In this document: in pieces, positions 1-64,000 of the stretch
Numbering within the stretch: position 1 is the first letter of the stretch
Layout: every line of letters begins with the position of its first letter
Source: a virus
Lineage: Duplodnaviria; Heunggongvirae; Uroviricota; Caudoviricetes
DNA length: 64,000 nucleotides
Reading direction: 5' to 3' (one strand)
Virus record (IMG/VR): IMGVR_UViG_3300020045_008999
Coordinates: 1-64,000 of that record
Position numbers and translations under genes: made by a program
Notes under the pieces: generated by a model
What the model was told of the DNA's origin: nothing
Database searches by the model: none
Seen by the model: only the letters and a program-made list of their open reading frames with translations

Positions 1-88
1 GTAAAAGAATAATAGTGAAAGGATAGGTGACAATTGACCAAAAGACCTTGGATGCCTGAGGAATTAAAGATACTTGAAAGCGGAATGA
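1..88. repeat. Left arm of a perfect 88-bp inverted repeat. It equals the reverse complement of 1483-1570 and may extend beyond the window start.
   Basis: Base-by-base comparison: the reverse complement of 1483-1570 equals 1-88 exactly; the match breaks at 89 vs 1482. Confidence 0.85.
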
Positions 89-107
89 TATTTGAATTCA
101 TTATTGT

Positions 108-458
108 ATGGATTGTTTTAAAATGACCCGCCTTATAATCCTCTTATCCCTCGCCGCCCTCGCTTGCGGTACTCCCGTCCTCATTGCGCCCGCCGATAGT
201 ACCAAAATTGATACAAAGCCAATGACGGCAATTACCCCTCATGTGGCGGATGAATTACGTCAAGCCGTTGCTTGTGTCCCTTACATGGTTAACGTCCGCA
301 CAGATGCGGGAACCGAACACGGCGTTATTGACCAACTGGCAGACCAAACGCCTGTGATAATAACGGGCGAAAAGTTAGACCGTTTCGGGTATGTGTGGGA
401 TGCAGTAAGTTATGGCGATAAAAGCGGGTATGTTTACAGTAAGTACATTTGCGAGTGA
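108..458 (+). CDS. Secreted protein with a bacterial SH3 (SH3b)-like domain
   Basis: N-terminal signal peptide (LIILLSLAALACG). The C-terminal segment VNVRTDAGTEHGVIDQLADQTPVIITGEK..GYVWDAVSYGDKSGYVYSKYI fits the SH3_3 pattern. Lies in a segment whose GC is well above the window average. Confidence 0.55.
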   Translation: MDCFKMTRLIILLSLAALACGTPVLIAPADSTKIDTKPMTAITPHVADELRQAVACVPYMVNVRTDAGTEHGVIDQLADQTPVIITGEKLDRFGYVWDAVSYGDKSGYVYSKYICE

Positions 459-512
459 TGCAATCAGGTATAATGGCAATGTCGACTAAAAACTATATAG
501 GAGTAATAAAAA

Positions 513-740
513 ATGAAACTGAATTTCCAGAACTGGTTCGCTGATTCCCCTCTCGCCTCGTTCCTTCGCACCTTTGCCGCCGTTGTGCTATCAAGTGCGG
601 TTGCGGACTTTGTGCGCGTGGGGCAATTTGAATTCACCAACTGGCAAGCCTGGGCAATCGCCGCGCTTGTCTCAGCCCTGCCCGCGTTATTGCGCTGGTT
701 GAATCCTCAGGACGTATTAAGCACGGCGTCGAAGGGATAA
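513..740 (+). CDS. Putative holin (phage r1t-like small membrane protein)
   Basis: 75 aa with two hydrophobic helices. LRTFAAVVLSSAVADFV ... AWAIAALVSALPALLRWL resembles the r1t holin family. GC-elevated. Confidence 0.45.
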   Translation: MKLNFQNWFADSPLASFLRTFAAVVLSSAVADFVRVGQFEFTNWQAWAIAALVSALPALLRWLNPQDVLSTASKG

Positions 741-976
741 GGGTATAATAGCATAAGCCCTGACCGTCCTCAATGTAGCCTGTATCGAATCAAGATATAC
801 AGGAAGTGGCGGCAGGGCTTTACTATTGGGCGGCAATAAAAACCCATAACGAAATGGAAAAATTATGTATGTAATCCCCGCGTGGTTTATATCTGGATTT
901 AGCTTTATTATTTTTATTATTTGCATGTATAACTTCTTTGTCATTAAATCGCGCAAAGCTGGCGGGTATGGAGTTG

Positions 977-1537
977 TTATGTTGTATTTCCCAGCCCTAC
1001 AAAAATATTATCAAACATGCCAAAACTTCTAAACACCTGGCGGGCTTCTGTCATCTCGTCCGATAACCCACCGCCTTTGCCTAACATCCCTATTTTTTCC
1101 AGCTTCTCAATAGCCGCATCCTTTATCTTTGCGGGTATCATTTCTATCAATTCTTTTATAGTTTCAAAGTTGGCTTCCGTATCGTCTTCTATCCATTCCG
1201 CTCCCCACTTGCTTAGACTGTCGTAGTGCAATAAATCCCCGTTTAGGTGTAATGTCTTTATTCCCCAGCTATCCGCCAAGTCGAGCACCCTGTTTATAAA
1301 TTCGGCATTGTGAAACGGGGCTTCTATATCCGACATTACCACCGCGTCACCCTCTGATTTTAAGGGCCTGTCAAACTTCGGCATTGTCGAAACGGGTACG
1401 GGGATTAATTCCTTGTCCCTGTATAACTTTGATTCAACCGATGAAACACTTCTTTGTAATTTCTTTGCTATTTCCTTGCTTGTCATTCCGCTTTCAAGTA
1501 TCTTTAATTCCTCAGGCATCCAAGGTCTTTTGGTCAA
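977..1537 (-). CDS. HTH-domain protein with an N-terminal WxPEExxxL / sigma-70 region-4-like helix-turn-helix and an uncharacterised C-terminal half
   Basis: ORF starts at TTG within the right inverted-repeat arm. KRPWMPEELKILESGMTSKEIAKKLQRSVSSVESKL is HTH-like. The downstream region (DIEAPFHN...GDLLHYD) is weakly metallophosphoesterase-like. Confidence 0.45.
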   Translation of the reverse strand: MTKRPWMPEELKILESGMTSKEIAKKLQRSVSSVESKLYRDKELIPVPVSTMPKFDRPLKSEGDAVVMSDIEAPFHNAEFINRVLDLADSWGIKTLHLNGDLLHYDSLSKWGAEWIEDDTEANFETIKELIEMIPAKIKDAAIEKLEKIGMLGKGGGLSDEMTEARQVFRSFGMFDNIFVGLGNTT

Positions 1538-1570
1538 TTGTCACCTATCCTTTCACTATTATTCTTTTAC
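1483..1570. repeat. Right arm of the 88-bp inverted repeat. It contains the 5' end (TTG/ATG start and first ~18 codons) of the minus-strand gene 977-1537.
   Basis: Reverse complement is identical to 1-88. The left copy also starts a short 30-codon ORF with the same first 18 codons. Confidence 0.85.
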
Positions 1571-1831
1571 AACGATTTCATGCCGCCACGTATAATTTTT
1601 TATAATAGGCGGTTCACCCATTTGGATAATCAGATCAATTTCAAGCTGCGCCCCTGATACCATCGCCTTTAAATCATCGTACTTCTTTTCAAGGGCGGTA
1701 TATCAATCATCATATTCATCCACTTCAAGCTCATACTCTTCATCGGGGTCATCGTCATCGTCATTTAGTGGATTCGGTGGGGGGTCTTCATCAGGGGGTG
1801 GGGCATCAAGCGATTGGTAATAAAAAATCAT
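1559..1831 (-). pseudogene. 91-codon acidic/Pro-rich ORF interrupted by a single in-frame TGA (codon 43, bases 1703-1705)
   Basis: Manual translation: MIFYYQSLDAPPPDEDPPPNPLNDDDDDPDEEYELEVDEYDD*YTALEKKYDDLKAMVSGAQLEIDLIIQMGEPPIIKNYTWRHEIVVKE. Absent from the ORF track because of the stop. Its 3' end runs 12 bp into the right inverted-repeat arm. Confidence 0.3.
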
Positions 1832-1873
1832 AATAAAATATAATTAAACAAAAATCTATAATACTTAAATAAT

Positions 1874-2476
1874 ATGAAATATTTATCTTGGTTACTTCCT
1901 TTGGGAATCGCTGCAATCATAGTAATTGCATTTTATGGTCTAATCGTAGGATTTAATAATTCCGCTGTAATGTTACAAGAAACCGCAAAAGGATCTTGGG
2001 GAAATGTAGAATCATCCTATCAACGTCGTAATGATTTAATTGGAAATTTGGTGAAAACGGTACAAGGTGCTGCTAATTTCGAAAAAGGTACGTTAACCGC
2101 CGTTATTGAGGCAAGAGCAAAAGCCACATCAACTACAATTGATATTTCTAAAGCCACACCCGCTCAAATAGAAGCGTATCGTAACAATCAAAGTGCCGTA
2201 TCATCATCATTGTCTAGATTATTAGTTAGTGTAGAGCGTTATCCGGAATTGAAAGCCAATGAGAATTTTCTTCGATTACAAACTGAGTTAGAGGGAACTG
2301 AAAACAGAATTAAGTTTGCCCGTGACAATTACAATATTGCGGTTAAACCATATAATATACACATTAAAACCTTTCCTAATTCGTTCATCAATGGGTTTTT
2401 TGGATTTGTAGAATTGCCATATTATAAATCAGATAAAGGGGCTGAAAATGCTCCAGTTGTTGACTTTAAATTTTAA
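1874..2476 (+). CDS. lemA: LemA family membrane protein
   Basis: N-terminal TM helix followed by the conserved LemA core (SWGNVESSYQRRNDLIGNLVKTVQGAANFEKGTL...VIEARAKAT). Confidence 0.8.
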   Translation: MKYLSWLLPLGIAAIIVIAFYGLIVGFNNSAVMLQETAKGSWGNVESSYQRRNDLIGNLVKTVQGAANFEKGTLTAVIEARAKATSTTIDISKATPAQIEAYRNNQSAVSSSLSRLLVSVERYPELKANENFLRLQTELEGTENRIKFARDNYNIAVKPYNIHIKTFPNSFINGFFGFVELPYYKSDKGAENAPVVDFKF

Positions 2477-2485
2477 ATTTTAAAA

Positions 2486-3724
2486 ATGAAAAATATCGTA
2501 ACTGAATTTAGATGGCGCGGTCTATTACAAAACCTATCAAATGGGACCGAAGAACAATTAACAAAGGAATCGACAAGCGTGTACATTGGATTTGATCCAA
2601 CATCGGATTCACTTCATGTTGGAAGTTTAGTACCAATCATAATGTTGAAACATTTAGAAAATTTCAATCACAAACCAATTGTTTTAATTGGTGGGGCCAC
2701 TGGAATGATTGGTGACCCAAGTGGGAAATCCGAAGAACGCAACCAACTATCATCAGACGAGCTTGATAAAAATTATGAGGGAATTCGTAAAACCTTACGA
2801 CATTTTTTAACAAACGCAACGTTTGTAAATAATTTCGACTGGATGTCAAAATTCTCGTTTTTAGATTTCATTAGTCAAATTGGAAAAATGATTACTGTTA
2901 ACTACATGATGGGTAAAGAATCGGTGAAAACAAGATTAGATAAAGGCGGAATGTCCTTTACTGAATTCACATACCAATTGCTACAAGGATATGATTTCAT
3001 GCACTTGTATGAAAATTACAATTGCAAGGTGCAGATGGGTGGATCTGATCAATATGGCAACATGACTACTGGATTAGAGCTTATTCGTAAAAAAGGAGGT
3101 CACGGGTTCGCACTAACATGTCCATTATTGGTTAAATCTGATGGGCAAAAATTCGGAAAATCAGAATCGGGAAATATCTGGTTAGACAAATCCAAGACTT
3201 CGGTATATGAATTTTACCAATTTTGGTTAAACCAAAGTGATCAAGATAGTGAACATCTTATTAAAACACTCACTTTCATGGATCAAGAATCAATACTTGC
3301 TCTTATTGCCGAGCATAAAATTGATGAATCAAAAAGGTTGCTTCAAAAACGATTGGCTTCGGAATTAACTATATTTGTGCATAGTGAAGAAGACCTACAA
3401 GATGTTGTCAACGTTTCAAATGTTATTTTCAATCGTGGTATTTTCGATGATAATACCAATATGCAGATGCTTACAGAAGTAGTTAACGATGCCAAAGAAG
3501 TTGAATTATCATCCGGGGTTACCGTATTGGATTTTTTAACTATGTCAGATTTTCTAACGTCTAATAATGAACGACGTCGGGCATTAAATGAGGGATCGGT
3601 GTTGATTAATAAGATCAAGGTTAATATAGACACGATGATCACAAAATCACACTTCATTAAAAATCACTTACTGATTCAACGCGGTAAAAAAATGTCAAAA
3701 GTGATAGTTCTCACTAATGCGTAA
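2486..3724 (+). CDS. tyrS: Tyrosyl-tRNA synthetase (class I aaRS)
   Basis: YIGFDPTSDSLHVGSLVPI (HIGH-type motif region), KFGKSESGNIWLD (KMSKS motif, as in bacterial TyrRS), and a C-terminal S4-like domain. 412 aa. Confidence 0.9.
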   Translation: MKNIVTEFRWRGLLQNLSNGTEEQLTKESTSVYIGFDPTSDSLHVGSLVPIIMLKHLENFNHKPIVLIGGATGMIGDPSGKSEERNQLSSDELDKNYEGIRKTLRHFLTNATFVNNFDWMSKFSFLDFISQIGKMITVNYMMGKESVKTRLDKGGMSFTEFTYQLLQGYDFMHLYENYNCKVQMGGSDQYGNMTTGLELIRKKGGHGFALTCPLLVKSDGQKFGKSESGNIWLDKSKTSVYEFYQFWLNQSDQDSEHLIKTLTFMDQESILALIAEHKIDESKRLLQKRLASELTIFVHSEEDLQDVVNVSNVIFNRGIFDDNTNMQMLTEVVNDAKEVELSSGVTVLDFLTMSDFLTSNNERRRALNEGSVLINKIKVNIDTMITKSHFIKNHLLIQRGKKMSKVIVLTNA

Positions 3725-3774
3725 CATTTTCGTATAAATCTATAATAAGTATTAACAACCATATACATTTAAGT

Positions 3775-4044
3775 ATGCCAGAAATCGATGCATATGCTGC
3801 ACATAATTCGTTAATTATTCCGGATATATATCCTACTGATTTAGAGGAATGTTTGGTACTATTCGAAAGGATAAAATACGATAGTTTTGGATTTCCGTTG
3901 GTATTCCTAGACTATGACTATACGTTTAAAAGCTGGTGTGTTTGTTTTAGAAACCCTGCTAATTTTACTAATCCGGATATTAAAGAAAAGACACCCCTTG
4001 ATGCATGTCATCGAATGTTTGATTTTTTAAAATGTAAAAAGTAA
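3775..4044 (+). CDS. Hypothetical protein
   Basis: 89-aa ORF in co-directional gene array. Confidence 0.35.
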   Translation: MPEIDAYAAHNSLIIPDIYPTDLEECLVLFERIKYDSFGFPLVFLDYDYTFKSWCVCFRNPANFTNPDIKEKTPLDACHRMFDFLKCKK

Positions 4045-4093
4045 TATCTCACATGGTGATAATCCAAAAAGTACCTATTATAAAAAAAATAGT

Positions 4094-4381
4094 ATGTCAA
4101 ATTTCAATTATAAGTCACTTGTAGCTATTTGCGTTATTTTATTTGTTAATTGTGGTGAAAAACGCAATGAATCACAAGCTGCCAGTATTATGTCAGAACC
4201 CGATTTTGAAGAAACACAAGAAAGTCGAGTTAAAGAAGAACGCTTGGGGTATTCGGGTGTTACAATATTAACCGTGGATGCCCATGAGTATATCCATTAC
4301 AGAGATGGTAATAATGCGGCTGCTGTCGGTGGTATAATCCATAAATTCGATTGTAAATTCTGTTTGGGTAAACCGGATTAA
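4094..4381 (+). CDS. Putative small lipoprotein
   Basis: Signal peptide ending in a lipobox-like ILFVNCG. Confidence 0.4.
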   Translation: MSNFNYKSLVAICVILFVNCGEKRNESQAASIMSEPDFEETQESRVKEERLGYSGVTILTVDAHEYIHYRDGNNAAAVGGIIHKFDCKFCLGKPD

Positions 4382-4423
4382 CATTACATAAAATTATTAA
4401 TTATTAATTATATTCATTAAACA

Positions 4424-4684
4424 ATGAGTCATGAAAATACAAATGATTCACTAGATAAATCTGGTGATGTAAGTCGCTTTGAACCCCATTTTTTACAATA
4501 CTGGGAGCATGTTAAAGATGTTGTTGATGAAAATGGGTGGGTCTATAGTAAAGATGTTATTTATTTACTGGATTCATATTTTGAACACAACACTGATCAA
4601 GAAATCCTATTCGAGAAACACTATGATGATAAGCCTTGGAATGGCTATCGTTGGAAGCCGAAATCAATTCTAAACGTCTTATAG
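4424..4684 (+). CDS. Hypothetical protein
   Basis: 86-aa ORF. Confidence 0.35.
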   Translation: MSHENTNDSLDKSGDVSRFEPHFLQYWEHVKDVVDENGWVYSKDVIYLLDSYFEHNTDQEILFEKHYDDKPWNGYRWKPKSILNVL

Positions 4685-4996
4685 TTCGCGTCATTATTTT
4701 GATCGAAAATTATTAATATTAGCACCTATAGATAGATGAATACCGAAGAAATCAATGACAAGAATAATAACCATCCCACTGTTAGAGAAACAATACCATT
4801 GACAAATCAACAGATGTGGAAGATGGCAAAAATAATAACAGAAAAACAAAAAGCTGCCAGAGACCATCCAACTGATTTGATAGACTGGAATTTACTGGAG
4901 GGATTTTGGTTTGAATGGTTGGAAGAAGAATTATGTGTTGGTGAAATATAATACATGTAATTTTATAAAAAACACTAATTAATAACATTTGAAATT

Positions 4997-5224
4997 ATGT
5001 ACGATACATTTATGAACGACTTACATGGCGATTTGGATAAGAAAACAATTAAACCCGCTTTTGTTTCGGAAAGTTGTAATGGCGAAGTTTGCTCCGTTTG
5101 TGGTAAGGATGCTACGAATAAGTTAGGTGAAGAAATACCTTTTGATGATCCGAATAAAAATAGACATAATTTAACTGCATATGTTTGTCGAGAACATTTC
5201 ACTATGATTGTTGGTGGAAGCTAA
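4997..5224 (+). CDS. Small Cys-containing protein (CxxC...CxxC, putative zinc-binding)
   Basis: CNGEVCSVCGKD...CREHF. Confidence 0.35.
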   Translation: MYDTFMNDLHGDLDKKTIKPAFVSESCNGEVCSVCGKDATNKLGEEIPFDDPNKNRHNLTAYVCREHFTMIVGGS

Positions 5225-5281
5225 AACAATCCAACATGAGTACAAACTTTTTTTATACCAATTCCTGAAAGTTAAACTGTT

Positions 5282-5608
5282 ATGAACATTCTTTTCATTT
5301 GCACTGCAAATAGGAATAGAAGTAGGACTGCTGAAATTTATTTCCAGAATAAATATCCTAAAGATAGATTCCGAAGTGCAGGTATTAATAAATATTTATC
5401 AGAAAGACATGGTGGCATTCATGTCAAAAAATATATGCTTGACATCGCTGACCGAATTATTTGTGCAGAATCTGAACACTCAGACTGGATTGTTCAAAAT
5501 ATTGACAAAAAATACCTCAACAAAATTGAGGTATTGAATCTTGCTGATAATGAAAATTTTATGAGCCAAGAATTAATTAATATTTTAGGTGAGATATTTC
5601 AATTGTAA
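5282..5608 (+). CDS. Low-molecular-weight protein-tyrosine phosphatase / ArsC-fold protein (short)
   Basis: N-terminal P-loop ILFICTANRNRSRTAE matches the CX5R(S/T) signature of LMW-PTP/arsenate reductase. Confidence 0.45.
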   Translation: MNILFICTANRNRSRTAEIYFQNKYPKDRFRSAGINKYLSERHGGIHVKKYMLDIADRIICAESEHSDWIVQNIDKKYLNKIEVLNLADNENFMSQELINILGEIFQL

Positions 5609-5629
5609 GACTAACATGTCTTATTCGTA

Positions 5630-5929
5630 TCAACTTACATGACCGCAGAATCTTTTACTCAATTGGTGTTGGTACATATCCCCAATAGTAGTAGACGTAT
5701 TATCCAAGTCCAGTATTTCTGCTATTGCTGCACACCTAATTCGATTAGGACATTCCAGCCATTTGTAGTAGTAATAATTATCATAGGAATAGTAATAATT
5801 ATTATCAAAGTATATTCCGTGTTCCCAATTGTACCCCTCAAGTATTTCATCAAAAGAGTCACAACTTCCATAGAATGATTGTGCAACATTATTAAAATCT
5901 TTAATATCTTTTTTAAATTTATTTTTCAT
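5630..5929 (-). CDS. Hypothetical Tyr-rich protein
   Basis: 99-aa ORF containing a YYYSYDNYYYYKW stretch. Confidence 0.35.
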   Translation of the reverse strand: MKNKFKKDIKDFNNVAQSFYGSCDSFDEILEGYNWEHGIYFDNNYYYSYDNYYYYKWLECPNRIRCAAIAEILDLDNTSTTIGDMYQHQLSKRFCGHVS

Positions 5930-5946
5930 TTAATTATTTTTTTATT

Positions 5947-6225
5947 ATGAATGGTCAATCACCAACCGAGTTAGCTAAAAATTTTGACAGAGTACGTACA
6001 ATCATCGAAAAAGCCAAAGGTGATGAAGATAAAGAAATTTCATTAGCCAGAAAACAGGCGAATGCAATATTAAATGAATACAAAGCAATCAATCGGGCAC
6101 TGGCCGCTCGGGAACTCGGAAAGGAAAACATATTTGAAATTTTCTTCAAACGAGCCTATGAATTGGGATCAGTAAGTCAAGTGGATTATCGATCCTATGT
6201 TATCAGTAAATTATTAAATGATTAA
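5947..6225 (+). CDS. Hypothetical protein
   Basis: 92-aa ORF. Confidence 0.35.
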   Translation: MNGQSPTELAKNFDRVRTIIEKAKGDEDKEISLARKQANAILNEYKAINRALAARELGKENIFEIFFKRAYELGSVSQVDYRSYVISKLLND

Positions 6226-6572
6226 TACGCACTGAACCCGGTTATATCAACTGGAAATTCTTGATTTATTTCAGTCTCTGTGCTGAATTCCTCAACTGGC
6301 TCTTCTTCAACTAGATCTACCGGAAATTCATCATTTATATTAATTGGAACTTCATCAATAATTGGTTCTTCTACTAATTCAACTGGAAACGTTTCTGCGA
6401 TTTCCCGACCAATTTCCAAAGTATCATCAGCAGATACAACATTATCAACTAAATTAATATCTAATGGTTCTTCAATAAAAGTTGATACAATACTACTTCC
6501 CCTCTGTCTTGTCTCATCCCGTAATCTTTCGCGCTCGTCTATAAATGATTCAAATGTTTTAATTAATGCCAT
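6222..6572 (-). CDS. Acidic tandem-repeat protein
   Basis: Three copies of (N)EFPV(D/E)LVEE(E)P. Confidence 0.45.
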   Translation of the reverse strand: MALIKTFESFIDERERLRDETRQRGSSIVSTFIEEPLDINLVDNVVSADDTLEIGREIAETFPVELVEEPIIDEVPININDEFPVDLVEEEPVEEFSTETEINQEFPVDITGFSAY

Positions 6573-6826
6573 AATATTATTTTTTTTATTATAGTATATA
6601 TAATATTTTATACTTCATGTTTTGTGAATTATCACATATTATACAAAAATACTATTTAAATATCAAATAACAATGACTTAGACCTACATTTATTGCTAAT
6701 ATGTGAATATATATTACTAGTGTATATTTGGTATTATCGATGTTATTGATTTATAATGCATTGATTAATGAACTTTTTATTATTTATATCATATACGTAT
6801 ATAATATAAATGTAAAAATGTAAATC
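6573..6826. promoter_or_regulatory. Very AT-rich divergent intergenic region (putative divergent promoters)
   Basis: 254 bp without ORFs between a minus-strand and a plus-strand gene, with TATA-rich runs. Confidence 0.35.
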
Positions 6827-7575
6827 ATGGAACAAATTATAATAGCTTTATACGTAAATGTAGTACATCTACCCCAAACCAAAAAGATTGAATTACTTGC
6901 AGAATATCGAAATATGTTAATTAATGAAGTAGGAATTACATATCACGTATTTGGTACAGTATCCGGTGAAACAAAAATGGAGTTAATTTATCCAAGTAGT
7001 ACTTGTGTAAATCTAGAAGATGCCATTAATAAAGTAAAAGAGTTAGAACTAGAAATCAATAAATAAAAATAAATACTATGATAATTTTAGATAAAAATTA
7101 TACAATTGACAGTGATGGTATGGGAGTAATTTTAAAATTCACAGAAGCCCGCACTAGATTGGATAAAAATAATGAAACGGTAGCTTACGTTGCTACAAAC
7201 AATTACTATTATGGAACGGTACCACAAGCGTTATGTAAATACAAAGATCTTGTATTAGAAGTACCGGAATCACTAATCGAAGTATTGGAGCGATTAAATG
7301 AAGTTGAAAGCTTGATACGATCCATTAAGTTTGATGTAAAAGTATAAGGTGTGGAAATTTCAAATCCAATGAAAATGTGTATTGTTAATTATATTTGCAC
7401 TACACATGGATATGGTATAGATGATCTAACTATACTAAGTGTCCATAGTACAATCGATGGATCAATGGTAATAAAATATAGCGATTATGAGTATAGTTTT
7501 GCATTAACCATCGCGGAATTTGAATTGAAAAAACTGAAAAGAGTCTGTGAAATAAATGAAATTTTAAATAGTTAA
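6827..7575 (+). other. Three small hypothetical ORFs (6827-7066, 7078-7347, 7351-7575)
   Basis: Tightly packed co-directional ORFs of 74-89 aa. Confidence 0.3.
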
Positions 7576-7580
7576 AAGTT

Positions 7581-8183
7581 ATGAGTACTAAAAATAATAC
7601 ACCCACTTCAATATTTGAATACCAAGACAAATGTCCATCATGTGGTAGTTTTTGCAACATTGAACAAGATTTAGATGACAATGACTTTTGTAATGATTGT
7701 AGACCTATGGAAATCAATATTATTGTGGCAGCTTCTGAAAATTTAACCATAGGTAAAGACAATGATCTGCCTTGGAAAATACCTAGTGATCTAAAAAAAT
7801 TCAAACAAATAACCACCGGGTCGATTGTAATAATGGGCAGAAAGTGTTATGAAAGTATTGGGCGGCCATTACCAGGTAGACAAAATATTGTAATTACTAG
7901 GAATACTGATCTTACTATTGAGGGTTGTGAAGTTGTCAATAGCATCAATCAGGCATTATCACTGTGTAAAAATGATTCACGGGAAATATTCATAATTGGT
8001 GGTGCTGAAATTTACAAACAAACGTTTAGTTTTGCAACTAAATTATACCTCACCGAGATAAAAGGAAATGTAGATGGTGATGTCAAATTAGAAGGAATGA
8101 ATTTAGAGGAATGGTCGTTGGTTTATGAAAGTGAATTATTTGAAGAAAATGGTACACAATTTAGATTCTTGGAATACATATAA
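7581..8183 (+). CDS. folA: Dihydrofolate reductase with an N-terminal zinc-ribbon extension
   Basis: INIIVAASENLTIGKDNDLPWKIPSDLKKFKQITTGSIVIMGRKCYESIGRPLPGRQNIVITRN aligns with the canonical DHFR core. Preceded by CPSCGSFC...CNDC. Confidence 0.9.
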   Translation: MSTKNNTPTSIFEYQDKCPSCGSFCNIEQDLDDNDFCNDCRPMEINIIVAASENLTIGKDNDLPWKIPSDLKKFKQITTGSIVIMGRKCYESIGRPLPGRQNIVITRNTDLTIEGCEVVNSINQALSLCKNDSREIFIIGGAEIYKQTFSFATKLYLTEIKGNVDGDVKLEGMNLEEWSLVYESELFEENGTQFRFLEYI

Positions 8184-8222
8184 AAAACTGTATTAGATAA
8201 ATTCGAGTTTTTAATAATTACC

Positions 8223-8261
8223 ATATTGGCATTTACTTAATGATAAAGTAAATGCCAATAT
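8223..8261. terminator. 14-bp perfect stem-loop (atattggcatttac / gtaaatgccaatat, 11-nt loop) followed by a T-run, downstream of DHFR
   Basis: Read directly from sequence. Confidence 0.35.
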
Positions 8262-8276
8262 TTTATATATACTAAT

Positions 8277-8870
8277 ATGAAATATATCAGAGCGCGTTCT
8301 ACCATTGCCATTATGGAAAATCATAACATAAACCCACATTATGATTTTAATAATTTATCAAAATCAGATCTTGTGGAAATAGCAAAATGGGGCTTACTCG
8401 GAATGTATTCCGATAGTGGGTGTTGGGATGAGGACTTTGACCAATCCAGTGAAACTAATTTAGAAACAGCCATCGACAGGGCACTTGGGGATTTTAATAT
8501 ATTTTTAGGTACACCATATCCATTAGGGTTAGGTAATATTCCAATTAAGCCTACCATACACCGATTGGTAAGACTAGGACATAAATCTGAATTGGATTTA
8601 AATAAACTTGGAACTAGCTGGTTTTCTAATCCAACCCAATATCATAATTATAATTTTTATGATATGTTAGATTATCTAAAACCATTGAATCAAAAAATAC
8701 CAGGTGAAGTCTATTTACTTACCGCTGAATGTACTATCGATAACATTGATGTACAACATACTTTATGGCAACGATCAATCCAACACTCTGAAAATGAAAT
8801 TGTAATAATTGATGATAGTAAACTTTCACTAATATCATGTGAGGTAATAAAAAATTTCACTTACTTATAA
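8277..8870 (+). CDS. Hypothetical protein
   Basis: 197-aa ORF. Confidence 0.45.
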   Translation: MKYIRARSTIAIMENHNINPHYDFNNLSKSDLVEIAKWGLLGMYSDSGCWDEDFDQSSETNLETAIDRALGDFNIFLGTPYPLGLGNIPIKPTIHRLVRLGHKSELDLNKLGTSWFSNPTQYHNYNFYDMLDYLKPLNQKIPGEVYLLTAECTIDNIDVQHTLWQRSIQHSENEIVIIDDSKLSLISCEVIKNFTYL

Positions 8871-8922
8871 TTTAATTAGTAATATTAAATATTTATTTAT
8901 ATTTTTGTTAAAAAGTTAATTC

Positions 8923-9657
8923 ATGAGAAAGCTTCAAAAAATGTGTGATTTTATATTTGCACATAATACACAATTAGATAATCCGAAAACTGCTAAAATT
9001 TTTTCAAAATATGCAATGTTTTTAGGCAAGGAATTATTATTAAAAATGTTCATAGCATGTGATTATAGAGGGGTGCCAATTGAACCGCCAGTTTTTGTCG
9101 ATACGATGGAAGCAGTCGAGAATAATACGTATAGCCTAGAAATGGATAAGTATGTAATTGCTTGCAATGATGTAATATTCGAGGGGTTTGAAGTAGTGTC
9201 AAATAATCACAAATACAAATACATAGACATTAAGTGGGGTACATTTATCTTGACATGGAGTATCAATGCACAAATGTTTTTACAATATTCAATCGTGGAA
9301 GACCTGTGTAACATCGTCAATTTATCGGATTCAGTCTCCTTTGATGATGAATCCAACAATGCACTAATCCAGGAAATAGACCACTTGGAATTCATATACA
9401 ACCGAATGGCCTATTCCCATCAAGAAAATACCAATATTGATTATATGTTAAGATTGGAGCGAATAATCAATGACAAAAAGACAATAATCGGAATCTTGCC
9501 GACTACAACTATCCAACATGAGTATGAAATGTTTTTCTACGATGATGTGGAAATTAATGAAGCTAATGGTGAATGGGTACCAATTCCGATTGAAAATATT
9601 AACCCAGAGAAGATTGACCATTATATTGCTGGTGGATCTTTGCGTAGAATCATATAA
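8923..9657 (+). CDS. Hypothetical protein
   Basis: 244-aa ORF. Confidence 0.45.
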   Translation: MRKLQKMCDFIFAHNTQLDNPKTAKIFSKYAMFLGKELLLKMFIACDYRGVPIEPPVFVDTMEAVENNTYSLEMDKYVIACNDVIFEGFEVVSNNHKYKYIDIKWGTFILTWSINAQMFLQYSIVEDLCNIVNLSDSVSFDDESNNALIQEIDHLEFIYNRMAYSHQENTNIDYMLRLERIINDKKTIIGILPTTTIQHEYEMFFYDDVEINEANGEWVPIPIENINPEKIDHYIAGGSLRRII

Positions 9658-9658
9658 T

Positions 9659-9844
9659 ATGGCAACAGTAGTATCTAAATGTCCGAAGTGCGAAAGTACA
9701 AATTTATTAGAATTGAATCCTGATTTAAGAGAAACATCCCCTTTGCCACTCGTACAAATTGACACAGTATGCAATGATTGTAAGCATGTCTTCAAACATG
9801 CCAGTGGGACTAAGTCCGGTAAGAGAAGAGGAATATTGTATTAA
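9659..9844 (+). CDS. Small zinc-ribbon protein
   Basis: ATG immediately after the stop of the upstream gene. CPKCES...CNDCKH. Confidence 0.4.
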   Translation: MATVVSKCPKCESTNLLELNPDLRETSPLPLVQIDTVCNDCKHVFKHASGTKSGKRRGILY

Positions 9845-9857
9845 TCAACCATAAGCA

Positions 9858-10241
9858 ATGACAAAAATAGCAGACAACAATGAATATTTTGGGAAGAGGG
9901 TACACATTTGGACAGCACTACATAAGAATAGTTATGTAATCACCGGATTACTACCACTCAATGTAGATTATATCGCGGATAATAGTGTGGGAAGAGTAGT
10001 TCAGGTGCGTCTAAAGGCGGGGGCATATGGTAGCAATTGTGTTATACTGCGCCATGTAAATGGTAGTTTAATTCCCCATGAAAATCAAAGTTTTTTCGAA
10101 ATTCCAGAACAATTTCACCAGTACCTTGATACCTGTTTTGATGGTGTATATTTAGACGATTCCGATCGATACGAATATTCATTACAAGGCGAGTTCAAGG
10201 AATCAGGGTTTTTAGTATCTGGTACCAACCATACACTATAA
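9858..10241 (+). CDS. Hypothetical protein
   Basis: 127-aa ORF. Confidence 0.4.
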   Translation: MTKIADNNEYFGKRVHIWTALHKNSYVITGLLPLNVDYIADNSVGRVVQVRLKAGAYGSNCVILRHVNGSLIPHENQSFFEIPEQFHQYLDTCFDGVYLDDSDRYEYSLQGEFKESGFLVSGTNHTL

Positions 10242-10281
10242 ATAATAAAGTTATGTATAAATATTTGACACCATATAATAA

Positions 10282-10755
10282 ATGACTTTAGATGATATTT
10301 ATAAATTCATGGAAAAGGAATGTGATAATTTCAAATACCGGATCGATTACGATATAAGACAAGGATATGTTGTGAATTCCAGCGAGAATTACACCTGGAC
10401 ATATCCGCTTTATTTGAATCACAAAGACATATCCATGTTTCCATTTAAATTTGGAACAATACACACGTCTTTTATCGCATCTAGCACCTCACTAGCTTCA
10501 TTAATAAATTCACCAGATTACGTCCGGGACCATCTATTATTGGATGGCAATTTATTACAATCACTAAAAGGAATTAGCAAACATGTGGGGGTCAGACTGT
10601 CAATCAAACACAACCCATTATTAATCAATTGTGAAAATTTTACAATTTTGAATAACTTCATTAGAGAAAATCCATTTTGTACAATTTTGATGGATGACGA
10701 TTTTGCAAAAGCGTTTACTAGATTTAACACCATTGCGGATATTATTAGTTTGTAA
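10282..10755 (+). CDS. LRR-like repeat family protein, subfamily B (C-terminal DDDFxKAF(T/N)R motif)
   Basis: C-terminal ILMDDDFAKAFTRFNTIADII matches other B members. N-xL(K/T)SL-G repeat units. Confidence 0.55.
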   Translation: MTLDDIYKFMEKECDNFKYRIDYDIRQGYVVNSSENYTWTYPLYLNHKDISMFPFKFGTIHTSFIASSTSLASLINSPDYVRDHLLLDGNLLQSLKGISKHVGVRLSIKHNPLLINCENFTILNNFIRENPFCTILMDDDFAKAFTRFNTIADIISL

Positions 10756-11197
10756 TAATATCTGTGATTGTTACATATCGATTATACGCATTCAAGAATC
10801 CTTGATCTGCAAATATATTACCACCTACGTAGGTGAACATTAAAATTTTAAAATTTTCTTCATTTATAAGCAGCTGATTATACTCAATATGTAAATTACC
10901 ACCAATGAATTTTGGCATTCCCTCGATAGACGTTAACATATTATAATCCGCCCAAAAATTACCACATACACTATTGGGTGAATTAATTAAATTAGTTAGC
11001 ATGTTTTTACGCACAGATGCATTTTCATGTACCGTATTAATGTTAAAATTTGGCAAAGACGTCAAATTTCTATTATATGGAATTTGTAAATTTTGGTATA
11101 TATCAATGCTCATATCGGGATTAATTGAATATTCAACTACATTGTGATTCTTACACATTTTCTCAATCATCTCGATTGTATTATTAGAGTCCGTCAT
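10745..11197 (-). CDS. LRR-like repeat family protein, subfamily B
   Basis: N-terminal IEKMCKNHNVVEYSINPDMSIDI and C-terminal GFLNAYNRYVTITDII motifs. Tail-to-tail with 10282-10755. Confidence 0.55.
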   Translation of the reverse strand: MTDSNNTIEMIEKMCKNHNVVEYSINPDMSIDIYQNLQIPYNRNLTSLPNFNINTVHENASVRKNMLTNLINSPNSVCGNFWADYNMLTSIEGMPKFIGGNLHIEYNQLLINEENFKILMFTYVGGNIFADQGFLNAYNRYVTITDIITN

Positions 11198-11275
11198 ACT
11201 ACATTTAATTTGATATGTATATAATAATTCTAAGTTAAAGTTTTAATATATAGTTCAAATATATATCTATACACA

Positions 11276-11941
11276 ATGTCAAAAATATTCAAATTTGAAG
11301 ATTTTTTATTAAATGAATCATATTTAAAAGGGGGAAGACCTCCGTTATATCACAGTACCCACTATTTCACTAATATATTAAAAAGTGATTTACTCAGAGT
11401 TAATAAACCAGTATTTGATGTACATAGTAGGAAATCAATATCATTCACACGTGATCGCTATTATGGGGATGGTGGTCCAAAAAAATTCATGGTGGACGTG
11501 GACCACTTAATAAAAGATGGATATAAACCAGAACCAGTAGATGAAATTGGTTCAGCACTTAATAAAATGTCTAAAATAAAAGAACCAAAACCTTTTTTCA
11601 AAGGATATTCTAAAGTAAATCCAAGCAATAAAAAAATTATACACAATATACCTGGCCTACAAACTGGAATAGATACATCACTAAGTCAAGAAAGTGAAGA
11701 GCGCGTATACAAAGACATTCCTAATTTTGGAAGATATGTAATCGAAATAATATTACCGGATAATTCAGTCGAACGATACAAACCAGAGCTTAGTGATTAC
11801 TTAACACAATACCCACATATTGTTGTAAAAAACAACAAAGGGGTAACGCTAATGACTTATGAAGATGTTGAAAAAAGTAATTCAGTTACCAAGTATATCA
11901 CTGCAGATAACATGCTTTCTGAATCTATTAAAGTCAAATAG
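11276..11941 (+). CDS. Hypothetical protein
   Basis: 221-aa ORF. Confidence 0.45.
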   Translation: MSKIFKFEDFLLNESYLKGGRPPLYHSTHYFTNILKSDLLRVNKPVFDVHSRKSISFTRDRYYGDGGPKKFMVDVDHLIKDGYKPEPVDEIGSALNKMSKIKEPKPFFKGYSKVNPSNKKIIHNIPGLQTGIDTSLSQESEERVYKDIPNFGRYVIEIILPDNSVERYKPELSDYLTQYPHIVVKNNKGVTLMTYEDVEKSNSVTKYITADNMLSESIKVK

Positions 11942-12392
11942 TCCAACTGAAATAGCCGCTTCTGATAAGGCGTGGATATCTACGATATCATTGATAAAAT
12001 CTTCAACTATTGGTTGAAGATTTTCTTGCTTATCAACACTAATTAACATAATGTTTTTTGATAAATAATTTAAATAGTCAGTAGTTTCCATCGCTTTATT
12101 TTTCACAAATATAGTTCAAATAAGTGAGGAATACAAATATATATTCGACATTATTCGAGAAGTTGTAAAATTGCAATCGTCCGGGAAAATGATCTTTTAA
12201 TATTATCACAGCTTATTATTGGAGGCTTGGTTATTTTTGATCGAAATATTTATATTGTTTTTTATATAAACACTGCCATGTATATCTACGGACAGGTCAT
12301 GATTTATGGTATATCTACCAGCTGTAAAAAACATCTAACCGTACATATTCTGCACACATTAATTTTATATTCTCCACGGTTGTCATACTCTG

Positions 12393-12752
12393 TTATATTT
12401 TACAAATTACTTTGTAGGTGGTCGCAATACGAAATGCATTTCCGCCATTTTTTTCAGACATAACAAGTGAGGAATCCTTTTCGATTTTGTACAACTTGAC
12501 GCTTTCATCAATGGTACCAGCCTTTAGATTATTAATGGTAGCATCTAATAGCACAACTTCTTCATATGCTTCAATTTCAATCATCTTACTGCGATATACC
12601 TCAAATGGTCTAATTAAATCGGCCACAACATACGCGGTAGTTTTGGAAATGTTGGTAAATTTATTTATAACATATAAAGTGATCAAAACAATAGTAATGA
12701 AGAAGCCTAATGCTTGGAACATTCCTTTTAAAAATTCAAATAATAGTGTCAT
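12393..12752 (-). CDS. Hypothetical membrane protein
   Basis: N-terminal TM helix FFITIVLITLYVI. Confidence 0.35.
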   Translation of the reverse strand: MTLLFEFLKGMFQALGFFITIVLITLYVINKFTNISKTTAYVVADLIRPFEVYRSKMIEIEAYEEVVLLDATINNLKAGTIDESVKLYKIEKDSSLVMSEKNGGNAFRIATTYKVICKI

Positions 12753-12796
12753 TCTGATTGGTGTATTTTAAATTATTTATATTAAGTTGATTGTAA

Positions 12797-13408
12797 TTAT
12801 TTTAATATGTTTCGAATTTCTTTGTATCTATTCCATATTGGCATGTATTTTTCGTCAATATGTAATTGTCCGTTAGAAACGTCATATAACATTGCATAAT
12901 CGGCCGCTTTAAATGTATAACATTCTAACATTTTCATAAATATAAGATCTGCTTTTTCTGGAAAATATGCTAATGTCTCCAAAGGTAATAAACTCAAACT
13001 TGCAAATGTTCTTATTGTTTTAGGACATCCTTTTAAATTACTGAGCTTATTTTGGGTGACACTAAATGACTCGTTAACATGCACAGGGCATCCTTCAAGC
13101 GAAGTTATTTTATTACAATGTATATGTAAATGACCATTGCCATAATTTTCAAATCCGATGGTATTTTTCAAATAATTATTTCCGCAATTGAAATCACCAC
13201 CTACGGTCTCTGGGAACCCATACGAATCTTCGATACTATTATATGCACAAGAGAAGTCGCCACTAATATGTTTGAATTGAATAGGTAGTCTTCGCAGTGA
13301 TTGGTTTGATAAATTCACGCTCCCCATTACCGAAACTTTATGATTTGCATCAATTTCGTAATCAATAATTTCAAACATATCACATATTTTTTTAATTTCC
13401 GAAATCAT
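12797..13408 (-). CDS. LRR-like repeat family protein (divergent B-type member)
   Basis: N-terminal KKICDMFEIIDYEIDANHKVSVMGSVNLSNQSLRRLP and repeats GDFNCGNNYLKNTIG / NKITSLEGCP. Confidence 0.5.
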   Translation of the reverse strand: MISEIKKICDMFEIIDYEIDANHKVSVMGSVNLSNQSLRRLPIQFKHISGDFSCAYNSIEDSYGFPETVGGDFNCGNNYLKNTIGFENYGNGHLHIHCNKITSLEGCPVHVNESFSVTQNKLSNLKGCPKTIRTFASLSLLPLETLAYFPEKADLIFMKMLECYTFKAADYAMLYDVSNGQLHIDEKYMPIWNRYKEIRNILK

Positions 13409-13883
13409 TTTTTTTAAGTATATCTATGCGTTCAGTGAATAACAAATCAATTTGGGTTTTTTCATCGTCTTTGCGCTTATTTGAAATTTCTAAATAATGT
13501 TCATACAGGACATTACCATCATTTAATGAAATAATGTCGTCTATATCTTTGTACGATAGTTTATAATTTACCATATGATTATAGTGAAACAAGTTTAGTA
13601 ATTTAGCAACAATTCCAGTTTTTTGTATTTTTTCAGTTTTGATATTTATTGTCATTTTTACTAAACCTATGCCACTAATTTCCACATTAAATAGACCAAT
13701 ACCAGGTACAAAATCATAAAAGTAATTAGTATTAGTGTCGGCGTTGTCAGACATTAATAATGACTTATTTATAAATCCGGTGTTGCTAAATAATTGATAT
13801 TTATATTTTTGGCAATGATGAACTGAAACTATTGTACTCGCATCTAAGTATGCCACTTTTACTAAATCATGAAGTTTTCCCAT
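13392..13883 (-). CDS. Hypothetical protein
   Basis: 163-aa ORF. Confidence 0.4.
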   Translation of the reverse strand: MGKLHDLVKVAYLDASTIVSVHHCQKYKYQLFSNTGFINKSLLMSDNADTNTNYFYDFVPGIGLFNVEISGIGLVKMTINIKTEKIQKTGIVAKLLNLFHYNHMVNYKLSYKDIDDIISLNDGNVLYEHYLEISNKRKDDEKTQIDLLFTERIDILKKNDFGN

Positions 13884-14269
13884 ATAGTTTTTTGCTTACA
13901 AATATATAATTTTTATAGATACATTAATACATTTATAGAAAATAAATTACCATACATATTTTTTTAATATTTGTATTTTTAAGTTTTATTATCAGGGGTG
14001 TCTCGGGTAGATGATTTTTTTTCTAAGAGATCCATTAATAACATAAATATACCGGCGGCACACCATCCTATCAAAAAATCTGGAATTTCAATTTCTATAA
14101 TAGATGATAATAGCTTAATTCCGATTACATACAAAAATACATTTAACAAACTATATGTTATGTTTGACATTAGGTGATTTATTTAATTTTTATTTATATT
14201 AAAAATTGCACCATTTGTTTGTTGCTTATTTAAAATATTTTATATATTTGCATCAACAAACAAAAAACT

Positions 14270-14701
14270 ATGAAAATTATATTCTATTACATTCGGTTAA
14301 TTACTATTTTGATTAAAAATTTTGGTTCTAATATTGACTTTCTAATAGATGATTCAGGGTCTAACCAAACGACTGACATTACATTCATCAGAAATTCATT
14401 ACATTTAATGGTTTTTTTCAATTTTAATATTGTAATATTGCATGGTCCCGTTGTAACACGAATTTACGATGAAGAAGACGTTGATAATTTTATAAAGAAC
14501 TTCACACCGAGTCTTTGTGGGACTGATTTAATATCAAACCTTAATAAAATATCAAAAAAATCAATTTTGTTATGTTATAGTGATTTTTACCTATCTGAAC
14601 TAGAATTTTCCAAACTTGATAAATTCAGAAAACGACTTCTTATATCGCAGAGTGCCTATCGAGGTGCGTCTAGTATCGATTCTCAAATAACCTTTATATA
14701 A
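14270..14701 (+). CDS. Hypothetical protein
   Basis: 143-aa ORF. Confidence 0.35.
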   Translation: MKIIFYYIRLITILIKNFGSNIDFLIDDSGSNQTTDITFIRNSLHLMVFFNFNIVILHGPVVTRIYDEEDVDNFIKNFTPSLCGTDLISNLNKISKKSILLCYSDFYLSELEFSKLDKFRKRLLISQSAYRGASSIDSQITFI

Positions 14702-14736
14702 TACTAATTTATACCAAACAATTTAAATAATTTACA

Positions 14737-15261
14737 ATGATGTATGAACAATATCTATGGTACATAATGATACCAAGTGGAACCATTTACGCACTTCTTA
14801 TAATATTAACCTTTGTAGGCGGAGACATAGATGTGGACGTTAACTTAGATGATGGCATTGGTGGTGACGATATTATTGGCCTATTCACGTTTCGAAATGC
14901 TATATATTTCCTATTTGGATATTCAGCGGGGACCTTAATAGGTATTAATGCTGGATATACCATCCTTTCTTCCACATTATTAGGGGTCGGAATTGGCATG
15001 ACACTGGTGATAATCACAGTGTTGCTTATGTTTCTTATGTTGAAATGTAATCAAATAAATATACCTAGTTATGATGGCCTTATCGGTAAGAGTGCTAAAG
15101 TATATTTAAGGGTAAGTCCTGGGGCAAACGGCAAAATAACGGTTAACGTCAATGGTACTCAAAAAGAAATGTATGCATCATCTGATATCGACATACCAAG
15201 CGGTGCTACCGTAAAAATATTAAGTATAGATAATGGTATTGCTGTTATCGAACAAGTATAA
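14737..15261 (+). CDS. NfeD-like membrane protein (short YuaF-type with C-terminal OB-fold)
   Basis: Multi-TM N-terminal part plus C-terminal GKSAKVYLRVSPGANGKITVNVNGTQKEMYASSDIDIPSGATVKILSIDNGIAVIEQV. Immediately upstream of the flotillin gene. Confidence 0.65.
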   Translation: MMYEQYLWYIMIPSGTIYALLIILTFVGGDIDVDVNLDDGIGGDDIIGLFTFRNAIYFLFGYSAGTLIGINAGYTILSSTLLGVGIGMTLVIITVLLMFLMLKCNQINIPSYDGLIGKSAKVYLRVSPGANGKITVNVNGTQKEMYASSDIDIPSGATVKILSIDNGIAVIEQV

Positions 15262-15289
15262 ATTAGTAATCAATTAAATTTTTATAAAT

Positions 15290-16801
15290 ATGTTATTCAC
15301 TTACATTGTAATTGGGCTTATTGCCCTGGGATTTTTCGCTACCGTAGTAGCCCTTATATCTAGATATAAAAAATGTCCATCGGACAAACTATTAGTAGTT
15401 TACGGTAAAACCGGTAAAAATGCCGATGGAATGACGTCTACCGCCAGAGTACACCATGGTGGTGGAGCATTTATTTGGCCAGTTATTCAAGATTATCAAT
15501 GGCTATCGCTTAAACCAATCGCGATTGATGTTGATTTACGAGGGGCATTATCTAAACAGAACATCCGAATTGATGTTCCTTCTACCTTTACAATTGCAGT
15601 ATCTACTGATCCAAATACCATGATTAATGCTGCCGAACGTCTTCTCGGAATGCAAAGTACTGAAATTGCCACCCTGAGTAAAGATATCATTTTGGGCCAA
15701 TTAAGATTGGTTATTGCTACCATGGATATTGAAGAAATTAATGCAGACCGTGATAAGTTCCTTACCGCTATTCAAAATAATTTAGAATCGGAATTGGATA
15801 AAGTTGGATTGCGTTTGATCAATGTTAATATTACCGATATCCAAGATGAATCCGGTTATATTAAAGCATTAGGCCAAGAGGCTGCTTCTAAGGCAATAAA
15901 TGATGCAAAAGTATCAGTTGCCGAGAAAACAAGAGATGGTGCCGTAGGATCTACCGCAGCAAGTAAAGATGAAAGAATACAAACATCACAGTTACGTGCA
16001 GATGCAGAAGTAGGTGAAGCACAAGCACTCATGAGTTCTGAAATTGGTAGAGCTGCCACTATAGCAACACAGAGATCGCAACAAGCCGAATTAAATGCAA
16101 CCGCAGTGTCTGGTGAAAATGAGGCTGCTATTAAAATAGCGGATACTACAGCACTCAGAAAGGTGGCAGAAGCTGAGGCTTCTAAGAAATCAACGGTGGC
16201 TGAGAATGTCGCAAAAGCCGAGGCAGAAAAAATAACTTTTGTTTCAGAAACACAAGCCGAACAAGCCCGTGCTGATAAATCTAAAGCTACCTTATATGCC
16301 AATGAAATTGTACCGGCGGAAATTGCCAAGCAAAAGAAAATTGTGGAAGCCGAAGGGGAAGCTGAGAGTATTAGAAGTATTGCCAAAGGTGATGCGGATG
16401 CATTATTAATGGCGAAAACCGCGGAAGCCGAAGGTATTGCAATAATCTTAGAAAAGCAAGCCGAGGGTTTGACTAAATTCATTGAGGCCGCTGGTGGTAA
16501 TCCGGATAAAGCTCTGCAGTTAATGATTGTTGACAAACTTCCGGAATTAATGAAAATACAAATGGATGCAATTGCCAATATCAAAATTGATAAGATCACC
16601 GTGTGGGATAATGGTGGCGAGGGTAGTGAGGGATCTACTGCGGGATTCCTAAAATCAATGTTAGGTGCATTGCCAGCATATGATGAACTATACAAATCGA
16701 TCGGTAAGTCATTACCGGGTATTGTAAACATTGATGATGTTTCAGCAGCTGGTAGAAATGATTCGACACCAAGTGAAATTGCATTCGAAGAAGTGAAATA
16801 A
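15290..16801 (+). CDS. Flotillin-like SPFH/band-7 protein (FloT/YuaG type)
   Basis: N-terminal TM, an SPFH core, and a long Ala/Glu-rich EA-repeat coiled-coil region. Operon-like with NfeD. Confidence 0.8.
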   Translation: MLFTYIVIGLIALGFFATVVALISRYKKCPSDKLLVVYGKTGKNADGMTSTARVHHGGGAFIWPVIQDYQWLSLKPIAIDVDLRGALSKQNIRIDVPSTFTIAVSTDPNTMINAAERLLGMQSTEIATLSKDIILGQLRLVIATMDIEEINADRDKFLTAIQNNLESELDKVGLRLINVNITDIQDESGYIKALGQEAASKAINDAKVSVAEKTRDGAVGSTAASKDERIQTSQLRADAEVGEAQALMSSEIGRAATIATQRSQQAELNATAVSGENEAAIKIADTTALRKVAEAEASKKSTVAENVAKAEAEKITFVSETQAEQARADKSKATLYANEIVPAEIAKQKKIVEAEGEAESIRSIAKGDADALLMAKTAEAEGIAIILEKQAEGLTKFIEAAGGNPDKALQLMIVDKLPELMKIQMDAIANIKIDKITVWDNGGEGSEGSTAGFLKSMLGALPAYDELYKSIGKSLPGIVNIDDVSAAGRNDSTPSEIAFEEVK

Positions 16802-16816
16802 TCACAATCTAAATTT

Positions 16817-16848
16817 ATGCCCTCATGTGAAAATATGAGGGTTTTTTA
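16817..16848 (+). terminator. Rho-independent terminator (ccctcat..atgaggg + T6)
   Basis: Hairpin plus T-tract directly after the flotillin stop. Confidence 0.55.
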
Positions 16849-17574
16849 ATGAAATTTAAAAATATGAACACTGACGAGGAATTTTTCTTAGACTATATTA
16901 AGCTTGCTGCCCCAATATTTGGGGTTTTCGGTAAACGTGCAGAAATGATAAATGATAAATTTATACCAGAGGATATTGTGTATTTAGAGATTAGTGACAC
17001 ATTGGAAGTTGTATATCAACATAAACCATATCTACATGGCAATTTTTACCCAGTTATTACAAAACGAATTAAGAAATATAAGAAAGCGTGGAATGCCAAT
17101 GGTATATTGGATCATAATATTCATTGTATACATGGTGATTATTCAATAGAATCTTTGATAGCATCATTAATGATTAGTGCATCATTATCCAGAAGCAACA
17201 AACCAAGTAAATTATCATCACAGGAGTATGAAAAGTTTAAATTAGCGGTGGATTCATACCACTATTCAATTCCGCGTAATGGCGAAAGTAATTATGGCGA
17301 ATCAATCATTTATTATAATAGCTTTACTGATATTGGAAAGGAAAATATTATGAATTGTAAAAAGTTCTTAGAGAATAATACATCACTTACTCCAATACAA
17401 GATGCATTCAATGAAGTCTTATTGAAAAATAAATTACCTACACATATGCCTTTTACCAGATGGTGTGAGTTATTGACAATGAAAGAGATCGATTATTCTA
17501 CGGTAGAAGAAATTAAACTAAAACGCGCCGCAAAGTATAAAAAGCTGGGGATCGATTTTGAAAGAAATAAATAA
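16849..17574 (+). CDS. Hypothetical protein
   Basis: 241-aa ORF. Confidence 0.45.
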   Translation: MKFKNMNTDEEFFLDYIKLAAPIFGVFGKRAEMINDKFIPEDIVYLEISDTLEVVYQHKPYLHGNFYPVITKRIKKYKKAWNANGILDHNIHCIHGDYSIESLIASLMISASLSRSNKPSKLSSQEYEKFKLAVDSYHYSIPRNGESNYGESIIYYNSFTDIGKENIMNCKKFLENNTSLTPIQDAFNEVLLKNKLPTHMPFTRWCELLTMKEIDYSTVEEIKLKRAAKYKKLGIDFERNK

Positions 17575-17604
17575 TATCCGAATAAATTATAGCAATAAAA
17601 TATA

Positions 17605-17642
17605 AAAATGCCTATGTGATATTATCTCATAGGCATTTTTTA
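17605..17642 (+). terminator. Rho-independent terminator (atgcctatg...cataggcat + T6)
   Basis: 9-bp stem plus T-tract. Confidence 0.55.
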
Positions 17643-17653
17643 ATATATAATAT

Positions 17654-18187
17654 ATGAAATACATAAACACATATTCTAATTATCAAAATGGGTCAGATGG
17701 AACCAAATACTTTGATATGGATTGCTTAAATGATATTGGTGGATTCCAACATCCACTATATTACATGCTCGCTAAGGACCAAAAATATGAATTAGTATTT
17801 ATATCCCCTGATCAATATATTAAAAATATCCGCAAAGGATTCAAAATAACCCATGATGAAGTGATGCGTGCGGTAAACCAGGAAACGGTTGTCAAATACG
17901 CACAGAATATGAAAGATGGTGACAAATTTCCAATTGGGTTTTTTACTACTAATTCAAGTTCACAAGAAGGCAGACACCGTGCCCTGGCATTAAAAAAATT
18001 AGGTGTCAAAACATTTCCAATTATTTCCATTACACAATTGTCTAAAAAAAACAGAGATGATATCGCATTAGCATTTAAAGGAATGACTTTTGAAGAAGTA
18101 GAAATGTGTATGAAAAAGGAAGGATATTCTGGCATTTCCAAATTAGATTATCGTGAATTACAAATACATTTGGATCATCGCATGTAA
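17654..18187 (+). CDS. ParB/sulfiredoxin-fold (ParB N-terminal nuclease-like) domain protein
   Basis: SSQEGRHRALALKKLGVKTFPIISI resembles the ParB GERRxRA box. Confidence 0.45.
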   Translation: MKYINTYSNYQNGSDGTKYFDMDCLNDIGGFQHPLYYMLAKDQKYELVFISPDQYIKNIRKGFKITHDEVMRAVNQETVVKYAQNMKDGDKFPIGFFTTNSSSQEGRHRALALKKLGVKTFPIISITQLSKKNRDDIALAFKGMTFEEVEMCMKKEGYSGISKLDYRELQIHLDHRM

Positions 18188-18263
18188 TTTAAACTCAGAA
18201 TATTAGGTAAATTGGATTTTTTTAATTATATTTGCATATTACAAATCATTAAACAATAATGAT

Positions 18264-18572
18264 ATGCGAAAATTATTCATATGTTTTCCATTATTATTGT
18301 GCACAATTACCTATTCTCAGAAAATTATACGAAACGGAGAGAATGTTCGTATAGGGAATGTGTTCATATCAAGTTTAAGGCAACATTTGACCATAGATAT
18401 TCAGTCTAGTGATTTTGTATGCATTCAATTAGATAGTGATCGAAATGGCACGATAATGAAAGGTAGTGGGTCCGCTAAAGGAAAAGAGTGTTTCCCCATC
18501 GAAATTGGCATCTATACTGTAACAGTTTTTGAAAATGGGCTACGGTATAGAAAAAGATTTAAGATTATTTAA
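18264..18572 (+). CDS. Small secreted protein
   Basis: Signal peptide MRKLFICFPLLLCTITYSQ. Confidence 0.4.
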   Translation: MRKLFICFPLLLCTITYSQKIIRNGENVRIGNVFISSLRQHLTIDIQSSDFVCIQLDSDRNGTIMKGSGSAKGKECFPIEIGIYTVTVFENGLRYRKRFKII

Positions 18573-18575
18573 AGA

Positions 18576-18607
18576 AAAAGGATGATCATTGATCATCCTT
18601 TTTTATT
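18576..18607. terminator. Bidirectional rho-independent terminator between convergent genes
   Basis: aggatgatca/tgatcatcct stem flanked by A- and T-tracts. Confidence 0.65.
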
Positions 18608-18611
18608 ATAA

Positions 18612-19955
18612 TTATTTTCCTGAACAGGATATGTTCATTTTAAACCCGGTCTTTCCAATCGGGCTGTATACTACTACTTTTACTTCTGAATATTTTTTCT
18701 GCAAATCATATTTAATGTTAACTTTACCTTCTTTATATAAAATGAAGTCACGTTGACCGGCATCATACATCGATTTTAACTCTTTTAGTCCTCCGGATAT
18801 TTCTTTTTGATGATCTTTACTTGGATTATATTTACTAGGGTTATTAAACTCCGGTTTTAATAATATTGCCATTAGTTCCTCAAATGAATTAACATGTACC
18901 GAATCTATTCCAGCAATGGCCTTAGCATTCGGTGTTTCAATAAGTACTTTTGAAAGTCCTGATACATAACTTGGTACATATACCCATTCTTTATACTGGT
19001 GCGCAGCATCTGCTACATATCCGGAATCACCGATAATTTCACCATCGCCAAGTAAGACAACTCTGTCCGCGATTGTACCGGTAGTCACATTCACCGATCC
19101 CTTTCCAGCCATTCCCTTTGTGTCGAATTCTTTTACATACCCAACATAATCACTATCAGCCCCGGCCACATTTCCTTGGTATTCGCGTTCAAAATTACAC
19201 AACGGACATTGATTAACCTCAATTTTGATATTTACATATTGATCTTTTGTGTATTTATCAGAATGAGCATCATCATTATTCCATTTTTCATTACCGACTT
19301 TGGTATCTTTTACAATAACAACACCGGCATTTATACCTAGACTATTTATGTAGTTTTGTACAAGTGCTTCGGCGGATTCCGCTCTCATTTTAGATAATGC
19401 ACCAACTTCTAAGCGATCACCCGTTACAGCGTCTTTATTTGGGACCTGTGATTCCGAAGCAGTAATGGTTATTTTAAAATTCTGCTCAGAAGATTTATTG
19501 ATATATTCATTTAATTTTGATAACTCCAGCATTAACGCAGAATCTTTTACATTGGCTATTTTATATTCACCACTTTTGAAGCTACTACCGATATTAATAA
19601 TCACTGAATTTTCAGCGGAAACTGTTTTTTTAGCAGTACTATCGATTGATACCATCTGCTGCACCTCCGTTTTTTCGCCGGGTGATAGTGTATTATATTC
19701 ATTTGCAAATGCAGGTGCGCTCATTAATGAAGTTAAAAGTGCGGCGGTCAATGCTCCTTTTTTAGCAATATTCTTTAATCTGGCAATAATTCCACCACTT
19801 ACCGCTTCGTTAATAGATTCGTTGTCGGCTTCTTCTGATGATCCCAATATGTACAGAAACGATTCCTGCTCACTTGTCGAAAGTGTTGATGATATATTTT
19901 CATAAACAAATGACCTAGTATTCATATGTTCGCGAAATCCTTTTATATGCTTCAT
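18612..19955 (-). CDS. Hypothetical 447-aa protein with an internal hydrophobic segment
   Basis: Long ORF directly downstream of the endolysin. LTAALLTSLMSAPAFA hydrophobic stretch. Confidence 0.45.
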   Translation of the reverse strand: MKHIKGFREHMNTRSFVYENISSTLSTSEQESFLYILGSSEEADNESINEAVSGGIIARLKNIAKKGALTAALLTSLMSAPAFANEYNTLSPGEKTEVQQMVSIDSTAKKTVSAENSVIINIGSSFKSGEYKIANVKDSALMLELSKLNEYINKSSEQNFKITITASESQVPNKDAVTGDRLEVGALSKMRAESAEALVQNYINSLGINAGVVIVKDTKVGNEKWNNDDAHSDKYTKDQYVNIKIEVNQCPLCNFEREYQGNVAGADSDYVGYVKEFDTKGMAGKGSVNVTTGTIADRVVLLGDGEIIGDSGYVADAAHQYKEWVYVPSYVSGLSKVLIETPNAKAIAGIDSVHVNSFEELMAILLKPEFNNPSKYNPSKDHQKEISGGLKELKSMYDAGQRDFILYKEGKVNIKYDLQKKYSEVKVVVYSPIGKTGFKMNISCSGK

Positions 19956-19992
19956 TATTATTGATATGTTTTGTTTTATTATATATTAATTT

Positions 19993-20766
19993 TTATTGCT
20001 TAGAAAAGTAATTATATGCATCAAATAACTTGGTATCATATTTATTTGCCTTATATCCGCTACCGTTATAGCCCTCAGCAAACTTAGCCCAATTCTTAGT
20101 AACCAAATATCTATCCAGGCGATTTGTTTTAACAAATGATATAAATGCCTTCAAATGATTGTATTCGGATTCTTTCATAGCTGCCACAAATTCTTCTACG
20201 GAATTATACCCACATGCTTTATAGTTATTTCCCATTATTTGGAAACGGCCATAACTAGCAGACTTTAATGCAGCACTAGTATTTATTTTACACGCCCTAT
20301 TCATTTTGCCCCATTGAATGCTTGATGTACCGTAAAAACCGGTTTTCCACTTTTGATAGAGAATATCAGCGTTTCCAAATAAATGTTTGTGTGGATCATA
20401 ACCCTTTGCTACCAATTCACGCCAGAATACATGCGGCTCAAATAATATTTTAACATCACCATTTGCCAGAAATCCATTGCCAGATGCCTCTATTTTATCA
20501 ACCGCTTTTACCGAAGCGACATCACAGCCAATTAAATCTGCTGCTTCCTGGTATTGTGCCTCGGTAATTCCGTTCTTTTGTACCACAGACATGCCTAACA
20601 TGCCCAACATCACATCATCAACGATACCGGTTTGTGGTAATTTATTTAATTTTTGAAATTCCTTAACTTTGATCTCAGTATTTTTGCCAAAATCTCCATC
20701 AATCCCCGCCCCTATTTTTTCTTGTAGTAACCTAACTTGTTCCCCACCATCACCTTTTTTTAACAT
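19993..20766 (-). CDS. Endolysin: PG_binding_1 domain + N-acetylmuramidase (DUF3380-type) domain
   Basis: N-terminal GEQVRLLQEKIG...DGDFGKNTEIKVKEFQ. C-terminal VDKIEASGNGFL...ILFEPHVF...SYGRFQIMGNNYKACGY...FAEGYNGSGYKANKYDTKL matches the phage muramidase family. Confidence 0.85.
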   Translation of the reverse strand: MLKKGDGGEQVRLLQEKIGAGIDGDFGKNTEIKVKEFQKLNKLPQTGIVDDVMLGMLGMSVVQKNGITEAQYQEAADLIGCDVASVKAVDKIEASGNGFLANGDVKILFEPHVFWRELVAKGYDPHKHLFGNADILYQKWKTGFYGTSSIQWGKMNRACKINTSAALKSASYGRFQIMGNNYKACGYNSVEEFVAAMKESEYNHLKAFISFVKTNRLDRYLVTKNWAKFAEGYNGSGYKANKYDTKLFDAYNYFSKQ

Positions 20767-20813
20767 AATAATTCTAATTATTTTAGAATATATATTAAAT
20801 TAAAAAATTGAAA

Positions 20814-20852
20814 TGTAAAAAAAACCACCTTAGAAAGATCTAAGGTGGTTGG
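20814..20852. terminator. Hairpin ccaccttagaaagatctaaggtgg with flanking A/T tracts
   Basis: Read from sequence. Lies between the tRNA cluster and the endolysin start. Confidence 0.45.
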
Positions 20853-20887
20853 GATAGAATTAGATATGTGCTACAAATCTAATATTT

Positions 20888-20921
20888 TTAAAATTGGCAA
20901 CGCTCGTGCTGCCAATTTTTA
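20888..20921. terminator. Terminator-like hairpin (ttggca...tgccaa + T-run) 3' of tRNA-Tyr
   Basis: Read from sequence. Confidence 0.35.
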
Positions 20922-20977
20922 TAATTGTATCAATTAGTAATAGCCACTACACTAAAAACCAATTATACAATTACTTG

Positions 20978-21059
20978 TGGGGAGGGCTGGATTCGAACCA
21001 ACGAAGGCAATGCCGCCAGATTTACAGTCTGGTCCTTTTGACCGCTTGGGTATCTCCCC
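20978..21059 (-). tRNA. tRNA-Tyr (anticodon GTA), long variable arm
   Basis: Reverse complement GGGGAGATACCCAAGCGGTCAAAAGGACCAGACTGTAAATCTGGCGGCATTGCCTTCGTTGGTTCGAATCCAGCCCTCCCCA folds as a cloverleaf closely parallel to bacterial tRNA-Tyr. Confidence 0.8.
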
Positions 21060-21151
21060 TACCGGATATTTATAAAATAGAAGATGCAAATAATACAAAT
21101 TATACATTTTTAAATATTCTTAATTAACCGTTTAAGGTCAATTTAATTTGT

Positions 21152-21223
21152 GGTCCCGGAGAATTTTGAAATCCCGGCCTGAAAATTATGAGTTTCCTGC
21201 TCTACCTCTGAGCTACGAGACCA
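21152..21223 (-). tRNA. tRNA-Met/Ile2 (anticodon CAT), non-canonical T-arm
   Basis: Reverse complement GGTCTCGTAGCTCAGAGGTAGAGCAGGAAACTCATAATTTTCAGGCCGGGATTTCAAAATTCTCCGGGACCA. Acceptor, D and anticodon arms are good; the T-stem has a T53-T61 mismatch. Confidence 0.55.
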
Positions 21224-21334
21224 TTATTATAGTACAAATGTACAAAATTAAAATAACACTACCAAATTTATTTTACGCATTACTATATATTATAGTATGA
21301 ATAGAAAGAAAAGTTTATTTATATATAGTTTTAT

Positions 21335-21937
21335 ATGAATTTAAAAGAACAAATATTAGAGCTTAGTGGTAATGGGATGACAAAAACTGAAATTGCTAAA
21401 ATGTTAAACTGTGCATCAAGTACAGTTAGTTACCACTGTAGCCCAGAAGTGAAGCAAAATGTAATTGATAAAAAACGAATTAGAAATAATAGTAAAGCTA
21501 ATGTCAATAATAAAAGTATTTTTGATGAAAAAAGCATTGATATAATTGTAAAACCGGTTGATTGGAAGTGCTCAGAAGCTATTTGTAATTTAAGGTTGAT
21601 AGAACTAGGATATGATACATATATCCCATTTATTGGTGGTGGTGAAATTGATTTAATTGCAACTAAAGATAATGTAGTTTATAGGATACAAATTAAATCA
21701 ATTGCTCCGAGAAATGAGGATTCTATTTGTATAGATTTATCCAGAAATTCAATCAATTATAAATCTGCCGCTAGAAAAAAATATGAAAATATTGACTTTT
21801 TCCTAATATATGACGGTACCAATATTTACAAATTCGATTTTGATATTAAAGTAATGTCAATTACTTTGCGTTATACTGTTCCTAAAAATAATCAGATTGA
21901 CAAAATTAAGATGGCTCATGATTATATTTTTATTTAA
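21335..21937 (+). CDS. HTH + PD-(D/E)XK-like nuclease domain protein (possible homing-type endonuclease next to tRNAs)
   Basis: N-terminal MTKTEIAKMLNCASSTVSYHC helix-turn-helix. GYDTYIPFIGGGEIDLIA...RIQIKS resembles a D...(D/E)xK core. Confidence 0.35.
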   Translation: MNLKEQILELSGNGMTKTEIAKMLNCASSTVSYHCSPEVKQNVIDKKRIRNNSKANVNNKSIFDEKSIDIIVKPVDWKCSEAICNLRLIELGYDTYIPFIGGGEIDLIATKDNVVYRIQIKSIAPRNEDSICIDLSRNSINYKSAARKKYENIDFFLIYDGTNIYKFDFDIKVMSITLRYTVPKNNQIDKIKMAHDYIFI

Positions 21938-22416
21938 ATTGAATTATAGTATGCTTGCAATTCAATTTCATTATCAAAATATTTAACATTTTCTGGATTA
22001 TAATTAACCATTTCTCTACCTTTAATGATTAAACCATCATATCCAATATCGGTCATTTCCTTTTCAATTGATGTATTTGATTCAAAAAATTTGACACTGT
22101 ACTCTTGGTTATTTCTCACACAATAATCATTGATCAGTTTTTGTCGCCATAATTCTGCATTATTTAACGAATCAACAATTTTAGCAGATTTCGGTATCGC
22201 ATTTACCACGAAATATATACGTCCATATTGTTTGGCCATTGATTTATTACTCAATGGGACTGTATATAACCCTTTACCAAATGACCCATGTACTTCATTA
22301 TCTTTACCAAATTCTTTAATGCCTCTTATTGTGACATTTTTTCGCTTCCAAACAGAATAATCATGATTTGATTCGTTTATAAATTCACCAATAGTACTTG
22401 CTATATGTTTTTTCAT
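21934..22416 (-). CDS. Hypothetical protein
   Basis: 160-aa ORF. First gene of a long minus-strand array. Confidence 0.4.
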   Translation of the reverse strand: MKKHIASTIGEFINESNHDYSVWKRKNVTIRGIKEFGKDNEVHGSFGKGLYTVPLSNKSMAKQYGRIYFVVNAIPKSAKIVDSLNNAELWRQKLINDYCVRNNQEYSVKFFESNTSIEKEMTDIGYDGLIIKGREMVNYNPENVKYFDNEIELQAYYNSI

Positions 22417-22467
22417 TTCTTTGATCGGTTTATCTATATATAAAAATACTCAAATCCTATGAAATTT

Positions 22468-22884
22468 TTAATAGTGTGAGTAAATATAAACAATTGAATT
22501 ATCATTATCCGATACAATGCAATGTGGTTGGTAAAATTGTTCTTTCATATCATCACCTACTTCGAAAATGTGATCTTCTGGATTAACCATATTTGGATAC
22601 TGTGATTCTTTACCATTTTTTCGGTCTTCAATTTCCTGTAATATGTCTAATTGATATTGTTTAGCAGAATGGTATTGATAACCCTCCACAAGTAAGACAC
22701 GCCATCCTGCAAGTTTTTGTCCATTGAATTCCGATTTATTGAAGTACGTATCTTCTACTCGTTCGATCATTACCGGAGCATCCTTTGGAATCTGTGGATT
22801 GTTATAAACAAATTCACATAATTCACCCATAGTTAAACTATGCCTTGGTTTGGATATTAGTTCTTCTTTAGTGATTACATTCAT
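22468..22884 (-). CDS. Hypothetical protein
   Basis: 138-aa ORF. Confidence 0.4.
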   Translation of the reverse strand: MNVITKEELISKPRHSLTMGELCEFVYNNPQIPKDAPVMIERVEDTYFNKSEFNGQKLAGWRVLLVEGYQYHSAKQYQLDILQEIEDRKNGKESQYPNMVNPEDHIFEVGDDMKEQFYQPHCIVSDNDNSIVYIYSHY

Positions 22885-23138
22885 GAGGTATATTTTTCTT
22901 TATATTTATAATAGTTTTCTAACATTGCTACACCGACCGATATCATTTGTATTAATTCAGTTTCGTAATTTGAATCAAGCTTTTCATGATCAAAACCAGC
23001 ATCACATATTTCTTTAGCCACTTCACCTAATTCTTCGGTCAATATGGTCATCCAAACGCATGGGTGTTGATCTCTGTCACCATATTTATCATTTTGCCGC
23101 TGCCGTTCTTCTAAAACTTTATTAAAAATATCTTCCAT
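22881..23138 (-). CDS. MazG-like nucleotide pyrophosphohydrolase (small)
   Basis: ILTEELGEVAKEICDAGFD matches the MazG EExxE/ELGE metal-binding helix. Confidence 0.5.
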   Translation of the reverse strand: MEDIFNKVLEERQRQNDKYGDRDQHPCVWMTILTEELGEVAKEICDAGFDHEKLDSNYETELIQMISVGVAMLENYYKYKEKYTS

Positions 23139-23193
23139 GTTATAATTTATGTACGATATGTATCATAAATTAATGAAAAAGTTTAAACTAAAA

Positions 23194-23451
23194 TTAAGAT
23201 TCAATTTCGGCAATGATTTCTCTTACCAAGTTGACATCAAAATTTAGCAGTTGTCCCTTTTCATTGTATGTTTTCATTATCTCTCGCAACACTTTCAGCA
23301 TTTTTGGAGACTTGGCAAATAATGTCGCATTTTTCAAATTAACATCGTTTGAAAATCCGGTAACTACACCTATCAACAAATTATTTTCATCAACAAGATT
23401 AAATTGATTGGATCCGTTTGCTAATTTTCTCTCTTCTAAAACTATTTCCAT
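23194..23451 (-). CDS. Hypothetical protein
   Basis: 85-aa ORF. Confidence 0.35.
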   Translation of the reverse strand: MEIVLEERKLANGSNQFNLVDENNLLIGVVTGFSNDVNLKNATLFAKSPKMLKVLREIMKTYNEKGQLLNFDVNLVREIIAEIES

Positions 23452-23460
23452 TTTATATAA

Positions 23461-24477
23461 TTATTCATCATTGTCTTCGTCATTTACATAACTATTATTA
23501 ATTTCAGTAAATGCTTCTAATATTTTTTGATGGTTTGAATACTCACCACACTGTGGTGTTAGGTGCAAAACATGTGGATATAATCTTCCGGACATTGGGT
23601 GTAAATTTCTGCGAATGTTGCTTAGCATAGCAATTCGATCACCAAATGCATCTAAATTATGTAAGTACTTATCACTGATTGTTTTGGGTTCCACCGTTAT
23701 CCCGGCTAAGAGTAATAAACTTTTAGAAATATCTAAACCGTATCCAGAATTACCAAAAACATATCCTAATATTTGTTGTTGTTCAGTTGTATTTAAAACC
23801 CGCCAGGCTTCCTGTTTATTTTTTGTTTTAAGATGTTGTAAGTTCTCAGGAATTTCAAAATGCGTTTCAATACTATATCCACAACCTTTTCCAAAATAAA
23901 AAAGAGGTTGATTACTCATTGTTAGAATACTTGTCCCATCACTATACACTTTAACCACACCATTGTCCCATTTTTCATTGAACCTACTTGGTGCATAGTT
24001 TGGAAACTCTTTACTATTTTCTAATAAAGTAAATCCAAGCGCAGTAAGCATTTCCGGTGTACCAAATGACAAACTTCCGTTGTCATGTTGATCTACAGAA
24101 ACAATCATAAAATCATACACTTTTTTATCAATCCACATAAATCTCCAGTTTTCTATTTGATTATAGGTTCCATTTTGTTTAAGTTTTTCAATAATTGGAA
24201 CAACTTCCCGTCTATCATAAGTAAACTTCCCATCTACAAGATATTCTACAAATTCGGTAATTGATATACCAAGATGAACCTCGATTAATTTAGTATTATC
24301 ATCTTCGATAATATCTTCCATCCCTCCGTAATCATTATACTTACCGAATATTGGCAGCGTAATAGCAGTATATCCACCATATTCACTTCGGTTTTCGATT
24401 AGTGGTAACAATACGCATTCCTGACCTTGTGCAATAGCTATATTACTTATTCCACAACTTACTGACCAACTTCCCAT
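23461..24477 (-). CDS. Hypothetical protein
   Basis: 338-aa ORF. Confidence 0.45.
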   Translation of the reverse strand: MGSWSVSCGISNIAIAQGQECVLLPLIENRSEYGGYTAITLPIFGKYNDYGGMEDIIEDDNTKLIEVHLGISITEFVEYLVDGKFTYDRREVVPIIEKLKQNGTYNQIENWRFMWIDKKVYDFMIVSVDQHDNGSLSFGTPEMLTALGFTLLENSKEFPNYAPSRFNEKWDNGVVKVYSDGTSILTMSNQPLFYFGKGCGYSIETHFEIPENLQHLKTKNKQEAWRVLNTTEQQQILGYVFGNSGYGLDISKSLLLLAGITVEPKTISDKYLHNLDAFGDRIAMLSNIRRNLHPMSGRLYPHVLHLTPQCGEYSNHQKILEAFTEINNSYVNDEDNDE

Positions 24478-24614
24478 ATTACTTTTATTTTTATTTGTTT
24501 TATACCGGATTATTTATACCAGTTACTGTTTATTTTCGTGTAAGAATTATCTTATATATCATCTAAAAAGGTGCAACATCATGATATATAATATAAATAT
24601 ATTTTATTATACTA

Positions 24615-24881
24615 TTATATTTCTGTCTTTGGTAATGTAACAAGTTTAATGTCATTTATTTTTTCATAAACTTTACTATACCCATTGGTAAACTTAACTA
24701 TATATGATAGTTCATGATAGGATGTACTTTGTCCGTACCAATCATTTTCTGGTGTATCCGGAGTAATTTGAATATTTTTATACAAAATATTTTCTTCGAT
24801 CTTTTCTATTATTAATACAACATCAATTAGTGTCTCCGTAGGCACACTCACTGATAAACCTATGAATATATCCAATGTCAT
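24615..24881 (-). CDS. Hypothetical protein
   Basis: 88-aa ORF. Confidence 0.35.
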   Translation of the reverse strand: MTLDIFIGLSVSVPTETLIDVVLIIEKIEENILYKNIQITPDTPENDWYGQSTSYHELSYIVKFTNGYSKVYEKINDIKLVTLPKTEI

Positions 24882-25081
24882 TGCCTAGTAATTTTAAATT
24901 GTGGGAACAAGTTGAATCGAACAACCCTATGATACGTCACTTACTCCTGTCAGTAGCTACTTGATAGGCACCATTTTTCGCTATTCTGACCGACCGTCAC
25001 TATATCGCCACTATCTGAATGATGCGCTCACGCAGAGTATGTTCCCATGTTCACTTTTTACAGAAGTGAAAAACTGGCACT
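24882..25081. other. ORF-free ~200-bp segment with locally elevated GC, upstream of the 24615-24881 minus-strand gene
   Basis: No ORF of 60 aa or more on either strand. Composition contrasts with the flanking AT-rich DNA. Contains short hairpins (cactt..aagtg). Confidence 0.3.
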
Positions 25082-25331
25082 GTGATAATTGTGATAAATA
25101 ATTTATATTCTAGTGTTTTCTTTTACTATACAAATGGGCGTAGTGAACTAACACAAAAACAAACTGACCTTTTACGTATAATCAAAATATTCCGTTATCA
25201 CCGGACGAACATAATTAGGATTACTCCATTGTTGTTATCGCATAAGCATTTCACATTAAGTCATTTTTACACCAAAAGGTGTGACTCACAATATCCTGTT
25301 ATTTCAGGATTAATATCATTATAAATAAAAC

Positions 25332-25359
25332 CATGGTAGACACCGGCCCACCATGTTTT
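25332..25359 (+). terminator. Hairpin catggt...accatg + TTTT
   Basis: Read from sequence. Confidence 0.35.
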
Positions 25360-25381
25360 ACTCAATCGGACCAATACTATC

Positions 25382-25777
25382 CTAGTTGTCTAAATCATCA
25401 AACTCTTTGCGCAATTCTTCAATAGTTTTAGATTCCATTTCGTTGTTCTCTTTTTTACCGATCAACTCTTTTAGATAAGCACGTTTAATTGCATTCTCTT
25501 TCGCTTTGGCTTTCTTATCGTTTTCCTCTAATTTTCTTTCGATAATTAGTTTAACAATTTCAAATTTAGCTTCGATAGTTTTATTAGCGTTTGTCTTTAC
25601 TTTGATAAAACTTTCTTCACCAGAATCCTTTACTTGTTTGTTTAAATCTTTCGCAATTTTATCCAATTCATCAAGCTTTAGCTCACACAAATCTTCGGTA
25701 GATAGAGTTCCGATCGCAGTTTGGTAGCGATATTTAGCAAAGAGTGCAGTTTCAAATAATTTTTCTGTTTCTGTCAT
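25382..25777 (-). CDS. Charged coiled-coil protein
   Basis: K/E-rich 131-aa ORF. Confidence 0.4.
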   Translation of the reverse strand: MTETEKLFETALFAKYRYQTAIGTLSTEDLCELKLDELDKIAKDLNKQVKDSGEESFIKVKTNANKTIEAKFEIVKLIIERKLEENDKKAKAKENAIKRAYLKELIGKKENNEMESKTIEELRKEFDDLDN

Positions 25778-25813
25778 TTTTTTTGTTTTTTAATTAAAAT
25801 TTTTATTCATATG

Positions 25814-26200
25814 TCAAATCAAATTGATTAGTTCGGTAAACCCAGTTGGGATGTCAAATTCGATAATATTGCACATATCTAAAATAGATGTATCACAATC
25901 TTTACCGATGGCCAAATTGGTATTCATAAATACATGCTTCCCAAATCCATATAAACCAATTGATGCTTCACAATTTGATTCACCCGAGGAATGTTTGGTG
26001 AGCATAATATTTGCAAAGGAACCACGTTCGCGTTTTGCGTTTTTCAAAATACTAACCGCTTCTGGTGTGATATCAATCTCATCCACCGAAATAACAACCC
26101 CGAGTTGGTTTTCGGATTTGGGGTTATTTATAAATACCCCATTTTCAATATCAGTTTCAGCTCCGATTGCCCCTTTGTAAGCAAATATAATAGTTCTCAT
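25814..26200 (-). CDS. Hypothetical protein
   Basis: 128-aa ORF. Confidence 0.4.
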   Translation of the reverse strand: MRTIIFAYKGAIGAETDIENGVFINNPKSENQLGVVISVDEIDITPEAVSILKNAKRERGSFANIMLTKHSSGESNCEASIGLYGFGKHVFMNTNLAIGKDCDTSILDMCNIIEFDIPTGFTELINLI

Positions 26201-26988
26201 TAGAAATTTATTTTCAAGGTTCGTTCGAATTTTCCAACAACTTTACAGATGATGGAATTTCTTTGAGTAGATGAAAATCCAACCCCACTCAATTGTTTCT
26301 CACTAGAATCTACTTTAAGTTTTCCACCTAAAATTTCAAATACCCGACGATTTTTATCAAGATCTTCTGAAAGAAATTCATTGAAAAAACCTCGTGGGGT
26401 TTCGTCATTATGAGTACCCTCTAACATGAAAAACAAATGTTTGTTTCCAATATTACTTTCCCAGTGATTTGGTGAATTCATGATCATGGATACTTTTTGG
26501 AATTTATTAGTACTCAATCCCCATTTTTCCTTAGATGACATACTAGTATTGGCATTTTTGTTGAATTTTACACCATCACTTTTTGAGTATGTGAAACTAA
26601 CCACACTAATCTTTTCTTTATTTTTTATGGATGTCGATTGGTTAAATGATCCAACCTCACCACGGCATTCAATTTCAATATCAAATCCGAAATCTTTAGC
26701 TTCACGTTTGTTAAAGTTATTAACCTTAACTTCATAAGTACCCTCTAACATTTTATTGTATGTGAATCGTGATGCTAAAAAAGCTCTCGGTATATTCGAG
26801 GAATTGAAAGAGGATGTCCCAGTGAATAGCAAAAGCTTATCAAAAGTAGAAGAAGTTACTATTGATAAATTCATCACCGATATTTTACCAACTGTGAAAA
26901 GCTTAGAAGTATTGGTAGAGAATAAACATCTAAATAATTTGGTAAGCTTAATTGCACCGATAAATAAAGAAGCCCCATCATTATTCAA
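26200..26988 (-). CDS. Hypothetical protein
   Basis: 262-aa ORF. Confidence 0.45.
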   Translation of the reverse strand: MNNDGASLFIGAIKLTKLFRCLFSTNTSKLFTVGKISVMNLSIVTSSTFDKLLLFTGTSSFNSSNIPRAFLASRFTYNKMLEGTYEVKVNNFNKREAKDFGFDIEIECRGEVGSFNQSTSIKNKEKISVVSFTYSKSDGVKFNKNANTSMSSKEKWGLSTNKFQKVSMIMNSPNHWESNIGNKHLFFMLEGTHNDETPRGFFNEFLSEDLDKNRRVFEILGGKLKVDSSEKQLSGVGFSSTQRNSIICKVVGKFERTLKINF

Positions 26989-26998
26989 ATGGAAAAAT

Positions 26999-27736
26999 TC
27001 ATATTCCTGGAGTTATGTAAATGCCCTGACCGATTGATGAATTTCTAATTTTAGATTGAGATTGATGAACCGTTGCCGATCTTAGCCAAGCATAATTTTC
27101 TTTATTCGCACTAAGATCAAATTCTTTTTTTGATTTTAGGAAATCCGTTAACAATCCCTTGAATTCATCACCTTTATATAATGAATTTTGGGCAATCAAT
27201 TCTAAAACTGATTCAACAGAATCAATCGTAATTTCTTCCAGTGATCTTTTGAATACTGAATAATTGGCATTGTGTTCGGATAATTTTGTATCCACACTCA
27301 CCCCTCTAGTTGTAAGTATAGCATTTGAAGATTTTATAAAAAAATGATCCCATGTGATTGATGAGGTAGGAGTTATCTCTACATTTGAATCAGTTCCCAA
27401 TGATGTAGTATCGGTAACTAGGCGGTTTTTAATTGCAGAATTTACTACAAGTGAATTTAAATCAAATGCAGTTTTCGTATATAGTTCACTACTTGGGACA
27501 AAATTCCAAATAGATACTAATTTATCATCAACTATTGTAACAATACTGGCATAGTATCTAATAAATTGACGACAACAATTACAATTATGATATTGTCTTT
27601 CATCCGGATCTTCGAAAGAATTTAAATAAGTTTCCCACAAAACTTCTTTATCCACATCAGCGGTAAACAATATTGCGGAATTTTTACTCATTTCATGAAA
27701 TGAATCTTGTATTTCTTTTTTAAATGTTTTGAACAT
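26999..27736 (-). CDS. Hypothetical protein
   Basis: 245-aa ORF. Confidence 0.45.
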   Translation of the reverse strand: MFKTFKKEIQDSFHEMSKNSAILFTADVDKEVLWETYLNSFEDPDERQYHNCNCCRQFIRYYASIVTIVDDKLVSIWNFVPSSELYTKTAFDLNSLVVNSAIKNRLVTDTTSLGTDSNVEITPTSSITWDHFFIKSSNAILTTRGVSVDTKLSEHNANYSVFKRSLEEITIDSVESVLELIAQNSLYKGDEFKGLLTDFLKSKKEFDLSANKENYAWLRSATVHQSQSKIRNSSIGQGIYITPGI

Positions 27737-27845
27737 AATTATATAAATTAGTTAATATTTTTAGGTAGATAATTTTTTACAAATATAGTATAATTATTTT
27801 AAATATATCATTTATTTTAAAATAATTAAAAATAAATGATAACGT

Positions 27846-28184
27846 TTATTTGAAGTAAATAATAGCGGGAAGTTCACCAAATACAAATTTGGTAACATCA
27901 CATAACCATAATTCTAAATTTAGTTCAATGCCATTATAATAATGCATTAAATAATATGCACCATTGTCCAATTCTGTTGCGAGTCGAATCATTCTTAGGA
28001 TATTACAATTGTCAAATGGGGTTACTGAAAATGTAACAGTGACTTCTGATTCACCTTGTGCTATTATGTCAAGCATAGTATCAGCACCGGAAACCATTTC
28101 TAACTCAGCTTTTTCACCCAACCATTCTGGTAAGAATATGTACCAGCGATTGTCGTGTTCTTTATAAAACTTTAATATGTCCAT
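27846..28184 (-). CDS. Hypothetical protein
   Basis: 112-aa ORF. Confidence 0.4.
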   Translation of the reverse strand: MDILKFYKEHDNRWYIFLPEWLGEKAELEMVSGADTMLDIIAQGESEVTVTFSVTPFDNCNILRMIRLATELDNGAYYLMHYYNGIELNLELWLCDVTKFVFGELPAIIYFK

Positions 28185-28427
28185 CTAGCGTTTATGTTCT
28201 TTGAATGCTGATTTTGTTTTATTTGAAAAAGCAATGAGATCGTTTAATGATAAGTTAAATTTACCCATACTAAATTCTTCGATTGCTCCAACTAAGTCGG
28301 TGAGTTCACAAATTTGTAAAACTTTATCTTTTTGTTGAAACGCATCTTCTAGTTCTAAAAATTCTTCTTTTATTTTAGAGAACTCTCCCAATTTACCTTT
28401 TGGTATTTCATTTACGTGGTATGCCAT
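28185..28427 (-). CDS. Hypothetical protein
   Basis: 80-aa ORF. Confidence 0.35.
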   Translation of the reverse strand: MAYHVNEIPKGKLGEFSKIKEEFLELEDAFQQKDKVLQICELTDLVGAIEEFSMGKFNLSLNDLIAFSNKTKSAFKEHKR

Positions 28428-28429
28428 TT

Positions 28430-28969
28430 TTATTTAATTGTGTTAATTATTTTAGAAAGTCGAGGTTCTGCTACACCGGTGGCGTATATCCATTCGAGGA
28501 ACTCACAATTACGTATCCCGTAGCTTCCGAGTTCCATTCCTTTGTATTCAATATCGAAACCATCTTCGGTATCTACGATTTCTACATTAGGAATGTAGTT
28601 TTTAAAAAATGTTAAACAAGTGTCCGTTATTTTAGTCAATTCTGCCCAATTGACAACATCTGTTTTTATTAATTCATTTTTCATAAAATATTTACTGTGA
28701 GTGAAATCGAAGCTTTCTAGTCTGTAACATGGTGTTATACATTGATATGAACCAAGTGGTAAGAATTCTTTCAAATATAAGTACAAAAAAGATTGTTCCC
28801 CAGAAGCAACCAGGCACTTGTCATTGTGTTTTAATTGAAATGATATAATCCCGGGTGGTTTTGTGATATTGTCAATGTATTCCGAAACGGTCCAAGGTGC
28901 CTCTATTCGTTTGAATCCAGCTTTTTCATAATATTCAATTGAATCGTGTAGTATTTTATAATTAATCAT
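28430..28969 (-). CDS. Hypothetical protein
   Basis: 179-aa ORF. Confidence 0.45.
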   Translation of the reverse strand: MINYKILHDSIEYYEKAGFKRIEAPWTVSEYIDNITKPPGIISFQLKHNDKCLVASGEQSFLYLYLKEFLPLGSYQCITPCYRLESFDFTHSKYFMKNELIKTDVVNWAELTKITDTCLTFFKNYIPNVEIVDTEDGFDIEYKGMELGSYGIRNCEFLEWIYATGVAEPRLSKIINTIK

Positions 28970-28979
28970 ATTACTCTTT

Positions 28980-29816
28980 TTAAACAGTTTCTGAGATAAT
29001 AGATGGGGTGGAACTTATTTGTTGTAAACATAGAACGTATAGGTGTTCAGATCCAAGTGCAGCAAGCCAATTATCAAAATAGTGTTCCAAAGTATTCGAT
29101 TTTGGATGAATTCCTTTGTGGTATAGCATGAAATCTTTTTTATTTTGTACTTTATCCGCAATGAGCATGTTGTTGACATCTTCAAGTGGTGATAGTCTAA
29201 TTTCTGATAAATTATGAATTTCTCTAGATGATAAATATTCATTGGCTACTGATCGGTATTCAACTGCTGTTATGATCACATTCGAATCAATTCCCTGGAA
29301 TTTATCAATATTCATAGTTAAGTCTGTATCAGATTGTAACATTGGGTGTAGACAATACGCTTTTTTAGCGGTCTCAGACGCATTAATATAGTTTAATATA
29401 TATAATCCTTCATCAATATGATTCATGAAAGCCACGCCGCTTCTGGATGCCTTGTCCCCTTGATAAAAATCACTGATCATGTCATATTCTATAAATGGCG
29501 AATTGTCCACAGAAATATAGTCAATGTTATGTTTGGTTAAATACTCTACAATACCACAATCCGGTGTAGTTAGAACGGTATGCTTTATTGTGTTGCGGTA
29601 AATACCTTTGTTGCGGAATTGGTCTAATATGTAAGTTGATTGGTACGTCTTACCGCCCTTTGTAAAAAAGGCAATTACACCATATTGAAATTCTAAAATT
29701 TCTAAAATTCTAAAATTATGTCTAAGTAATTGCTTTGCACGACTGTTTATATATTCGATCGCTTGTGCATTGGTGGTTGCGTTTAATTCGAACCTTTTCA
29801 TTTTTTCCATATTCAT
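28980..29816 (-). CDS. Hypothetical protein
   Basis: 278-aa ORF containing a 9-bp coding microsatellite. Confidence 0.45.
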   Translation of the reverse strand: MNMEKMKRFELNATTNAQAIEYINSRAKQLLRHNFRILEILEFQYGVIAFFTKGGKTYQSTYILDQFRNKGIYRNTIKHTVLTTPDCGIVEYLTKHNIDYISVDNSPFIEYDMISDFYQGDKASRSGVAFMNHIDEGLYILNYINASETAKKAYCLHPMLQSDTDLTMNIDKFQGIDSNVIITAVEYRSVANEYLSSREIHNLSEIRLSPLEDVNNMLIADKVQNKKDFMLYHKGIHPKSNTLEHYFDNWLAALGSEHLYVLCLQQISSTPSIISETV

Positions 29817-30307
29817 TATTTGTTTAGTATATTATCTATTTCTACCGATCTATTAAAAGCTTTCAAAAAATTATCATCAATGTGAAAAAAATCACAATTT
29901 GAATTAATTAGTGCGTTGATATTTTGAGAATTTATATCAATAAAATTGTTTTGAAAATCTGCGACACCACCAATATACATGGGCATGTCAACTATATTAG
30001 TAATATAATTAGCATCACATGTGAAGTCACCACTTACATAAATTGGTGCACCTACAAGTGAGGTTAAATGATTAAGAAAACAGTCAAAATATCCATCCAC
30101 TATTTTTGGCCCATTTTTTAAACTTGTCAATCCTTGTCCAATGCAAGTAAAATTCCCCTTAATATGATTGAATTTAATTGGAATATGTATGGTTTTCAAA
30201 TTAATAACAACATCCCCATCTACATCAATAGAATTATCTGGGTTAATTGTATAGTGATTGATTCCATATGCTCTACACAATACTTCTATTTTTTTGACAC
30301 TACTCAT
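29816..30307 (-). CDS. LRR-like repeat family protein, subfamily B
   Basis: N-terminal KKIEVLCRAYGINHYTINPDNSIDVDGDVVINLKTIHIPIKFNHIKGNFTC and C-terminal FHIDDNFLKAFNRSVEIDNIL. Confidence 0.55.
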   Translation of the reverse strand: MSSVKKIEVLCRAYGINHYTINPDNSIDVDGDVVINLKTIHIPIKFNHIKGNFTCIGQGLTSLKNGPKIVDGYFDCFLNHLTSLVGAPIYVSGDFTCDANYITNIVDMPMYIGGVADFQNNFIDINSQNINALINSNCDFFHIDDNFLKAFNRSVEIDNILNK

Positions 30308-30737
30308 TTCGTAATATTTTATTTATGGCGTTATGTCTGATGAATATTTTATTAAAATCATCATCAATAATCAAATGTCTAAAAATGGTATTATTTAATA
30401 TTTCAAAATTCAGTAAATCTTTAATTATTGGATTTCGGTGTGTAATTAAATCATCTCGAATTTCTAATGGCAATCCTACTAACGATCTTATATTATTATA
30501 AGACATAATTAATGTACCGTGTATTGTTTTGGGAAATCCTATTAATGATTCCAGACCTATCCCGGCCACATCAAAATCACCAAGTACGTAATTGAACTCG
30601 AATGGTAACTTAGTCATCGGGGTTCGAATGTAAACAGTCTCATAAATATTAACACTACCATTATTATTTATAGAAAATTTATTTATATGCGATTTATTGC
30701 AAAAATCATATATTAAATCTACGTGATGTGTGTACAT
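30300..30737 (-). CDS. LRR-like repeat family protein, subfamily B
   Basis: C-terminal LIIDDDFNKIFIRHNAINKIL. Tandem with 29816-30307 and overlaps it by 8 bp. Confidence 0.5.
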   Translation of the reverse strand: MYTHHVDLIYDFCNKSHINKFSINNNGSVNIYETVYIRTPMTKLPFEFNYVLGDFDVAGIGLESLIGFPKTIHGTLIMSYNNIRSLVGLPLEIRDDLITHRNPIIKDLLNFEILNNTIFRHLIIDDDFNKIFIRHNAINKILRNE

Positions 30738-30742
30738 TCTAG

Positions 30743-31048
30743 TTATGCATTATTTAGCGAATACCACCAGAGATTGAATTTGTCCAAAGCAATTTTTTCT
30801 GCATTTTTACCACCAACACAATCTTCGTAATGATATGGTGATTTTGTTTCACCATCTGCGTGTTTTAATCCGCTTCTAATGCAAAATAAACTTGCACCTT
30901 CTGATATTTCAAACCATTCTATCATCGTCATTCCATAAGCTATTTTAAATTCAGGTCTTAGCTTTAAAATTTGTCTCTTAGATAAACGAGGCATAACAGC
31001 CGTTTGGTAAGATTGGGTATTTGTGTTTTCAAAATTATTATTTCCCAT
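30743..31048 (-). CDS. Hypothetical protein
   Basis: 101-aa ORF. Confidence 0.4.
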   Translation of the reverse strand: MGNNNFENTNTQSYQTAVMPRLSKRQILKLRPEFKIAYGMTMIEWFEISEGASLFCIRSGLKHADGETKSPYHYEDCVGGKNAEKIALDKFNLWWYSLNNA

Positions 31049-31117
31049 CGGTTTTTATTGTTTTTGAATTTAATATTAGTTTTTATTTATTCACAACCTC
31101 ACCAAGCGGCAGAGCGT

Positions 31118-31639
31118 TTACTTTATTTGATTTACTAAATCAACGAGAACATCACCATGGCATTTCAATGGTGAGCACCAGCAGCCCAGTGTTTTACCTT
31201 TCAATTCGAATAAATCATTCAGAAGATGTTTACCATCGCCAATAGTAATCCATGTACGATAAGCGGCCACCGCCTCTTCGCGGGTATTTACTTTGAATTC
31301 GGCAAGGGTGTTTGCCTTGTGTGAATATGGATTGCCATATTTGGATGGGCGGCAAATCAAAACATCATAGGGTTCTTTCTTATGATGTACTACGCGACAT
31401 TGTTTTTTTACTTCAATATATTCACTGATAAATTCAGGGTATGTAATTTCCCAATCGTCCGGATACTTATCACAATACCATTTATCATTGGATGTGAAGT
31501 ATTCCACACCACCTTTGAAAACTATATTCGTAAATGGGTAAATATGTGAACTACATATTATCCCGTTATTGATTAGAAATTCTTCGATTTCGTTACCCTG
31601 ATCCGGTGTAATTTGAATTCTAAATGGTCTAATTATCAT
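31118..31639 (-). CDS. DUF4326-domain protein
   Basis: C-terminal YDVLICRPSKYGNPYSH...GKTLGCWCSPLKCHGDVLVDLVN matches the DUF4326 signature (G-W-G-N-P ... CWC..CH.D). Confidence 0.5.
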   Translation of the reverse strand: MIIRPFRIQITPDQGNEIEEFLINNGIICSSHIYPFTNIVFKGGVEYFTSNDKWYCDKYPDDWEITYPEFISEYIEVKKQCRVVHHKKEPYDVLICRPSKYGNPYSHKANTLAEFKVNTREEAVAAYRTWITIGDGKHLLNDLFELKGKTLGCWCSPLKCHGDVLVDLVNQIK

Positions 31640-32088
31640 ATAATTATTTCTGTATTTGATGTGTAATTATTAATTACTGAAAGATCCCATATACACCCAC
31701 TACTTATGTCCCAAGAATGTAGCCATATTTTATATAATACTGGTAATATATTGGAATATTTCAGAGAATGAAAATTATTAATTTCGACACCGGAATAGTC
31801 TTCTGTCAGTTTTTTAAAATCAATTAATATCATGCCGTGTAATTTAATAGCATATTTATTATAAAAATTAAGTAATTCTTCGGGCGTTTCTATTATTAAT
31901 ATCTTGGTAATATCAATATCCAGTATTAAATTGTTTGGATGTATACAATCTGGGAAAATGTCTTTGCACCAATCTACCCATTGGTTGTCTATAGCATACC
32001 ACAATCCATTTGGTTTAATTTCCGGCACTTGTGTATATACTCTGGTTAAATCAATTATATCATTTATGTTATTGTTGATTCTAATCAT
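31636..32088 (-). CDS. Hypothetical protein
   Basis: 150-aa ORF. Confidence 0.4.
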   Translation of the reverse strand: MIRINNNINDIIDLTRVYTQVPEIKPNGLWYAIDNQWVDWCKDIFPDCIHPNNLILDIDITKILIIETPEELLNFYNKYAIKLHGMILIDFKKLTEDYSGVEINNFHSLKYSNILPVLYKIWLHSWDISSGCIWDLSVINNYTSNTEIII

Positions 32089-32152
32089 GGTTAGATTGTA
32101 ATAATTTTAGTTTAGTGAAATTAAAAACAAATGTAGCTAAAAAATTATATAA

Positions 32153-32380
32153 ATGCAAAAAAATATTATATTTGTAAAAAATATAAAATCGAGTAGAAAC
32201 ATGAAAAGTGATAAAATTAATAAGTGTAAAGGTACCCTATCAAATAGCAAATATGAGCGGGATAAAATAAAAACATTATATAATTGGGTAAAAACAGATT
32301 ATATAAATTTGGAAGAGTATATTATTCTTAGCGAATGGGTGTTTATGAATTATAATTCGGATCGCGAATTATTGTCTTAA
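32153..32380 (+). CDS. Hypothetical basic protein
   Basis: 75-aa ORF. Lone plus-strand gene within the minus-strand array. Confidence 0.35.
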   Translation: MQKNIIFVKNIKSSRNMKSDKINKCKGTLSNSKYERDKIKTLYNWVKTDYINLEEYIILSEWVFMNYNSDRELLS

Positions 32381-32386
32381 AAAATA

Positions 32387-32415
32387 AAAAGCCCCTAATA
32401 TATTAGGGGCTTTTT
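32387..32415. terminator. Strong bidirectional rho-independent terminator (aaagcccctaatatattaggggcttttt)
   Basis: 9-bp GC-containing stem with A-tract before and T-tract after. Confidence 0.7.
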
Positions 32416-32437
32416 ATTTAAAGATTTTTTGTTAATT

Positions 32438-33028
32438 TTAGGTCTGGAGTAAGTATGGTACTAGAATATCGTTGGTAGATACGATTTGTTCCTCACCGGT
32501 TTCCAACTTTACTTTAATTTCTCTGGATGTTATTCCGTTTTTCGCATCTAAACGATCTATAATTTTGACTGGTGATCCTTTTTTTGCTAAAATTACATTA
32601 TCGGTAAGAATTTGTTTTGAAAATTCAATGTGGTACCCCGCATTCATTTCCAATTCGTAATCGTCACCGCTAATTAAATCAAAATTAAAATCACCAATGT
32701 CATTTCTTAGTAAGCTAAGCAAATAAGAATGGGTTTGTTCAAATAGAGCTTTAGAAACCCATTTGAATTTTTCCGATGATTTTCTTCCACCTTGGTATGA
32801 AATTGCAATAATTGTATCATCTAAAAAATATACTCTGCCACCAACATATGAATCAGTACACAACCATTTTGAATAAAACGCTGATGTTATTCTACTGTTG
32901 TTACCATCTAGGTAATCGTAAATATCAAAAGCGTTGGCAATTTCGGTCAAGTCGGTATAAGCATTAGATCCTATACGATCATCCGTATTACTACGATCTA
33001 CATTTAATATAATGTCAATTAATTTCAT
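32438..33028 (-). CDS. Hypothetical protein
   Basis: 196-aa ORF. Confidence 0.45.
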   Translation of the reverse strand: MKLIDIILNVDRSNTDDRIGSNAYTDLTEIANAFDIYDYLDGNNSRITSAFYSKWLCTDSYVGGRVYFLDDTIIAISYQGGRKSSEKFKWVSKALFEQTHSYLLSLLRNDIGDFNFDLISGDDYELEMNAGYHIEFSKQILTDNVILAKKGSPVKIIDRLDAKNGITSREIKVKLETGEEQIVSTNDILVPYLLQT

Positions 33029-33043
33029 ATTAGTGTTTGTTTT

Positions 33044-33709
33044 TTATCGGTTAACTAATTTAAGTAATTTGAATATATTAGTAAAAGTAAGTTTTGTCTT
33101 TATGGATTTGAAAATTACCGAATTGTCATCTAATGTTATGGAGTGGCCGATGAAAATTTGTGGATGTAAGTATACATTATGACCAATTACTACATCTTCT
33201 TCAATTTCAACCAAATCTGAAATAATACATTCTTTTCCGATTAAAGTATTTTTAGAAATTTTTACATCCTCGCCAATGGTGGATGCTTCCTCTACAACTA
33301 CATTGGTAGCAATATTAACCCCATTGTGAATATTTGCCTTTGGGTATATCAAAACATTTTTGCGAATATTAACGCGGGACCCGATAGTTACCTGATTACC
33401 GATGGTAACATCGTTGCTTATGTCACTGTTATTTTTTATGATAGATCTATCCCCAATTGTCGTGGTTTCGCCAATTTTATTATTACCACCTAGAAATACT
33501 TGATCACCCAAGACAACATCTTTTGCGATGATAATATTCCTAGAACACAATTCAATTCGAATATCGTCAATATTTGAATACATGAAATTGCTTCGTGAGC
33601 CATTTTCATTCCCTAATGTAATTGATTTCATCATGATTATTTGGTTTAAGTTAGAATAAAACACAAATATATAAAAAAGATTCTTAAATTCCAAATGTTT
33701 TTTGAACAA
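33044..33709 (-). CDS. Hexapeptide-repeat (left-handed beta-helix) protein, acyl/acetyltransferase- or bactofilin-like
   Basis: More than 15 consecutive [LIV]-G-x-x-x-x hexads (VVLGDQVFLGGNNKIGETTTIGDRSII...). Confidence 0.55.
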   Translation of the reverse strand: MFKKHLEFKNLFYIFVFYSNLNQIIMMKSITLGNENGSRSNFMYSNIDDIRIELCSRNIIIAKDVVLGDQVFLGGNNKIGETTTIGDRSIIKNNSDISNDVTIGNQVTIGSRVNIRKNVLIYPKANIHNGVNIATNVVVEEASTIGEDVKISKNTLIGKECIISDLVEIEEDVVIGHNVYLHPQIFIGHSITLDDNSVIFKSIKTKLTFTNIFKLLKLVNR

Positions 33710-33718
33710 TCAATCTAA

Positions 33719-34417
33719 TTATAACAAACCGTCTTTGATTTCTGTTATTAGATCTTTGAAATTTAATTCATTTAGCGAGTAATCAGCATTCCAAATTTCA
33801 AAGTGTCGTTGGTATTTTAAAATCACCGAATGGGTGTTCCCTTTATTTTCACCGAGATGATCATATTTGATTGCTTTTATTATTTTTGTAGGAAGTGGGT
33901 TGTTTGATATGTAAAAATCCCCACCTAAATCAATGTCAGTATCACCACAGAATAAGGAACTTAATTTATTATTTTGTAAATTAAAATCACCACCAATAGT
34001 ATGTGGTGCGCCTATTAAATTTTTCAGTCTATTCAACGATGTATTGAAGTATTTACCAACATGTTTTGGTCCACCAATGAGTGATACTAAATCACAGTTG
34101 TGTGAATCATAGTCACCATCGACATGTTTTGGTCCACCCTCTAATGATAATAATTTTTTTAATCCGAAGCATTTAAAGTCACCGGATACGTATTGTGGGG
34201 CCCCAGTGAGAGTAGTAAGACCACTCATTTGTGCCAAGAAATCACCGTTCACTTTATTGAATCTCAATGGTAATTCAGTCATATTTATTTGTCGAATTAA
34301 AAATACATTGCCATTAACATCAATCGATCCATCTAAATTTATTGTATAATTTTCAATTCCAAAATCATTACATATTCCATTGATAGTATCTAATTCTTTT
34401 ACGGTAAGTAATTTCAT
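33719..34417 (-). CDS. LRR-like repeat family protein, subfamily A (C-terminal ILKYQRHFEIWN motif)
   Basis: N-terminal TVKELDTINGICNDFGIENYTINLDGSIDVNGNV. Seven GxP-HVGG-F repeat units. C-terminal ILKYQRHFEIWNADYSLNELNFKDLITEIKDGLL. Confidence 0.6.
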   Translation of the reverse strand: MKLLTVKELDTINGICNDFGIENYTINLDGSIDVNGNVFLIRQINMTELPLRFNKVNGDFLAQMSGLTTLTGAPQYVSGDFKCFGLKKLLSLEGGPKHVDGDYDSHNCDLVSLIGGPKHVGKYFNTSLNRLKNLIGAPHTIGGDFNLQNNKLSSLFCGDTDIDLGGDFYISNNPLPTKIIKAIKYDHLGENKGNTHSVILKYQRHFEIWNADYSLNELNFKDLITEIKDGLL

Positions 34418-34422
34418 TTTAA

Positions 34423-34983
34423 TTATTTCATTTTCACATTAACTGATCTACTATCAGCAATTTGTTTGTTTTCGTTGAAACTCACTGATACTTTTTTGGA
34501 CATTTTTACTTCAAAATCATCTTCCCATGGGACAAATACCGTATTGTCTGCAATTACTTCCATTTTAACGCGGCCTTTGGTACCTTCTTTAAAAATACTC
34601 ATTTTTTTAATGGGGATGTTCACATTGCCGTATTGATCTATCTCACCGTCGATGAAAATGTTCCATTCTTCGGTTTCGAATAATAACCTTACCGATGTAG
34701 AATCAATTGTAGCACCCTCTACTGAAATTTCACAATTAAAATTTTCAGATTTGTCTTTGTATATTTTATAGAAATTATTATCAACCGCTTCGATTACGGT
34801 TGGTTTGTGTACAATTTGTTCAATGTATTGATTTTTCTCAATGATAGGTTCTGTCTGCGGCACCACTGTTTCAGTGATTACCGTATCTATAGGAGCTGGT
34901 GTTGAAATAATTTGTGGTTGCACTTTTTCAGTATCACCCACTAAATTATTAAAATATTCCATGAAATCTTTAATGTCGTCCAT
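34423..34983 (-). CDS. Hypothetical protein
   Basis: 186-aa ORF. Last gene of the minus-strand array. Confidence 0.45.
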   Translation of the reverse strand: MDDIKDFMEYFNNLVGDTEKVQPQIISTPAPIDTVITETVVPQTEPIIEKNQYIEQIVHKPTVIEAVDNNFYKIYKDKSENFNCEISVEGATIDSTSVRLLFETEEWNIFIDGEIDQYGNVNIPIKKMSIFKEGTKGRVKMEVIADNTVFVPWEDDFEVKMSKKVSVSFNENKQIADSRSVNVKMK

Positions 34984-35107
34984 TCCAAATGATTAGTTTG
35001 AAGTATATATTAATATTATTTATTCGCATTTCACTAAACAAAGTTTATGAATTTTACTATATACTAATAATTAATCTATTAAAAATCAATACTAATATAT
35101 AAATATT

Positions 35108-37435
35108 ATGCCAGCAATAAGAGATTCCTCATTTAAATTTAATACCGCAACCGCAACCACACTAGTATTGCCGGCGGTAAATGTACTTGTAAATGATTTG
35201 ATGATTGCTTTAATTTCTATAGATACCGGTACTTCGGCGGTTACCGCAACCGGATGGACGGAATTATTTAGAACGACATCTACGTCTCAACTCGTATGTA
35301 TGTATAAAATTAGTAATGGTACCGAAGAAGATATTACATTTACATATGCAGTAGAAACGGCGGTGGGTTGTTTAATATCCATTAAAGATGTTAATACAAC
35401 CAATCCGTTTGGTGCCACGCCGGTTTTTAATAGTGTCGCTTCTGCTACCACTGCTAAAATAACGATGCAACAAATCACCACTACTATTCCAAATTCGTTA
35501 ATTTTATATGTTAACGGCCGTTCCGCTGTAGGAATACCGTCATTTTTGGAGGGGGCGGTTAGTAGTTTGTTTGCGGGTGATGGTGGTGCTGAATCATTAG
35601 CTGTTGGTTGGGGCTTCCAAGCAAATGTGGGAACTACCCCAAATAATATAGTATCATCAGCATTGACCGCGGTAGCCGGAGTTCGTGCAGTAATTCAGAT
35701 AGCACCACCTAGTGGTGGTGCTACAATAATTCCAACGTATTGTACATCGGATAGTTCAATTTATGTGGATCCCATAAATGGCACTAGTGCATATAATGGT
35801 AATACCGCATTGGCAGCAACCGCCGATACTGGTTTTAGTACAACACTTGGTGCATTTGCAGCAGCGGATGCTACGGTAGCAGCAGTTGCGGATGTTGGGA
35901 TTAACTCATTCCACTCTGTTGGTAGATTGACTTCAATATCAGCCAGTAAGAATTTATCTGGTGCCGAATTAGTTCTATTAGATGCCAATCGACCAAATAT
36001 AACTGGTAAGAATATATTAGTGCATTTGGGGGCGAGTACCGAGGGGCAGTTGCAACGATTTTCTAGTGTGGCCTCGGGTAGAGGAATCTGGTTTGGTGTA
36101 AGAAGTGGGGCGGCAGCCAATTGGAAGATCTGGCAAGTGTTTGGTGTGGAAAATGGTAGTGAGCGTCATAAACCAGTGGTGATAAATGAAAGTGCGTTAA
36201 ATGTTAAATCATCGAATGGAACTTTGGCCACCACTCTTGCTAAGGCTTTTGGATTTTGGGTTTCCGGTACGGGGGTTTTGACCACTATTTTCGATTTTGC
36301 TTCATTGTGGGTATTAGATACTTGTGTTGTTGGAGGGGGGAATGTGGCATTTCCGATGGATGTATCTGGAATAACCAGTGCCGTTGCTAAGGGAAAGGAA
36401 CGTAAAAACATATTACAACAAGGTGCCAAACAAGCTTTAATACTTAGTCATGTACAGTTAGGAAATGGTGGAACTAATCCAATATATTTGAATTTGGATG
36501 GTACAGCCATTGAGTTTCCGAAGCAATATAATGAGAGTACTGCTGAGGTAAGTTATAATAGTGTGGATAATGTCTGTGGGTTAACGTATTATGCGGGTGC
36601 AAGTGATGTTATAAAACACGTCAATTCTGTAGTATCATCTTCATCAAGATATCAGTGGGGATTACATCCATCTAGTTCGGCATCGGCTTCTTATGATTTT
36701 TCTGGTCTTTCAGTGATTGGCGCGGGTACGGTAATGTTGGGAATTGCCATCATCATTTCTGATTTGACTATTAATAGTTACACTACTTTAGACATAACAA
36801 ATGCTGATTTAATAGGGTGTTCGATCTTGAATGTTCCAACTACGAATGACAGTATGACTTCTAACACATCTACTTCAATTACCGAGGGTATAATAAACGT
36901 AACCGGTGTTACAGCGGGTAACAGATGGTGTTCAGTTGCAAACCCATCTATTTTCACTAATTCTACGTTTATCGGATCTGGTAGCTCAGGTCATGCAATT
37001 CGTATTACAACCCCCGGTACATATACCTTAACTAAACTTACATTTACCTCATTTGGGGCAAGCGCGACTAACTTCTCAGCTATTTATAATGATAGTGGTG
37101 GTTTAGTCACGCTGAATGTTTCAGGAGGTAATTCACCTACAATTAGAAATGGGACCAGTGCATCTACTGTTGTGAATAATGTAATAACCCTAACTCTTAA
37201 TGGTTTGGTTACTGGTTCTGATATTGTTTTCTTGGTTGCTGGTACAACTACGCGTAGAGCAAATATTGATAGTAATGTGGGTTCTACATGGGCATATGTT
37301 TATGCGACTGTTGAAAATGTAGATATTTTAGTTTATAAGTCAGGTTATTTACCGTTTACTATCCGAAACTATGCATTATCAACATCAAGTACTTCATTGC
37401 CAATAGCCCAGGTTAGTGATCGTAACTATGCATAA
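35108..37435 (+). CDS. Large virion structural protein (putative tail fiber / receptor-binding)
   Basis: 775 aa, Ala/Thr/Gly/Ser/Asn-rich beta-type composition. First of three large co-directional ORFs with minimal spacing. Confidence 0.4.
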   Translation: MPAIRDSSFKFNTATATTLVLPAVNVLVNDLMIALISIDTGTSAVTATGWTELFRTTSTSQLVCMYKISNGTEEDITFTYAVETAVGCLISIKDVNTTNPFGATPVFNSVASATTAKITMQQITTTIPNSLILYVNGRSAVGIPSFLEGAVSSLFAGDGGAESLAVGWGFQANVGTTPNNIVSSALTAVAGVRAVIQIAPPSGGATIIPTYCTSDSSIYVDPINGTSAYNGNTALAATADTGFSTTLGAFAAADATVAAVADVGINSFHSVGRLTSISASKNLSGAELVLLDANRPNITGKNILVHLGASTEGQLQRFSSVASGRGIWFGVRSGAAANWKIWQVFGVENGSERHKPVVINESALNVKSSNGTLATTLAKAFGFWVSGTGVLTTIFDFASLWVLDTCVVGGGNVAFPMDVSGITSAVAKGKERKNILQQGAKQALILSHVQLGNGGTNPIYLNLDGTAIEFPKQYNESTAEVSYNSVDNVCGLTYYAGASDVIKHVNSVVSSSSRYQWGLHPSSSASASYDFSGLSVIGAGTVMLGIAIIISDLTINSYTTLDITNADLIGCSILNVPTTNDSMTSNTSTSITEGIINVTGVTAGNRWCSVANPSIFTNSTFIGSGSSGHAIRITTPGTYTLTKLTFTSFGASATNFSAIYNDSGGLVTLNVSGGNSPTIRNGTSASTVVNNVITLTLNGLVTGSDIVFLVAGTTTRRANIDSNVGSTWAYVYATVENVDILVYKSGYLPFTIRNYALSTSSTSLPIAQVSDRNYA

Positions 37436-37476
37436 AATAAAATTAATATATAATAAATTAAAATAAAACTAAATAA

Positions 37477-39120
37477 ATGGCAAAATTAACGAGTAGAGCT
37501 TCCTTGAATGTCGGAACGGAGCTAACTGTAAATACAGCGACAAAAAAAATAACATTAAATATAGCCGGTGCACTTATCGCAAAAGATGGTGTGACTGTAC
37601 AGGCGGTATATTCTAAATTGATTGACTTGTGGACCACCGCAACTTACAATGATTTTCCGTTCCCAATGTATGCGTTGGACGTTTTGTCTGGACAATTTCA
37701 AATTGGAACAGACGGAGCAACGTATAATGGGTGGACATTTGGTGATGATGCAACCAGAGGTTATCTTCGTGATGGTGGTTGGTCAGAGTATAATGCCAGT
37801 GGTGCGTTAGCAAGACAATATGCGGGTATTGTATCATTGGGTGCTGTATCGGCTGGATCTCAATTGTATTACCAAACAACACCAACTGGTGCCCCTATCA
37901 ATGCAATATATACGGATGCTATGAATCAAGCGGTTCAGGTTTATGGTGACATCGCGATTGATTCGACAACAACAACATTTGATACCCGAACATTCTTTAA
38001 GGGATTTGTGAGAGAGTATGCCAAGAAGTATAAAGATTCGATATTAGCAGATACCGGTAAAACCTCAACTGGGGCGAATATTGTGAATGTCTTGTTATCA
38101 AATGAGAATGACCTTGACATTTTGGTTGCAGATGGAACTATTACTTCATCGCCGTATTCCGAAATAAATGTAAAATATTTCCCTACTGCATTTAATAAAG
38201 ATATTGATACAGTTGGGACACCTAGACTATTTGGATTGGTAATTGACGTTGGTACACATTCCGGTGTTGATGGTGCTGGAGCAAATGCTGCTACATCTAT
38301 GACTACAGCAGGTGCGGGTATTACAATTGCGAATTATTATGGTGGTAAATTAACTATTCATAATGGTGCAGCAAAGGGAATTTATACAATTTCTGGATCC
38401 GGTGGTAGTGCAACCTCTGTACCACTTACAAGTGGTTTGTTAGGGATTGCCTCTGGTGCATCTTTTACATTACAGCGTGCTGCACCGGTTAGTGCTACAC
38501 TACAACAAATTTATACCAAAATTCAGTACCAATTGCGTCAAAATAGTAATATCAATGGTTTGGCATCTGCCGGATCTATCATTGGTAAAACAGCGGTGCA
38601 ACAATTAAATTTCGTTGGATCTGCATTGAAAGCTGGATTTTATTCACCAACCAATGGTAATGGTGGTGGTACAGGTGTTACTATCATGGGATATTCTGCA
38701 TTAGATGTGAATAACTTTACATCATATGACAATACTGGTACAACTAGAGATTATCCATACTCTTCTGCTGGTGCATTGAACTGTAATGCGAATTTAACAA
38801 GCGGTGGTACTGGATATTATAGAATGTATTTCACAACAAATCCAGCGGGTAACTACGGTACTGCTACAGCGGTTACTGTAAATGATGCTTCTGGTGTTCC
38901 TATTGCGGGTGTGATTAGTGGAAGTTCTATAAACTTTACTTATGACTGGACCAATAATGTACAGGGTGGTCGTTCTGGTGGTGTTGATGCTTCGGTGACC
39001 GTTGTGGCAGGTAATGCATCTAAAGCTAAACCGGTGGTTGCTACTGGAACATTAGGGCAGTCCAAATCGATTTCAATTTCCTTAGTTGCTGAAACGGATA
39101 GAGCGTATATCATTGTTTAA
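37477..39120 (+). CDS. Large virion structural protein (putative tail fiber / sheath-like)
   Basis: 547 aa, Gly/Thr/Ala-rich. Confidence 0.4.
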   Translation: MAKLTSRASLNVGTELTVNTATKKITLNIAGALIAKDGVTVQAVYSKLIDLWTTATYNDFPFPMYALDVLSGQFQIGTDGATYNGWTFGDDATRGYLRDGGWSEYNASGALARQYAGIVSLGAVSAGSQLYYQTTPTGAPINAIYTDAMNQAVQVYGDIAIDSTTTTFDTRTFFKGFVREYAKKYKDSILADTGKTSTGANIVNVLLSNENDLDILVADGTITSSPYSEINVKYFPTAFNKDIDTVGTPRLFGLVIDVGTHSGVDGAGANAATSMTTAGAGITIANYYGGKLTIHNGAAKGIYTISGSGGSATSVPLTSGLLGIASGASFTLQRAAPVSATLQQIYTKIQYQLRQNSNINGLASAGSIIGKTAVQQLNFVGSALKAGFYSPTNGNGGGTGVTIMGYSALDVNNFTSYDNTGTTRDYPYSSAGALNCNANLTSGGTGYYRMYFTTNPAGNYGTATAVTVNDASGVPIAGVISGSSINFTYDWTNNVQGGRSGGVDASVTVVAGNASKAKPVVATGTLGQSKSISISLVAETDRAYIIV

Positions 39121-39137
39121 TTATAAAAATAAATAGC

Positions 39138-40544
39138 ATGGGATATATTTTTGATGGTGCAAATAAAATAATAAGTTTAACGACTGGTACCACATCGGTA
39201 TCAGTTCGTGACTTATGGAGTAGGTATTCTGATTGGGTTCCTGTAGATGACAATAGTAAGTATGAATTAGCAATGCGATTTGTTGGTGGTGATGCTTTAC
39301 CAGGTGATAAAGAATTGGGATTAACATACTTCATGACCAATAATTGGAAGATACGGCCTTATAGCGGAAATCATACTTTGAATATTGATGGTAACTTGTA
39401 TAGTGATGATGGATCTAGTCCATATACCAATGTACTTGGAAGTTATAACGTGATGCTTATCAGTTCAGTATCGTCATTAGTTGATAGTACAATCCAGCAA
39501 TTGCCGGAAATTGAATATGCTTCATATAACGGTGGGGTTACGTTGGATGTTGTTAATGGTACTGATTCGTCTGAATATCCTTATGGGACACCGAACCACC
39601 CTTGTAAGACAATTTCAAATTCTTACAATATAAGAATGGCGAGAGGGTTTAAAAAAGTATTTTTACGGAGTGACTTACATTTAATAGGGATCCCGGATGG
39701 TATTCTTAATGATCTAGAATTAGTTGGGGTTACTGGATTCAAAACTCATTTAGTCACTGGTAGTAATGTATTATTGACGAATTGTTCTGCGTCTAATTTA
39801 AAAATAACCGGTGTTGCCAAACCAGGATCAACATTGAAATTAGACAATTGTGACATGTATAATCTGGAAAATGCAAATGTAGTTGCATCAGATTGTTTTA
39901 TCTATGACGGATTGTATAATGTTACCGAATTATTTAGATGTCGGGTTGAGGGGGATATAACTGTGGTTGACGGTGGTAATTTCTCTGGGGTGAATGTAGT
40001 TTTTAACGGGGATTTTTCGTCAATTGATTGTATGGGTAGTATGACTACTGTTTCACTTGATATTGACAGTGGGTATGTTAAAATTTTAAATTCGGTTGAA
40101 TCCTGTCTGTTAGAATTCAATTTGCGTGGTGGTGAGCTAGAGATTGATGATAGTTGTATAGGTGGTGATTTGTACATTGAGGGATATGGTAAATTGTACA
40201 ATACCTCAGCGGTGAACATTAAGGCCAATAATTTACAAACAGTAATAATACCAGATGCGGTATGGGATGTACAAACGAGTGAACATCAATTAGAGGGTTC
40301 AGTGGCGGAAGCATTGACTAACGGAATGGGAAGTTCGTTAACCAAAGAAGATATTAGAGAGGAGATAGACAGTAATAGTAGTGCATTATCTAATTTGAGA
40401 AGATTAAGTGCCGAGATCCATAGAATAAATGGATTGGATAAATTAAATCCAACAACGGTGACTAAAGAAAGTCGTATTTCTGGTGACATTGAACAAGATT
40501 TCGCATTGGATTATGACGGTAATGTAACTATAACACGAAGATGA
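39138..40544 (+). CDS. Putative tail spike / fiber protein with beta-helix-like repeats
   Basis: 468 aa with repetitive N/G/V-rich segments (NCSASNLKITGV, NCDMYNLENANVV) and a C-terminal coiled segment. Confidence 0.35.
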   Translation: MGYIFDGANKIISLTTGTTSVSVRDLWSRYSDWVPVDDNSKYELAMRFVGGDALPGDKELGLTYFMTNNWKIRPYSGNHTLNIDGNLYSDDGSSPYTNVLGSYNVMLISSVSSLVDSTIQQLPEIEYASYNGGVTLDVVNGTDSSEYPYGTPNHPCKTISNSYNIRMARGFKKVFLRSDLHLIGIPDGILNDLELVGVTGFKTHLVTGSNVLLTNCSASNLKITGVAKPGSTLKLDNCDMYNLENANVVASDCFIYDGLYNVTELFRCRVEGDITVVDGGNFSGVNVVFNGDFSSIDCMGSMTTVSLDIDSGYVKILNSVESCLLEFNLRGGELEIDDSCIGGDLYIEGYGKLYNTSAVNIKANNLQTVIIPDAVWDVQTSEHQLEGSVAEALTNGMGSSLTKEDIREEIDSNSSALSNLRRLSAEIHRINGLDKLNPTTVTKESRISGDIEQDFALDYDGNVTITRR

Positions 40545-40873
40545 TAATTGATCCAATTAGTATTTGTAGTAATGGATTCGTGTCATCTGATGGAATTTTC
40601 AATCTATTTAATGTATCTACGAGTGGGTTCTATTACACTGTTGAAATCGATAATGTGGATCGTAGAAATGGTCGGTGGGTAGGTGGTTACAATACAAATC
40701 CTATAAATAGAGCTCGTGAAGAAACCGATAAAAAAAGTGTTAAAATAACAGTATTTAATAATGGTAAGAAATATACCAAAAGTGTAATCATAACTAAAAA
40801 AGTTGTCAACCTGTCAAATATTAAGATTGAACAGGTTGATGATGTTATTAAAATAAACGTCCGTAGAATTTAA
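40541..40873 (+). CDS. Hypothetical protein (translationally coupled; ATGA overlap)
   Basis: Start codon overlaps the stop of the upstream gene. Confidence 0.4.
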   Translation: MIIDPISICSNGFVSSDGIFNLFNVSTSGFYYTVEIDNVDRRNGRWVGGYNTNPINRAREETDKKSVKITVFNNGKKYTKSVIITKKVVNLSNIKIEQVDDVIKINVRRI

Positions 40874-41395
40874 TTAGTAATTTTTTTTATAACTCAGTGT
40901 ATATTTATCACTAAACATTCCATTATTATGCAATGTGCAGCAAAGGGAACAGGCTACTTTTTTCTTAGCGATTCGATTTCTATTTGATTCGGTGCCACAT
41001 TTTTTACAACGCAGCGTATATTTGCCGGTTGGGATTTTTAATTCTGTATGGTCACAATATGCCCTGGGATCACACCCAATTGTTTTTGATATATTTTGCC
41101 ATGGAATCCCATGGTCGGTTTTACCTCTGGTTTCGAAATCTATCGCGTGAGCAATTTCATGTAGAATTGTCTCTTTCCAAATTTCAAGATCATGATTGTG
41201 ATTTATTAAATAACTAGATAATGATATTTGCTTTTTTCCAACGGCACATAGACCGAGTATTGTCTTTCGTTTATTATATGAGAACGTCCAACCCATCTCA
41301 ATCAGGTTAAAAGTATCATTGTCAATAATCCAACAATTATTTAAAAAAGAACTTGCTAATGCGTCAATCTCAGATATAATCCCAATTCCTTCCAT
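40874..41395 (-). CDS. SprT-like zinc metallopeptidase with C-terminal zinc ribbon
   Basis: HEIAHAIDFETRGKTDHG (HExxH motif) plus CKKCGTESNR...CSLCC. Confidence 0.6.
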   Translation of the reverse strand: MEGIGIISEIDALASSFLNNCWIIDNDTFNLIEMGWTFSYNKRKTILGLCAVGKKQISLSSYLINHNHDLEIWKETILHEIAHAIDFETRGKTDHGIPWQNISKTIGCDPRAYCDHTELKIPTGKYTLRCKKCGTESNRNRIAKKKVACSLCCTLHNNGMFSDKYTLSYKKNY

Positions 41396-41729
41396 ATTTA
41401 TCTAGTATGAGTCAAAAGTAATGATAATTTATAGTTTTAACAAATTTTTTTCTGAAATTTTCTGACAAATTTATAACGTTCTGATAATTATAGGATTATA
41501 TATTTCCTAATATATATTGTTAATTTTTCAAAATTTAGTCATTATTATGATATTTGCTATTATGTGGTTAATTTTTTGTATTTTTTACATATTAAATGTG
41601 GTTTTAATCGGTTTAATTGGCATTTAATCAGTAAGTATTGTTCATATTATTAAAAACTTTGTTAAAAACTTTTTTTTTCACTTATTTTTTTGTACATTTG
41701 AGTAAAATAACGTATAAATAACCAAAATT
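41396..41729. promoter_or_regulatory. 334-bp AT-rich divergent intergenic region
   Basis: No ORFs; lies between a minus-strand and a plus-strand gene; many T/A runs. Confidence 0.35.
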
Positions 41730-44150
41730 ATGTCAAATAAAAAAACATTTTTGGATTTGTATAACGCAAATTCTGAAAGAGAATTAGTTAAAATTGTGGA
41801 GAATGATAGCATGCTTTCTAATCCAGAAAATTGGCTACCATACGGTGGCAATAAAGGGAACTTTGGTACCTTTGAAAACCAACAGAACGCGTCTATTCCG
41901 GCCCTTATTGAGAAAATTACGAACAGTATGGATGCTTGTTTACTAAGGGAAGCCAAAATTAATGGTGTTGACCCAAAATCAAAATCAGCTCCGAGATCAA
42001 TGACAGAGGCGGTTGAGCGATTTTATCATATTAAAGATGGTGACATTGGTGCACTTAGTAATATCGAACGTCGATTAATAGCTGAAAATATTCAAGTTAT
42101 TGCAGTTGGTGATAAACAAATACCATCCATTATTATTTATGATAATGGCGAGGGACAGTCACCTAATAACTTCAACAATACCTTTCTATCACTTCATAAT
42201 AGTAATAAAACAAATATCCATTTTGTACAAGGTAAGTATAATATGGGATCTACCGGTGCTGTTGTTTTTTGTGGTGAAAGAAAGTATCAAATGATCGCAT
42301 CAAAAAGAGCTTCTTTATTGGGTGAGACTGATGATGGGGATGATGGTAATTTTGGGTTTACTTTAGTTCGACGTCATGAATTGACCCCTGAGGAAGAAGA
42401 AGACTATGGTAAATCTACGTGGTATGAATATTATGCACCCGGTGGTGAAATTTCTAATTTTCCAATTAAGGACTTGGATTTAGGGTTATACGGTAGGAAA
42501 TTTGTATCTGGTAGCATTGTCAAATTATATTCATATGAATTACCGCGTGGATCTCGTTCGAATTTAACTTTCGATTTATGGCGTGATTTAAATCAATTTT
42601 TATATGATTTACCATTACCGATTTCCTTATATGAAAAACGTGATTACATATTGAAAAACCCTAGTAAAATTGTGTTGGGTAATCGCATTCGTATTACGGT
42701 TGATAGTAGGGATAGTGTGAAAGAGGTAATCACATTTAATTTAGGCAATGAGGCCATCTTAGGCAATGTTAAAATTGAAGTAATTATATTTAATCACAAG
42801 GTCGATCATAATGAATTTATAAAAAATAAATCCATTATATTTACACAGAATGGCCAGGTACATGGTTTTGAGGGACAATCATTTATATCACAGGAGCTTG
42901 GTTTTAGTTTGTTGAAAAAAACCATGTTAATACATGTAAATTGTACTGACATATCAACATCATTGCGTCAAGATTTATTCATGGCAAACCGAACCCATCT
43001 TAAAAATAGTCACAAGACAGAACTTCTTCGAAGTGAAATTATTAATTTGTTGAAAAAATCGGAAATTTTAAAGGCTTTGAATGAGCAAGCAAAAAAATCA
43101 TTATTGCAAGATTCCGGTGATGATGTGGATTTGTTATCAACATTACTATCGAAACTTCCAATTGATAAGGATGTGCTGGATTTACTAAAGAAAAATGGGT
43201 CACTCAATTTTCTAAAACAGGCCGGACATAAAGTGAGTCAGGGCGAGCGCAATACTGAAGTGAAAGTTTTGAATAAATTCCCTGCCATGTTCAAATTAGA
43301 TCTTAAGAAAGACAAAACATTGGGTAAAATATACAAAACGATTCCTTTGAATTCAAAAGGAACTGTGAAGATAAATGTGGATGTTGATAATGAGTTTTTA
43401 TTTCGAACAAAAGACACCGGTAAATTAGAAATTCAAGTATTGCGAAAAGTAAATGTTAGTGATGCACCACTCACCGAGGATACACATCCTAGTGAAAATG
43501 CGACAATATCTTCTGATATTTTGAATATTGATCGCGAGGGTCCAAATGATGGTACAATCAAGCTTATTATTACCCCTAATGAAAATGCGAAGGTTGGTGA
43601 TGAAGTTGAGGTGAGGGCTGTGCTTAGTTCAGCCGGTGGGAAATCGTTTGAATGTGTTTTTGATGTGCGAGTTGATAAAGAAATTAGCAAACCTAAACAA
43701 ATAAAGCACATAGCAACGGAGACCTTTCCAAATTTGCCTACACCGAGAAAGGCATATGAATTTCCGATTGATGAAAATTCATTAGCATGGGATTCCGAAG
43801 ATCTAAATTGGACCGGACATGATATTGTTAAGGTTATAACCTCATCGGATGATAAGAGTGAATTAATGGTCGCTGGAATTATTGTCAATATGGATTCATT
43901 TGTATTGAAAAGTTTTTTATCTAAAAACAAAATAAATACCGAAAACGATATCAGGTATAATAAAGATAAGTATTTCTTATCAATTTATCTACATTCATTG
44001 TTTTTGTTTAGTATTTTGCAAAAAATGAGAAACAATGATGATAAGTTACAAGCTATAGAAGTTGATGATTTCGTATCACTTATGATTAAACCTTATGCTA
44101 ATTTTTTAATGTATGAAAATTTCCATATTACAAAAATGGCGTTTTCTTAA
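41730..44150 (+). CDS. Large protein with N-terminal GHKL (Bergerat-fold) ATPase signature
   Basis: LIEKITNSMDACLL (ExxxNxxDA N-box), IIIYDNGEGQ (DxGxG G1-box), GKYNMGSTGAVVF (G2-box). The 500-aa C-terminal part has no recognised motif. Confidence 0.55.
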   Translation: MSNKKTFLDLYNANSERELVKIVENDSMLSNPENWLPYGGNKGNFGTFENQQNASIPALIEKITNSMDACLLREAKINGVDPKSKSAPRSMTEAVERFYHIKDGDIGALSNIERRLIAENIQVIAVGDKQIPSIIIYDNGEGQSPNNFNNTFLSLHNSNKTNIHFVQGKYNMGSTGAVVFCGERKYQMIASKRASLLGETDDGDDGNFGFTLVRRHELTPEEEEDYGKSTWYEYYAPGGEISNFPIKDLDLGLYGRKFVSGSIVKLYSYELPRGSRSNLTFDLWRDLNQFLYDLPLPISLYEKRDYILKNPSKIVLGNRIRITVDSRDSVKEVITFNLGNEAILGNVKIEVIIFNHKVDHNEFIKNKSIIFTQNGQVHGFEGQSFISQELGFSLLKKTMLIHVNCTDISTSLRQDLFMANRTHLKNSHKTELLRSEIINLLKKSEILKALNEQAKKSLLQDSGDDVDLLSTLLSKLPIDKDVLDLLKKNGSLNFLKQAGHKVSQGERNTEVKVLNKFPAMFKLDLKKDKTLGKIYKTIPLNSKGTVKINVDVDNEFLFRTKDTGKLEIQVLRKVNVSDAPLTEDTHPSENATISSDILNIDREGPNDGTIKLIITPNENAKVGDEVEVRAVLSSAGGKSFECVFDVRVDKEISKPKQIKHIATETFPNLPTPRKAYEFPIDENSLAWDSEDLNWTGHDIVKVITSSDDKSELMVAGIIVNMDSFVLKSFLSKNKINTENDIRYNKDKYFLSIYLHSLFLFSILQKMRNNDDKLQAIEVDDFVSLMIKPYANFLMYENFHITKMAFS

Positions 44151-44162
44151 AACTAAATAATC

Positions 44163-44486
44163 ATGACAATATCTGATTTTATAGGAGCAGAAATAAAAGT
44201 AAAGGATCAAATAGTTGAGGTATCCTACGTCGGGATCGTTGATGGATACCTCATGTTTGGTTTCATGGTTGGTAGTAAAATTAAGACAATTAACTCTAAT
44301 AAAGTGATTATCGAGATTGAATATATCAACCGGCCAACCTTTCATGGTGAGACTTATTTCATAGGTCCTAGTATTGTAACTGCTCGTTGGACTGATGATG
44401 AGTATCTATTAATAAAACGGGGACGAACTAAAGTATTGGACATTGCATTAAGTGAAGTTCGTTTGCGTGAAGTTCGTGAATCGTGA
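44163..44486 (+). CDS. Hypothetical protein
   Basis: 107-aa ORF. Confidence 0.4.
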   Translation: MTISDFIGAEIKVKDQIVEVSYVGIVDGYLMFGFMVGSKIKTINSNKVIIEIEYINRPTFHGETYFIGPSIVTARWTDDEYLLIKRGRTKVLDIALSEVRLREVRES

Positions 44487-44518
44487 GGTGATTTATTAAA
44501 TTTATTAGGGACTAAGTA

Positions 44519-44905
44519 TTGATTTATAAATTTAATACGATGACAATACCTGAAATACACATTATTTGTAAGCGATATGAAATCGATCACTATATCATAT
44601 TAGAAAACCGTTCACTAGATGTATTTGGTAATGTTAATTTATCAAATTCAAATCTTATTGAAATACCAATCCTATTTAATTGTGTTAGCGGGAATTTTAC
44701 TTGTTGTCATAATAAAATTGAGTTACTGGTCGGTTTACCAAAACATGTTGGTGGTGATTTGTGTTTTGAGTCAAATTCACTGATATTTGTACCTGATAAT
44801 TTTAAATTATTATCAAAGTGTGATGTTACCGGCGAGTTCTATCTTGACATTCCATTTAAAAATGCACTTAAACGGTATAATGAAATTATGAGTATAATAG
44901 GTTAG
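44519..44905 (+). CDS. LRR-like repeat family protein, subfamily B (short)
   Basis: N-terminal MTIPEIHIICKRYEIDHYII...LDVFGNVNLSNSNLIEIPILFNCVSGNFTC and C-terminal FKNALKRYNEIMSII. Confidence 0.5.
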   Translation: MIYKFNTMTIPEIHIICKRYEIDHYIILENRSLDVFGNVNLSNSNLIEIPILFNCVSGNFTCCHNKIELLVGLPKHVGGDLCFESNSLIFVPDNFKLLSKCDVTGEFYLDIPFKNALKRYNEIMSIIG

Positions 44906-44927
44906 TCTAAAAAGGCATGGTTTATAT

Positions 44928-45548
44928 CTATTCCAGTCCTTCCTCAATTTCTAATATTAAATCCTTGAAGTTTTCTAAATTTAAGCTCAAATCATCATTC
45001 CAAATTTGAAAATAACGCTGGTACTTAAGGATTAACTTAAACTTATGGTTATCAGTCTCAATGACACCTTTTATTATTTCTGGAAGACCTGATCGCAAAA
45101 TACCCACTACATTACCCACCAACTCGATATCAATTTCACCGGAATATGTTGATGTTAGACTAGCATTACCAAAAATGTAAAAATTTCCACCGATATATTC
45201 GGGTGCCCCAATGAGGTTTGTGATTTGGTTTGAGTCTATCGACAATGATCCACCTACATGTTTTGGTCCCCCTATTAAAGAAGTAATTTTATTAGTATAA
45301 CAATAAAAATCACCATTTACCATTTTAGGGGATCCTGAAATATTCGTTAGATTATTATTAGTGCAAAAAAAACCACCATATACATCATTAAACTTTAATG
45401 GAATTGATGTCAGATTTTGTCTCTCCAAATGTACATTACCATCAACATCAATACTACCATCTGAGTTAATTGAATAGTTTCTAATATCATATTTAGAGCA
45501 TATTGCATCGATTTTATCTTTTTTTGATTTATTTATTAGATTCTTCAT
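44928..45548 (-). CDS. LRR-like repeat family protein, subfamily A
   Basis: C-terminal KLILKYQRYFQIWNDDLSLNLENFKDLILEIEEGLE. Tail-to-tail with 44519-44905. Confidence 0.6.
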   Translation of the reverse strand: MKNLINKSKKDKIDAICSKYDIRNYSINSDGSIDVDGNVHLERQNLTSIPLKFNDVYGGFFCTNNNLTNISGSPKMVNGDFYCYTNKITSLIGGPKHVGGSLSIDSNQITNLIGAPEYIGGNFYIFGNASLTSTYSGEIDIELVGNVVGILRSGLPEIIKGVIETDNHKFKLILKYQRYFQIWNDDLSLNLENFKDLILEIEEGLE

Positions 45549-45573
45549 TTAATATATATTAAAAACATTGGTA

Positions 45574-45612
45574 TAAAAAAAAAGATCAAATTAGTAATTT
45601 GATCTTTTTTGT
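45574..45612. terminator. Bidirectional terminator (aagatcaaatt..aatttgatctt with A/T tracts)
   Basis: Read from sequence. Confidence 0.55.
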
Positions 45613-45631
45613 TTATGATATTATCTTAGCT

Positions 45632-45844
45632 TTACTCATTGGCATCTACTGTATCACTTTTTGATAGGTGTGGTTCCACGAATGAACCATTTTTAACTGT
45701 AGTATCAATTGATACACTGTCAACCACAATACTATCAACCGCGGTTGAGTCAATTGTTGTATTGCCCACATTCTTTGAGGTATCTTTGCACCCAAAGGAT
45801 AATCCAATAATGGCAATTGCCATAATAATTTTTACATTTTTCAT
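45632..45844 (-). CDS. Small lipoprotein
   Basis: Signal peptide with LSFGC lipobox, followed by a Thr/Ser/Asp/Val-rich region. Confidence 0.5.
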   Translation of the reverse strand: MKNVKIIMAIAIIGLSFGCKDTSKNVGNTTIDSTAVDSIVVDSVSIDTTVKNGSFVEPHLSKSDTVDANE

Positions 45845-45902
45845 ATTTATATATTTTTATTTACAACAAATGTAGTATTTTGAATTTAAAATACCTAATT
45901 TT

Positions 45903-46169
45903 GTGATGGAAAAAATATTCTCTATGGTTATAGATGGAACACAGCTAGAATTAAAAGATTTACATGGGCGGCTATTCCTTGACGCATCACGTACTAATTT
46001 ATATGAATTTGATTTATATGAATATTCCAACAAAGTAGCATTTAAATGGAGTTCTGACGGATATTATGAAGATAGTGCAGTCGATAACAAAATGATGGTA
46101 CAGAGCACTGGAATACCCACTTGTATTATTATTCAATACCTAGAGGATGGTGCATGGATATTACTTTAG
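45903..46169 (+). CDS. Hypothetical protein
   Basis: 88-aa ORF. Confidence 0.35.
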   Translation: MMEKIFSMVIDGTQLELKDLHGRLFLDASRTNLYEFDLYEYSNKVAFKWSSDGYYEDSAVDNKMMVQSTGIPTCIIIQYLEDGAWILL

Positions 46170-46233
46170 TTATTATTATCTTGTTAATATATTGTAATGT
46201 GGTTAAATTTTTATACATTTAATAAAAATATTT

Positions 46234-46527
46234 ATGGAAGATTTTTTAAAAAAGATAAGAATGCAAAATGAAAATTTTTTCGCAGATTTGGATCGTAATT
46301 ATCCTAATCGTCAAAAAGAAATTCATAAACAATGTTGTGCTAATTGTCCATCCAGACAAGATCAACTCAGAGGATTTGTTGATCCGGAATCTGAAATGAT
46401 TAGCAAATTGCCCAAAGAAGTAATTGCTAAAAATCATTTATTCGTTTGTTATGCCAGAAACAGTAAACTGTGTAAAGGATTATGTGATAATATGGGAATT
46501 GATGAAGAATTTTTAAAAACAATATAA
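46234..46527 (+). CDS. Cys-rich small protein
   Basis: CCANCPSRQDQ...CYARNSKLCKGLCDNMG. Confidence 0.35.
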   Translation: MEDFLKKIRMQNENFFADLDRNYPNRQKEIHKQCCANCPSRQDQLRGFVDPESEMISKLPKEVIAKNHLFVCYARNSKLCKGLCDNMGIDEEFLKTI

Positions 46528-46528
46528 A

Positions 46529-46786
46529 ATGGAAATTGAATCGATAAACGGTTGCGTTAAATGTAATAAAGTAAATACCGATTTACAAGTAATTGTTAAA
46601 TTCACACATAGTTTAATAGATAAGTATGAGATTCAAAAAATACAACTTGCTAAAAATATGGAATTATATGACAAGCTTAGCGATGCAAAGGAATACTCAA
46701 AAGCATTGACCGACTGGAGTAGGGTTCATTTATTTTTATTTGATCTTAAAGATTCATTATGCCGTATAGGAATCGATATCGATTAA
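46529..46786 (+). CDS. Hypothetical protein
   Basis: 85-aa ORF. Confidence 0.35.
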   Translation: MEIESINGCVKCNKVNTDLQVIVKFTHSLIDKYEIQKIQLAKNMELYDKLSDAKEYSKALTDWSRVHLFLFDLKDSLCRIGIDID

Positions 46787-46789
46787 ATA

Positions 46790-47122
46790 CTAAAGTAGTT
46801 TATTGTCTATGAATGAACCGAAATTTAAAATACTATCTTGATTTAATGAATCGGTTTTATTGATATACGTATCATAAATATGTTCTGCAATATATTTCAC
46901 GCGTTTCCCATTGTTATACATATCATTTATAAATTCGAATACATCATCAGTAATGATTTCATCGGTTTGCTTAATAATTTGATCATATTTCGCGAAATCT
47001 TTTTCGGAAATATTATTTTCTTCCCTTATGATATCGCTTAATGATCCAGAAATCATAGCTTTTAGAGATTCTTCATGTGTGTACTTTCGTCCAAATATGG
47101 TTTCGTATGCTAAATTTTTCAT
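46790..47122 (-). CDS. Hypothetical protein
   Basis: 110-aa ORF. Confidence 0.4.
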   Translation of the reverse strand: MKNLAYETIFGRKYTHEESLKAMISGSLSDIIREENNISEKDFAKYDQIIKQTDEIITDDVFEFINDMYNNGKRVKYIAEHIYDTYINKTDSLNQDSILNFGSFIDNKLL

Positions 47123-47137
47123 ATATTGTGTTATTTG

Positions 47138-47494
47138 TTAACCAGTTGAATCGATAAATTTCATTTCTTTGGCTGTTATTTGTGATACTTTTTCGTGTGA
47201 TTTACTTCTGGCACGATGGGTATGTATATAAAACCCATTTTTATCAATACCCATTGAAAACCCATCTGGGTAATTGTTTTCCGAAATGCGTTTTGCCAAA
47301 TCTGGATGTAATAACAATCCTGATATTTTACCATTTTTGGCGTGTGTATATGATTGAATTAGTGTCAATGCTATTTCCTTATTTTCCTTGGAAACTTTCT
47401 TCAAAAATTTGATTGAATTAACTATGTCTGAGCTATTATCTAATAGTTCTAATGATTCCATGCATTTTTCGTTAAACGTCTGTAAATATTTCAT
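47138..47494 (-). CDS. Hypothetical protein
   Basis: 118-aa ORF. Confidence 0.4.
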   Translation of the reverse strand: MKYLQTFNEKCMESLELLDNSSDIVNSIKFLKKVSKENKEIALTLIQSYTHAKNGKISGLLLHPDLAKRISENNYPDGFSMGIDKNGFYIHTHRARSKSHEKVSQITAKEMKFIDSTG

Positions 47495-47530
47495 ATGATA
47501 TATATTAATTTTATATATGTGTAATATTAC

Positions 47531-48139
47531 TTATTCTAGACCATCTTTTATATCATTCATTAAATTTTCTAAATTGTTTTGATTTAATGATAAGTCATCA
47601 TTCCATATATCGTAAAATCGTTGGTATTTTAAAAATACCTTGAAATTATCGGAGTGCATTCCATCCAATATATTTAATAGTTGTGTATTACCTATCTCTA
47701 AGTGTGTCCCTAGTGATATATCGGTGTTCCCGGAATACGTTGTGCGTAAATTTGGATTATTGAAACAATCTAGGTATCCACCAATAGTCTCGGCACATCC
47801 TTCGAGTGATATTAATTCATTCTGCTCACAGGTGTAATGGCTACCGACCGTATCTGGTCCACCCACTAACGAAGTTAGGTAATTATAACCACAATCAAAT
47901 ATTTTACCAACGTGTCTTGGGCATCCTTTTAGCGTTGTTAACTTGTTTTTATCACACTCAAAATTCTCACTAACTGTATTAAATTCCAATGGTAATTCTT
48001 GAATATCAAACATTCGAATTGACACCGATCCAGATACATCCAGCGTACTATCATTGTTGATTTTATAATTGTTGATTTTAAATTGCTGACAAATAGCATC
48101 TATTCTATTTTTTTCTTGCTGGTAAATTAAATTTTTCAT
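47531..48139 (-). CDS. LRR-like repeat family protein, subfamily A
   Basis: N-terminal EKNRIDAICQQFKINNYKINNDSTLDVSGSV and C-terminal FLKYQRFYDIWNDDLSLNQNNLENLMNDIKDGLE. Confidence 0.6.
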   Translation of the reverse strand: MKNLIYQQEKNRIDAICQQFKINNYKINNDSTLDVSGSVSIRMFDIQELPLEFNTVSENFECDKNKLTTLKGCPRHVGKIFDCGYNYLTSLVGGPDTVGSHYTCEQNELISLEGCAETIGGYLDCFNNPNLRTTYSGNTDISLGTHLEIGNTQLLNILDGMHSDNFKVFLKYQRFYDIWNDDLSLNQNNLENLMNDIKDGLE

Positions 48140-48205
48140 AAAGTATATATAAAAAATGTATTAATATGAATATAAATTGTATATATTTGTGAAAAATAAA
48201 TCAAT

Positions 48206-48409
48206 ATGGAACCAGAAATTTTAGTTAAGCGTTTTAAATGTAAATGTGGCAAAGCCAGATTATTGTGTGTTATTGACCCAAATGGTGCCCCGTTCTCTAA
48301 AGAATCACTAAAGGAGCAGATCAATTTAGTAAAAGCTGGCTGTGATGTCGAAACAATTAGTTTAGATCAAGCGCGTGAATCTGAATTATGTTTTACGTGT
48401 AAATTATAA
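48206..48409 (+). CDS. Small Cys-containing protein
   Basis: CKCGKARLLC...CFTCKL. Confidence 0.3.
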   Translation: MEPEILVKRFKCKCGKARLLCVIDPNGAPFSKESLKEQINLVKAGCDVETISLDQARESELCFTCKL

Positions 48410-48411
48410 TT

Positions 48412-48738
48412 ATGAAAATAATAGAACGTCATACATTAACAAGTCCTGAATATTTGGAAATTATGAATGCCGAGTCCCATCATAAACATGAAATTTACGA
48501 GGATGAAAGAGGGGTATATCGTTGGGTCGAAAATCGCGATGTTAAAAACATCATGGCAAATATTTCAATGAATGACATATGTCCACTTTTGTGTGAATTG
48601 GGGTATGGTAAAAATTCTGAGGTGTATCGGAAGTTATATAGAGATATAGGTTATTCGTTATCTGGATATTGGGAAATTTTTTATTGGGAGCTGAATAATG
48701 ACGAAGCCTCTGAATATGCGCCATTAGGTAATGTTTGA
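48412..48738 (+). CDS. Hypothetical protein
   Basis: 108-aa ORF. Confidence 0.4.
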   Translation: MKIIERHTLTSPEYLEIMNAESHHKHEIYEDERGVYRWVENRDVKNIMANISMNDICPLLCELGYGKNSEVYRKLYRDIGYSLSGYWEIFYWELNNDEASEYAPLGNV

Positions 48739-48836
48739 GTTGATGTGAAATTTATTTTATTGAACAAATGTGCTTTAAAATTAGGATATGTCTAATATTA
48801 TTCGTACATTTACACTCTAATCTAAACAAAATCATT

Positions 48837-49838
48837 ATGAAAAACATTTTAAGATTTTTAGTAATTGCATTATTTTGTATCAATTTTACCTCATGTAGCA
48901 ATGATGATACAGATGAAACAATACCACCTGTAGTGGTAGTTCCTCCTAGTGTTCCACCCGCGACTACTGTTTTGAAACCAGCAGTTGTTAACATTGTGAG
49001 TAATGGTTCAGCCGGTAAAAGTAAAAATAGTAAAAGTACCGCAGTAACCAAGCGTTTAGTGAAGGCTATTACGTTTCGCTCAACATCTGCCTTTGATTAC
49101 AAATATAAAACTAAATTTACAGCTGAAGAGTATAAGGCATTACCTAATGATAATGTGTATGACCCAACTGAGGAATTGTTAAATTTGGACACCAAAAAAT
49201 ATGATGAACGAATCTATACGTATAATGCAAGTGGAAATCTTGATAAAATAACTATTGACAACATCGCGTATCCAGGCAATAATGGTACCGTTGCATACTC
49301 ACCAATTATATTTAATTATTTAGAGAGTGGTGCAAGAGTTCAAGTAACCAGGTATCAAGATAAAGGTGCAGTATTGTTATATGAGTATAATACAATTGGT
49401 CAAGTTATCAAAGCACGTGACGTTGATGGTACGCTTCGATATACTTTTGAGTATGACGAAAATAACAATATTATTAGTAAATTCTTATATACGTTGGGTA
49501 CCGATGGAAATCCAAAACCGCAGATGCACTATACTTATGCATATTACGCGAATAGTACATATACTAAAAACTGGATTGAAATTCTACCTGATGGGTCTAG
49601 TAAAATAAACTCCACTATAACATACACCTATAATAAAAATGTTTCCGGTGTATATAATAATGAGCCAATTTACAAAATATTGATGGATAATGAAGAGGGA
49701 TTAGCATACCTACACATTATGCACAATACAAATGGTGCCTCGCCTAAATATTTTTACGATGTAGATGGTTATCTTATCAAATATGATAAAAACGGATTGA
49801 ATGATGCTAATGATATTACATTGTTTATATACGAATAG
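48837..49838 (+). CDS. Lipoprotein with YD/RHS-like repeat motifs
   Basis: Internal ATG gives MKNILRFLVIALFCINFTSC (lipobox). A Pro/Val/Thr-rich linker precedes YTYNASGNLDKI / YEYNTIGQVIKARD / FEYDENNNII, which resemble YD repeats. Confidence 0.5.
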   Translation: MKNILRFLVIALFCINFTSCSNDDTDETIPPVVVVPPSVPPATTVLKPAVVNIVSNGSAGKSKNSKSTAVTKRLVKAITFRSTSAFDYKYKTKFTAEEYKALPNDNVYDPTEELLNLDTKKYDERIYTYNASGNLDKITIDNIAYPGNNGTVAYSPIIFNYLESGARVQVTRYQDKGAVLLYEYNTIGQVIKARDVDGTLRYTFEYDENNNIISKFLYTLGTDGNPKPQMHYTYAYYANSTYTKNWIEILPDGSSKINSTITYTYNKNVSGVYNNEPIYKILMDNEEGLAYLHIMHNTNGASPKYFYDVDGYLIKYDKNGLNDANDITLFIYE

Positions 49839-49857
49839 AGAACCACTTTAAATATAC

Positions 49858-49892
49858 AAAACCCGCCATTTTTCAATGGCGGGTTTTTTTTG
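49858..49892 (+). terminator. Strong rho-independent terminator (aaacccgccat..atggcgggtttttttt)
   Basis: GC-rich 9-bp stem plus T8. Confidence 0.75.
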
Positions 49893-49931
49893 TGCTTTTT
49901 TTAAGTATTTATAAACAAACCTACTTAAAAG

Positions 49932-50522
49932 ATGTATAATAAACAAATCATAATAATGACACTTAGTATTTTAGTTGCTTCCACACATACACGTTACGAT
50001 AATTTCTTACCTAAGATGATGAAAATGTTATATTCACAATTGAATGATTCGAACCGTGGGGTTGTTGAGATTCTAACGTTTATTGATAACAAAGAACGTA
50101 GTATTGGTGTTAAGCGAAATGATTTGATCTCACTTGCCCGCGGCAAATATGTCACATTCATAGACGATGATGATAGAATTACAGATGATTATGTGAGTAC
50201 ATTGTTGGAACACATAAAGGATCAGGATGTGATTTGTTTTAAAGTTGAAGTTTCTTTGAATGGGTCCGAACCTAAAATTTGTTATTATTCCAAAAATTAT
50301 GGAACTGATTACAATACACCGGATGCATATTATAGATTGCCAAACCATCTAATGTGTTATCGTCGAGAATTGGTGGAAAGTGTAGGTTATAAAGATATGC
50401 AATGTGGTGAAGACTCGGATTTTGCAAAACGCATACTACCATTAATAAAAGAGGAATTGTGCATAGATCGCATATTATATTACTATGATTTCAACTCAAA
50501 TACAACAGAAACTCAAAATTAA
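49932..50522 (+). CDS. Family 2 glycosyltransferase
   Basis: ILVASTHTRYDNF... and YVTFIDDDDRI (DxD motif) in a GT-A-like layout. Confidence 0.55.
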   Translation: MYNKQIIIMTLSILVASTHTRYDNFLPKMMKMLYSQLNDSNRGVVEILTFIDNKERSIGVKRNDLISLARGKYVTFIDDDDRITDDYVSTLLEHIKDQDVICFKVEVSLNGSEPKICYYSKNYGTDYNTPDAYYRLPNHLMCYRRELVESVGYKDMQCGEDSDFAKRILPLIKEELCIDRILYYYDFNSNTTETQN

Positions 50523-50524
50523 AT

Positions 50525-51769
50525 ATGAATATAGATGTAATATTTTTATCTGATACTAAAACATCAGACTTAACTCAATCGGCGATAGATACTATTAAGT
50601 CTTCCGAAACGAACATTGTGTTTGACATAATAGTTATTGAAAAATCGAAAAAGTTATACGAGGGGGTTACTAATGTAAAACTTAGTGATGAATTCAATTA
50701 TAATAAGTTTATGAATATTGGTGCTAGTATGGGCACCAATGAATACATCGTATTTTGTAATAACGATCTGTTATTTACCAAAGGCTGGTTTACTGAATTG
50801 TTGGAATATGGTAAAGATTGTATGTCCCCAAAGTGTCCAAATGATTTTAGACAAATGGATAAGGTTGATCCAATCGTAAGTGGATATGATATTGGAAGTA
50901 TTTTTTGTGGATGGTGTTTCGTATTGAAGCGAACCATATGGGAAGAAATTGGTGGGCTTGATGAAGATTTTAAATTTTGGTTTGCTGATAATGCAACAGT
51001 TGAACAACTAAAGGAAATTGGGGTGATGCCTAATTTAATTACCAAATCGCTAGTGACTCATTTAGGCAGTCGTACATTAAAAATGCTTGATGGTGAATCT
51101 CAAAAAGAATTAACCTTTTCTCAGAATGAACTATTTGTAAATAAATACAAAAGTAATAAAATATCTAATGAACCGCCGCGCGAGGTATTCCGATATGATA
51201 TAATTAATGATGTAATTACGCGATATGAATTTACCTCTTATTTGGAAATCGGATTTCAAAATGGTGTGTGTTTTAGTAACGTTAAATGTCTTAATAAAAA
51301 TGCGGTTGATCCATATCCATTAGTAAGTGTTCCTGAATTATATATCGAGACTAGTGATTCATTTTTTGACCGCAATATGCATCCGTATGACGTTATATTC
51401 ATAGATGGGTTACATACATATCACCAGGTAAAAACTGACTTTGAAAATGCCCTTAAAATAGCTAAAGTAATCATATTACATGATATGAATCCGAGTAGTG
51501 AAGAACGTTCTAAATCGTTTGATCTTGGTGGACAGTGGAATGGTGATTGCTATAAACTGGCAATCGACTTGGCAAATGGTCAATATGATCTTCGGTATAT
51601 TACCATCGACGAAGATCAGGGTACTATGGTAGTGTTTAATGATAATTTCACACAGCCAAATGAAGTAAAATATTCACATAATTACCAATCATTTGATCCG
51701 AACCGGGAAGCTATTTTAAATCTGAGAACTTATACTGAATTTTTACGCGAACTTAAATATTTTTTTTAA
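50525..51769 (+). CDS. Bifunctional glycosyltransferase (GT2-like) / class I SAM-dependent methyltransferase (TylF/Methyltransf_24-like)
   Basis: N-terminal VIFLSD...IVFCNNDLLF...GGLDEDFKFWFAD. C-terminal YLEIGFQNGVCFS...YDVIFIDGLHTYHQVKTDFENALKIAKVIILHD matches the macrocin-O-methyltransferase fold. Confidence 0.55.
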   Translation: MNIDVIFLSDTKTSDLTQSAIDTIKSSETNIVFDIIVIEKSKKLYEGVTNVKLSDEFNYNKFMNIGASMGTNEYIVFCNNDLLFTKGWFTELLEYGKDCMSPKCPNDFRQMDKVDPIVSGYDIGSIFCGWCFVLKRTIWEEIGGLDEDFKFWFADNATVEQLKEIGVMPNLITKSLVTHLGSRTLKMLDGESQKELTFSQNELFVNKYKSNKISNEPPREVFRYDIINDVITRYEFTSYLEIGFQNGVCFSNVKCLNKNAVDPYPLVSVPELYIETSDSFFDRNMHPYDVIFIDGLHTYHQVKTDFENALKIAKVIILHDMNPSSEERSKSFDLGGQWNGDCYKLAIDLANGQYDLRYITIDEDQGTMVVFNDNFTQPNEVKYSHNYQSFDPNREAILNLRTYTEFLRELKYFF

Positions 51770-51789
51770 TAAATAATAAACAATAAATT

Positions 51790-52029
51790 ATGATTGAGGC
51801 AATAGTGGAATACTACAGTGAAGAAGAATTTTTAAAAGCGGATGGTTTTGATGAGGCCATTCTGGGTGTTGATGAAAATACCAATCGTTTAATATACTCA
51901 GTGAAAAAGTGCATCAGTATTTTGATGCGAGATATGGATGAGGAAGATGCCCTTGAGTACTTTAGTTACAATGTTTCTGGTGGATATGTTGGGGAACAAA
52001 CCCCAATATGGTGCTATGATAATTTTTAA
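51790..52029 (+). CDS. Hypothetical protein
   Basis: 79-aa ORF. Confidence 0.35.
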   Translation: MIEAIVEYYSEEEFLKADGFDEAILGVDENTNRLIYSVKKCISILMRDMDEEDALEYFSYNVSGGYVGEQTPIWCYDNF

Positions 52030-52035
52030 CAAATG

Positions 52036-52068
52036 AAAAAAGAGGTAGAATATTCTACCTCTTTTTCA
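52036..52068 (+). terminator. Rho-independent terminator (agaggtagaatattctacctct + T5)
   Basis: Read from sequence. Confidence 0.7.
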
Positions 52069-52231
52069 TTTGTTTGATTGTATTTTCCAAATTTTGAAGC
52101 ATCCCAGAACCATTGCTGCAATAAATAAGAGAATTATATTATCGTCAATTGGAACGGTTGGTTTGCAATTTGGATTATTTGGTCGTTGTTCGCACCAACA
52201 GGCTGAAAATTCTGGACAAGGTTCGGGAGGG

Positions 52232-53117
52232 TTAGGCATTTATTTCCTCCTGTTCTGGTTTGTTATGAGCTATAATGATATTCTTTACATCACTAGGCTT
52301 AAACTGGATTTCCCATTTCGGTTTTCGGTCATCTGACCATTTTATAATTTCACCGGTTATGCTATTTCTTATAATAACTGATATTGAACCAGATATTGTG
52401 TAATGATACAAAACGCCATCAATTGTGATTTCACGTCTTCCTTTTTTTGGCAACATAGTAATAATTTAAAATTAAATAATAATATCGGGTAATAAATTTA
52501 ATGTGTATAAAATTCCAGCATCCAATGCTGCTTCTGCGCAATGGAAGTTATCCATTTCAAATCGTATTACAACTTTGTAATCAACCACCTCTTTGACAAC
52601 CATCTTGTAGGCGTAAATTGCATTATCATCGTCTGTGATATACATAGATTGTTCGATGAAAATTCGTTGTCTATTTCGAATCTCTCTTAATAAACATTCA
52701 TGGCTGCACGTATTATTTTTAATTCTAAGCCATTTATCAAGTAAGCATCTGTTATCAAATCCTTTGCGCAATGCTAGATTTGAGAGTTTGCTAGATATAT
52801 TATGATCCATATTTTTTTATTTATAATTAGTCACATGCGTATGAAATATTCCCTGAAATCTCACTGAGGTCAATTGTCTTATTTATATTTGTATAAATTG
52901 TCGTATTAACCACCTTAACAATACAAACTCCTCTTAGATGCTTTTGGTATCGTTTTGGGTTTTTTATGAAAATAGTACACGGTGATCCAATACATATTTG
53001 TTGGTTTCCAATATGGAAATTTGTTTCACTACTTATCCAAGTACCTTGGAAGTTAATGCGATTTCCATTTTCATCTGTGTAGTGTGGTGATGAATCGATA
53101 GTAATTGAATTTTTCAT
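52232..53117 (-). other. Three hypothetical minus-strand ORFs (52232-52456, 52472-52810, 52827-53117)
   Basis: 74, 112 and 96 aa, co-directional. Confidence 0.35.
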
Positions 53118-53183
53118 AGTATAATGTTAGATTATGATTACAAATATAATAAAAAAAACCATACATCCGATGTTATTTTGAAT

Positions 53184-53216
53184 AAAAAAAGGGATATCAA
53201 ATGATATCCCTTTTTT
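53184..53216. terminator. Bidirectional terminator (aaagggatatcaaatgatatcccttttt)
   Basis: Read from sequence. Confidence 0.65.
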
Positions 53217-53233
53217 ATTATTTATGTCTTTAT

Positions 53234-54055
53234 TTATTCAACGTTTTCGATTCCGGTTTGGAAAACTTTCGAAGTTTTTGTTGAGGTAAATCCAGGCTTG
53301 TAGTTTATTTTTGGGCGATTTAAGAATAAATTATAGATATTATTTGGGAATAGTTCTAATAATGTGTTGTTAGACTTTGCTATTTCCTGTGATTTTAATT
53401 CTATTTCTAAATATCCAGCTCTTTGCGATTCTATAAATTCGGATAGATCAGCATAAAATTTAGTAAATTCTGAATATGGTACCGGTTGATTTTCTTGTAC
53501 CCATTTCCATGCAATTTTACCGGAATCTTTCCTACCATCCATAAGAATTTTGGTCACTTCTATAAACGTTGATTTATTTCGCTCTAGGATGTTATCTTTA
53601 AAAAAGTTGGTCTTAGTCATGTTGTCATAATACGTTTCCTTTTCCTGTGCAATTTTAATATATTCGTTTGTATATTGCACAGTTAGGTTGTATATTTCTT
53701 TGGAATCACTAAATACCTTTGTACCGATGATGAAAATAGCAAGAAATAAGACAAGGGTTTTGACGTCGGCGTAATAATTAGTATCAGATGCGACATCTGC
53801 TTCGAAATCCCACTCTAAACTTTGGTCTAGTGATTTTCGTAAAAGGATCACGAGGTAGATAAATGCTCCAATCAATGCAATCGTGTTAAAAATAATATGC
53901 ATTGCTGAAAAATCGAGTGAGCCATCGGTGGCTCGTTGGTCCCCGGGGAATTCAATGTCCCATGAAAATCCTAATGCCAGAAGCGAAATTGCGAAAAGAA
54001 TTAGTTTAGAAACTAACTGTTGTTTGGATAATTTACCCTTGTTGAAAATACTCAT
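53234..54055 (-). CDS. Hypothetical membrane protein (3+ TM helices)
   Basis: Hydrophobic segments LILFAISLLALGF, IALIGAFIYLVILL, LVLFLAIFIIG. Confidence 0.45.
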   Translation of the reverse strand: MSIFNKGKLSKQQLVSKLILFAISLLALGFSWDIEFPGDQRATDGSLDFSAMHIIFNTIALIGAFIYLVILLRKSLDQSLEWDFEADVASDTNYYADVKTLVLFLAIFIIGTKVFSDSKEIYNLTVQYTNEYIKIAQEKETYYDNMTKTNFFKDNILERNKSTFIEVTKILMDGRKDSGKIAWKWVQENQPVPYSEFTKFYADLSEFIESQRAGYLEIELKSQEIAKSNNTLLELFPNNIYNLFLNRPKINYKPGFTSTKTSKVFQTGIENVE

Positions 54056-54076
54056 AATTATTGTGTTTAATGGTTA

Positions 54077-55384
54077 TTATTGTTTATTATTGTTCTCCCA
54101 TGTAATTCTTGGGCAATTTTTGTGATACATGCTGCTTATTAAATCGATAGCCATTTTGAAAAAATCTATCATGTATATAAACCCTTTTAATAATATTATT
54201 AAAAGTTGCCCAATCCATCCAAACATAAATTTAAAGGCTACTAAAAATTTTATCTTCATCTGATAAAAAGGCATGTTTATTTTTGGCATGTTTACCTTTG
54301 GCATCTTGCTTCTTATTTTTTGGGACCCTATAATAGACACTTTCTTTATTTTTCTCACTAGAGATACTATTTGATCATATAAATAAACCAAAATTGGTGA
54401 GAATACATATCTAGCGGTGATGTATATTAGCGTAAATGAACCAGCCAAGACTGCAATAATTACTATTCCATAACCAACCCATTTCCAATTAATCCATTCG
54501 AATAAAGTGATTAAAGTCGTTATAAATAAATAACCAATAGCTAAACCAACTATACTAACCAACAGGATGCCGATTATCTTCGCAGTTTTACTTTCTCGCA
54601 AATCGCTAATTTGTGCTTGTCTGATTTGTTTCTTTTTAATAATAGTATTATTTGGTACTACTTTTATTTGACTTTGTTTGTATGCTTCAAGTGCAATTTT
54701 CTTTTCATACCTTTGGTCACTAAGAAAAGTAGAATGTTTTCCATATTTAATATCTAGTCTATCTCGGATATCCCAGGACAGGTGCCACTTATATTTTTTA
54801 TACTTATCAGTCTTCTGTATTGCATATGCTTCTGCATCAGTCATAGTATTGATTCTATTGCTTATACTAGTAGTATAATTATCTGCAATACGATCTTTTC
54901 TGCGGCTGTTATACGTCTTACATGCCTCCATAAAACCCATACCAGCTTTACCGGTCAATCGTATTGAAAATACAATTGGGAAGGTGCATAGTACAAGTAC
55001 CATAATCCAGAAGTACGGACACATTGTTGGGTGAACCTTGTGTGCCTCTTTACCAAATACCCATTTATAAAGTCTACAATGCCAGGCATCGGTATTGAAG
55101 GTATAGAAATTTTTCACCGGTACTTCATCTTCTAATAAACTCAATATAAATTTCCCCTCGAGGCTAATATCATACCACACATCACCCAATTGACATTTAC
55201 AAACTTTATTTTTGCGATCAATGTCCCATTTAGTCAAAATGTATTCACTCTTGATGGCTAACCCATCACCCATATTATTCCGATCTTCCACACTACCGAC
55301 TAAAACGGTCCTATCTAAATTATAAACTAAATTTTTAAGGTCATAGCCCCCAATAGTGGCTGATAGATTTGAACATTTCTCCAT
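54077..55384 (-). CDS. Hypothetical polytopic membrane protein
   Basis: At least four TM segments (WIMVLVLCTFPIVF, IIGILLVSIVGLAIGYLFITTLITLF, VGYGIVIIAVLAGSFTLIYI, FMFGWIGQLLIILLKGFIYMI). Confidence 0.45.
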   Translation of the reverse strand: MEKCSNLSATIGGYDLKNLVYNLDRTVLVGSVEDRNNMGDGLAIKSEYILTKWDIDRKNKVCKCQLGDVWYDISLEGKFILSLLEDEVPVKNFYTFNTDAWHCRLYKWVFGKEAHKVHPTMCPYFWIMVLVLCTFPIVFSIRLTGKAGMGFMEACKTYNSRRKDRIADNYTTSISNRINTMTDAEAYAIQKTDKYKKYKWHLSWDIRDRLDIKYGKHSTFLSDQRYEKKIALEAYKQSQIKVVPNNTIIKKKQIRQAQISDLRESKTAKIIGILLVSIVGLAIGYLFITTLITLFEWINWKWVGYGIVIIAVLAGSFTLIYITARYVFSPILVYLYDQIVSLVRKIKKVSIIGSQKIRSKMPKVNMPKINMPFYQMKIKFLVAFKFMFGWIGQLLIILLKGFIYMIDFFKMAIDLISSMYHKNCPRITWENNNKQ

Positions 55385-55385
55385 T

Positions 55386-55679
55386 TTATTCGCTTTTTAG
55401 TAAAATTATTGATTTTAGATTACTCACACCATAGTTATCAGGTTCCAAAAACATCATATAATTAAAATAGATGTTGTTTTTTAACTGTAATATTATTTCG
55501 GCAGTTCTTTCTTTGTTTTCCACAATAGTGTATGCAGCAAATCGGGTTCTTTTATTGTTTACATAACTATCTAATTTCCATTCACAGACTACTAAGTCCC
55601 CTTTTTTGAGATTTTGGAAATCGCTTATAGTTTCCATTAATTGAGTATGTATCATTATAATTGTAATATTTATTTGCAC
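55386..55679 (-). CDS. Hypothetical protein
   Basis: 97-aa ORF. Confidence 0.35.
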   Translation of the reverse strand: MQINITIIMIHTQLMETISDFQNLKKGDLVVCEWKLDSYVNNKRTRFAAYTIVENKERTAEIILQLKNNIYFNYMMFLEPDNYGVSNLKSIILLKSE

Positions 55680-55721
55680 AAAACTATATTAAATAGATGA
55701 CCTGTGCAAGTATTTATTAAA

Positions 55722-56336
55722 TTATTTTAACCCATCATTAATTTCATCAAGTAATACGTGGTAATTTGTGAGATTTAAAGTAAAATCCTCATTCCATATT
55801 TCGAAGTATCGCTGGTACTTTAATATTAATTTAATTTGTGCATCGTTATCTTCGGTGGTAATTTCACAGGGTAATGAAATACCATCCGTTGTGATCTCAC
55901 CACCAATACATATATCATCAAGTGCGTATAATGAGGTTAGGTGGAAATTTCCATATAATGAAAAATTACCACCGATTGTATGCGCACAACCAATAAGATT
56001 TTTTATATCGGTATATTGAAATATGTAATTGCCATTAACTGTGTGTGGACCACCTTCCATGGAATCGATTGTGTTGTTGTTACATAAAAAATCTCGACCT
56101 ACTATTTTAGGAAATCCTTGCATTGTTGTTAACCCACCGTCGGAACAGGCAAAATTCATAGAAACTGAATTGAAAACAATCGGAAGTACTGTCACATTTG
56201 GTGACATAAAATCCAATGAAACACTCCCGTTTACATCAATAGATCCATCTGCATTTATTGAATAATCAATGATATTATTGTGTTTACAAAATTGAATGAT
56301 TGTATCTTGATTATCCAGTGATATTAAATTTTTCAT
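55722..56336 (-). CDS. LRR-like repeat family protein, subfamily A
   Basis: C-terminal KLILKYQRYFEIWNEDFTLNLTNYHVLLDEINDGLK. Confidence 0.6.
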   Translation of the reverse strand: MKNLISLDNQDTIIQFCKHNNIIDYSINADGSIDVNGSVSLDFMSPNVTVLPIVFNSVSMNFACSDGGLTTMQGFPKIVGRDFLCNNNTIDSMEGGPHTVNGNYIFQYTDIKNLIGCAHTIGGNFSLYGNFHLTSLYALDDICIGGEITTDGISLPCEITTEDNDAQIKLILKYQRYFEIWNEDFTLNLTNYHVLLDEINDGLK

Positions 56337-56391
56337 AATCTATATATTATTTTCCATAATCTATTGCGAATGTATTGAATTTATAATATAT

Positions 56392-56679
56392 TTGCTAAAA
56401 AAACGCATGACTAATTATAAAAAAGATGTTGCGCTTGCAACGGTGATGGGTGCTAAGATAATTTCTGATAAATCGTTAAATCCACTGATTAAAAAATGGG
56501 AATCTAAAACTTTTCCATTACTTGATGGTCGCTTCTTATCAACACATGAGTTACATTTTCGATCAGATTGGAACTGGATAATGCCAGTGGTTTTTAAATT
56601 TAAGGTCGATATTTCCGGGATGAGCGATTTGAACGCTATCGCTGATTTGTGTTATGATGTGGTAGTGCCTGTTAAATAA
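56392..56679 (+). CDS. Hypothetical protein
   Basis: 95-aa ORF between two family members. Confidence 0.35.
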   Translation: MLKKRMTNYKKDVALATVMGAKIISDKSLNPLIKKWESKTFPLLDGRFLSTHELHFRSDWNWIMPVVFKFKVDISGMSDLNAIADLCYDVVVPVK

Positions 56680-56683
56680 CTTA

Positions 56684-57358
56684 TTATTTTAGACCATCTT
56701 TAATTTCATTTAATAATATTTGGTAATTCTCTTCGTTTAAAGTGAGATCATTATTCCAAATTTCAAAGTGTCTTTGGTATTTCAATATTAATAACATTTC
56801 ATACTTATCGGTGTATTGTATTAAAGATTTTGGTAAGTTTGTATCGTTTATATATATTTTATTACCAACTTCGATATCGACATCCCCAGAGTAGGTGGAT
56901 GTCATATTAGGGTTGTGTGAAATGAGAAAATATGTACCAATATATTCTGGTGCACCTTCCAATGATCTTATATTATTCTTAACGCAACTAAAGAACCCAT
57001 TTACCCGTAATGGTGAAAATTCTAAAGAGGTTAACTGATTATTAAAGAAGTCGCAATTTTCCAATATAACTTCCGGTATTCCTTTCATGGATGTTAGCAT
57101 ATTATCTCTACAACTTAAACTAGCACCTAGTGTTTTTGGAAACCCATATGTTGAGGTAAGGTTATTTTCAGCACAATTAAAATCACCAGTCACCTTGTTG
57201 AATTTTAGTGGTAATATTGAAAGATTTTTACGCATTAGGTTAACATCACCGTCTACATCAATGGATCCATCTGGATTAATGGTATAATTTCCAATTCCAT
57301 ATTGATTACATATCAAATCGATTCTATCTTTTCCTTCTTTGCTAATTAAATTTTTCAT
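56684..57358 (-). CDS. LRR-like repeat family protein, subfamily A
   Basis: N-terminal GKDRIDLICNQYGIGNYTINPDGSIDVDGDV and C-terminal LILKYQRHFEIWNNDLTLNEENYQILLNEIKDGLK. Confidence 0.6.
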   Translation of the reverse strand: MKNLISKEGKDRIDLICNQYGIGNYTINPDGSIDVDGDVNLMRKNLSILPLKFNKVTGDFNCAENNLTSTYGFPKTLGASLSCRDNMLTSMKGIPEVILENCDFFNNQLTSLEFSPLRVNGFFSCVKNNIRSLEGAPEYIGTYFLISHNPNMTSTYSGDVDIEVGNKIYINDTNLPKSLIQYTDKYEMLLILKYQRHFEIWNNDLTLNEENYQILLNEIKDGLK

Positions 57359-57448
57359 TCATTATATATTAAAATATAATTTTATACTTTATTATGTGAG
57401 AATTTTGTTGTAGTATTGTAATCGTATTATCTTAACATAATTTATACT

Positions 57449-57922
57449 ATGAATTTAAACAAATTTCCACAATTGGAATTGGATATGATGGCAATCAGTA
57501 ATGTTAAATACGTGCCTATATTTAATATATTTGTGAAAGATTTATCAGTTGATTGGTATGCTCGACTTGGAAAGTATATAAAATGTAAAGGTACGGTAGT
57601 ATCACATAAAGTATATCCTAAAAATAAAATAGATGATGATACGCTTGGGATAATTTTCACAACTACTACATTATCCGGTGTTGTGTTGGATAGAATGTTT
57701 GGCGTACCATTTATACATTCACAATTTGGTAATAGTTTTTGCGAAAATATGATATTTGAGGGGTGCGCATCATATTTCATTAATTTTCACGACACAAAAA
57801 TGCATATTTCATATGATCATAAAGGAGTTAAAATTGAAGTACATAAAGACACTAAACCAGAAATAATATATGAAATTCTTTGTAAACTTGTTGAAAAATT
57901 TATTCAAAATGAACCCGCTTAA
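57449..57922 (+). CDS. Hypothetical protein
   Basis: 157-aa ORF. Confidence 0.4.
   Translation: MNLNKFPQLELDMMAISNVKYVPIFNIFVKDLSVDWYARLGKYIKCKGTVVSHKVYPKNKIDDDTLGIIFTTTTLSGVVLDRMFGVPFIHSQFGNSFCENMIFEGCASYFINFHDTKMHISYDHKGVKIEVHKDTKPEIIYEILCKLVEKFIQNEPA

Positions 57923-64000: not shown

Follow-up and report, generated by a model that had tools for sequence, protein, structure and literature searches.

The window, the whole 64,000-nt stretch analyzed here, belongs to a huge phage of ~31% GC, with six tRNAs, a tyrosyl-tRNA synthetase (TyrRS), a LemA protein, and an SPFH protein; the proteins encoded in it are recorded for just one JGI contig, 596,785 bp long. It also encodes a DHFR and an N-acetylmuramidase, along with many ORFs without family matches.

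At its left edge the window carries a long inverted repeat: bases 1–88 are the reverse complement of bases 1483–1570, at 100% of positions, with a spacer of 1394 nt between the two arms. A perfect match over 88 nt cannot be a chance event. Nowhere else in the 64 kb is a long repeat perfect, the remaining repeats being paralogue remnants of 60–93% identity, and no second repeat pair was found in 1–4000 apart from short matches at chance level. Complementarity is lost sharply at 88/89 and 1482/1483, with no residual pairing inward by direct reading of the sequence, and the spacer is not palindromic. On the outer side the repeat reaches base 1, and no boundary can be seen there; 88 bp is a lower bound, the outer limit being imposed by the end of the sequence.

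The right arm (1483–1570) is made of ordinary gene sequence that sits where it naturally belongs. Read on the minus strand, it holds the last three codons and stop of one ORF, a ribosome-binding site (RBS), and the first 18 codons of a helix-turn-helix (HTH) gene; in all, it spans 33 nt 5′ of the TTG start (at 1537) and 18.3 codons from there on. The left arm (1–88) is the inverted copy of this stretch, from the first available base to a fold-back junction (J2, at 88/89), and produces only a 30-codon ORF (34–126). To this extent the initial annotation was accurate: it had described an exact 88-bp inverted repeat, possibly longer than visible, with arms made of 33 bp of upstream sequence and about 18 codons of a minus-strand HTH gene, and a left copy limited to a 30-codon ORF.

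The gene that begins in the right arm continues on the minus strand to base 986 (986–1537), where it is cut by a second junction (J1, at 985/986). It is the 5′ 57% (184 codons) of a gene whose full-length homologues are 309–326 aa long and have an N-terminal HTH followed by a metallophosphoesterase domain. The TTG start is supported because these homologues begin MxxxxW, as does the window protein (MTKRPW). In alignments to phrog_221 (length 367), the window fragment covers positions 106–191, while full-length proteins cover approximately 107–340, with E~1e-19. J1 falls after 184 of ~320 codons, directly behind the “GN” of the GNHD motif. Homology with relatives carrying this part of the gene stops at base 986, and past J1 the frame continues for just two codons (TT) before a stop at 977–979. 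Because the H-D of GNHD is missing, along with all that follows, the predicted product cannot be an active phosphoesterase. The HTH reported in the initial annotation is therefore present, but as part of a 5′ fragment of a ~320-aa HTH-metallophosphoesterase rather than a complete gene. Relatives of this protein (30–67% identity) are found on contigs mostly of 40–62% GC; those in IMG/VR are on viral contigs of about 10–43 kb, several of them 32–37 kb, and they are nearly absent from bacterial genomes and GenBank phages. The ORF that precedes it on the same strand (1559–1702) is a 3′ fragment of 47 codons plus stop, with its 5′ part lost at the third junction (J3, 1703–1707); no homologue of it was seen in any fetched locus.

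On the other side of J1, bases 89–985 form a second piece of foreign DNA (46% GC), with its genes on the plus strand. The first of these, starting at 108 or 123 and ending at 458, encodes a protein with an SH3b domain (Pfam SH3_3, 28.8 bits, with a cut-off of 27), whose N-terminus reads as a lipoprotein signal; this is consistent with the signal-peptide SH3b protein of the initial annotation. The second (513–740) encodes a 75-aa holin-like protein with two transmembrane (TM) segments, and is followed by a stem-loop (757–818) and by a small TM ORF that begins at 865 and is cut by J1. The SH3b and holin-like ORFs are both intact. Homologues of the two-TM protein, with 63–81% amino acid identity, are found in small-phage contigs mostly of 45–48% GC; these share only the holin-like gene with the window, and one of them also carries a terminase and a methyltransferase. 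The proposed assignment of this protein as an r1t-like holin is unsupported by Pfam or PHROG, neither of which gave any match even at E≤10, although one homologue has a weak, sub-threshold match to Phage_holin_10.

The first intact native gene is lemA (1874–2476, plus strand; Pfam LemA, 1.5e-50), which served as the anchor for comparing relatives. One of these is a short ENA contig (L039), with a LemA protein at least 90% identical (same 90% cluster) and a mean column identity of 83% over the aligned region; the others found are the distant huge phages L040, L041, and LR745206.1. Searches of IMG/VR and of GenBank phages with TyrRS, a LemA 27-mer, and megablast found no phage closely related to the native one. 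Between J3 and lemA, bases 1707–1820 on the plus strand contain the last 38 codons and stop of an open frame, ending “...SSFSGFGGGSSSGGGASSDW” before the stop, with neither a start codon nor a TPM domain. The encoded tail is 68% identical in amino acids to the sequence upstream of LemA in L039, where the plus frame is open to the edge of the contig; the homology to L039 sets in at base 1707. The same kind of Gly/Ser-rich tail, ending in G(S/D)W, also terminates TPM-domain proteins adjoining LemA in three other huge phages. These similarities mark 1707–1820 as the C-terminal tail of a native TPM-family, LemA-associated gene. LemA/TPM gene pairs are known from bacteria and huge phages, and as in those pairs a Gly/Ser-rich ...G(S/D)W tail lies beside LemA here; the differences are that only the last 38 codons are left, and that the TPM-family gene is upstream of LemA rather than downstream. 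A search for the missing 5′ part, using the L039 upstream peptide, gave no matches. On the opposite strand there is an acidic 42-codon ORF (1703–1831), which was considered as a gene and rejected because the corresponding minus frame of L039 has stops and no start; it is an antisense shadow of the conserved Gly/Ser tail.

The GC-elevated zone at this end of the window runs from base 1 past the right arm to ~1820. The foreign DNA within it extends from base 1 to approximately 1703, with three abrupt junctions, and overshoots the right arm by 133 nt, up to J3. The initial annotation had the repeats bracketing a GC-elevated cassette, which agrees neither with this extent nor with the GC content of the arms, just 36%. 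Its inference of foreign, horizontally acquired DNA is better borne out: the first 1700-nt tile departs from the rest of the window in both GC (z=4.2) and tetranucleotide composition (z=3.95), and GC3 is 0.40–0.65 for the foreign ORFs vs. 0.24–0.32 for native genes. The composition is thus foreign, with no amelioration toward that of the phage.

In a collection of about 15 billion proteins clustered at 90% identity, each of the foreign proteins stands as a singleton. Relatives of both pieces were found only in small-phage contigs, mostly of 40–60% GC. None of the fetched loci contains both pieces together, and none carries the SH3b gene or the ORF upstream of the HTH gene; blastn and tblastn comparisons of the foreign DNA with GenBank phages likewise found no relatives. 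No further copy of the segment was found in the window, in IMG/VR, or in the other collections searched.

The window thus has three junctions within 1.7 kb, each truncating an ORF. They disregard gene boundaries and join compositionally unrelated DNA. At J1 the HTH-metallophosphoesterase gene and the small TM ORF run into one another; at J2 the inverted start of the HTH gene is fused to DNA 19–34 nt upstream of the SH3b gene; and at J3 a 5′-truncated foreign ORF meets the start-less tail of the native TPM-family gene. No microhomology was found at J2, in the single switch direction that could be tested there. Junction-spanning 34–41-mers were absent from IMG/VR, an expected outcome that carries low weight.

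The repeat is real in the sequence. The biology proposed for it is mostly unsupported, and an artefact of the assembly end is its most probable origin. The best reading of the first ~1.7 kb, and one that we consider probable, is that of a contig tip that is chimeric or folded back. Base 1 is very probably a contig end, because a random tile boundary would very rarely land inside an 88-nt arm. No partial genes running off base 1 are on record, and the open tails there are too short to be informative. The first ~1.7 kb would then be a patchwork of two small-phage fragments set on the truncated native TPM-family tail. At base 89 the assembly path would re-enter the 88-mer at 1483–1570 in the opposite orientation, and the contig would end there; in terms of the assembly graph, a path Y-A-loop-A′ would meet a node already used and halt. 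The left arm would be a non-unique k-1 graph node kept at the contig end, not a recombination site. The junctions themselves would come from chimeric molecules or reads, or from mis-joins at low coverage; nearby inverted joins are typical of template switching, and J1–J3 look like template-switch products. On this reading, which is inferred, the joins would be artefacts and not real DNA. Of the geometries suggested in the initial annotation, the one that fits is a fold-back at the boundary of a genome or segment; a chimeric contig end, which it had named as the outcome that would overturn its reading, is now the leading explanation.

Assemblers are known to keep non-unique end sequences of maxK or maxK-1 in length, in forward or reverse-complement orientation (PMC7111523; PMC10914622). 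As in the retained k-mer ends encountered in metagenome curation (COBRA), there is a perfect reverse-complement copy at what is probably a contig end here, and its length is even, which an odd k would give for maxK-1; the difference is that its partner lies 1.4 kb away inside the same contig, rather than at the end of another. In an older standard JGI pipeline, SOAPdenovo was run over a series of k values that included 85, 89, and 93; contigs of <1800 bp were handled separately and went to Newbler as a pool, and minimus2 joined contigs that overlapped by ≥80 bp (PMC5688640). The arm length of 88 is 89-1, corresponding to k=89 of that pipeline, which may not be the assembler used for this sample, and the unit 1–1570 falls below its 1800-bp limit. 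These matches are a lead, not a demonstration.

A second parallel is with the chimeras formed in multiple displacement amplification (MDA), of which 85% are inverted, most of them joining segments <10 kb apart (PMC1855051). The inverted chimeras (Lasken and Stockwell, 2007) resemble the present case in having an abrupt join to the opposite strand at <10 kb, an intervening segment, and no regard for gene boundaries. They come from amplified DNA, however, which this sample may not be, and J3 joins two genomes, placing it in the rarer intermolecular class.

If the tip is artefactual, the huge-phage contig should be trimmed of its first ~1.7 kb, the SH3b, holin-like, and HTH genes there should not be credited to the huge phage, and calls of circularity or completeness that rest on this end need to be rechecked.

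As a second possibility, which we entertain only tentatively, the rearrangement could be a real but non-functional scar. Fragments of co-infecting small phages would have entered the genome of the huge phage, or of part of its population, through illegitimate or template-switch recombination, disrupting the TPM-family gene and creating an inverted duplication of at least 88 bp, at which the contig breaks. The anatomy of J1–J3 fits this equally well, and several features that count against a chimeric tip count in its favor. The foreign pieces (about 720 and 900 bp) exceed the read length, and the assembler would have had to take a chimeric link three times with no competing natural path; many real copies of the rearranged molecule would account for this more easily. 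The intact SH3b and holin-like genes point the same way. As no other long repeat of the window is perfect, an assembly would naturally break here, and the contig of a real circular genome would also break at a perfect repeat. A low-GC huge phage can share its host with phages of ~48% GC, as the precedent of the Lak megaphages indicates, so real recombination is possible. A circularized 596-kb IMG phage genome has been reported (PMC7162821), and might be the source contig, although this is only a lead; if it is, and if its ends overlap, then DNA exists to the left of base 1.

On the other hand, three gene-breaking junctions together with a still-perfect repeat would require a very recent and complex event, fixed in the population. 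None of the relatives examined carries any of J1–J3, and in L039 the place taken by foreign DNA in the window is occupied by an open TPM-family frame. If the scar is real, it would be a modest case of a huge phage acquiring fragments of small co-infecting phages by template switching.

As a third possibility, 89–1482 might be a functional invertible segment, a Gin/Hin/Cin-type or shufflon-like switch as the initial annotation proposed; site-specific or homologous inversion between the arms would exchange the flank that drives the HTH gene. In its favor is the perfect inverted repeat, with an RBS and gene start pointing inward from both sides, and in the Gin/Hin/Cin/Pin segments of Mu, P1, and Salmonella inverted repeats likewise flank ~1–4 kb and overlap the 5′ part of a gene. 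The machinery of those systems is missing, however. A Pfam scan at E≤0.001, covering 83 ORFs over 3.8–64 kb and 8 ORFs of 1–3.7 kb, found no serine or tyrosine recombinase, Resolvase, Phage_integrase or other recombinase family, transposase, or protelomerase, so that the serine invertase or tyrosine recombinase that the proposal would place in the flanks is absent from the ORFs of the right flank, the one within the window. A degenerate hix/gix consensus had 0 matches in the window at ≤3 mismatches, leaving no counterpart of the ~26-bp crossover site. There are no alternative C-termini, such as those of the tail fibres in the known systems, and no recognizable promoter: promoter-like matches are at chance level, and terminator-like sites were not found. 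The gene to be switched is a dead phosphoesterase fragment, whose alternative product would have only 12 extra codons, and the foreign DNA reaches beyond the arm to J3. A shufflon of the Rci type, with a tyrosine recombinase and multiple sfx repeats, fits no better, there being no Phage_integrase match and, in 1–4000, only one pair of repeats beyond chance-level short matches. A functional switch is very unlikely, and is the only one of these cases that would interest specialists.

In a variant of the same idea, the arms would be the closure point of a circular ~597-kb genome, and 89–1482 would invert in vivo, so that expression of a small HTH protein is toggled and a captured lysis-gene cassette changes orientation. 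The driver would be homologous recombination, or a recombinase whose gene lies left of base 1. For a huge phage, this layout of a DNA-inversion switch would be new, and it is very unlikely.

Still less credible is a mobile cassette bounded by terminal inverted repeats (TIRs), a possibility that the initial annotation also raised; here the lysis genes would be cargo of a non-autonomous transposon or MITE-like element. A perfect inverted repeat does flank compositionally foreign genes, but there is no transposase inside or nearby, and no second copy in the window or the searched collections. The arms consist of coding sequence and an RBS, continuous with their natural flank, and the 133 nt of foreign DNA outside the right arm mean that the ends of the repeat and of the foreign DNA do not coincide. 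Least probable of all is a physical genome end that folds back as a hairpin or like a telomere, or a linear genome caught in a head-to-head intermediate of its replication: although the fold-back does sit at the end of the available sequence, the hairpin-telomere genomes of the N15 type have a protelomerase and a palindromic telomere site, neither of which is seen here, where the 1394-nt spacer is non-palindromic, and the terminus would fall among foreign gene fragments and a broken native gene.

Immediately inside the junction between foreign and native phage DNA (at about 1703-1707), the native sequence opens with the remains of a two-gene locus on the plus strand: the last 38 codons of a partner gene (1707-1820), followed by the gene for LemA (1874-2476). 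Several unrelated huge phages pair LemA with TPM-domain proteins or small proteins, the partner carrying a Gly/Ser-rich tail that ends in ...G(S/D)W. The locus is found in an ENA contig of a related phage (L039, 1-837), in two distant huge phages (L040, 9890-11716; L041, 9887-11935) and at L060 (4971-7114); the huge phages with this pairing include a curated genome of 634 kb, LR745206.1.

The same junction is also crossed by an uninterrupted minus-strand frame but for one codon: it extends from an ATG at 1831 to a stop at 1559, and its sole interruption is a TGA at 1703-1705, exactly at the junction. Stop-codon recoding at this TGA was rejected because the upstream part of the frame lies antisense to the conserved plus-strand tail of the LemA partner. 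The continuity of the frame is instead judged to be a coincidence, with one chance in three of occurring.

On the foreign side, a long GC-rich stem-loop (757-818, plus strand; GCCCTG...CAGGGC, with an inner stem CCTGTAT...ATACAGG) is positioned just 3′ of the holin-like gene, with TTTACTATT after it. It is probably a terminator of the foreign piece, and was not called by a simple terminator scan. The window also encodes an N-acetylmuramidase of the phage's own, with a PG_binding_1 domain, so the foreign lysis genes are not needed by the phage.

The family of HTH-metallophosphoesterases to which the truncated gene of the foreign zone belongs is not limited to small phages, since a homologue (40% identity; 10001-10543 of locus L019, from Ga0209510_1000004, 47% GC) lies within another very large contig, of 585,636 bp. 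Among large phage sequences in IMG, Al-Shayeb et al. (2020; PMC7162821) mention a 596-kb circularised genome of Paez-Espino et al. (2016), and caution about assembly artefacts among large “circular” IMG/VR sequences.

Besides LemA, the native gene content includes an SPFH/Band-7 protein (15290-16801, plus strand) and a protein with an NfeD-like domain, an unusual membrane-organisation gene set for a phage. One tRNA cluster holds Tyr and Met genes (20977-21222), and a second holds Lys, His, Phe, and Trp genes (63661-63970). The phage also encodes a tyrosyl-tRNA synthetase (2486-3724), so that a tRNA-Tyr gene and its synthetase are carried together.

About 11 genes of the window, encoding 128-268 aa, are paralogous, with pairwise identities of 31-48%. 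Four are on the plus strand (44519-44905, 59078-59875, 60921-61664, and 61787-62392) and seven on the minus strand (29816-30307, 33719-34417, 44928-45548, 47531-48139, 55722-56336, 56684-57358, and 60133-60939). No Pfam family is common to several members. They share a conserved N-terminus (MKNLI..K.ID.IC..Y.I.NY.IN.DGSIDV), leucine-rich-type repeats of about 22 aa (G.F.C..N.LTSL.G.P..VGG) that vary in number (about 2-7), and in most a conserved C-terminus (LILKYQRHF.IWNDDLSLN...EI.DGL). This family explains all of the diverged repeats in the window, both direct and inverted.

Follow-up and report, generated by a model that had tools for sequence, protein, structure and literature searches.

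The NfeD-flotillin module described here is a host-type two-gene operon carried by a phage. The window (the whole stretch of DNA that was analysed, 64,000 nucleotides of the IMG/VR record IMGVR_UViG_3300020045_008999) belongs to a tailed phage with a very large genome, represented by a contig of about 597 kb, and its flotillin is 100% identical to a protein (P0001) from a 596,785-bp JGI metagenome contig. The overall explanation that we favor, with modest confidence, is a phage-borne host-type NfeD-flotillin scaffold with a role in envelope maintenance. The features concerned are listed in Table 1.

Table 1. Features of the window around the LemA, NfeD, and flotillin genes (parts of proteins in residues).
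Feature	Position	Strand	Basis or remark
LemA-family membrane protein, outside the NfeD-flotillin module	1874..2476	+	Pfam
Putative Bacteroidota-type -7 promoter element TATATTTG, fits TAnnTTTG	14243..14250	+	20 nt upstream of ORF143 start
ORF143, small lineage-specific protein, first gene of an apparent three-gene unit	14270..14701	+	Position, conservation
Short NfeD, YuaF/YqiJ/YbbJ type	14737..15261	+	Profile and predicted fold
NfeD parts: three membrane helices, acidic loop (GGDIDVDVNLDDGIGGDD), C-terminal OB-fold			
Flotillin, prokaryotic SPFH2 type	15290..16801	+	Pfam, PDB, and NCBIfam matches
Flotillin parts: anchor 1-26; SPFH 31-214; Ala/Glu-rich coiled-coil region ~215-400; C-terminal oligomerisation region			
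Intrinsic terminator, 10-bp stem GCCCTCATGT/ATATGAGGGT then T-run	16819..16848	+	18 nt after flotillin stop

An earlier note on this DNA had taken the region to be phage rather than bacterial chromosome, and besides the size of the contig several features bear this out. In a PHROGs scan, the tyrosyl-tRNA synthetase matched a phage family at E 8e-121 and 8 of 10 further ORFs also matched phage families, while a structural protein at 37477-39120 is homologous to Syn5 gp53 and to a Maribacter phage protein. The window also holds six tRNA genes and encodes DHFR and a muramidase with a PG-binding domain, and the genes adjoining the closest flotillin relatives include those for T4 prohead protease, T4 RNA ligase, and NAPRTase. 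A non-phage origin (bacterial chromosome, a prophage flank, a mis-assembly, or a pair that is decaying passenger DNA) is very improbable and largely refuted. In its favor, bacteria commonly carry the NfeD-flotillin operon, the window ORFs scanned include none recognised as capsid, portal, or terminase, and several GenBank "phage" records matching the flotillin are short, unannotated fragments. Against it, both flanks of the pair carry phage-family genes, GC is uniform across the region (0.29-0.35), and L104, an independent assembly, shows synteny in gene order. Furthermore, the most similar bacterial flotillin, in a search covering 185,579 species, is at most 55% identical, whereas the relatives at 57-94% identity lie on IMG/VR viral contigs or, where the context was checked, on phage-like contigs. 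The host is probably a Bacteroidota bacterium, judging from the best bacterial matches (among the best 120 flotillin matches, all named bacterial ones are Bacteroidota) and from the promoter-like motif.

The flotillin/SPFH assignment proposed earlier holds, with a match to PF01145 Band_7 in Pfam (residues 31-214, E 1.6e-28) and a near-full-length alignment of human flotillin-1 (9L3G/9BQ2) with residues 56-463 (E 1e-23). Among solved structures, the nearest are flotillin-1/2, followed by stomatins, and no HflK or HflC chain reaches E 1e-3. The protein shares the layout of FloT, with a hydrophobic N-terminal anchor, an SPFH domain, a coiled coil rich in Ala and Glu (36% of residues 215-400, with 23 EA/AE dipeptides), and a C-terminal region. 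It aligns with the NCBIfam FloT model over positions 4-443 of 477; however, it scores only 155.6 bits against an equivalog cut-off of 700 and is therefore no FloT orthologue in a strict sense. PHROG 200 ("lipoprotein"), which belongs with the small SPFH/Band 7 proteins of phages, is matched only weakly (E 2e-5).

The NfeD assignment holds as well. The 174-aa protein itself scores 21.6 bits against PF01957 (E 2.5e-4), under the gathering score of 29.1, whereas six of the seven aligned viral homologues match this family (best E 5.6e-7) and a profile of the homologues matches B. subtilis YuaF (2K14, E 2.6e-4). In its AF2 model, three helices at the N terminus precede a beta-barrel at the C terminus (barrel pLDDT 70-86), and the six best PDB matches of the model are all NfeD OB domains (YuaF, YbbJ in QmcA-YbbJ, MTH693, PH1510-C, 3CP0, and 2EXD). 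By profile and predicted fold, the protein is shown to be a short YuaF-type NfeD. Against the viral profile, which it helped build, the window NfeD scores 216 bits and the chromosomal partners from Bacteroidota score 167-171 bits.

ORF143, NfeD, and flotillin apparently form one transcription unit, because they follow a promoter-like motif at 14243 on the same strand, with gaps of only 35 nt (ORF143-NfeD) and 28 nt (NfeD-flotillin), and are followed by a terminator at 16819. The consensus of Bacteroidota promoters is TAnnTTTG. Intergenic DNA holds 11 copies of TATATTTG against 2.4 expected from a uniform spread, and in nine cases a start codon follows in the matching orientation at 5-80 nt; as intergenic DNA is AT-rich, this is only suggestive of a promoter element. 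ORF143 has no match in Pfam, PHROG, NCBIfam, or PADLOC, and only 6 relatives were found among 1.84 billion representatives, with the invariant motifs DDSxS and YSD. It is kept in the same position in L104 (58% identity) and is absent beside the pair in other viral clades; its AF2 model is unusable (pLDDT 40).

Prokaryotic flotillin (SPFH2) and NfeD2 operons include yuaF-floT(yuaG)-yuaI of B. subtilis and yqiJ-yqiK of E. coli (Hinderhofer et al. 2009, PMC2636767). As the earlier note recognized, the phage pair follows this canonical bacterial layout, with NfeD preceding flotillin on the same strand at a short distance; like YuaF, the phage NfeD has N-terminal membrane helices and a C-terminal OB-fold, and it diverges far faster than its SPFH partner, as is reported for the cellular operons (PMC2636767). 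The phage pair differs from these operons in being encoded by a virus, and its additional gene is the unrelated upstream ORF143 rather than a downstream YuaI acetyltransferase; sigma-W-type regulation, as in yuaFGI, cannot be inferred for the phage unit. The closest cellular relatives are Bacteroidota pairs (for example, in Cyclobacteriaceae MAG JBPRGG010000177, Runella zeae, and Wandonia haliotis), with flotillins 49-55% identical to that of the window. They share the adjacency (NfeD then flotillin at 71 of 74 Bacteroidota loci) and the NfeD subtype with an acidic loop between helices 1 and 2; however, the phage flotillins form a distinct clade flanked by phage genes.

Contrary to the rarity implied earlier, the pair recurs in viruses. 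Flotillin genes occur in at least 199 IMG/VR stretches, and an NfeD-like ORF lies between 14 nt overlapping and 85 nt upstream of the flotillin at all retrieved viral loci with upstream sequence except KIT04 and LR745206. Eleven GenBank phage records match the flotillin, and the annotation "flotillin family protein" is already present in two phages that differ from the window phage in lineage and genome size, namely the ~150-kb gut phage csAssE-Sib (OR575929, 36% identity to the window protein) and the Vibrio phage KIT04 (LC487410, Demerecviridae, 34%). The flotillin of csAssE-Sib has an NfeD homologue directly upstream that carries just the annotation "transmembrane protein"; the partner in KIT04, also upstream, has 82 aa and two helices and lacks the OB domain. 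Small SPFH/Band 7 proteins have been described in the T4-like phages 44RR, Aeh1, and RB43 (PMC1524935) and in the Schitoviridae phage GIB1 (PMC13239085), but these are not of flotillin type and no NfeD partner is reported for them in those papers. Across 15 viral clade representatives, only NfeD and flotillin are common to all, and the neighbours vary by clade: they are replication genes in csAssE-Sib, genes of NAD salvage in the window's clade, and small ORFs of no assigned function in the window. Gene neighbourhoods across phage clades offer no functional hint.

LemA, which the earlier note placed in the same scaffold system, is a gene of its own without a connection to the module, and the span 1874-16801 is not one system. 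The family assignment itself is firm (PF04011, 171.4 bits against a cut-off of 26.2, E 1.5e-50, full model covered), and the protein has one hydrophobic segment, at its N terminus. However, LemA lies 12 kb from the pair in a separate transcription unit, with the tyrosyl-tRNA synthetase gene (2486-3724) starting 9 nt downstream and about 25 unrelated ORFs, including this synthetase and DHFR, in between. No LemA gene was found within 3-10 kb of about 95 viral flotillin loci or within 10 kb of 80 bacterial ones, nor a flotillin near four viral LemA loci. Among the 11 GenBank phage records with a flotillin match, only one clear phage genome (LR745206) also has a LemA gene, tens of kb away.

The flotillin is 94% identical to that of the syntenic relative L104, whereas neighbouring genes are 48-79% identical. 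Its pN and pS are 0.032 and 0.61 (neighbours, 0.13-0.32 and 0.43-0.83), and its dN/dS of 0.026, which is approximate because dS is near saturation, is the lowest of 10 genes; this excludes a decaying passenger. Median values in the csAssE-like gut phage clade are 0.037 for flotillin and 0.056 for NfeD. Therefore, these substitution patterns indicate that the flotillin is functional and strongly constrained in phages. Such extreme conservation fits an obligate homo-oligomer but does not tell the possible roles apart. One such role, which we regard as rather unlikely, is membrane-level conflict, in which flotillin-NfeD assemblies would shield the infected cell from competitors or host suicide systems, either by blocking DNA entry (superinfection exclusion) or by buffering the membrane against pore-forming or depolarising abortive-infection effectors. 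Like many conflict genes, the pair does behave as a mobile cassette of two genes, found in unrelated phage lineages in variable regions that look accessory; the host-type promoter motif would fit early expression, and NfeD evolves far faster than flotillin (74% against 94% identity to L104; 33-35% against 68% to L014/L102). However, no PADLOC defence model was matched, the very strong purifying selection on flotillin, with no diversifying sign, is atypical of arms-race genes, and hundreds of bacteria carry the same pair as an ordinary chromosomal operon.

By homology, the flotillin anchor would insert in the cytoplasmic membrane after infection, and on its cytoplasmic side the SPFH and coiled-coil regions would oligomerise to form a cage shaped as a ring or dome. 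The three NfeD helices would then sit in the enclosed membrane patch, with the OB domain contacting the SPFH ring. Such cages have been solved for flotillin-1/2, HflK/C, and QmcA-YbbJ (PMC11260169, PMC13000311, PMC12624060; PDB 8Z5G). QmcA-YbbJ of E. coli, whose full-length YbbJ is matched by the window NfeD model, and HflK/C-FtsH provide the structural template for the arrangement of cage and partner, although QmcA is stomatin-type (SPFH1) and HflK/C are SPFH3, neither being of flotillin type. The earlier note had suggested that the scaffold modulates an FtsH-type protease, as HflK/C do in the control of lambda cII stability. In such a role, the cage would sequester or modulate host FtsH (or an HtpX-type protease) and thereby make phage or host proteins more stable. 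FtsH does interact with SPFH1 (QmcA/YbbK) and SPFH3 (HflK/C) proteins (PMC2636767; PMC12330512); however, HflK/C is a periplasm-facing hetero-oligomer of two paralogues, whereas the window has a single SPFH gene of flotillin type, presumably cytoplasm-facing as is YbbK (PMC2636767), and the window ORFs scanned showed neither an FtsH-related gene nor a known substrate, so we consider this role improbable.

It is equally doubtful that the scaffold serves as a platform for morphogenesis or lysis, either by marking where on the membrane proheads assemble or DNA is handled, or by corralling holins to time lysis. Eukaryotic flotillins do organise membrane platforms (PMC11775717), and an SLT-domain gene lies ~3.7 kb downstream of the pair in the relative L102. 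In the window, a muramidase-type endolysin gene lies 3.2 kb downstream, but on the opposite strand and in a different transcription unit; across clades the pair has no consistent linkage to any gene for lysis or structure, and in csAssE-Sib it is replication genes that adjoin it. Gene context favors none of the roles suggested earlier (replication or assembly sites, FtsH modulation, or superinfection exclusion), and, in line with the earlier note, no paper assigning a role to a phage-encoded flotillin-NfeD pair was found in the literature searched.

The most likely role, which we put forward tentatively and by analogy, is that the pair is the phage's own copy of a host envelope-maintenance scaffold. 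Replicating a huge genome takes a long cycle, in which expression of host genes may be shut down; over that time, the scaffold would preserve the fluidity, integrity, and energised state of the membrane and the organisation of its protein complexes, and in this sense the pair would be an auxiliary host function. A link to envelope stress is suggested because yuaFGI of B. subtilis depends on sigma-W (PMC2636767) and PspA is tied to the membrane by an SPFH protein (PMC8581546). However, in the stress conditions tested, growth of B. subtilis yuaG mutants showed no defect (PMC2636767), and a pure maintenance role may therefore be too weak for such constraint. What the window presents is a complete, strongly conserved NfeD-flotillin operon in a very large phage, a pairing that is already recurrent among viral contigs.

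The open reading frame of the flotillin gene exists as the earlier note had proposed, and its product carries the SPFH core claimed there, with residues 31-214 matching Band_7/SPFH (PF01145) at 100.4 bits against a cut-off of 23.6 (E = 1.6e-28). A hydrophobic N-terminal anchor (residues 1-26, Kyte-Doolittle peak 2.67) precedes this core, and a coiled-coil region follows it (residues 215-400), in which Ala and Glu make up 36% of positions and EA or AE dipeptides occur 23 times. Alignment with human flotillin-1 is colinear (residues 56-463 of the window protein against 25-406, E = 1.3e-23), flotillin-2 also aligns, and in a PDB sequence search both ranked well above stomatins, for which E was about 1e-5 to 1e-3. 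The NCBIfam FloT model (NF058507) was covered over positions 4-443 of 477 at 155.6 bits, against an equivalog cut-off of 700 that is Bacillus-specific; judged by these profile matches, the protein is a member of the flotillin family and not a FloT equivalog. The SPFH domain, coiled-coil extension, N-terminal anchor and NfeD2-type operon partner form a feature set in common with prokaryotic flotillins (SPFH2; FloT/YuaG/YqiK). A 291-codon ORF lies antisense to the coiled-coil region and has counterparts in four other viral flotillin loci (L004, L007, L014, and L102); it is most likely no real gene, arising instead from the Ala/Glu-rich codon composition.

The window holds only one SPFH gene, and no HflK/C chain was found among the PDB sequence matches to the flotillin at E <= 1e-3. 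Together these results speak against a regulator of the HflK/C-FtsH type, which is built from a paralogous SPFH3 pair. They also weaken the analogy behind the broader proposal that the phage protein controls FtsH-type proteases, a role that we regard as improbable.

The gene immediately upstream encodes a short NfeD protein of the YuaF/YqiJ/YbbJ type with a C-terminal OB-fold, as shown by profile comparison and structure prediction, and in agreement with the earlier note. It is the weakest of the three assignments (LemA, NfeD, and flotillin), since its own score against PF01957 (21.6 bits) falls below the gathering score of 29.1. However, of seven viral homologues drawn from the equivalent position in other loci and aligned, six match PF01957 (best E = 5.6e-7), and the resulting viral profile matches the soluble domain of Bacillus subtilis YuaF (2K14, E = 2.6e-4) and, weakly, the Pyrococcus horikoshii stomatin operon partner (3WWV, E = 0.055). 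An AlphaFold2 model predicts helices at residues 2-27, 44-71, and 76-107, in agreement with hydropathy, and a five-stranded barrel over residues 119-173 (pLDDT 70-86); the model rests on a shallow alignment because a word-indexed homologue search gave three proteins, and only its C-terminal domain is trustworthy. The top six Foldseek matches in the PDB all belong to the NfeD family (YuaF, YbbJ, MTH693, PH1510-C, 3CP0, and 2EXD), with YuaF at E = 2.3e-5, TM 0.75, and rmsd 2.2 Å, and with YbbJ represented by the full-length chain from the QmcA-YbbJ cryo-EM complex. A Pfam scan of the 174 residues gave no second domain and, in particular, no ClpP-like protease domain.

The yuaF-floT-like layout was likewise borne out: the NfeD gene directly precedes the flotillin gene on the same strand with a gap of 28 nt, and ORF143, the small gene upstream, ends 35 nt before NfeD. 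Bacteroidota promoters have a -7 consensus of TAnnTTTG, and TATATTTG, which sits 20 nt before the start of ORF143, fits this consensus and is a putative promoter element. Intergenic DNA of the window contains 11 copies of TATATTTG against 2.4 expected, an enrichment that is inflated by AT-rich spacers, and nine copies are correctly oriented just before start codons; the motif is no more than suggestive of a promoter for the unit. A sigma-70 promoter scan returned 18 sites against 29 in shuffled sequence and is uninformative for this organism. Taken together with the short gaps and an intrinsic terminator just past the flotillin gene, the promoter-like motif defines a transcription unit of ORF143, NfeD, and flotillin. 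ORF143 had no family match in Pfam, PHROGs, NCBIfam, or PADLOC, and a search of 1.84 billion representative proteins gave no more than six relatives. Within this family, DDSxS and YSD motifs are invariant and recall a metal-binding (MIDAS-like) site. That ORF143 might be a minimal vWA/MIDAS domain is speculation from these motifs; ORF143 gave no Pfam match and no PDB sequence match by protein or profile, and a single-sequence AF2 model was unusable (pLDDT 40).

Coordinates of the features discussed (positions in the window)
Feature	Position	Strand	Description
ORF with weak sigma-70 region-4 match	977-1537	-	
LemA	1874-2476	+	PF04011, 171.4 bits, E 1.5e-50, full model
Tyrosyl-tRNA synthetase (TyrRS)	2486-3724	+	full-length; TIGR00234, 360 bits; directly after LemA
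ORF143	14270-14701	+	143 codons; first gene of unit
Short NfeD	14737-15261	+	174 aa; homologue profile and predicted fold
Flotillin	15290-16801	+	503 aa; Pfam, PDB, and NCBIfam matches
Antisense ORF (most likely not a gene)	15856-16731	-	291 codons
Intrinsic terminator	16819-16848	+	10-bp stem, then T-run; 18 nt past flotillin stop
tRNA-Tyr and tRNA-Met	20977-21222	-	pair
Second PHROG 1735 ORF	26200-26988	-	matches positions 487-673 (of 673)
First PHROG 1735 ORF	26999-27736	-	matches positions 4-245
179-aa ORF	28430-28969	-	matches PHROG annotated histidyl-tRNA synthetase
Probable virion structural block	35108-40544	+	three large ORFs (775, 547, and 468 aa)
Structural homologue (547 aa)	37477-39120		Syn5 gp53/Maribacter phage
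Multi-pass membrane protein	53234-54055	-	273 aa; LemA-like PHROG 1383, E 3e-8
Multi-pass membrane protein	54077-55384	-	435 aa; just upstream of the 273-aa protein
tRNA-Lys, His, Phe, and Trp	63661-63970	-	cluster
Paralogous family ORFs	10745-11197, 12797-13408, 29816-30307, 30300-30737, 33719-34417, 44928-45548, 47531-48139, 55722-56336, 56684-57358, 60133-60939	-	
Paralogous family ORFs	44519-44905, 59078-59875, 60921-61664, 61787-62392	+	

The earlier note had also grouped a LemA gene with the pair as part of one membrane scaffold. While the identity of the LemA protein is secure, with full coverage of its Pfam model and one N-terminal hydrophobic segment (residues 1-34), its place in the scaffold is not supported by gene linkage. 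The gene lies 9 nt upstream of the TyrRS gene and 12 kb (about 25 ORFs) from the NfeD-flotillin pair; LemA was found near viral flotillin in none of about 95 loci, flotillin near viral LemA in none of four loci, and LemA within 10 kb of bacterial flotillin in none of 80 loci. Neither csAssE-Sib (OR575929, a gut phage of ~150 kb) nor Vibrio phage KIT04 (LC487410) gave a LemA match. Given this lack of viral or bacterial linkage and the 12-kb distance, we dropped LemA from the scaffold. Homologues of the LemA protein occur in 38 GenBank phage records, including the uncultured phage genome LR745206 and Enterococcus Schiekvirus phages, where they are annotated LemA or 'virion structural protein'. 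Elsewhere in the window, a 273-aa multi-pass membrane protein matches a LemA-like PHROG and has a 435-aa multi-pass membrane protein encoded just upstream; the former is possibly a second, highly divergent LemA-like gene, with no Pfam LemA match and no BLAST similarity to the first LemA.

As to whether the pair belongs to a phage or to a bacterial chromosome, the evidence points to phage DNA. The window has about 110 mostly short ORFs per 64 kb at 92% coding density, and most of the ORFs scanned have no Pfam domain. TyrRS matches PHROG 9270 (E = 8e-121), PHROG matches were obtained for 8 of 10 further ORFs (several below 1e-40), and phage-family genes lie on both sides of the pair, across which GC content is even. 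Across more than 80% of its length, one ORF shares homology with structural proteins from Synechococcus phage Syn5 (gp53), from a Maribacter phage, and from an uncultured Caudoviricetes contig. Genes for DHFR, for a muramidase that also has a peptidoglycan-binding domain, and for an HTH/PD-(D/E)XK nuclease fit the typical picture of a large phage. Both proteins of the pair are 100% identical to proteins of one 596,785-bp JGI contig, and flotillin relatives at 67-70% identity lie on contigs of 56-318 kb beside genes for a T4-type prohead protease, T4 RNA ligase, Thg1, NAPRTase, and PRPP synthetase; relatives also occur in IMG/VR, on contigs as long as 498 kb. No capsid, portal, or terminase gene was found within the window, and megablast of positions 1-25000 against GenBank phages gave no match.

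The same phage carries translation-related cargo, namely TyrRS, six tRNA genes in two clusters, and the ORF matching a histidyl-tRNA synthetase-annotated PHROG. At least 14 ORFs in the 64 kb form a paralogous family, all 14 of which match three shared ORFs of the relative contig L104 at 25-38% identity (one at 57%); a Pfam scan of ten gave no domain, and by its sequence similarity the family is a large gene expansion. Two adjacent ORFs match the two ends of PHROG 1735, the middle third of which is absent from both, and could represent a split gene, a rearranged gene, or a domain deletion. A block of three large ORFs differs from its surroundings in GC content (0.38-0.39 against about 0.31 elsewhere) and has a strongly positive GC skew; its 547-aa protein is the Syn5 gp53/Maribacter phage structural homologue, its 775-aa protein has a C-terminus with matches in 'Virus Rctr197k' and in a Caudoviricetes contig, and the block is probably a virion structural module. 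Positions 1-2000 of the window have a GC content of 0.426, against 0.29-0.36 in the remainder, and include an ORF with a weak sigma-70 region-4 match. No PADLOC defence model matched LemA, the three genes of the unit, or six further ORFs of the window scanned alongside them.

A search of phage databases for the pair, suggested in the earlier note, showed that it recurs widely. Flotillin matches were found in 11 GenBank phage records, among them LR745206 (635 kb) and two cultured or complete phages in which a 'flotillin family protein' is already annotated, csAssE-Sib and the T5-like KIT04. A pattern scan of IMG/VR with flotillin alignment confirmed at least 199 viral stretches; most of the 80 loci fetched are from the csAssE-like gut clade, and the others are environmental contigs as long as 425 and 498 kb. 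By profile search, an NfeD-like ORF lies between a 14-nt overlap and 85 nt upstream of flotillin in all viral loci that include upstream sequence, apart from KIT04 and LR745206. The gene directly upstream of flotillin in KIT04 (3680-3928 of locus L002) encodes a membrane protein of 82 aa that has two helices and lacks an OB domain; it resembles a shortened NfeD or an unrelated substitute for it. NfeD and flotillin are the sole genes common to 15 viral clade representatives. A third conserved component was rejected, since other cross-clade clusters were antisense ORFs inside flotillin or were limited to close relatives. In three sets of relatives from the flotillin clade of the window (L014, L102/L103, and the contig of P0005), genes for NAPRTase, PRPP synthetase, and a nucleoside deoxyribosyltransferase-like protein (NAD salvage) are found a few kb or less from the pair; no NAD-salvage genes were seen among the window ORFs scanned.

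In GTDB (one genome per species), at least 594 stretches contain flotillin relatives. The best 80 of these are all 49-55% identical to the window protein and come mostly from Bacteroidota, with some Clostridia; an NfeD-like ORF lies directly upstream in 71 of the 74 with upstream sequence. The Bacteroidota partner shares its subtype and acidic loop with the phage NfeD. From this common layout and NfeD subtype, the phage module is an unremarkable NfeD2-SPFH2 operon of the Bacteroidota type, as Hinderhofer et al. (PMC2636767) use the term. A neighbour-joining tree, crude and without support values, placed the window flotillin in a viral clade adjacent to, and distinct from, the Bacteroidota sequences, with the csAssE-like, KIT04, and LR745206 flotillins on separate branches.

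The strength of selection on the pair was assessed against L104, a contig of 20.8 kb that comes from a separate set of reads and is syntenic with window positions 2486-17574. Amino-acid identity to L104 is 94% for flotillin, compared with 74% for NfeD, 73% for TyrRS, 71.5% for DHFR, 58% for ORF143, and 48-79% for the other syntenic genes compared. Recent horizontal transfer, which could have produced such a high identity, is rejected because the synonymous divergence of flotillin (pS 0.61) falls within the range of its neighbours (0.43-0.83). In contrast, its nonsynonymous divergence (pN 0.032) is far lower than that of the neighbours (0.13-0.32, about 4 to 10 times higher). The resulting dN/dS of about 0.026, an approximate value with dS near saturation, is the lowest of the ten genes compared. 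Across hundreds of pairs in the csAssE-like clade, median dN/dS was 0.037 for flotillin and 0.056 for NfeD. These substitution patterns indicate that the flotillin is functional in the phage and strongly constrained.

By analogy with the cage structures of flotillin, HflK/C, and QmcA-YbbJ (PMC11260169, PMC13000311, and PMC12624060; PDB 8Z5G), the phage flotillin would assemble into a large ring- or dome-shaped structure at the cytoplasmic side of the membrane, with NfeD embedded in the enclosed membrane patch and bound via its OB domain. The reading we tentatively favour, while holding that it could well be wrong, is that the pair maintains or organizes the host membrane through a long infection. 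This preference is attributed to the following reasons: (i) the module is a straightforward copy of an envelope-associated scaffold of the host, and (ii) the B. subtilis flotillin operon is controlled by the envelope-stress sigma factor W (PMC2636767), and a related SPFH protein brings PspA to the membrane (PMC8581546). Membrane-level exclusion or counter-defence would be an unlikely alternative. A platform for morphogenesis or lysis has only a slim chance of being correct. The genes flanking the pair differ in every viral clade, and gene context therefore does not separate maintenance, exclusion, FtsH control, and morphogenesis.

A bolder proposal, which we consider rather doubtful, is that the flotillin-NfeD cage is a membrane compartment that the virus builds for a task of its own, beyond replacing a housekeeping scaffold of the host. 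A fenced patch of inner membrane might then shield the cell from membrane-attacking abortive-infection effectors or rival phage DNA or, alternatively, a viral process might be organized at the membrane. If this were true, large phages could spread the NfeD-SPFH2 operon laterally, and the patchy bacterial distribution of that operon has been ascribed to lateral transfer (PMC2636767).

SPFH-domain proteins have appeared in lists of phage genes since 2006 (PMC1524935), and a 2026 paper still terms their presence in phages unexplained (PMC13239085). In our literature search, no account was found of a flotillin-NfeD pair in phages, of how it is distributed, or of how strongly it is constrained, and papers naming flotillin with phages concerned prophage integration into host floA or flotillin-associated rhodopsins. 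Searches on SPFH proteins and anti-phage activity returned nothing relevant. The pair is therefore real, well defined, and already to be seen in databases. What is new here is the recognition of the NfeD partner in phages, of the pair as a nearly invariant module of two genes in many lineages of viruses, and of flotillin as the most constrained gene of its neighbourhood, along with the removal of LemA from the scaffold. As a correction to annotation, the gene product labelled 'transmembrane protein' that precedes phage flotillins is the NfeD partner.

Bacterial flotillins are much discussed, and their core physiological role is still debated. The phage flotillin is under stronger constraint than the phage DHFR and the other conserved neighbours compared, which implies that the scaffold would be directly limiting for infection. 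It could serve as an experimental handle, dispensable for the cell and scorable for the phage, with the cultured Vibrio phage KIT04 and the abundant csAssE-like phages of the human gut as the most tractable systems.

What the first reader, a model, noticed from the sequence alone, without database searches (positions are those of the whole stretch)
2486..3724. Phage-encoded tyrosyl-tRNA synthetase together with a cognate tRNA-Tyr(GTA)
A full-length class I TyrRS (HIGH region, KFGKS KMSKS motif, C-terminal S4-like domain) is encoded at 2.5-3.7 kb. A tRNA-Tyr with the bacterial-type long variable arm is encoded at 20978-21059, next to a tRNA-Met(CAT). Aminoacyl-tRNA synthetases are rare in phages (known mostly from giant viruses and a few jumbo phages). 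A matched synthetase/tRNA pair implies the virus supplements, or insulates itself from, host Tyr decoding, for example against tRNA-targeting defences or during host shutoff.
Basis: partly seen in the sequence, partly recalled or inferred. Interest (0 to 1): 0.65.

Follow-up and report, generated by a model that had tools for sequence, protein, structure and literature searches.

The report
Huge-phage tyrosyl-tRNA synthetase plus tRNA-Tyr
A very large (about 600 kb) bacteriophage carries its own intact tyrosine-charging enzyme and a compatible tyrosine tRNA, but both are already well documented in jumbo and huge phages, and here they are unlinked parts of a broad translation toolkit rather than a dedicated pair.

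Summary
ORF 2486-3724 (+) is a full-length bacterial-type TyrRS: TIGR00234 scores 360 bits and every catalytic motif is intact. A canonical bacterial tRNA-Tyr(GUA) lies at 20978-21059 (-), beside a tRNA-Met(CAT).

The gene is not contamination. It sits in a 22-gene block collinear with a related contig, and its GC3 matches the window. Against its 79%-identical homolog it shows strong purifying selection (pN 0.13, pS 0.81). An identical protein maps to a 596,785-bp contig.

The window looks like a phage: it has a Syn5 gp53-like structural module, an endolysin, six tRNAs and mostly orphan ORFs. The enzyme belongs to a short-form TyrRS lineage found on 100-620 kb phage-like contigs. Its nearest cellular relatives are Flavobacteriaceae enzymes (54-58% identity).

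The interpretation overreaches. TyrRS genes, alongside tRNA-Tyr genes, are already described in Rak2-like jumbo phages. PHROGs holds a TyrRS family, and huge phages carry up to 15 synthetases. Enzyme and tRNA here are 17 kb apart, on opposite strands, in separate units, with no unusual identity features.

Verdict: a new member of a known kind, of low to moderate interest.

The parts
2486..3724 (+). Bacterial-type (TyrS) tyrosyl-tRNA synthetase, 412 aa. It has a Rossmann catalytic domain (HVGS 44-47, KFGKS 222-226), an alpha-helical anticodon-binding domain and a C-terminal S4-like domain.
   Evidence: for the family matches. Invariant catalytic and Tyr-binding residues are shown. Purifying selection is shown. 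It matches PHROG 9270.
1874..2476 (+). LemA-family membrane protein gene. It ends 9 nt upstream of the TyrRS start. The adjacency is conserved in the closest relatives, so it is probably co-transcribed with TyrRS (inferred).
   Evidence: Pfam LemA E 1.5e-50. LemA-TyrRS adjacency is seen in L001, L002 and L004. It is 89.5% identical to the L001 copy.
20978..21059 (-). tRNA-Tyr(GUA), bacterial class II type. It has G1-C72, A73, a 13-nt variable arm and one A7.C66 mismatch. CCA is not encoded.
   Evidence: ARAGORN, Rfam 47.7 bits, sequence read, alignment with other phage tRNA-Tyr genes.
21151..21222 (-). tRNA-Met(CAT) immediately upstream of tRNA-Tyr on the same strand. It is not initiator-like (G1-C72, A/U-rich anticodon stem). 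Whether it is an elongator tRNA-Met or a tRNA-Ile2 was not resolved.
20823..20850 (-). Terminator-like hairpin (12-bp stem followed by a T-run) between tRNA-Tyr and the downstream muramidase gene. It would close a small tRNA-Met/tRNA-Tyr transcription unit.
   Evidence: 1 found, against 0.4 expected in shuffles.
63661..63970 (-). tRNA cluster Trp(CCA)-Phe(GAA)-His(GTG)-Lys(TTT). The same four specificities form the arrays next to TyrRS in related huge-phage contigs.

Best explanation
The ORF is a functional, canonical bacterial-type TyrRS encoded by a huge phage of roughly 600 kb whose host is probably a member of the Bacteroidota. The gene was captured long ago from a Flavobacteriia-like bacterium. 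It has since been inherited within a lineage of very large phages, as a 'short-form' TyrRS of 410-425 aa carrying three lineage-specific deletions.

During infection it most likely activates tyrosine with ATP and charges any tRNA-Tyr with bacterial identity. That would include both the host's tRNA-Tyr and the phage's own copy at 20978-21059. This would keep Tyr-tRNA-Tyr supply high for an AT-rich, Tyr-rich phage proteome (4.5% Tyr, 71% TAT) while host gene expression declines.

The enzyme is one component of a dispersed translation-support toolkit that includes tRNA arrays and, in relatives, SmpB, YqeY and further aaRS-like genes. It is not half of a dedicated synthetase/tRNA module.

Shown: identity, integrity, selection, lineage, phage context and tRNA compatibility. 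Inferred: enzymatic activity, timing, and the benefit to the phage.
For: Full-length match to the tyrS equivalog and to solved bacterial TyrRSs.

All ATP- and Tyr-binding positions are invariant across 23 phage-type sequences: Y33, D37, H44/G46, G76-D77-P78, Y163, Q167, D170, G185-Q189 and K222-S226.

Against the 79%-identical L001 homolog, pN is 0.128 and pS is 0.81, giving pN/pS 0.16 with synonymous sites saturated.

A block of 22 collinear genes, from LemA to Band_7, is shared with L001 and contains the TyrRS. TyrRS GC3 is 0.32 against a window mean of 0.27.

Identical proteins for two window genes 25 kb apart both map to a 596,785-bp JGI contig.

Phage character of the window: a Syn5 gp53-like structural protein with neighbours matching the adjacent genes in Syn5, S-TIP28, Panino and Rctr197k; an endolysin; 52 PHROG families among 98 ORFs against only 26 Pfam families; and six tRNAs.

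Lineage: group A is monophyletic (bootstrap 75). The Flavobacteriaceae 430-436-aa enzymes form a separate clade (bootstrap 85). The short forms share three deletions. Relatives lie on 100-620 kb contigs, including IMG/VR viral contigs.

The tRNA-Tyr has G1-C72, A73, GUA and a long variable arm. These match the bacterial tyrosine identity rules reviewed in PMC9976931.

Against: No activity data exist and there is no cultured host.

The window contains no capsid, portal or terminase gene, so the phage assignment rests on a structural-protein homolog, an endolysin, PHROG content and relatives.

The C-terminal domain of the window's group is more diverged than in sister groups: 34% identity to Flavobacterium against 53% for group B. 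Its Pfam hit falls just below threshold, so tRNA binding could be altered.

The tree is a neighbour-joining tree of only the 120 best hits plus four added sequences: three jumbo-phage TyrRSs used as a long-branch outgroup, and one from an unverified human-faecal 'Bacteriophage sp.' record. The donor taxon and the number of capture events are therefore only approximate.

Only about 11% of the genome is visible, so whether Tyr is singled out among the genome's aaRS and tRNA genes is unknown.
Confidence: 0.68

Rival explanations
1. Counter-defence bypass. The phage tRNA-Tyr replenishes a tRNA-Tyr pool that a host defence nuclease destroys (of the Retron-Eco7 PtuAB type). The phage TyrRS guarantees charging of that replacement pool even if the host enzyme is limiting or shut off. 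Together they would form a host-independent Tyr-decoding channel.
For: T5-family phages evade Retron-Eco7, whose PtuAB effector depletes host tRNA-Tyr, by overexpressing their own tRNA-Tyr (PMC11555353). Phage tRNAs in general are proposed to evade anticodon nucleases (PMC10264068). The tRNA-Met/tRNA-Tyr pair is a small stand-alone unit with its own terminator-like hairpin. A tRNA-Tyr lies 8-10 kb from the TyrRS in 3 of 18 IMG/VR relatives. Gad2-type anti-defence genes lie near the TyrRS in relatives.
Against: The anticodon stem-loop is canonical and invariant among four phage tRNA-Tyr genes, so there is no escape mutation. In the T5 precedent no synthetase is needed. TyrRS and tRNA-Tyr are unlinked here, and in the closest sampled loci no tRNA-Tyr lies within 10 kb. 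No strong promoter was detected beyond chance. No tRNA-Tyr-targeting defence is known in Bacteroidota hosts (my knowledge).
Confidence: 0.15
2. Assembly chimera or host contamination. The TyrRS would belong to a Flavobacteriia chromosome fragment joined to phage sequence.
For: The nearest named homologs are Flavobacteriaceae enzymes. A compositionally foreign block (GC 0.43-0.46, GC3 up to 0.65) lies directly upstream of LemA-TyrRS at 1-1830.
Against: Identity to any named bacterial TyrRS is only 54-58%. The gene's GC3 matches the phage. It is embedded in 22 collinear orphan-rich genes shared with an independent assembly, L001, and LemA-TyrRS recurs in L002 and L004. All nine group-A sequences share the same short architecture. 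No cellular housekeeping genes flank it.
Confidence: 0.03
3. The replicon is not a phage but a large plasmid or an extremely reduced cellular genome, in which case a TyrRS would be unremarkable.
For: No capsid, portal or terminase gene lies in the 64 kb examined. The contig size of about 597 kb overlaps that of reduced symbiont genomes. The source contig could not be retrieved.
Against: The window has a homolog of phage virion proteins with conserved neighbours and an endolysin. Most ORFs are orphans and no ribosomal or core metabolic genes are present. Paralog families are expanded. tRNA arrays with degenerate T-loops are present. The related TyrRS-bearing contigs L013 and L014 are classed as viral in IMG/VR.
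Confidence: 0.06
4. Moonlighting or pseudo-synthetase. The protein keeps the fold but serves another role, for example as an RNA chaperone or splicing cofactor like the fungal mitochondrial CYT-18 TyrRS, or in dinucleotide-polyphosphate signalling.
For: The C-terminal tRNA-binding domain is the most diverged part, at 33-34% identity to Flavobacteriaceae. It falls marginally below the Pfam cutoff. TyrRSs have evolved splicing roles elsewhere (PMC4275181, listed).
Against: Every catalytic and tyrosine-binding residue is invariant. The C-terminal domain is also the fastest-evolving part between two bacterial enzymes (63% against 83% for the catalytic domain). None of the insertions typical of splicing TyrRSs is present; the protein is shorter, not longer, than its bacterial relatives.
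Confidence: 0.05

Closest known systems
TyrRS of Rak2-like jumbo phages (Cronobacter phage GAP32, Xanthomonas phage XbC2, Serratia phage BF, Pectobacterium phage CBB, Yersinia phage fHe-Yen9, Erwinia pEa_SNUABM phages); PHROG family phrog_9270
   Same: These are phage-encoded, full-length bacterial-type TyrRSs with the same HIGS-type and KFGKS motifs. Their genomes also encode tRNA-Tyr among 30 or more tRNAs.
   Different: They are only 37-39% identical to the window's enzyme and sit on a separate, long branch. That indicates an independent capture in phages of Proteobacteria. The window's enzyme is Bacteroidota-derived and belongs to a phage roughly 600 kb in size.
aaRS and tRNA repertoires of huge phages (Al-Shayeb et al. 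2020, PMC7162821)
   Same: Genomes over 200 kb, many predicted to infect Bacteroidetes, with up to 15 aaRS and 67 tRNAs. [quoted passage not shown]
   Different: This particular LemA-TyrRS lineage was not traced to any genome of that study. Clade membership (for example Mahaphage) was not tested. The window uses the standard genetic code; Lak phages, as I recall, recode a stop codon.
Cellular TyrRS of Flavobacteriaceae (Tenacibaculum, Flavobacterium; solved relative 6n0w)
   Same: Same domain order and motifs, including HIGS. These are the best named sequence matches, at 54-58% identity, and 6n0w scores E 4.6e-120.
   Different: The phage form is about 20 aa shorter through three shared deletions (alignment columns ~118-124, ~168-170 and ~225-231) and has a more diverged C-terminal domain.
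T5-family phage tRNA-Tyr used against Retron-Eco7 (PMC11555353)
   Same: A phage-encoded tRNA-Tyr(GUA) able to function in translation.
   Different: The T5 mechanism relies on a very strong promoter and needs no phage synthetase. Here no defence context or strong promoter could be shown.

Membership tests
Bacterial-type tyrosyl-tRNA synthetase (class Ic, TyrS; TIGR00234) | Whole-protein score above the curated equivalog cutoff, with end-to-end coverage | tested here: met
   360.2 bits against a cutoff of 113.8; residues 2-403 match profile positions 4-399 of 406
Bacterial-type tyrosyl-tRNA synthetase (class Ic, TyrS; TIGR00234) | Class I signature motifs HIGH and KMSKS in a Rossmann fold | tested here: met
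   H44-V-G-S47, a natural HIGS-type variant shared with Flavobacteriaceae and GAP32, and K222-F-G-K-S226. Pfam tRNA-synt_1b E 1.3e-72
Bacterial-type tyrosyl-tRNA synthetase (class Ic, TyrS; TIGR00234) | Tyrosine-binding residues (S. aureus Y36, D40, D80, Y170, Q174, D177, Q196; my knowledge of the 1jii active site) | tested here: met
   The aligned residues Y33, D37, D77, Y163, Q167, D170 and Q189 are identical to 1jii and invariant in 23 phage-type sequences
Bacterial-type tyrosyl-tRNA synthetase (class Ic, TyrS; TIGR00234) | C-terminal S4-like tRNA-binding domain | tested here: met
   SYY_C-terminal covers 332-403 at 26.5 bits, 0.5 bit under the cutoff. The alignment with 6n0w and 1jii runs to residues 403-405, with the S/N-x-x-E-x-R-R-A-L...IN segment conserved. 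The domain is present but diverged.
Bacterial-type tyrosyl-tRNA synthetase (class Ic, TyrS; TIGR00234) | Tyr-AMP formation and tRNA-Tyr aminoacylation | not testable with these tools
   Requires biochemistry or genetic complementation
Bacterial tRNA-Tyr (class II tRNA) | Anticodon GUA, discriminator A73, G1-C72 first pair and long variable arm (identity rules in PMC9976931) | tested here: met
   The sequence read shows G1...C72, A73, C32-U-G-U-A-A-A38 and a 13-nt variable region (CGGCAUUGCCUUC). ARAGORN and Rfam both call it.
Dedicated or co-evolved synthetase/tRNA module (operonic or orthogonal pair) | Physical linkage or co-transcription of the enzyme and its tRNA | tested here: not met
   The genes are 17.2 kb apart on opposite strands. 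The tRNA unit has its own terminator-like hairpin. No tRNA-Tyr lies within 10 kb of the TyrRS in L001, L003-L005, L007, L013 or L014.
Dedicated or co-evolved synthetase/tRNA module (operonic or orthogonal pair) | Identity elements that depart from the host type, which would isolate the pair from host components | tested here: not met
   The identity set is canonical for bacteria and the enzyme motifs are canonical
Huge phages (>200 kb; Al-Shayeb et al. 2020) | Genome larger than 200 kb | tested here: inconclusive
   Proteins identical to two window genes are each recorded on a 596,785-bp JGI contig, but the contig itself could not be fetched
Huge phages (>200 kb; Al-Shayeb et al. 2020) | Virion hallmark genes (capsid, portal, terminase) and placement in a named clade | tested here: inconclusive
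   Within the window only a Syn5 gp53-like structural protein module and an endolysin were found. No capsid, portal or terminase family appeared among the matches listed (the bulk scans show only the first 25 families each). Clade phylogeny was not run.
Anti-defence phage tRNA (T5 tRNA-Tyr versus Retron-Eco7) | Very strong dedicated promoter, and rescue from a tRNA-Tyr-depleting effector | not testable with these tools
   The consensus promoter scan found 6 sites against 3.7 +/- 2.0 expected. The host and its defences are unknown.

The most novel reading that the evidence does not exclude
The TyrRS and the phage tRNA-Tyr together form a host-independent tyrosine-decoding channel. Very large Bacteroidota phages would retain it to survive host responses that deplete or inactivate tRNA-Tyr or TyrRS. 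That would make the synthetase itself a counter-defence gene, a role so far shown only for phage tRNAs.
Probability: 0.12. Interest if true: 0.55.

Novelty: new member of a known kind. Interest (0 to 1): 0.25.

Why it matters
The finding adds a well-supported example to an existing picture rather than a new principle. Very large phages keep captured aminoacyl-tRNA synthetases under purifying selection over long periods. This one defines a distinct short-form TyrRS lineage, conserved across contigs of 100-620 kb.

The lineage offers natural, compact TyrRS variants for biochemistry. It is also a usable marker and host-phylum indicator (Bacteroidota) for this phage group.

The finding would matter more if the synthetase proved to be required for escape from tRNA-directed immunity.

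Tried and rejected
- Exact look-up of the TyrRS and of the identical P0001 found no record, so the source contig could not be read.
- Megablast of 20 kb of the window against the phage records gave no match.
- A single-protein scan of IMG/VR found nothing. A profile scan was needed to find relatives.
- The JGI metagenome scan returned relatives of at most 61% identity and not the source contig.
- An exact 35-nt core of the tRNA-Tyr is absent from 185,579 species genomes. No host or donor clue came from the tRNA, and the second genome scan was not used.
- Alternative genetic codes were rejected. Code 11 already gives 78% coverage by ORFs of at least 100 aa, and recoding TGA or TAG adds little.
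- Promoter and terminator scans around LemA-TyrRS found no more than chance.
- MFE folding of the tRNA-Tyr did not reproduce the D-arm and gave z = -1.5. This is uninformative for tRNAs, so I relied on ARAGORN and Rfam.
- The 'virion structural protein' PHROG hits turned out to be the two LemA-like ORFs, so they were not used as evidence for a phage.
- BLAST of the short HisRS-related fragments from the Al-Shayeb supplements against the window ORFs found nothing.
- The GC-rich island's 186-aa ORF has no phage homolog by tblastn.
- Comparison of tRNA sequences between the window and group-B arrays showed mostly 55-75% identity. This is too diverged to prove the arrays are orthologous.

Full report
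OBSERVATION

The ORF at 2486..3724 (+) is real: 412 aa with an ATG start. It matches Pfam tRNA-synt_1b over residues 27-315 (E 1.3e-72). It also matches the TyrRS C-terminal domain over 332-403 at 26.5 bits, half a bit under the cutoff. The NCBIfam tyrS equivalog TIGR00234 scores 360 bits (cutoff 113.8) over residues 2-403. The best solved relatives are bacterial TyrRSs: 6n0w at E 4.6e-120, S. aureus 1jii at 1e-103, and 2ts1 at 1.5e-98.

The 'HIGH' motif reads HVGS. The same His-to-Ser variant (HIGS) occurs in Flavobacteriaceae and in the phage GAP32 enzyme. KMSKS reads KFGKS. The residues that bind tyrosine and ATP in 1jii (Y36, D40, D80, Y170, Q174, D177, Q196) align with identical residues here: Y33, D37, D77, Y163, Q167, D170, Q189. 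They are invariant in 23 phage-type sequences.

ARAGORN and Rfam both find tRNA-Tyr(GTA) at 20978-21059 (-) and tRNA-Met(CAT) at 21151-21222 (-).

IS IT A PHAGE, AND DOES THE GENE BELONG TO IT?

The window is 31% GC and fits the standard genetic code. Of 98 ORFs, only 26 Pfam families are hit, against 52 PHROG families.

The 547-aa ORF at 37477-39120 is homologous over 82-90% of its length to annotated structural proteins. These include Syn5 gp53, S-TIP28 and a Caudoviricetes MAG, along with unannotated ORFs of Maribacter phage Panino and virus Rctr197k. Its two neighbours match the adjacent genes in those same phages. A muramidase-type endolysin lies at 19993-20766. No capsid, portal or terminase gene lies in this 64 kb, so the phage call is strong but not absolute.

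Proteins identical to two window genes 25 kb apart are each recorded on a 596,785-bp JGI contig. I could not fetch that contig. Al-Shayeb et al. mention an earlier 596-kb circular phage genome. Whether it is the same genome is only a lead.

The TyrRS is not a chimeric insert. It lies inside a run of 22 collinear genes, LemA through Band_7, shared with an independent assembly (L001, TyrRS 79-80% identical). The LemA-TyrRS adjacency recurs in L002 and L004. Its GC3 is 0.32 against the window mean of 0.27. Against L001, pN is 0.128 and pS is 0.81, so the gene is under strong purifying selection.

LINEAGE

The closest homologs fall into two syntenic groups.
- Group A has LemA-TyrRS and enzymes of 410-413 aa. 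It includes the window, L001, L002 and L004.
- Group B has sigma70...thioredoxin-SmpB...YqeY-TyrRS and enzymes of 416-420 aa. It includes L003, L005, L006, L007 and L008, with carrying contigs reported up to 623,658 bp (L003) and 402,389 bp (P0021's cluster). Its neighbouring genes are mostly unannotated. L013 and L014, both IMG/VR viral contigs, have TyrRS genes 57-58% identical to the window's and a similar downstream tRNA array, so I group them here as well.

One group-B locus carries a gene with a CHU_C domain. As I recall, that domain is a type IX secretion sorting signal typical of Bacteroidota, so it is a further hint about the host.

In a neighbour-joining tree of the 120 best hits plus four added sequences (three jumbo-phage TyrRSs and one from an unverified faecal 'Bacteriophage sp.' record), group A is monophyletic (bootstrap 75). 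The named Flavobacteriaceae enzymes (430-436 aa) form their own clade (bootstrap 85). All short forms share three deletions relative to them. The jumbo-phage enzymes of the GAP32/BF type are only 37-39% identical and lie on a separate long branch.

I infer an old capture from a Flavobacteriia-like donor followed by retention within very large phages. The sampling and the method limit how firmly the number of captures can be stated.

THE tRNA AND THE 'PAIR'

The tRNA-Tyr reads GGGGAGAUACCCAAGCGGUCAAAAGGACCAGACUGUAAAUCUGGCGGCAUUGCCUUCGUUGGUUCGAAUCCAGCCCUCCCCA. It has G1-C72, A73, the GUA anticodon in a canonical loop, a 13-nt variable arm, one A7.C66 mismatch and no encoded CCA. This is the identity set of bacterial tyrosine systems: A73 and U35 are critical, G1-C72 is bacterial-specific, and the tRNA is class II (PMC9976931). 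The tRNA is therefore a plausible substrate of the enzyme, but so would be any bacterial host tRNA-Tyr.

Nothing marks the two genes as a dedicated pair.
- They are 17 kb apart on opposite strands.
- The tRNA-Met/tRNA-Tyr unit has its own terminator-like hairpin at 20823-20850.
- No tRNA-Tyr lies within 10 kb of the TyrRS in the nearer relatives. There the neighbouring arrays are Lys/Trp/Phe/His, the same four specificities as the window's distal cluster.
- A tRNA-Tyr 8-10 kb downstream of the TyrRS occurs in 3 of 18 more distant IMG/VR loci.
- tRNA-Tyr genes are common in phages generally: 165 phage records match this one at 60-82% identity.

MECHANISM

The most likely role is generic. The enzyme would be an active TyrRS that sustains Tyr-tRNA-Tyr supply for an AT-rich proteome with 4.5% Tyr and 615 TAT against 249 TAC codons. 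It would act as part of a dispersed translation-support set. This is the interpretation already offered for huge phages (PMC7162821).

The counter-defence idea has a real precedent for the tRNA. T5-family phages overexpress tRNA-Tyr to bypass Retron-Eco7 PtuAB (PMC11555353). That mechanism needs no synthetase, and the tRNA here shows no escape changes. I give it about 0.15.

NOVELTY

TyrRS in phages is annotated in Rak2-like jumbo phages, whose genomes also carry tRNA-Tyr. PHROGs has a TyrRS family. aaRS genes are a described feature of huge phages. This is a new member, and arguably a newly delineated sub-lineage, of a known kind.

SIDE FINDING

ORF 28430-28969 (-) encodes 179 aa and matches a PHROG labelled 'histidyl tRNA synthetase' end to end. 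It is far too short to be a HisRS. The modelled structure (pLDDT 89.5) is a bare class II aaRS catalytic core, with TM-scores of 0.65-0.73 to PylRS and SerRS catalytic domains. The motif 2 F-R83-x-E sequence and the motif 3 arginine R170 are invariant. The family has at least 1,478 members and is 67-85% identical across the best 120 hits listed, which is tighter conservation than the TyrRS shows. Its substrate is unknown. It may deserve more attention than the TyrRS.

Noticed in passing
window 28430-28969 (-): A 179-aa stand-alone class II aaRS catalytic core. It matches phrog_4806 ('histidyl tRNA synthetase', E 6.8e-39), but Pfam shows only a weak tRNA-synt_2 hit (E 0.0023). The AlphaFold model (pLDDT 89.5) matches PylRS and SerRS catalytic domains (TM 0.65-0.73), with no anticodon-binding domain. 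The motif 2 FRxE sequence and the motif 3 arginine are invariant. The family has at least 1,478 homologs, and the best 120 are 67-85% identical. Substrate and function are unknown.
   Followed up: partly
window 1-1830: A compositional island (GC 0.43-0.46, ORF GC3 0.37-0.65, against a window GC3 of 0.27) directly upstream of LemA-TyrRS. It holds an SH3_3 lipoprotein-like ORF, a small membrane ORF and a 186-aa ORF with a Sigma70_r4/GerE helix-turn-helix. In relatives this slot holds a TPM_phosphatase-type gene (L004) or a 526-aa ORF (L001). It looks like a recent foreign insertion and is cut by the window edge.
   Followed up: partly
window 26200-27736 (-): Two adjacent ORFs, 245 aa and 262 aa (224 aa from its first ATG), match the N-terminal part (positions 4-245) and the C-terminal part (487-673) of one PHROG, phrog_1735. 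About 240 middle positions are missing. This is a split or abridged gene.
   Followed up: no
window, e.g. 10282-10755, 10745-11197, 12797-13408, 29816-30307, 33719-34417, 44540-45548, 47531-48139, 59078-61664: Expanded paralog families. At least 11 window ORFs hit the same 148-aa gene of L001 (13168-13614), and four others hit L001 14577-15026.
   Followed up: no
window 63661-63970 (-); L003, L005, L007, L013, L014: A Trp-Phe-His-Lys tRNA cluster whose four specificities recur as arrays 1-9 kb downstream of TyrRS in group-B huge-phage loci. Sequences are mostly 55-75% identical, with one tRNA-Lys 91% identical to L007. The window's tRNA-Lys, tRNA-His and tRNA-Met have non-canonical T-loops.
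   Followed up: partly
L018 15410-15491; L025 19413-19494: In two IMG/VR phage contigs that carry a TyrRS 8-10 kb upstream, the tRNA-Tyr has U1-A72 instead of the bacterial G1-C72 identity pair. This could mean enzyme-tRNA co-adaptation in those phages.
   Followed up: no
window 35108-40544 (+): A three-gene module (775, 547 and 468 aa) with locally raised GC (0.38-0.39). It is homologous to the Syn5 gp52/53/55 region, S-TIP28, Maribacter phage Panino and virus Rctr197k. Syn5 gene 53 is annotated as a structural protein.
   Followed up: partly
window 1874-2476 (+) and 53234-54055 (-): Two LemA-like ORFs. The PHROG they match (phrog_1383) is labelled 'virion structural protein', which is probably a misleading label for a LemA membrane-protein family. 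The LemA-TyrRS adjacency is conserved in group A without an obvious functional reason.
   Followed up: no
L005 13754-14488; L003, L005, L007 upstream of TyrRS: Group-B loci carry further translation-related genes around the TyrRS: SmpB, a YqeY-domain protein, and in L005 a second, truncated (244-aa) tRNA-synt_1b ORF just after the tRNA array. Gad2-type anti-defence genes and a sigma-70 gene lie close by.
   Followed up: no
window 7581-8183 (+): The dihydrofolate reductase has a ~44-aa N-terminal extension rich in paired cysteines (CPSCGSFC...FCNDC), resembling a zinc ribbon. The DHFR domain spans residues 45-199.
   Followed up: no

Follow-up and report, generated by a model that had tools for sequence, protein, structure and literature searches.

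The locus described here raises the question of what a phage does with an 806-residue protein that carries the signature of a GHKL ATPase at its N-terminus. ParaMORCs are prokaryotic cousins of the eukaryotic MORC and SMCHD1 chromatin silencers and, to our knowledge, almost none of these ATPases has been studied. In 2008, GHKL+S5 “paraMORC” ATPases were predicted to work in restriction-modification (R-M), with a DNA-looping, nuclease-licensing role proposed for those of R-M operons (Iyer, Abhiman and Aravind 2008, PMC2292703). The phage gene lies in a Caudoviricetes sequence of 64,000 nucleotides (64 kb), the whole of which we call the window. Its features and those of its neighbours are listed in Table 1.

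Domain architecture and ATPase motifs

The preliminary description of this DNA had reported three GHKL motifs in the right order and spacing, and all three hold up as invariant in an alignment of 66 sequences. These are the N-box ExxxNxxDA (E61, N65, D68, A69), the G1 box (D138, G140, G142) and the G2 box G168KYNMGxxG176 (G168, K169, G173, G176). Structure prediction also recovers the Bergerat alpha/beta sandwich that had been anticipated. A transducer had been named as a feature to look for, and an S5 (ribosomal protein S5 domain 2-like) domain directly follows the GHKL domain, with invariant residues in its NGQVH (G375, Q376, H378) and LFMxxR (M418, R421) motifs.

Agreement with a GHKL profile is partial. 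Pfam HATPase_c_3 (PF13589) does align, over residues 118-181 only, whereas its score of 24.7 bits (E=2.7e-5) falls under the 25-bit gathering threshold. This is a borderline miss and no argument against a Bergerat fold. Many homologues carry a precomputed PF13589 match, and among the matches listed for 240 homologues the precomputed Pfam assignment is PF13589 or nothing.

The best structural matches of the two-domain fold are MORC3, SMCHD1, MORC2 and MutL. GyrB, ParE and Topo VI-B also match strongly, and Hsp90 complexes top the Foldseek matches in the PDB (E=1e-9). Sequence searches of the PDB, run both with the protein and with two profiles, gave chance matches only. Neither a Walker A motif nor a nuclease domain was detected in the 806-residue protein. 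From motifs and models we predict that the protein is competent for catalysis and belongs with the MORC/MutL-type GHKL+S5 ATPases called “paraMORC”.

The remaining ~600 residues, first described as free of recognisable motifs, in fact hold the transducer, a helical linker, two Ig-like beta-sandwiches and a conserved alpha/beta C-terminal domain. With 33 close sequences, AF2 gave a pLDDT of 66.7 and an unreliable C-terminal half; with sequences of both clades of the family, most of this half was resolved. The linker region (residues ~428-514), where conservation along the protein is lowest, contains helices 428-442, 445-474 and 480-488 in the AF2 model, with pLDDT <50 over 480-514. The C-terminal domain was assigned to no known fold and is conserved at NMDS (720-723), Y748, Y753, Y789 and FL (792-793). 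At the other end, residues 1-50 form helices 3-11, 16-25, 27-30 and 45-51 (DSSP of the AF2 model, pLDDT ~90) and contain a conserved NWxPYGG motif, in which W35 and G39 are invariant in the 66-sequence alignment. This segment is a possible dimerisation strap.

Table 1. Features of the GHKL gene and its surroundings in the window.
Feature	Residues	Positions	Strand	Basis or remark
ORF of 806 aa, MORC/MutL-like GHKL+S5 ATPase with family-specific C-terminal extension		41730..44150	+	
N-terminal helical segment ahead of ATPase core	1-50	41730..41879	+	AF2-model DSSP
Bergerat ATP-binding domain	~55-270	41892..42539	+	N-box, G1, G2 and GFT211 motifs
S5/transducer-like second domain	~280-420	42567..42989	+	NGQVH and LFMxxR motifs
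Long helical linker, then variable low-confidence segment (480-514)	~428-514	43011..43271	+	
Two all-beta Ig-like sandwich domains (521-572, 598-649)	~521-649	43290..43676	+	
C-terminal alpha/beta domain	~671-806	43740..44147	+	Three strands, three long helices
Divergent intergenic region		41396..41729	.	334 bp, 18.3% GC (window minimum)
Putative promoter element TACATTTG		41693..41700	+	Match to Bacteroidota -7 consensus TAnnTTTG; ends 29 nt before ATG
SprT-like zinc metalloprotease, divergent		40874..41395	-	HEIAH motif and C-terminal Cys-rich zinc ribbon; PF10263 E=1.4e-11
ORF of 107 aa		44163..44486	+	13 nt downstream of GHKL gene; four closest phage lineages only

A patchy family with two clades

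The protein belongs to an unnamed family of ~800-residue proteins, with ~1600 clusters at 50% identity, found in bacteria and some archaea. Its spread is patchy across phyla and includes Asgard MAGs. Bacterial full-length relatives of the window protein reach up to 65% identity, are horizontally mobile and lie in defence or mobile contexts. We found two clades, A with the window protein and the other phage copies, and B with the genes linked to SspBCD.

In 30 of 36 loci, clade B genes adjoin SspB/SspC/SspD (PADLOC E from 1e-109 to 0); often they read in the direction of sspD and lie no more than ~100 nt from it. In contrast, none of ~50 clade A loci has such neighbours, the phage copy included. 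Beside sspBCD (+iscS), clade B thereby holds the genomic position of SspE, SspFGH, DndFGH, DndI and PbeABCD. Known restriction partners are missing from ~84% of sspBCD modules (PMC8092258). SspE is composed of DUF262 and DUF1524, while a Walker A motif is reported for SspF and an FtsK-like region for SspH (PMC8092258 and related papers). The family has no sequence relationship to SspE, SspF, SspG or SspH (SspF and SspH being compared by published features), and PADLOC-DB 2.0.0 returned no family for the window protein at E<=1 and none for a clade B member at E<=1e-3. In the literature searched on sspBCD or phosphorothioate (PT) together with GHKL, HATPase, MORC or MutL-like proteins, we found this family nowhere described. 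A Streptomyces HATPase called “SspH” is a coincidence of names, being a 142-residue anti-sigma-like protein with no PT link.

One reading of clade B, speculative and in our view unlikely, would make the family a PT-linked effector class so far missing, an ATP-driven MORC/MutL-like clamp that senses the PT status of DNA on behalf of a sizeable share of “orphan” SspBCD systems. The jumbo-phage lineage would then have domesticated a partner-less version, to tell its own DNA from that of host or competitor or to blind the counterpart in the host. Identity between the window protein and the Ssp-linked clade B is only ~36%, a search of the window turned up no Ssp or Dnd gene and no window ORF clusters with an Ssp homologue, so the PT link may not apply to this protein.

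Clade A copies occur as solo islets or with a partner of 76 residues, sometimes plus a PD-(D/E)xK nuclease. The conserved partner lies upstream in 21-22 loci, and a YhcG/PDC-S02 nuclease is directly downstream in 6. One context includes a C5-methylase with a MutH-like nuclease and a second GHKL protein nearby; elsewhere we found a KAP NTPase, an integrase, a transposase or a type I R-M system, and some copies are surrounded by housekeeping genes. By guilt by association, clade A is regarded as composed of defence-type genes. Many bacterial relatives have operonic methylase, nuclease or R-M neighbours, whereas the phage copy has SprT and the 107-residue ORF instead.

Phage copies descend from one capture

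Eight phage-like contigs carry the gene, all in the SprT-GHKL arrangement, a set with an ascertainment bias in that these contigs were retrieved via the GHKL gene itself. One of them is 378 kb long (JAWVHG010000039.1). In the tree the phage copies are monophyletic and nested within clade A; they descend from one capture out of the bacterial family and are no phage invention. The captor was probably an ancestor of this lineage, whose members would be large phages of Bacteroidota and have retained the gene since. A dN/dS of 0.019 indicates strong purifying selection, the catalytic motifs are intact in all seven copies examined, and the gene sits at a fixed locus across copies of 65-91% identity. 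Both bacterial partners, the 76-residue protein and the nuclease, are lacking. Neighbours in related phages include conflict-type genes (Acb1, RNA ligase, Tpt1, PNK-like, Macro and NUDIX). GenBank phages gave no match to the 4 kb of DNA around the gene or to the protein, and IMG/VR returned one distant clade B-like relative only, which places the phage lineage outside these collections as searched.

Two observations on this lineage speak against a role in conflict. Loss of the 76-residue protein and the nuclease leaves the effector step unexplained, and the fixed locus, with strong constraint at this range of identity, resembles a core phage function more than a sporadic defence moron, a comparison subject to the ascertainment bias of the contig set.

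Upstream region and neighbouring genes

The gene is flanked as first described, by an AT-rich divergent region and a SprT-like protease (Table 1). The intergenic region is 82% identical to that of the closest relative (L003), and the last ~70 nt before the gene are almost invariant. TAnnTTTG is the -7 consensus of Bacteroidota sigma-A promoters. Its match TACATTTG is conserved in L003 and also occurs upstream of the gene in L085, L087 and L089. From this sequence pattern we infer that the GHKL gene has its own Bacteroidota-type promoter.

Conserved partners in related genomes had been proposed as a point to look into, and SprT is indeed beside the gene in all eight phage copies (7 of 7 phage loci with upstream sequence, plus L095), in none of the 83 loci outside the phage lineage. 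The GHKL-linked SprTs belong mostly to one clade (7/8), which fits inherited synteny, and the adjacency is probably of this kind and not an obligate pair. SprT was rejected as an obligate functional partner, as only 1 of 160 independently retrieved SprT-anchored phage loci has a GHKL gene. The 107-residue ORF, without a match in a Pfam search, is a candidate phage-specific partner. It was rejected as a diverged form of the bacterial 76-residue partner (hhalign probability 0.05%).

Proposed function

We tentatively favour a captured, defence-type, ATP-dependent DNA clamp of the paraMORC kind, used in inter-element conflict; clamp action on DNA is putative for the window protein. Transcription in the phage would start at the gene's promoter in the AT-rich divergent region. 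Binding of ATP would dimerise the N-terminal domains and close the clamp, as in MutL, MORC, GyrB and Hsp90, and the Ig-like and C-terminal domains would bind a target or partner. The clamp would act on DNA judged foreign or unmarked. It could entrap and compact this DNA in a MORC-like manner, or it could license a nuclease supplied in trans, as MutL does with MutH; in bacterial loci this nuclease would be the adjacent YhcG PD-(D/E)xK protein or a DUF262 protein. The most likely role in the phage would be to exclude competing phages or mobile DNA, or to act on the host chromosome, and a replication or structural function is less likely.

Known systems resemble this proposal in part. ParaMORCs and prokaryotic MORCs share the intact N-terminal GHKL domain, the S5/transducer, a family-specific C-terminal extension and a sporadic, laterally mobile distribution, and the bacterial relatives have comparable neighbours (cytosine methylase, Vsr/MutH-type and PD-(D/E)xK nucleases, a second GHKL protein) (PMC2292703). 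However, from published descriptions the window protein could be mapped to none of the named families paraMORC1-5. It lacks a fused nuclease, a TIR domain and an SF-II helicase partner, and its tandem Ig-like domains are not described for paraMORC families. Neither the SspBCD linkage of the sister clade nor a phage-fixed lineage is reported in that paper. The Shedu variant VcSduA (GHKL + DUF4263 nuclease; PMC12137116) is a defence GHKL ATPase, with a clamp-like middle domain proposed to control the effector, but it has its own PD-(D/E)xK nuclease, whereas the window protein has none and matches no Shedu model. The N-terminal ATPase of MutL/MLH1/PMS1 (LN40) is more distant, at ~10-13% identity. 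The window protein has neither a MutS partner nor the dimerisation/endonuclease domain found at the C-terminus of MutL, and the context of its family is defence or mobile DNA, not mismatch repair.

Alternative explanations

The main rival, which we consider less than likely but worth serious attention, is counter-defence, in which the captured immune ATPase would neutralise the homologous or PT-based system of the host. It could form dead-end heterodimers, occupy the DNA mark or the partner of the host protein, or titrate its regulator. Since GHKL proteins work in dimeric form, poisoning through heterodimers would be mechanistically easy. The known or likely counter-defence neighbours in related phages (Acb1, RNA-repair ligase, PNK, Tpt1, Macro, NUDIX), the disappearance of the bacterial partners and the stable inheritance of the gene within the phage lineage are all in agreement with this. 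On the contrary, purifying selection on all ATPase motifs and on the whole 800-residue length would be needless for a simple decoy, and an identity of <=65% to the bacterial copies is low for poisoning a specific host protein. Searches of PHROGs and Pfam matched the window protein to no known anti-defence family.

A factor for the phage's own replication or packaging, either a type II topoisomerase-like ATPase subunit or a MORC-like genome compactor, appears improbable. The strong structural matches to GyrB, ParE and Topo VI-B and a faint NCBIfam match to Topo VI-B point in this direction, the fixed locus and strong constraint resemble those of a core gene, and the adjacent SprT belongs to a protease family that removes DNA-protein crosslinks. 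A type IIA/IIB topoisomerase subunit as such was rejected, since neither the gene nor its neighbours have a Toprim or 5Y-CAP (catalytic Tyr) domain and the curated family score is not reached.

It is very doubtful that the protein is a divergent rIIA-type membrane-associated protector against prophage-encoded exclusion, comparable to T4 rIIA/rIIB against RexAB. Jumbo-phage orthologues of rIIA have an N-terminal GHKL domain, a variable C-terminus and a role in counter-defence (PMC7824862). The window protein resembles them and T4 rIIA in being phage-encoded, in length (~700-800 residues; 725 for T4 rIIA vs 806), in its N-terminal GHKL+second-domain module with a variable C-terminus, and in a presumed action in conflict with other elements. 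T4 rIIA gives a sub-threshold HATPase_c_3 match too, and rIIA models in BFVD match the window protein with E from 1e-8 to 1e-6 over ~410-500 columns. However, BLASTP against T4 rIIA gave E=1.6, on generic G1/G2 boxes only, the profile comparison (hhalign) a probability of 0.4%, and no rIIA PHROG was matched. There is no rIIB-like neighbour, the downstream gene being the ORF of 107 residues without a family match, and the BFVD structural matches are no better than those to phage topoisomerase or Hsp90-like proteins. The gene comes from bacterial clade A, whose full-length relatives no rIIA test links to rIIA, and homology to T4 rIIA ends at the superfamily motifs. We therefore rejected an rIIA homologue from the evidence of sequence, profile, PHROGs and synteny, the structural similarity being generic.

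Finally, there is very little probability that the protein is a chaperone like Hsp90 or a signalling protein like the histidine kinases. In favour, Hsp90 complexes lead the PDB matches and viral Hsp90-like proteins match in BFVD. Signalling of the histidine-kinase type is unlikely because the protein lacks a DHp/HisKA domain and its fold comes nearest to MORC/MutL.

Significance

These results define a large unnamed family with a distinctive architecture and three distinct contexts, namely beside SspBCD, with the 76-residue partner with or without a PD-(D/E)xK nuclease, and partner-less and fixed in phages. The first context bears on the restriction partners missing from most sspBCD modules (PMC8092258). 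If the PT-effector reading were true, no earlier MORC-type protein would have been linked to backbone (sulfur) epigenetics or shown to be fixed in a lineage of viruses. The phage branch offers a natural experiment on how viruses put an immune ATPase of their hosts to new use. Should the protein entrap or compact DNA with no nuclease involved, MORC-type silencing would have a parallel in bacteria or viruses.

The GHKL ATPase and its family

The open reading frame and the three GHKL motifs that the preliminary description had read in it were recovered at the same positions. The N-box LIEKITNSMDACLL begins at residue 59, DNGEG lies at residue 138 and GKYNMGSTGA at residue 168. A midpoint-rooted neighbour-joining tree splits the GHKL proteins into clades A and B, and E61, N65, D68, D138, G140, G142, G168, K169, G173 and G176 are invariant in both. 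A motif scan of the 806 residues returned no Walker A motif, and no nuclease domain was detected computationally. By computation, the protein carries an intact MORC/MutL-type ATPase module; its fold assignment is near certain. Compared with paraMORC1-5 by description only, it is a variant of the paraMORC-type GHKL+S5 proteins of restriction-modification (R-M) and defence systems, and its family could be placed in none of the named paraMORC groups. This general class is already known: prokaryotic MORCs and paraMORC1-5 have the GHKL+S5 architecture and are encoded in R-M operons, together with methylases, Vsr-type nucleases and helicases (PMC2292703).

The protein is no phage oddity, but a member of a wider family. 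A word-indexed search found 1826 homologues, of which the best 120 are all full-length (~790-820 aa, 53-91% identical), “hypothetical” in every source, and many on megabase Bacteroidota chromosomes. An exhaustive search gave 1618 representatives of 50%-identity clusters at E<=1e-3 (523 at E<=1e-30), with the N-terminal ~570 residues the most widely conserved portion. Two strict peptide patterns alone, with one genome per GTDB species, gave 540 loci in Bacteroidota, Proteobacteria, Clostridia, Planctomycetota, Omnitrophota, Nitrospirota, Gemmatimonadota and Hodarchaeota MAGs. This patchy distribution looks like lateral transfer.

Genes of the window

The window is a phage genome. It holds tRNAs (six genes, including tRNA-Tyr) and, with phage PHROG matches, a tyrosyl-tRNA synthetase and a glycosyltransferase. 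Further PHROG matches are to an endolysin (E=1e-83) and a virion structural protein, and several others are to phage-only families (E ~1e-60). No close relative was found among GenBank phages.

Features of the window and of related loci
Feature	Position	Strand	Remarks
Tyrosyl-tRNA synthetase, full-length	2486..3724	+	phrog_9270, E=8e-121
tRNA genes	20977-21222 and 63661-63970		tight Lys-His-Phe-Trp cluster at window end
Two adjacent ORFs	26200..26988 and 26999..27736	both -	phrog_1735, E=5e-68 and 6e-62
Three large co-oriented ORFs	35108..40544	+	775, 547, 468 aa; Gly-, Thr-, Ser-rich
SprT-like gene	40874..41395	-	173 aa; PF10263, E=1.4e-11
AT-rich spacer	41396..41729		334 bp, 18.3% GC
Two TAnnTTTG-type boxes	41473 and 41420	-	ahead of SprT
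Promoter-like box TACATTTG	41693-41700	+	fits TAnnTTTG
GHKL gene	41730..44150	+	806 aa
107-aa ORF	44163..44486		13 nt downstream of GHKL gene
Two convergent small genes	44519..44905 and 44928..45548	+ and -	downstream of GHKL gene; common repeated motif …GGPKHVGG.L…SN.I…
414-aa protein	50525..51769	+	glycosyltransferase region, phrog_22332, E=1e-42
76-aa partner gene, clade A	L001:9767-9997, L002:9761-9991, ~20 other loci		directly upstream of GHKL gene
Clade B GHKL gene, example	L053:8001-10436		sspD end 104 nt upstream
Three-gene block joining SspBCD module	L054:5571-7768, L058, L060, L076, L077, L078		at least 6 loci
Second GHKL protein and 633-aa protein with clade B gene	L056:10442-14745, L081, L071, L082		4 loci

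The 414-aa protein could be tied to DNA or surface modification of the phage; a weak DNA-methyltransferase-like match (E=6e-5) was seen at its C-terminus. The phrog_1735 family is a single 673-aa protein, matched by the first of the adjacent ORFs over C-terminal positions 487-673 and by the second over N-terminal positions 4-245; the pair looks like a split gene, or one without its middle third. The three large ORFs, with no PHROG match, probably encode tail fibres or proteins for host recognition. At its C-terminus the 775-aa protein is similar to hypothetical proteins from a 197-kb virus (Rctr197k) and from another Caudoviricetes contig. The convergent small genes had no Pfam match, and their shared repeat suggests paralogous leucine-rich/BspA-like repeat proteins.

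The phage lineage and its SprT neighbour

The closest relatives all come from phage-like contigs that share one local gene order: the SprT-like gene, read divergently, then the GHKL gene and usually a small ORF. Their identities to the window protein are 91% (L003), 72% (L085, L086), 71% (L087), 67% (L088, L095), 66% (L090) and 65% (L089). The SprT-GHKL pair of L089 is on a 377,743-bp contig (JAWVHG010000039.1), so this lineage appears to include jumbo phages. Near that GHKL gene lie a T4-type RNA ligase, a DNA ligase, a PNK-like kinase, a Macro domain protein and a CCA-adding enzyme. Across the related phages, neighbours comprise Acb1, T4-type RNA ligase, PNK-like AAA_33/HD, Tpt1, Macro, NUDIX, DHFR and CCA-adding enzyme, a set typical of the auxiliary and counter-defence repertoire of large phages.

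All phage copies group together inside clade A of the GHKL tree, with Bacteroidota-type bacterial copies as their sister group, which indicates a single transfer followed by vertical descent. All three motifs are kept in 7/7 phage copies examined. Between the window and L003, dN is 0.060 and dS ~3.1, near saturation (ratio 0.019). By computation, the phage lineage is a single capture that lost its bacterial partners and is under strong constraint.

The flanking SprT-like gene and the AT-rich region were both confirmed, the latter having the lowest GC content among 334-nt windows sampled across the 64 kb. SprT is present in 7/7 phage GHKL loci with upstream sequence, on contigs that had been retrieved via the GHKL gene, versus 0/83 other loci. 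Conserved partners in related genomes were a check proposed in the preliminary description. SprT is kept beside the phage copies, yet a SprT-anchored search of metagenome and IMG/VR contigs gave the GHKL gene in only one (L095) of 160 phage-type SprT loci. In the SprT tree, 7/8 GHKL-linked SprTs fall in one clade. The adjacency is therefore best read as inherited synteny with a common divergent promoter region rather than as an obligate pair.

The spacer is shared by both genes. It is 82% identical in L003, where the final ~70 nt before the GHKL ATG are almost the same. The Bacteroidota -7 promoter consensus is TAnnTTTG. A putative promoter element of this type precedes the GHKL gene, with similar boxes upstream of GHKL in L085, L087 and L089. 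Within the spacer, a sigma-70 scan showed no enrichment, no terminator was found and inverted repeats were weak. The pattern fits a pair of putative promoters of Bacteroidota type facing opposite ways, and a host from that phylum.

Clade A in cells

For genomic context, ORFs were called at 84 loci, all neighbours were clustered and recurrent ones annotated. Some clade A copies are solo insertions among housekeeping genes. Others lie in mobile or defence islands, one with an integrase, a transposase and a type I R-M system, another with a C5-methylase, a MutH-like nuclease, a metallophosphatase and a second GHKL protein.

The commonest clade A partner is a conserved 76-aa protein (RFxRxAxxR...L.NCSN..NYEY..ED..K), encoded on the same strand in 21-22 loci from distant phyla (Bacteroidota, Clostridia, Alphaproteobacteria, Omnitrophota), with one clade B occurrence (L077). 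Nothing in Pfam, PADLOC or PDB matched this protein. In 6 clade A loci a YhcG/DUF1016 PD-(D/E)xK nuclease (PADLOC candidate PDC-S02) lies 3-71 nt downstream. Both neighbours are absent at all phage GHKL loci examined. The 107-aa ORF, whose conservation does not extend beyond the four closest phage lineages, was compared with the 76-aa partner and ruled out as a form of it, being unrelated.

Clade B and phosphorothioation

Clade B proteins are 35-39% identical to the window protein. SspB (DUF4007), SspC and SspD, the DNA phosphorothioation (PT) module, lie within 8 kb of the GHKL gene in 30/36 clade B loci (L048, L053, L054, L056, L067, L069, L081, L084 and others), with PADLOC E-values of 1e-109 to 0; ssp genes adjoin no clade A GHKL gene in the survey. 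An IscS-type cysteine desulfurase is often also present, and several loci have the order iscS-sspB-sspC-sspD-GHKL on a single strand with gaps of 6-175 nt. The clade B gene often shares the orientation of the ssp genes and almost abuts them.

Further recurrent neighbours include DndB. The three-gene block runs from a DUF262/GmrSD_N protein (NsnA-like in PADLOC, E=3e-42) through a Ser/Thr protein kinase (PD-T4-6/mad6-like) to the GHKL protein, and may be a composite effector module. The second GHKL protein (801 aa) has HATPase_c_3 at the N-terminus and HATPase_c at the C-terminus; the 633-aa protein beside it has no family match.

In published ssp systems, SspB is annotated as DUF4007, SspC as BrxC-like and SspD as PAPS reductase (PMC12839542). 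Described PT restriction partners are SspE, SspFGH, DndFGH, DndI and PbeABCD, and ~84% of 2,678 sspBCD modules are without a known partner (PMC8092258). Of these partners, SspF carries a Walker A motif and SspH an FtsK-like region; neither has a GHKL domain (PMC8092258). A Streptomyces “SspH” HATPase was rejected as a PT-linked relative, the name being a coincidence. The literature searched has no description of sspBCD or phosphorothioate together with GHKL, HATPase, MORC or MutL-like proteins and no name for clade B; no PADLOC model matched a GHKL member of either clade.

Possible roles

By computation, the GHKL family is mobile and has defence-type and PT-linked contexts. ATP-driven N-terminal dimerisation would clamp the protein shut on DNA, with the Ig-like and C-terminal domains holding a target or partner; it would thereby entrap or compact DNA, or license a nuclease supplied in trans. 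For prokaryotic MORCs and paraMORCs, Iyer, Abhiman and Aravind proposed, on the model of MutL, that they loop DNA and license nucleases (PMC2292703).

For the phage copy, we tentatively favour, at slightly under even odds, a role in inter-element conflict, in which the protein would exclude competing DNA or act on the DNA of the host. Counter-defence against homologous or PT-based host systems is rather unlikely, and a role in phage DNA metabolism is improbable.

The link between clade B and SspBCD, which lies outside the window, is the most interesting by-product of this analysis: clade B is a strong candidate to be a so far undescribed partner of these phosphorothioation systems.
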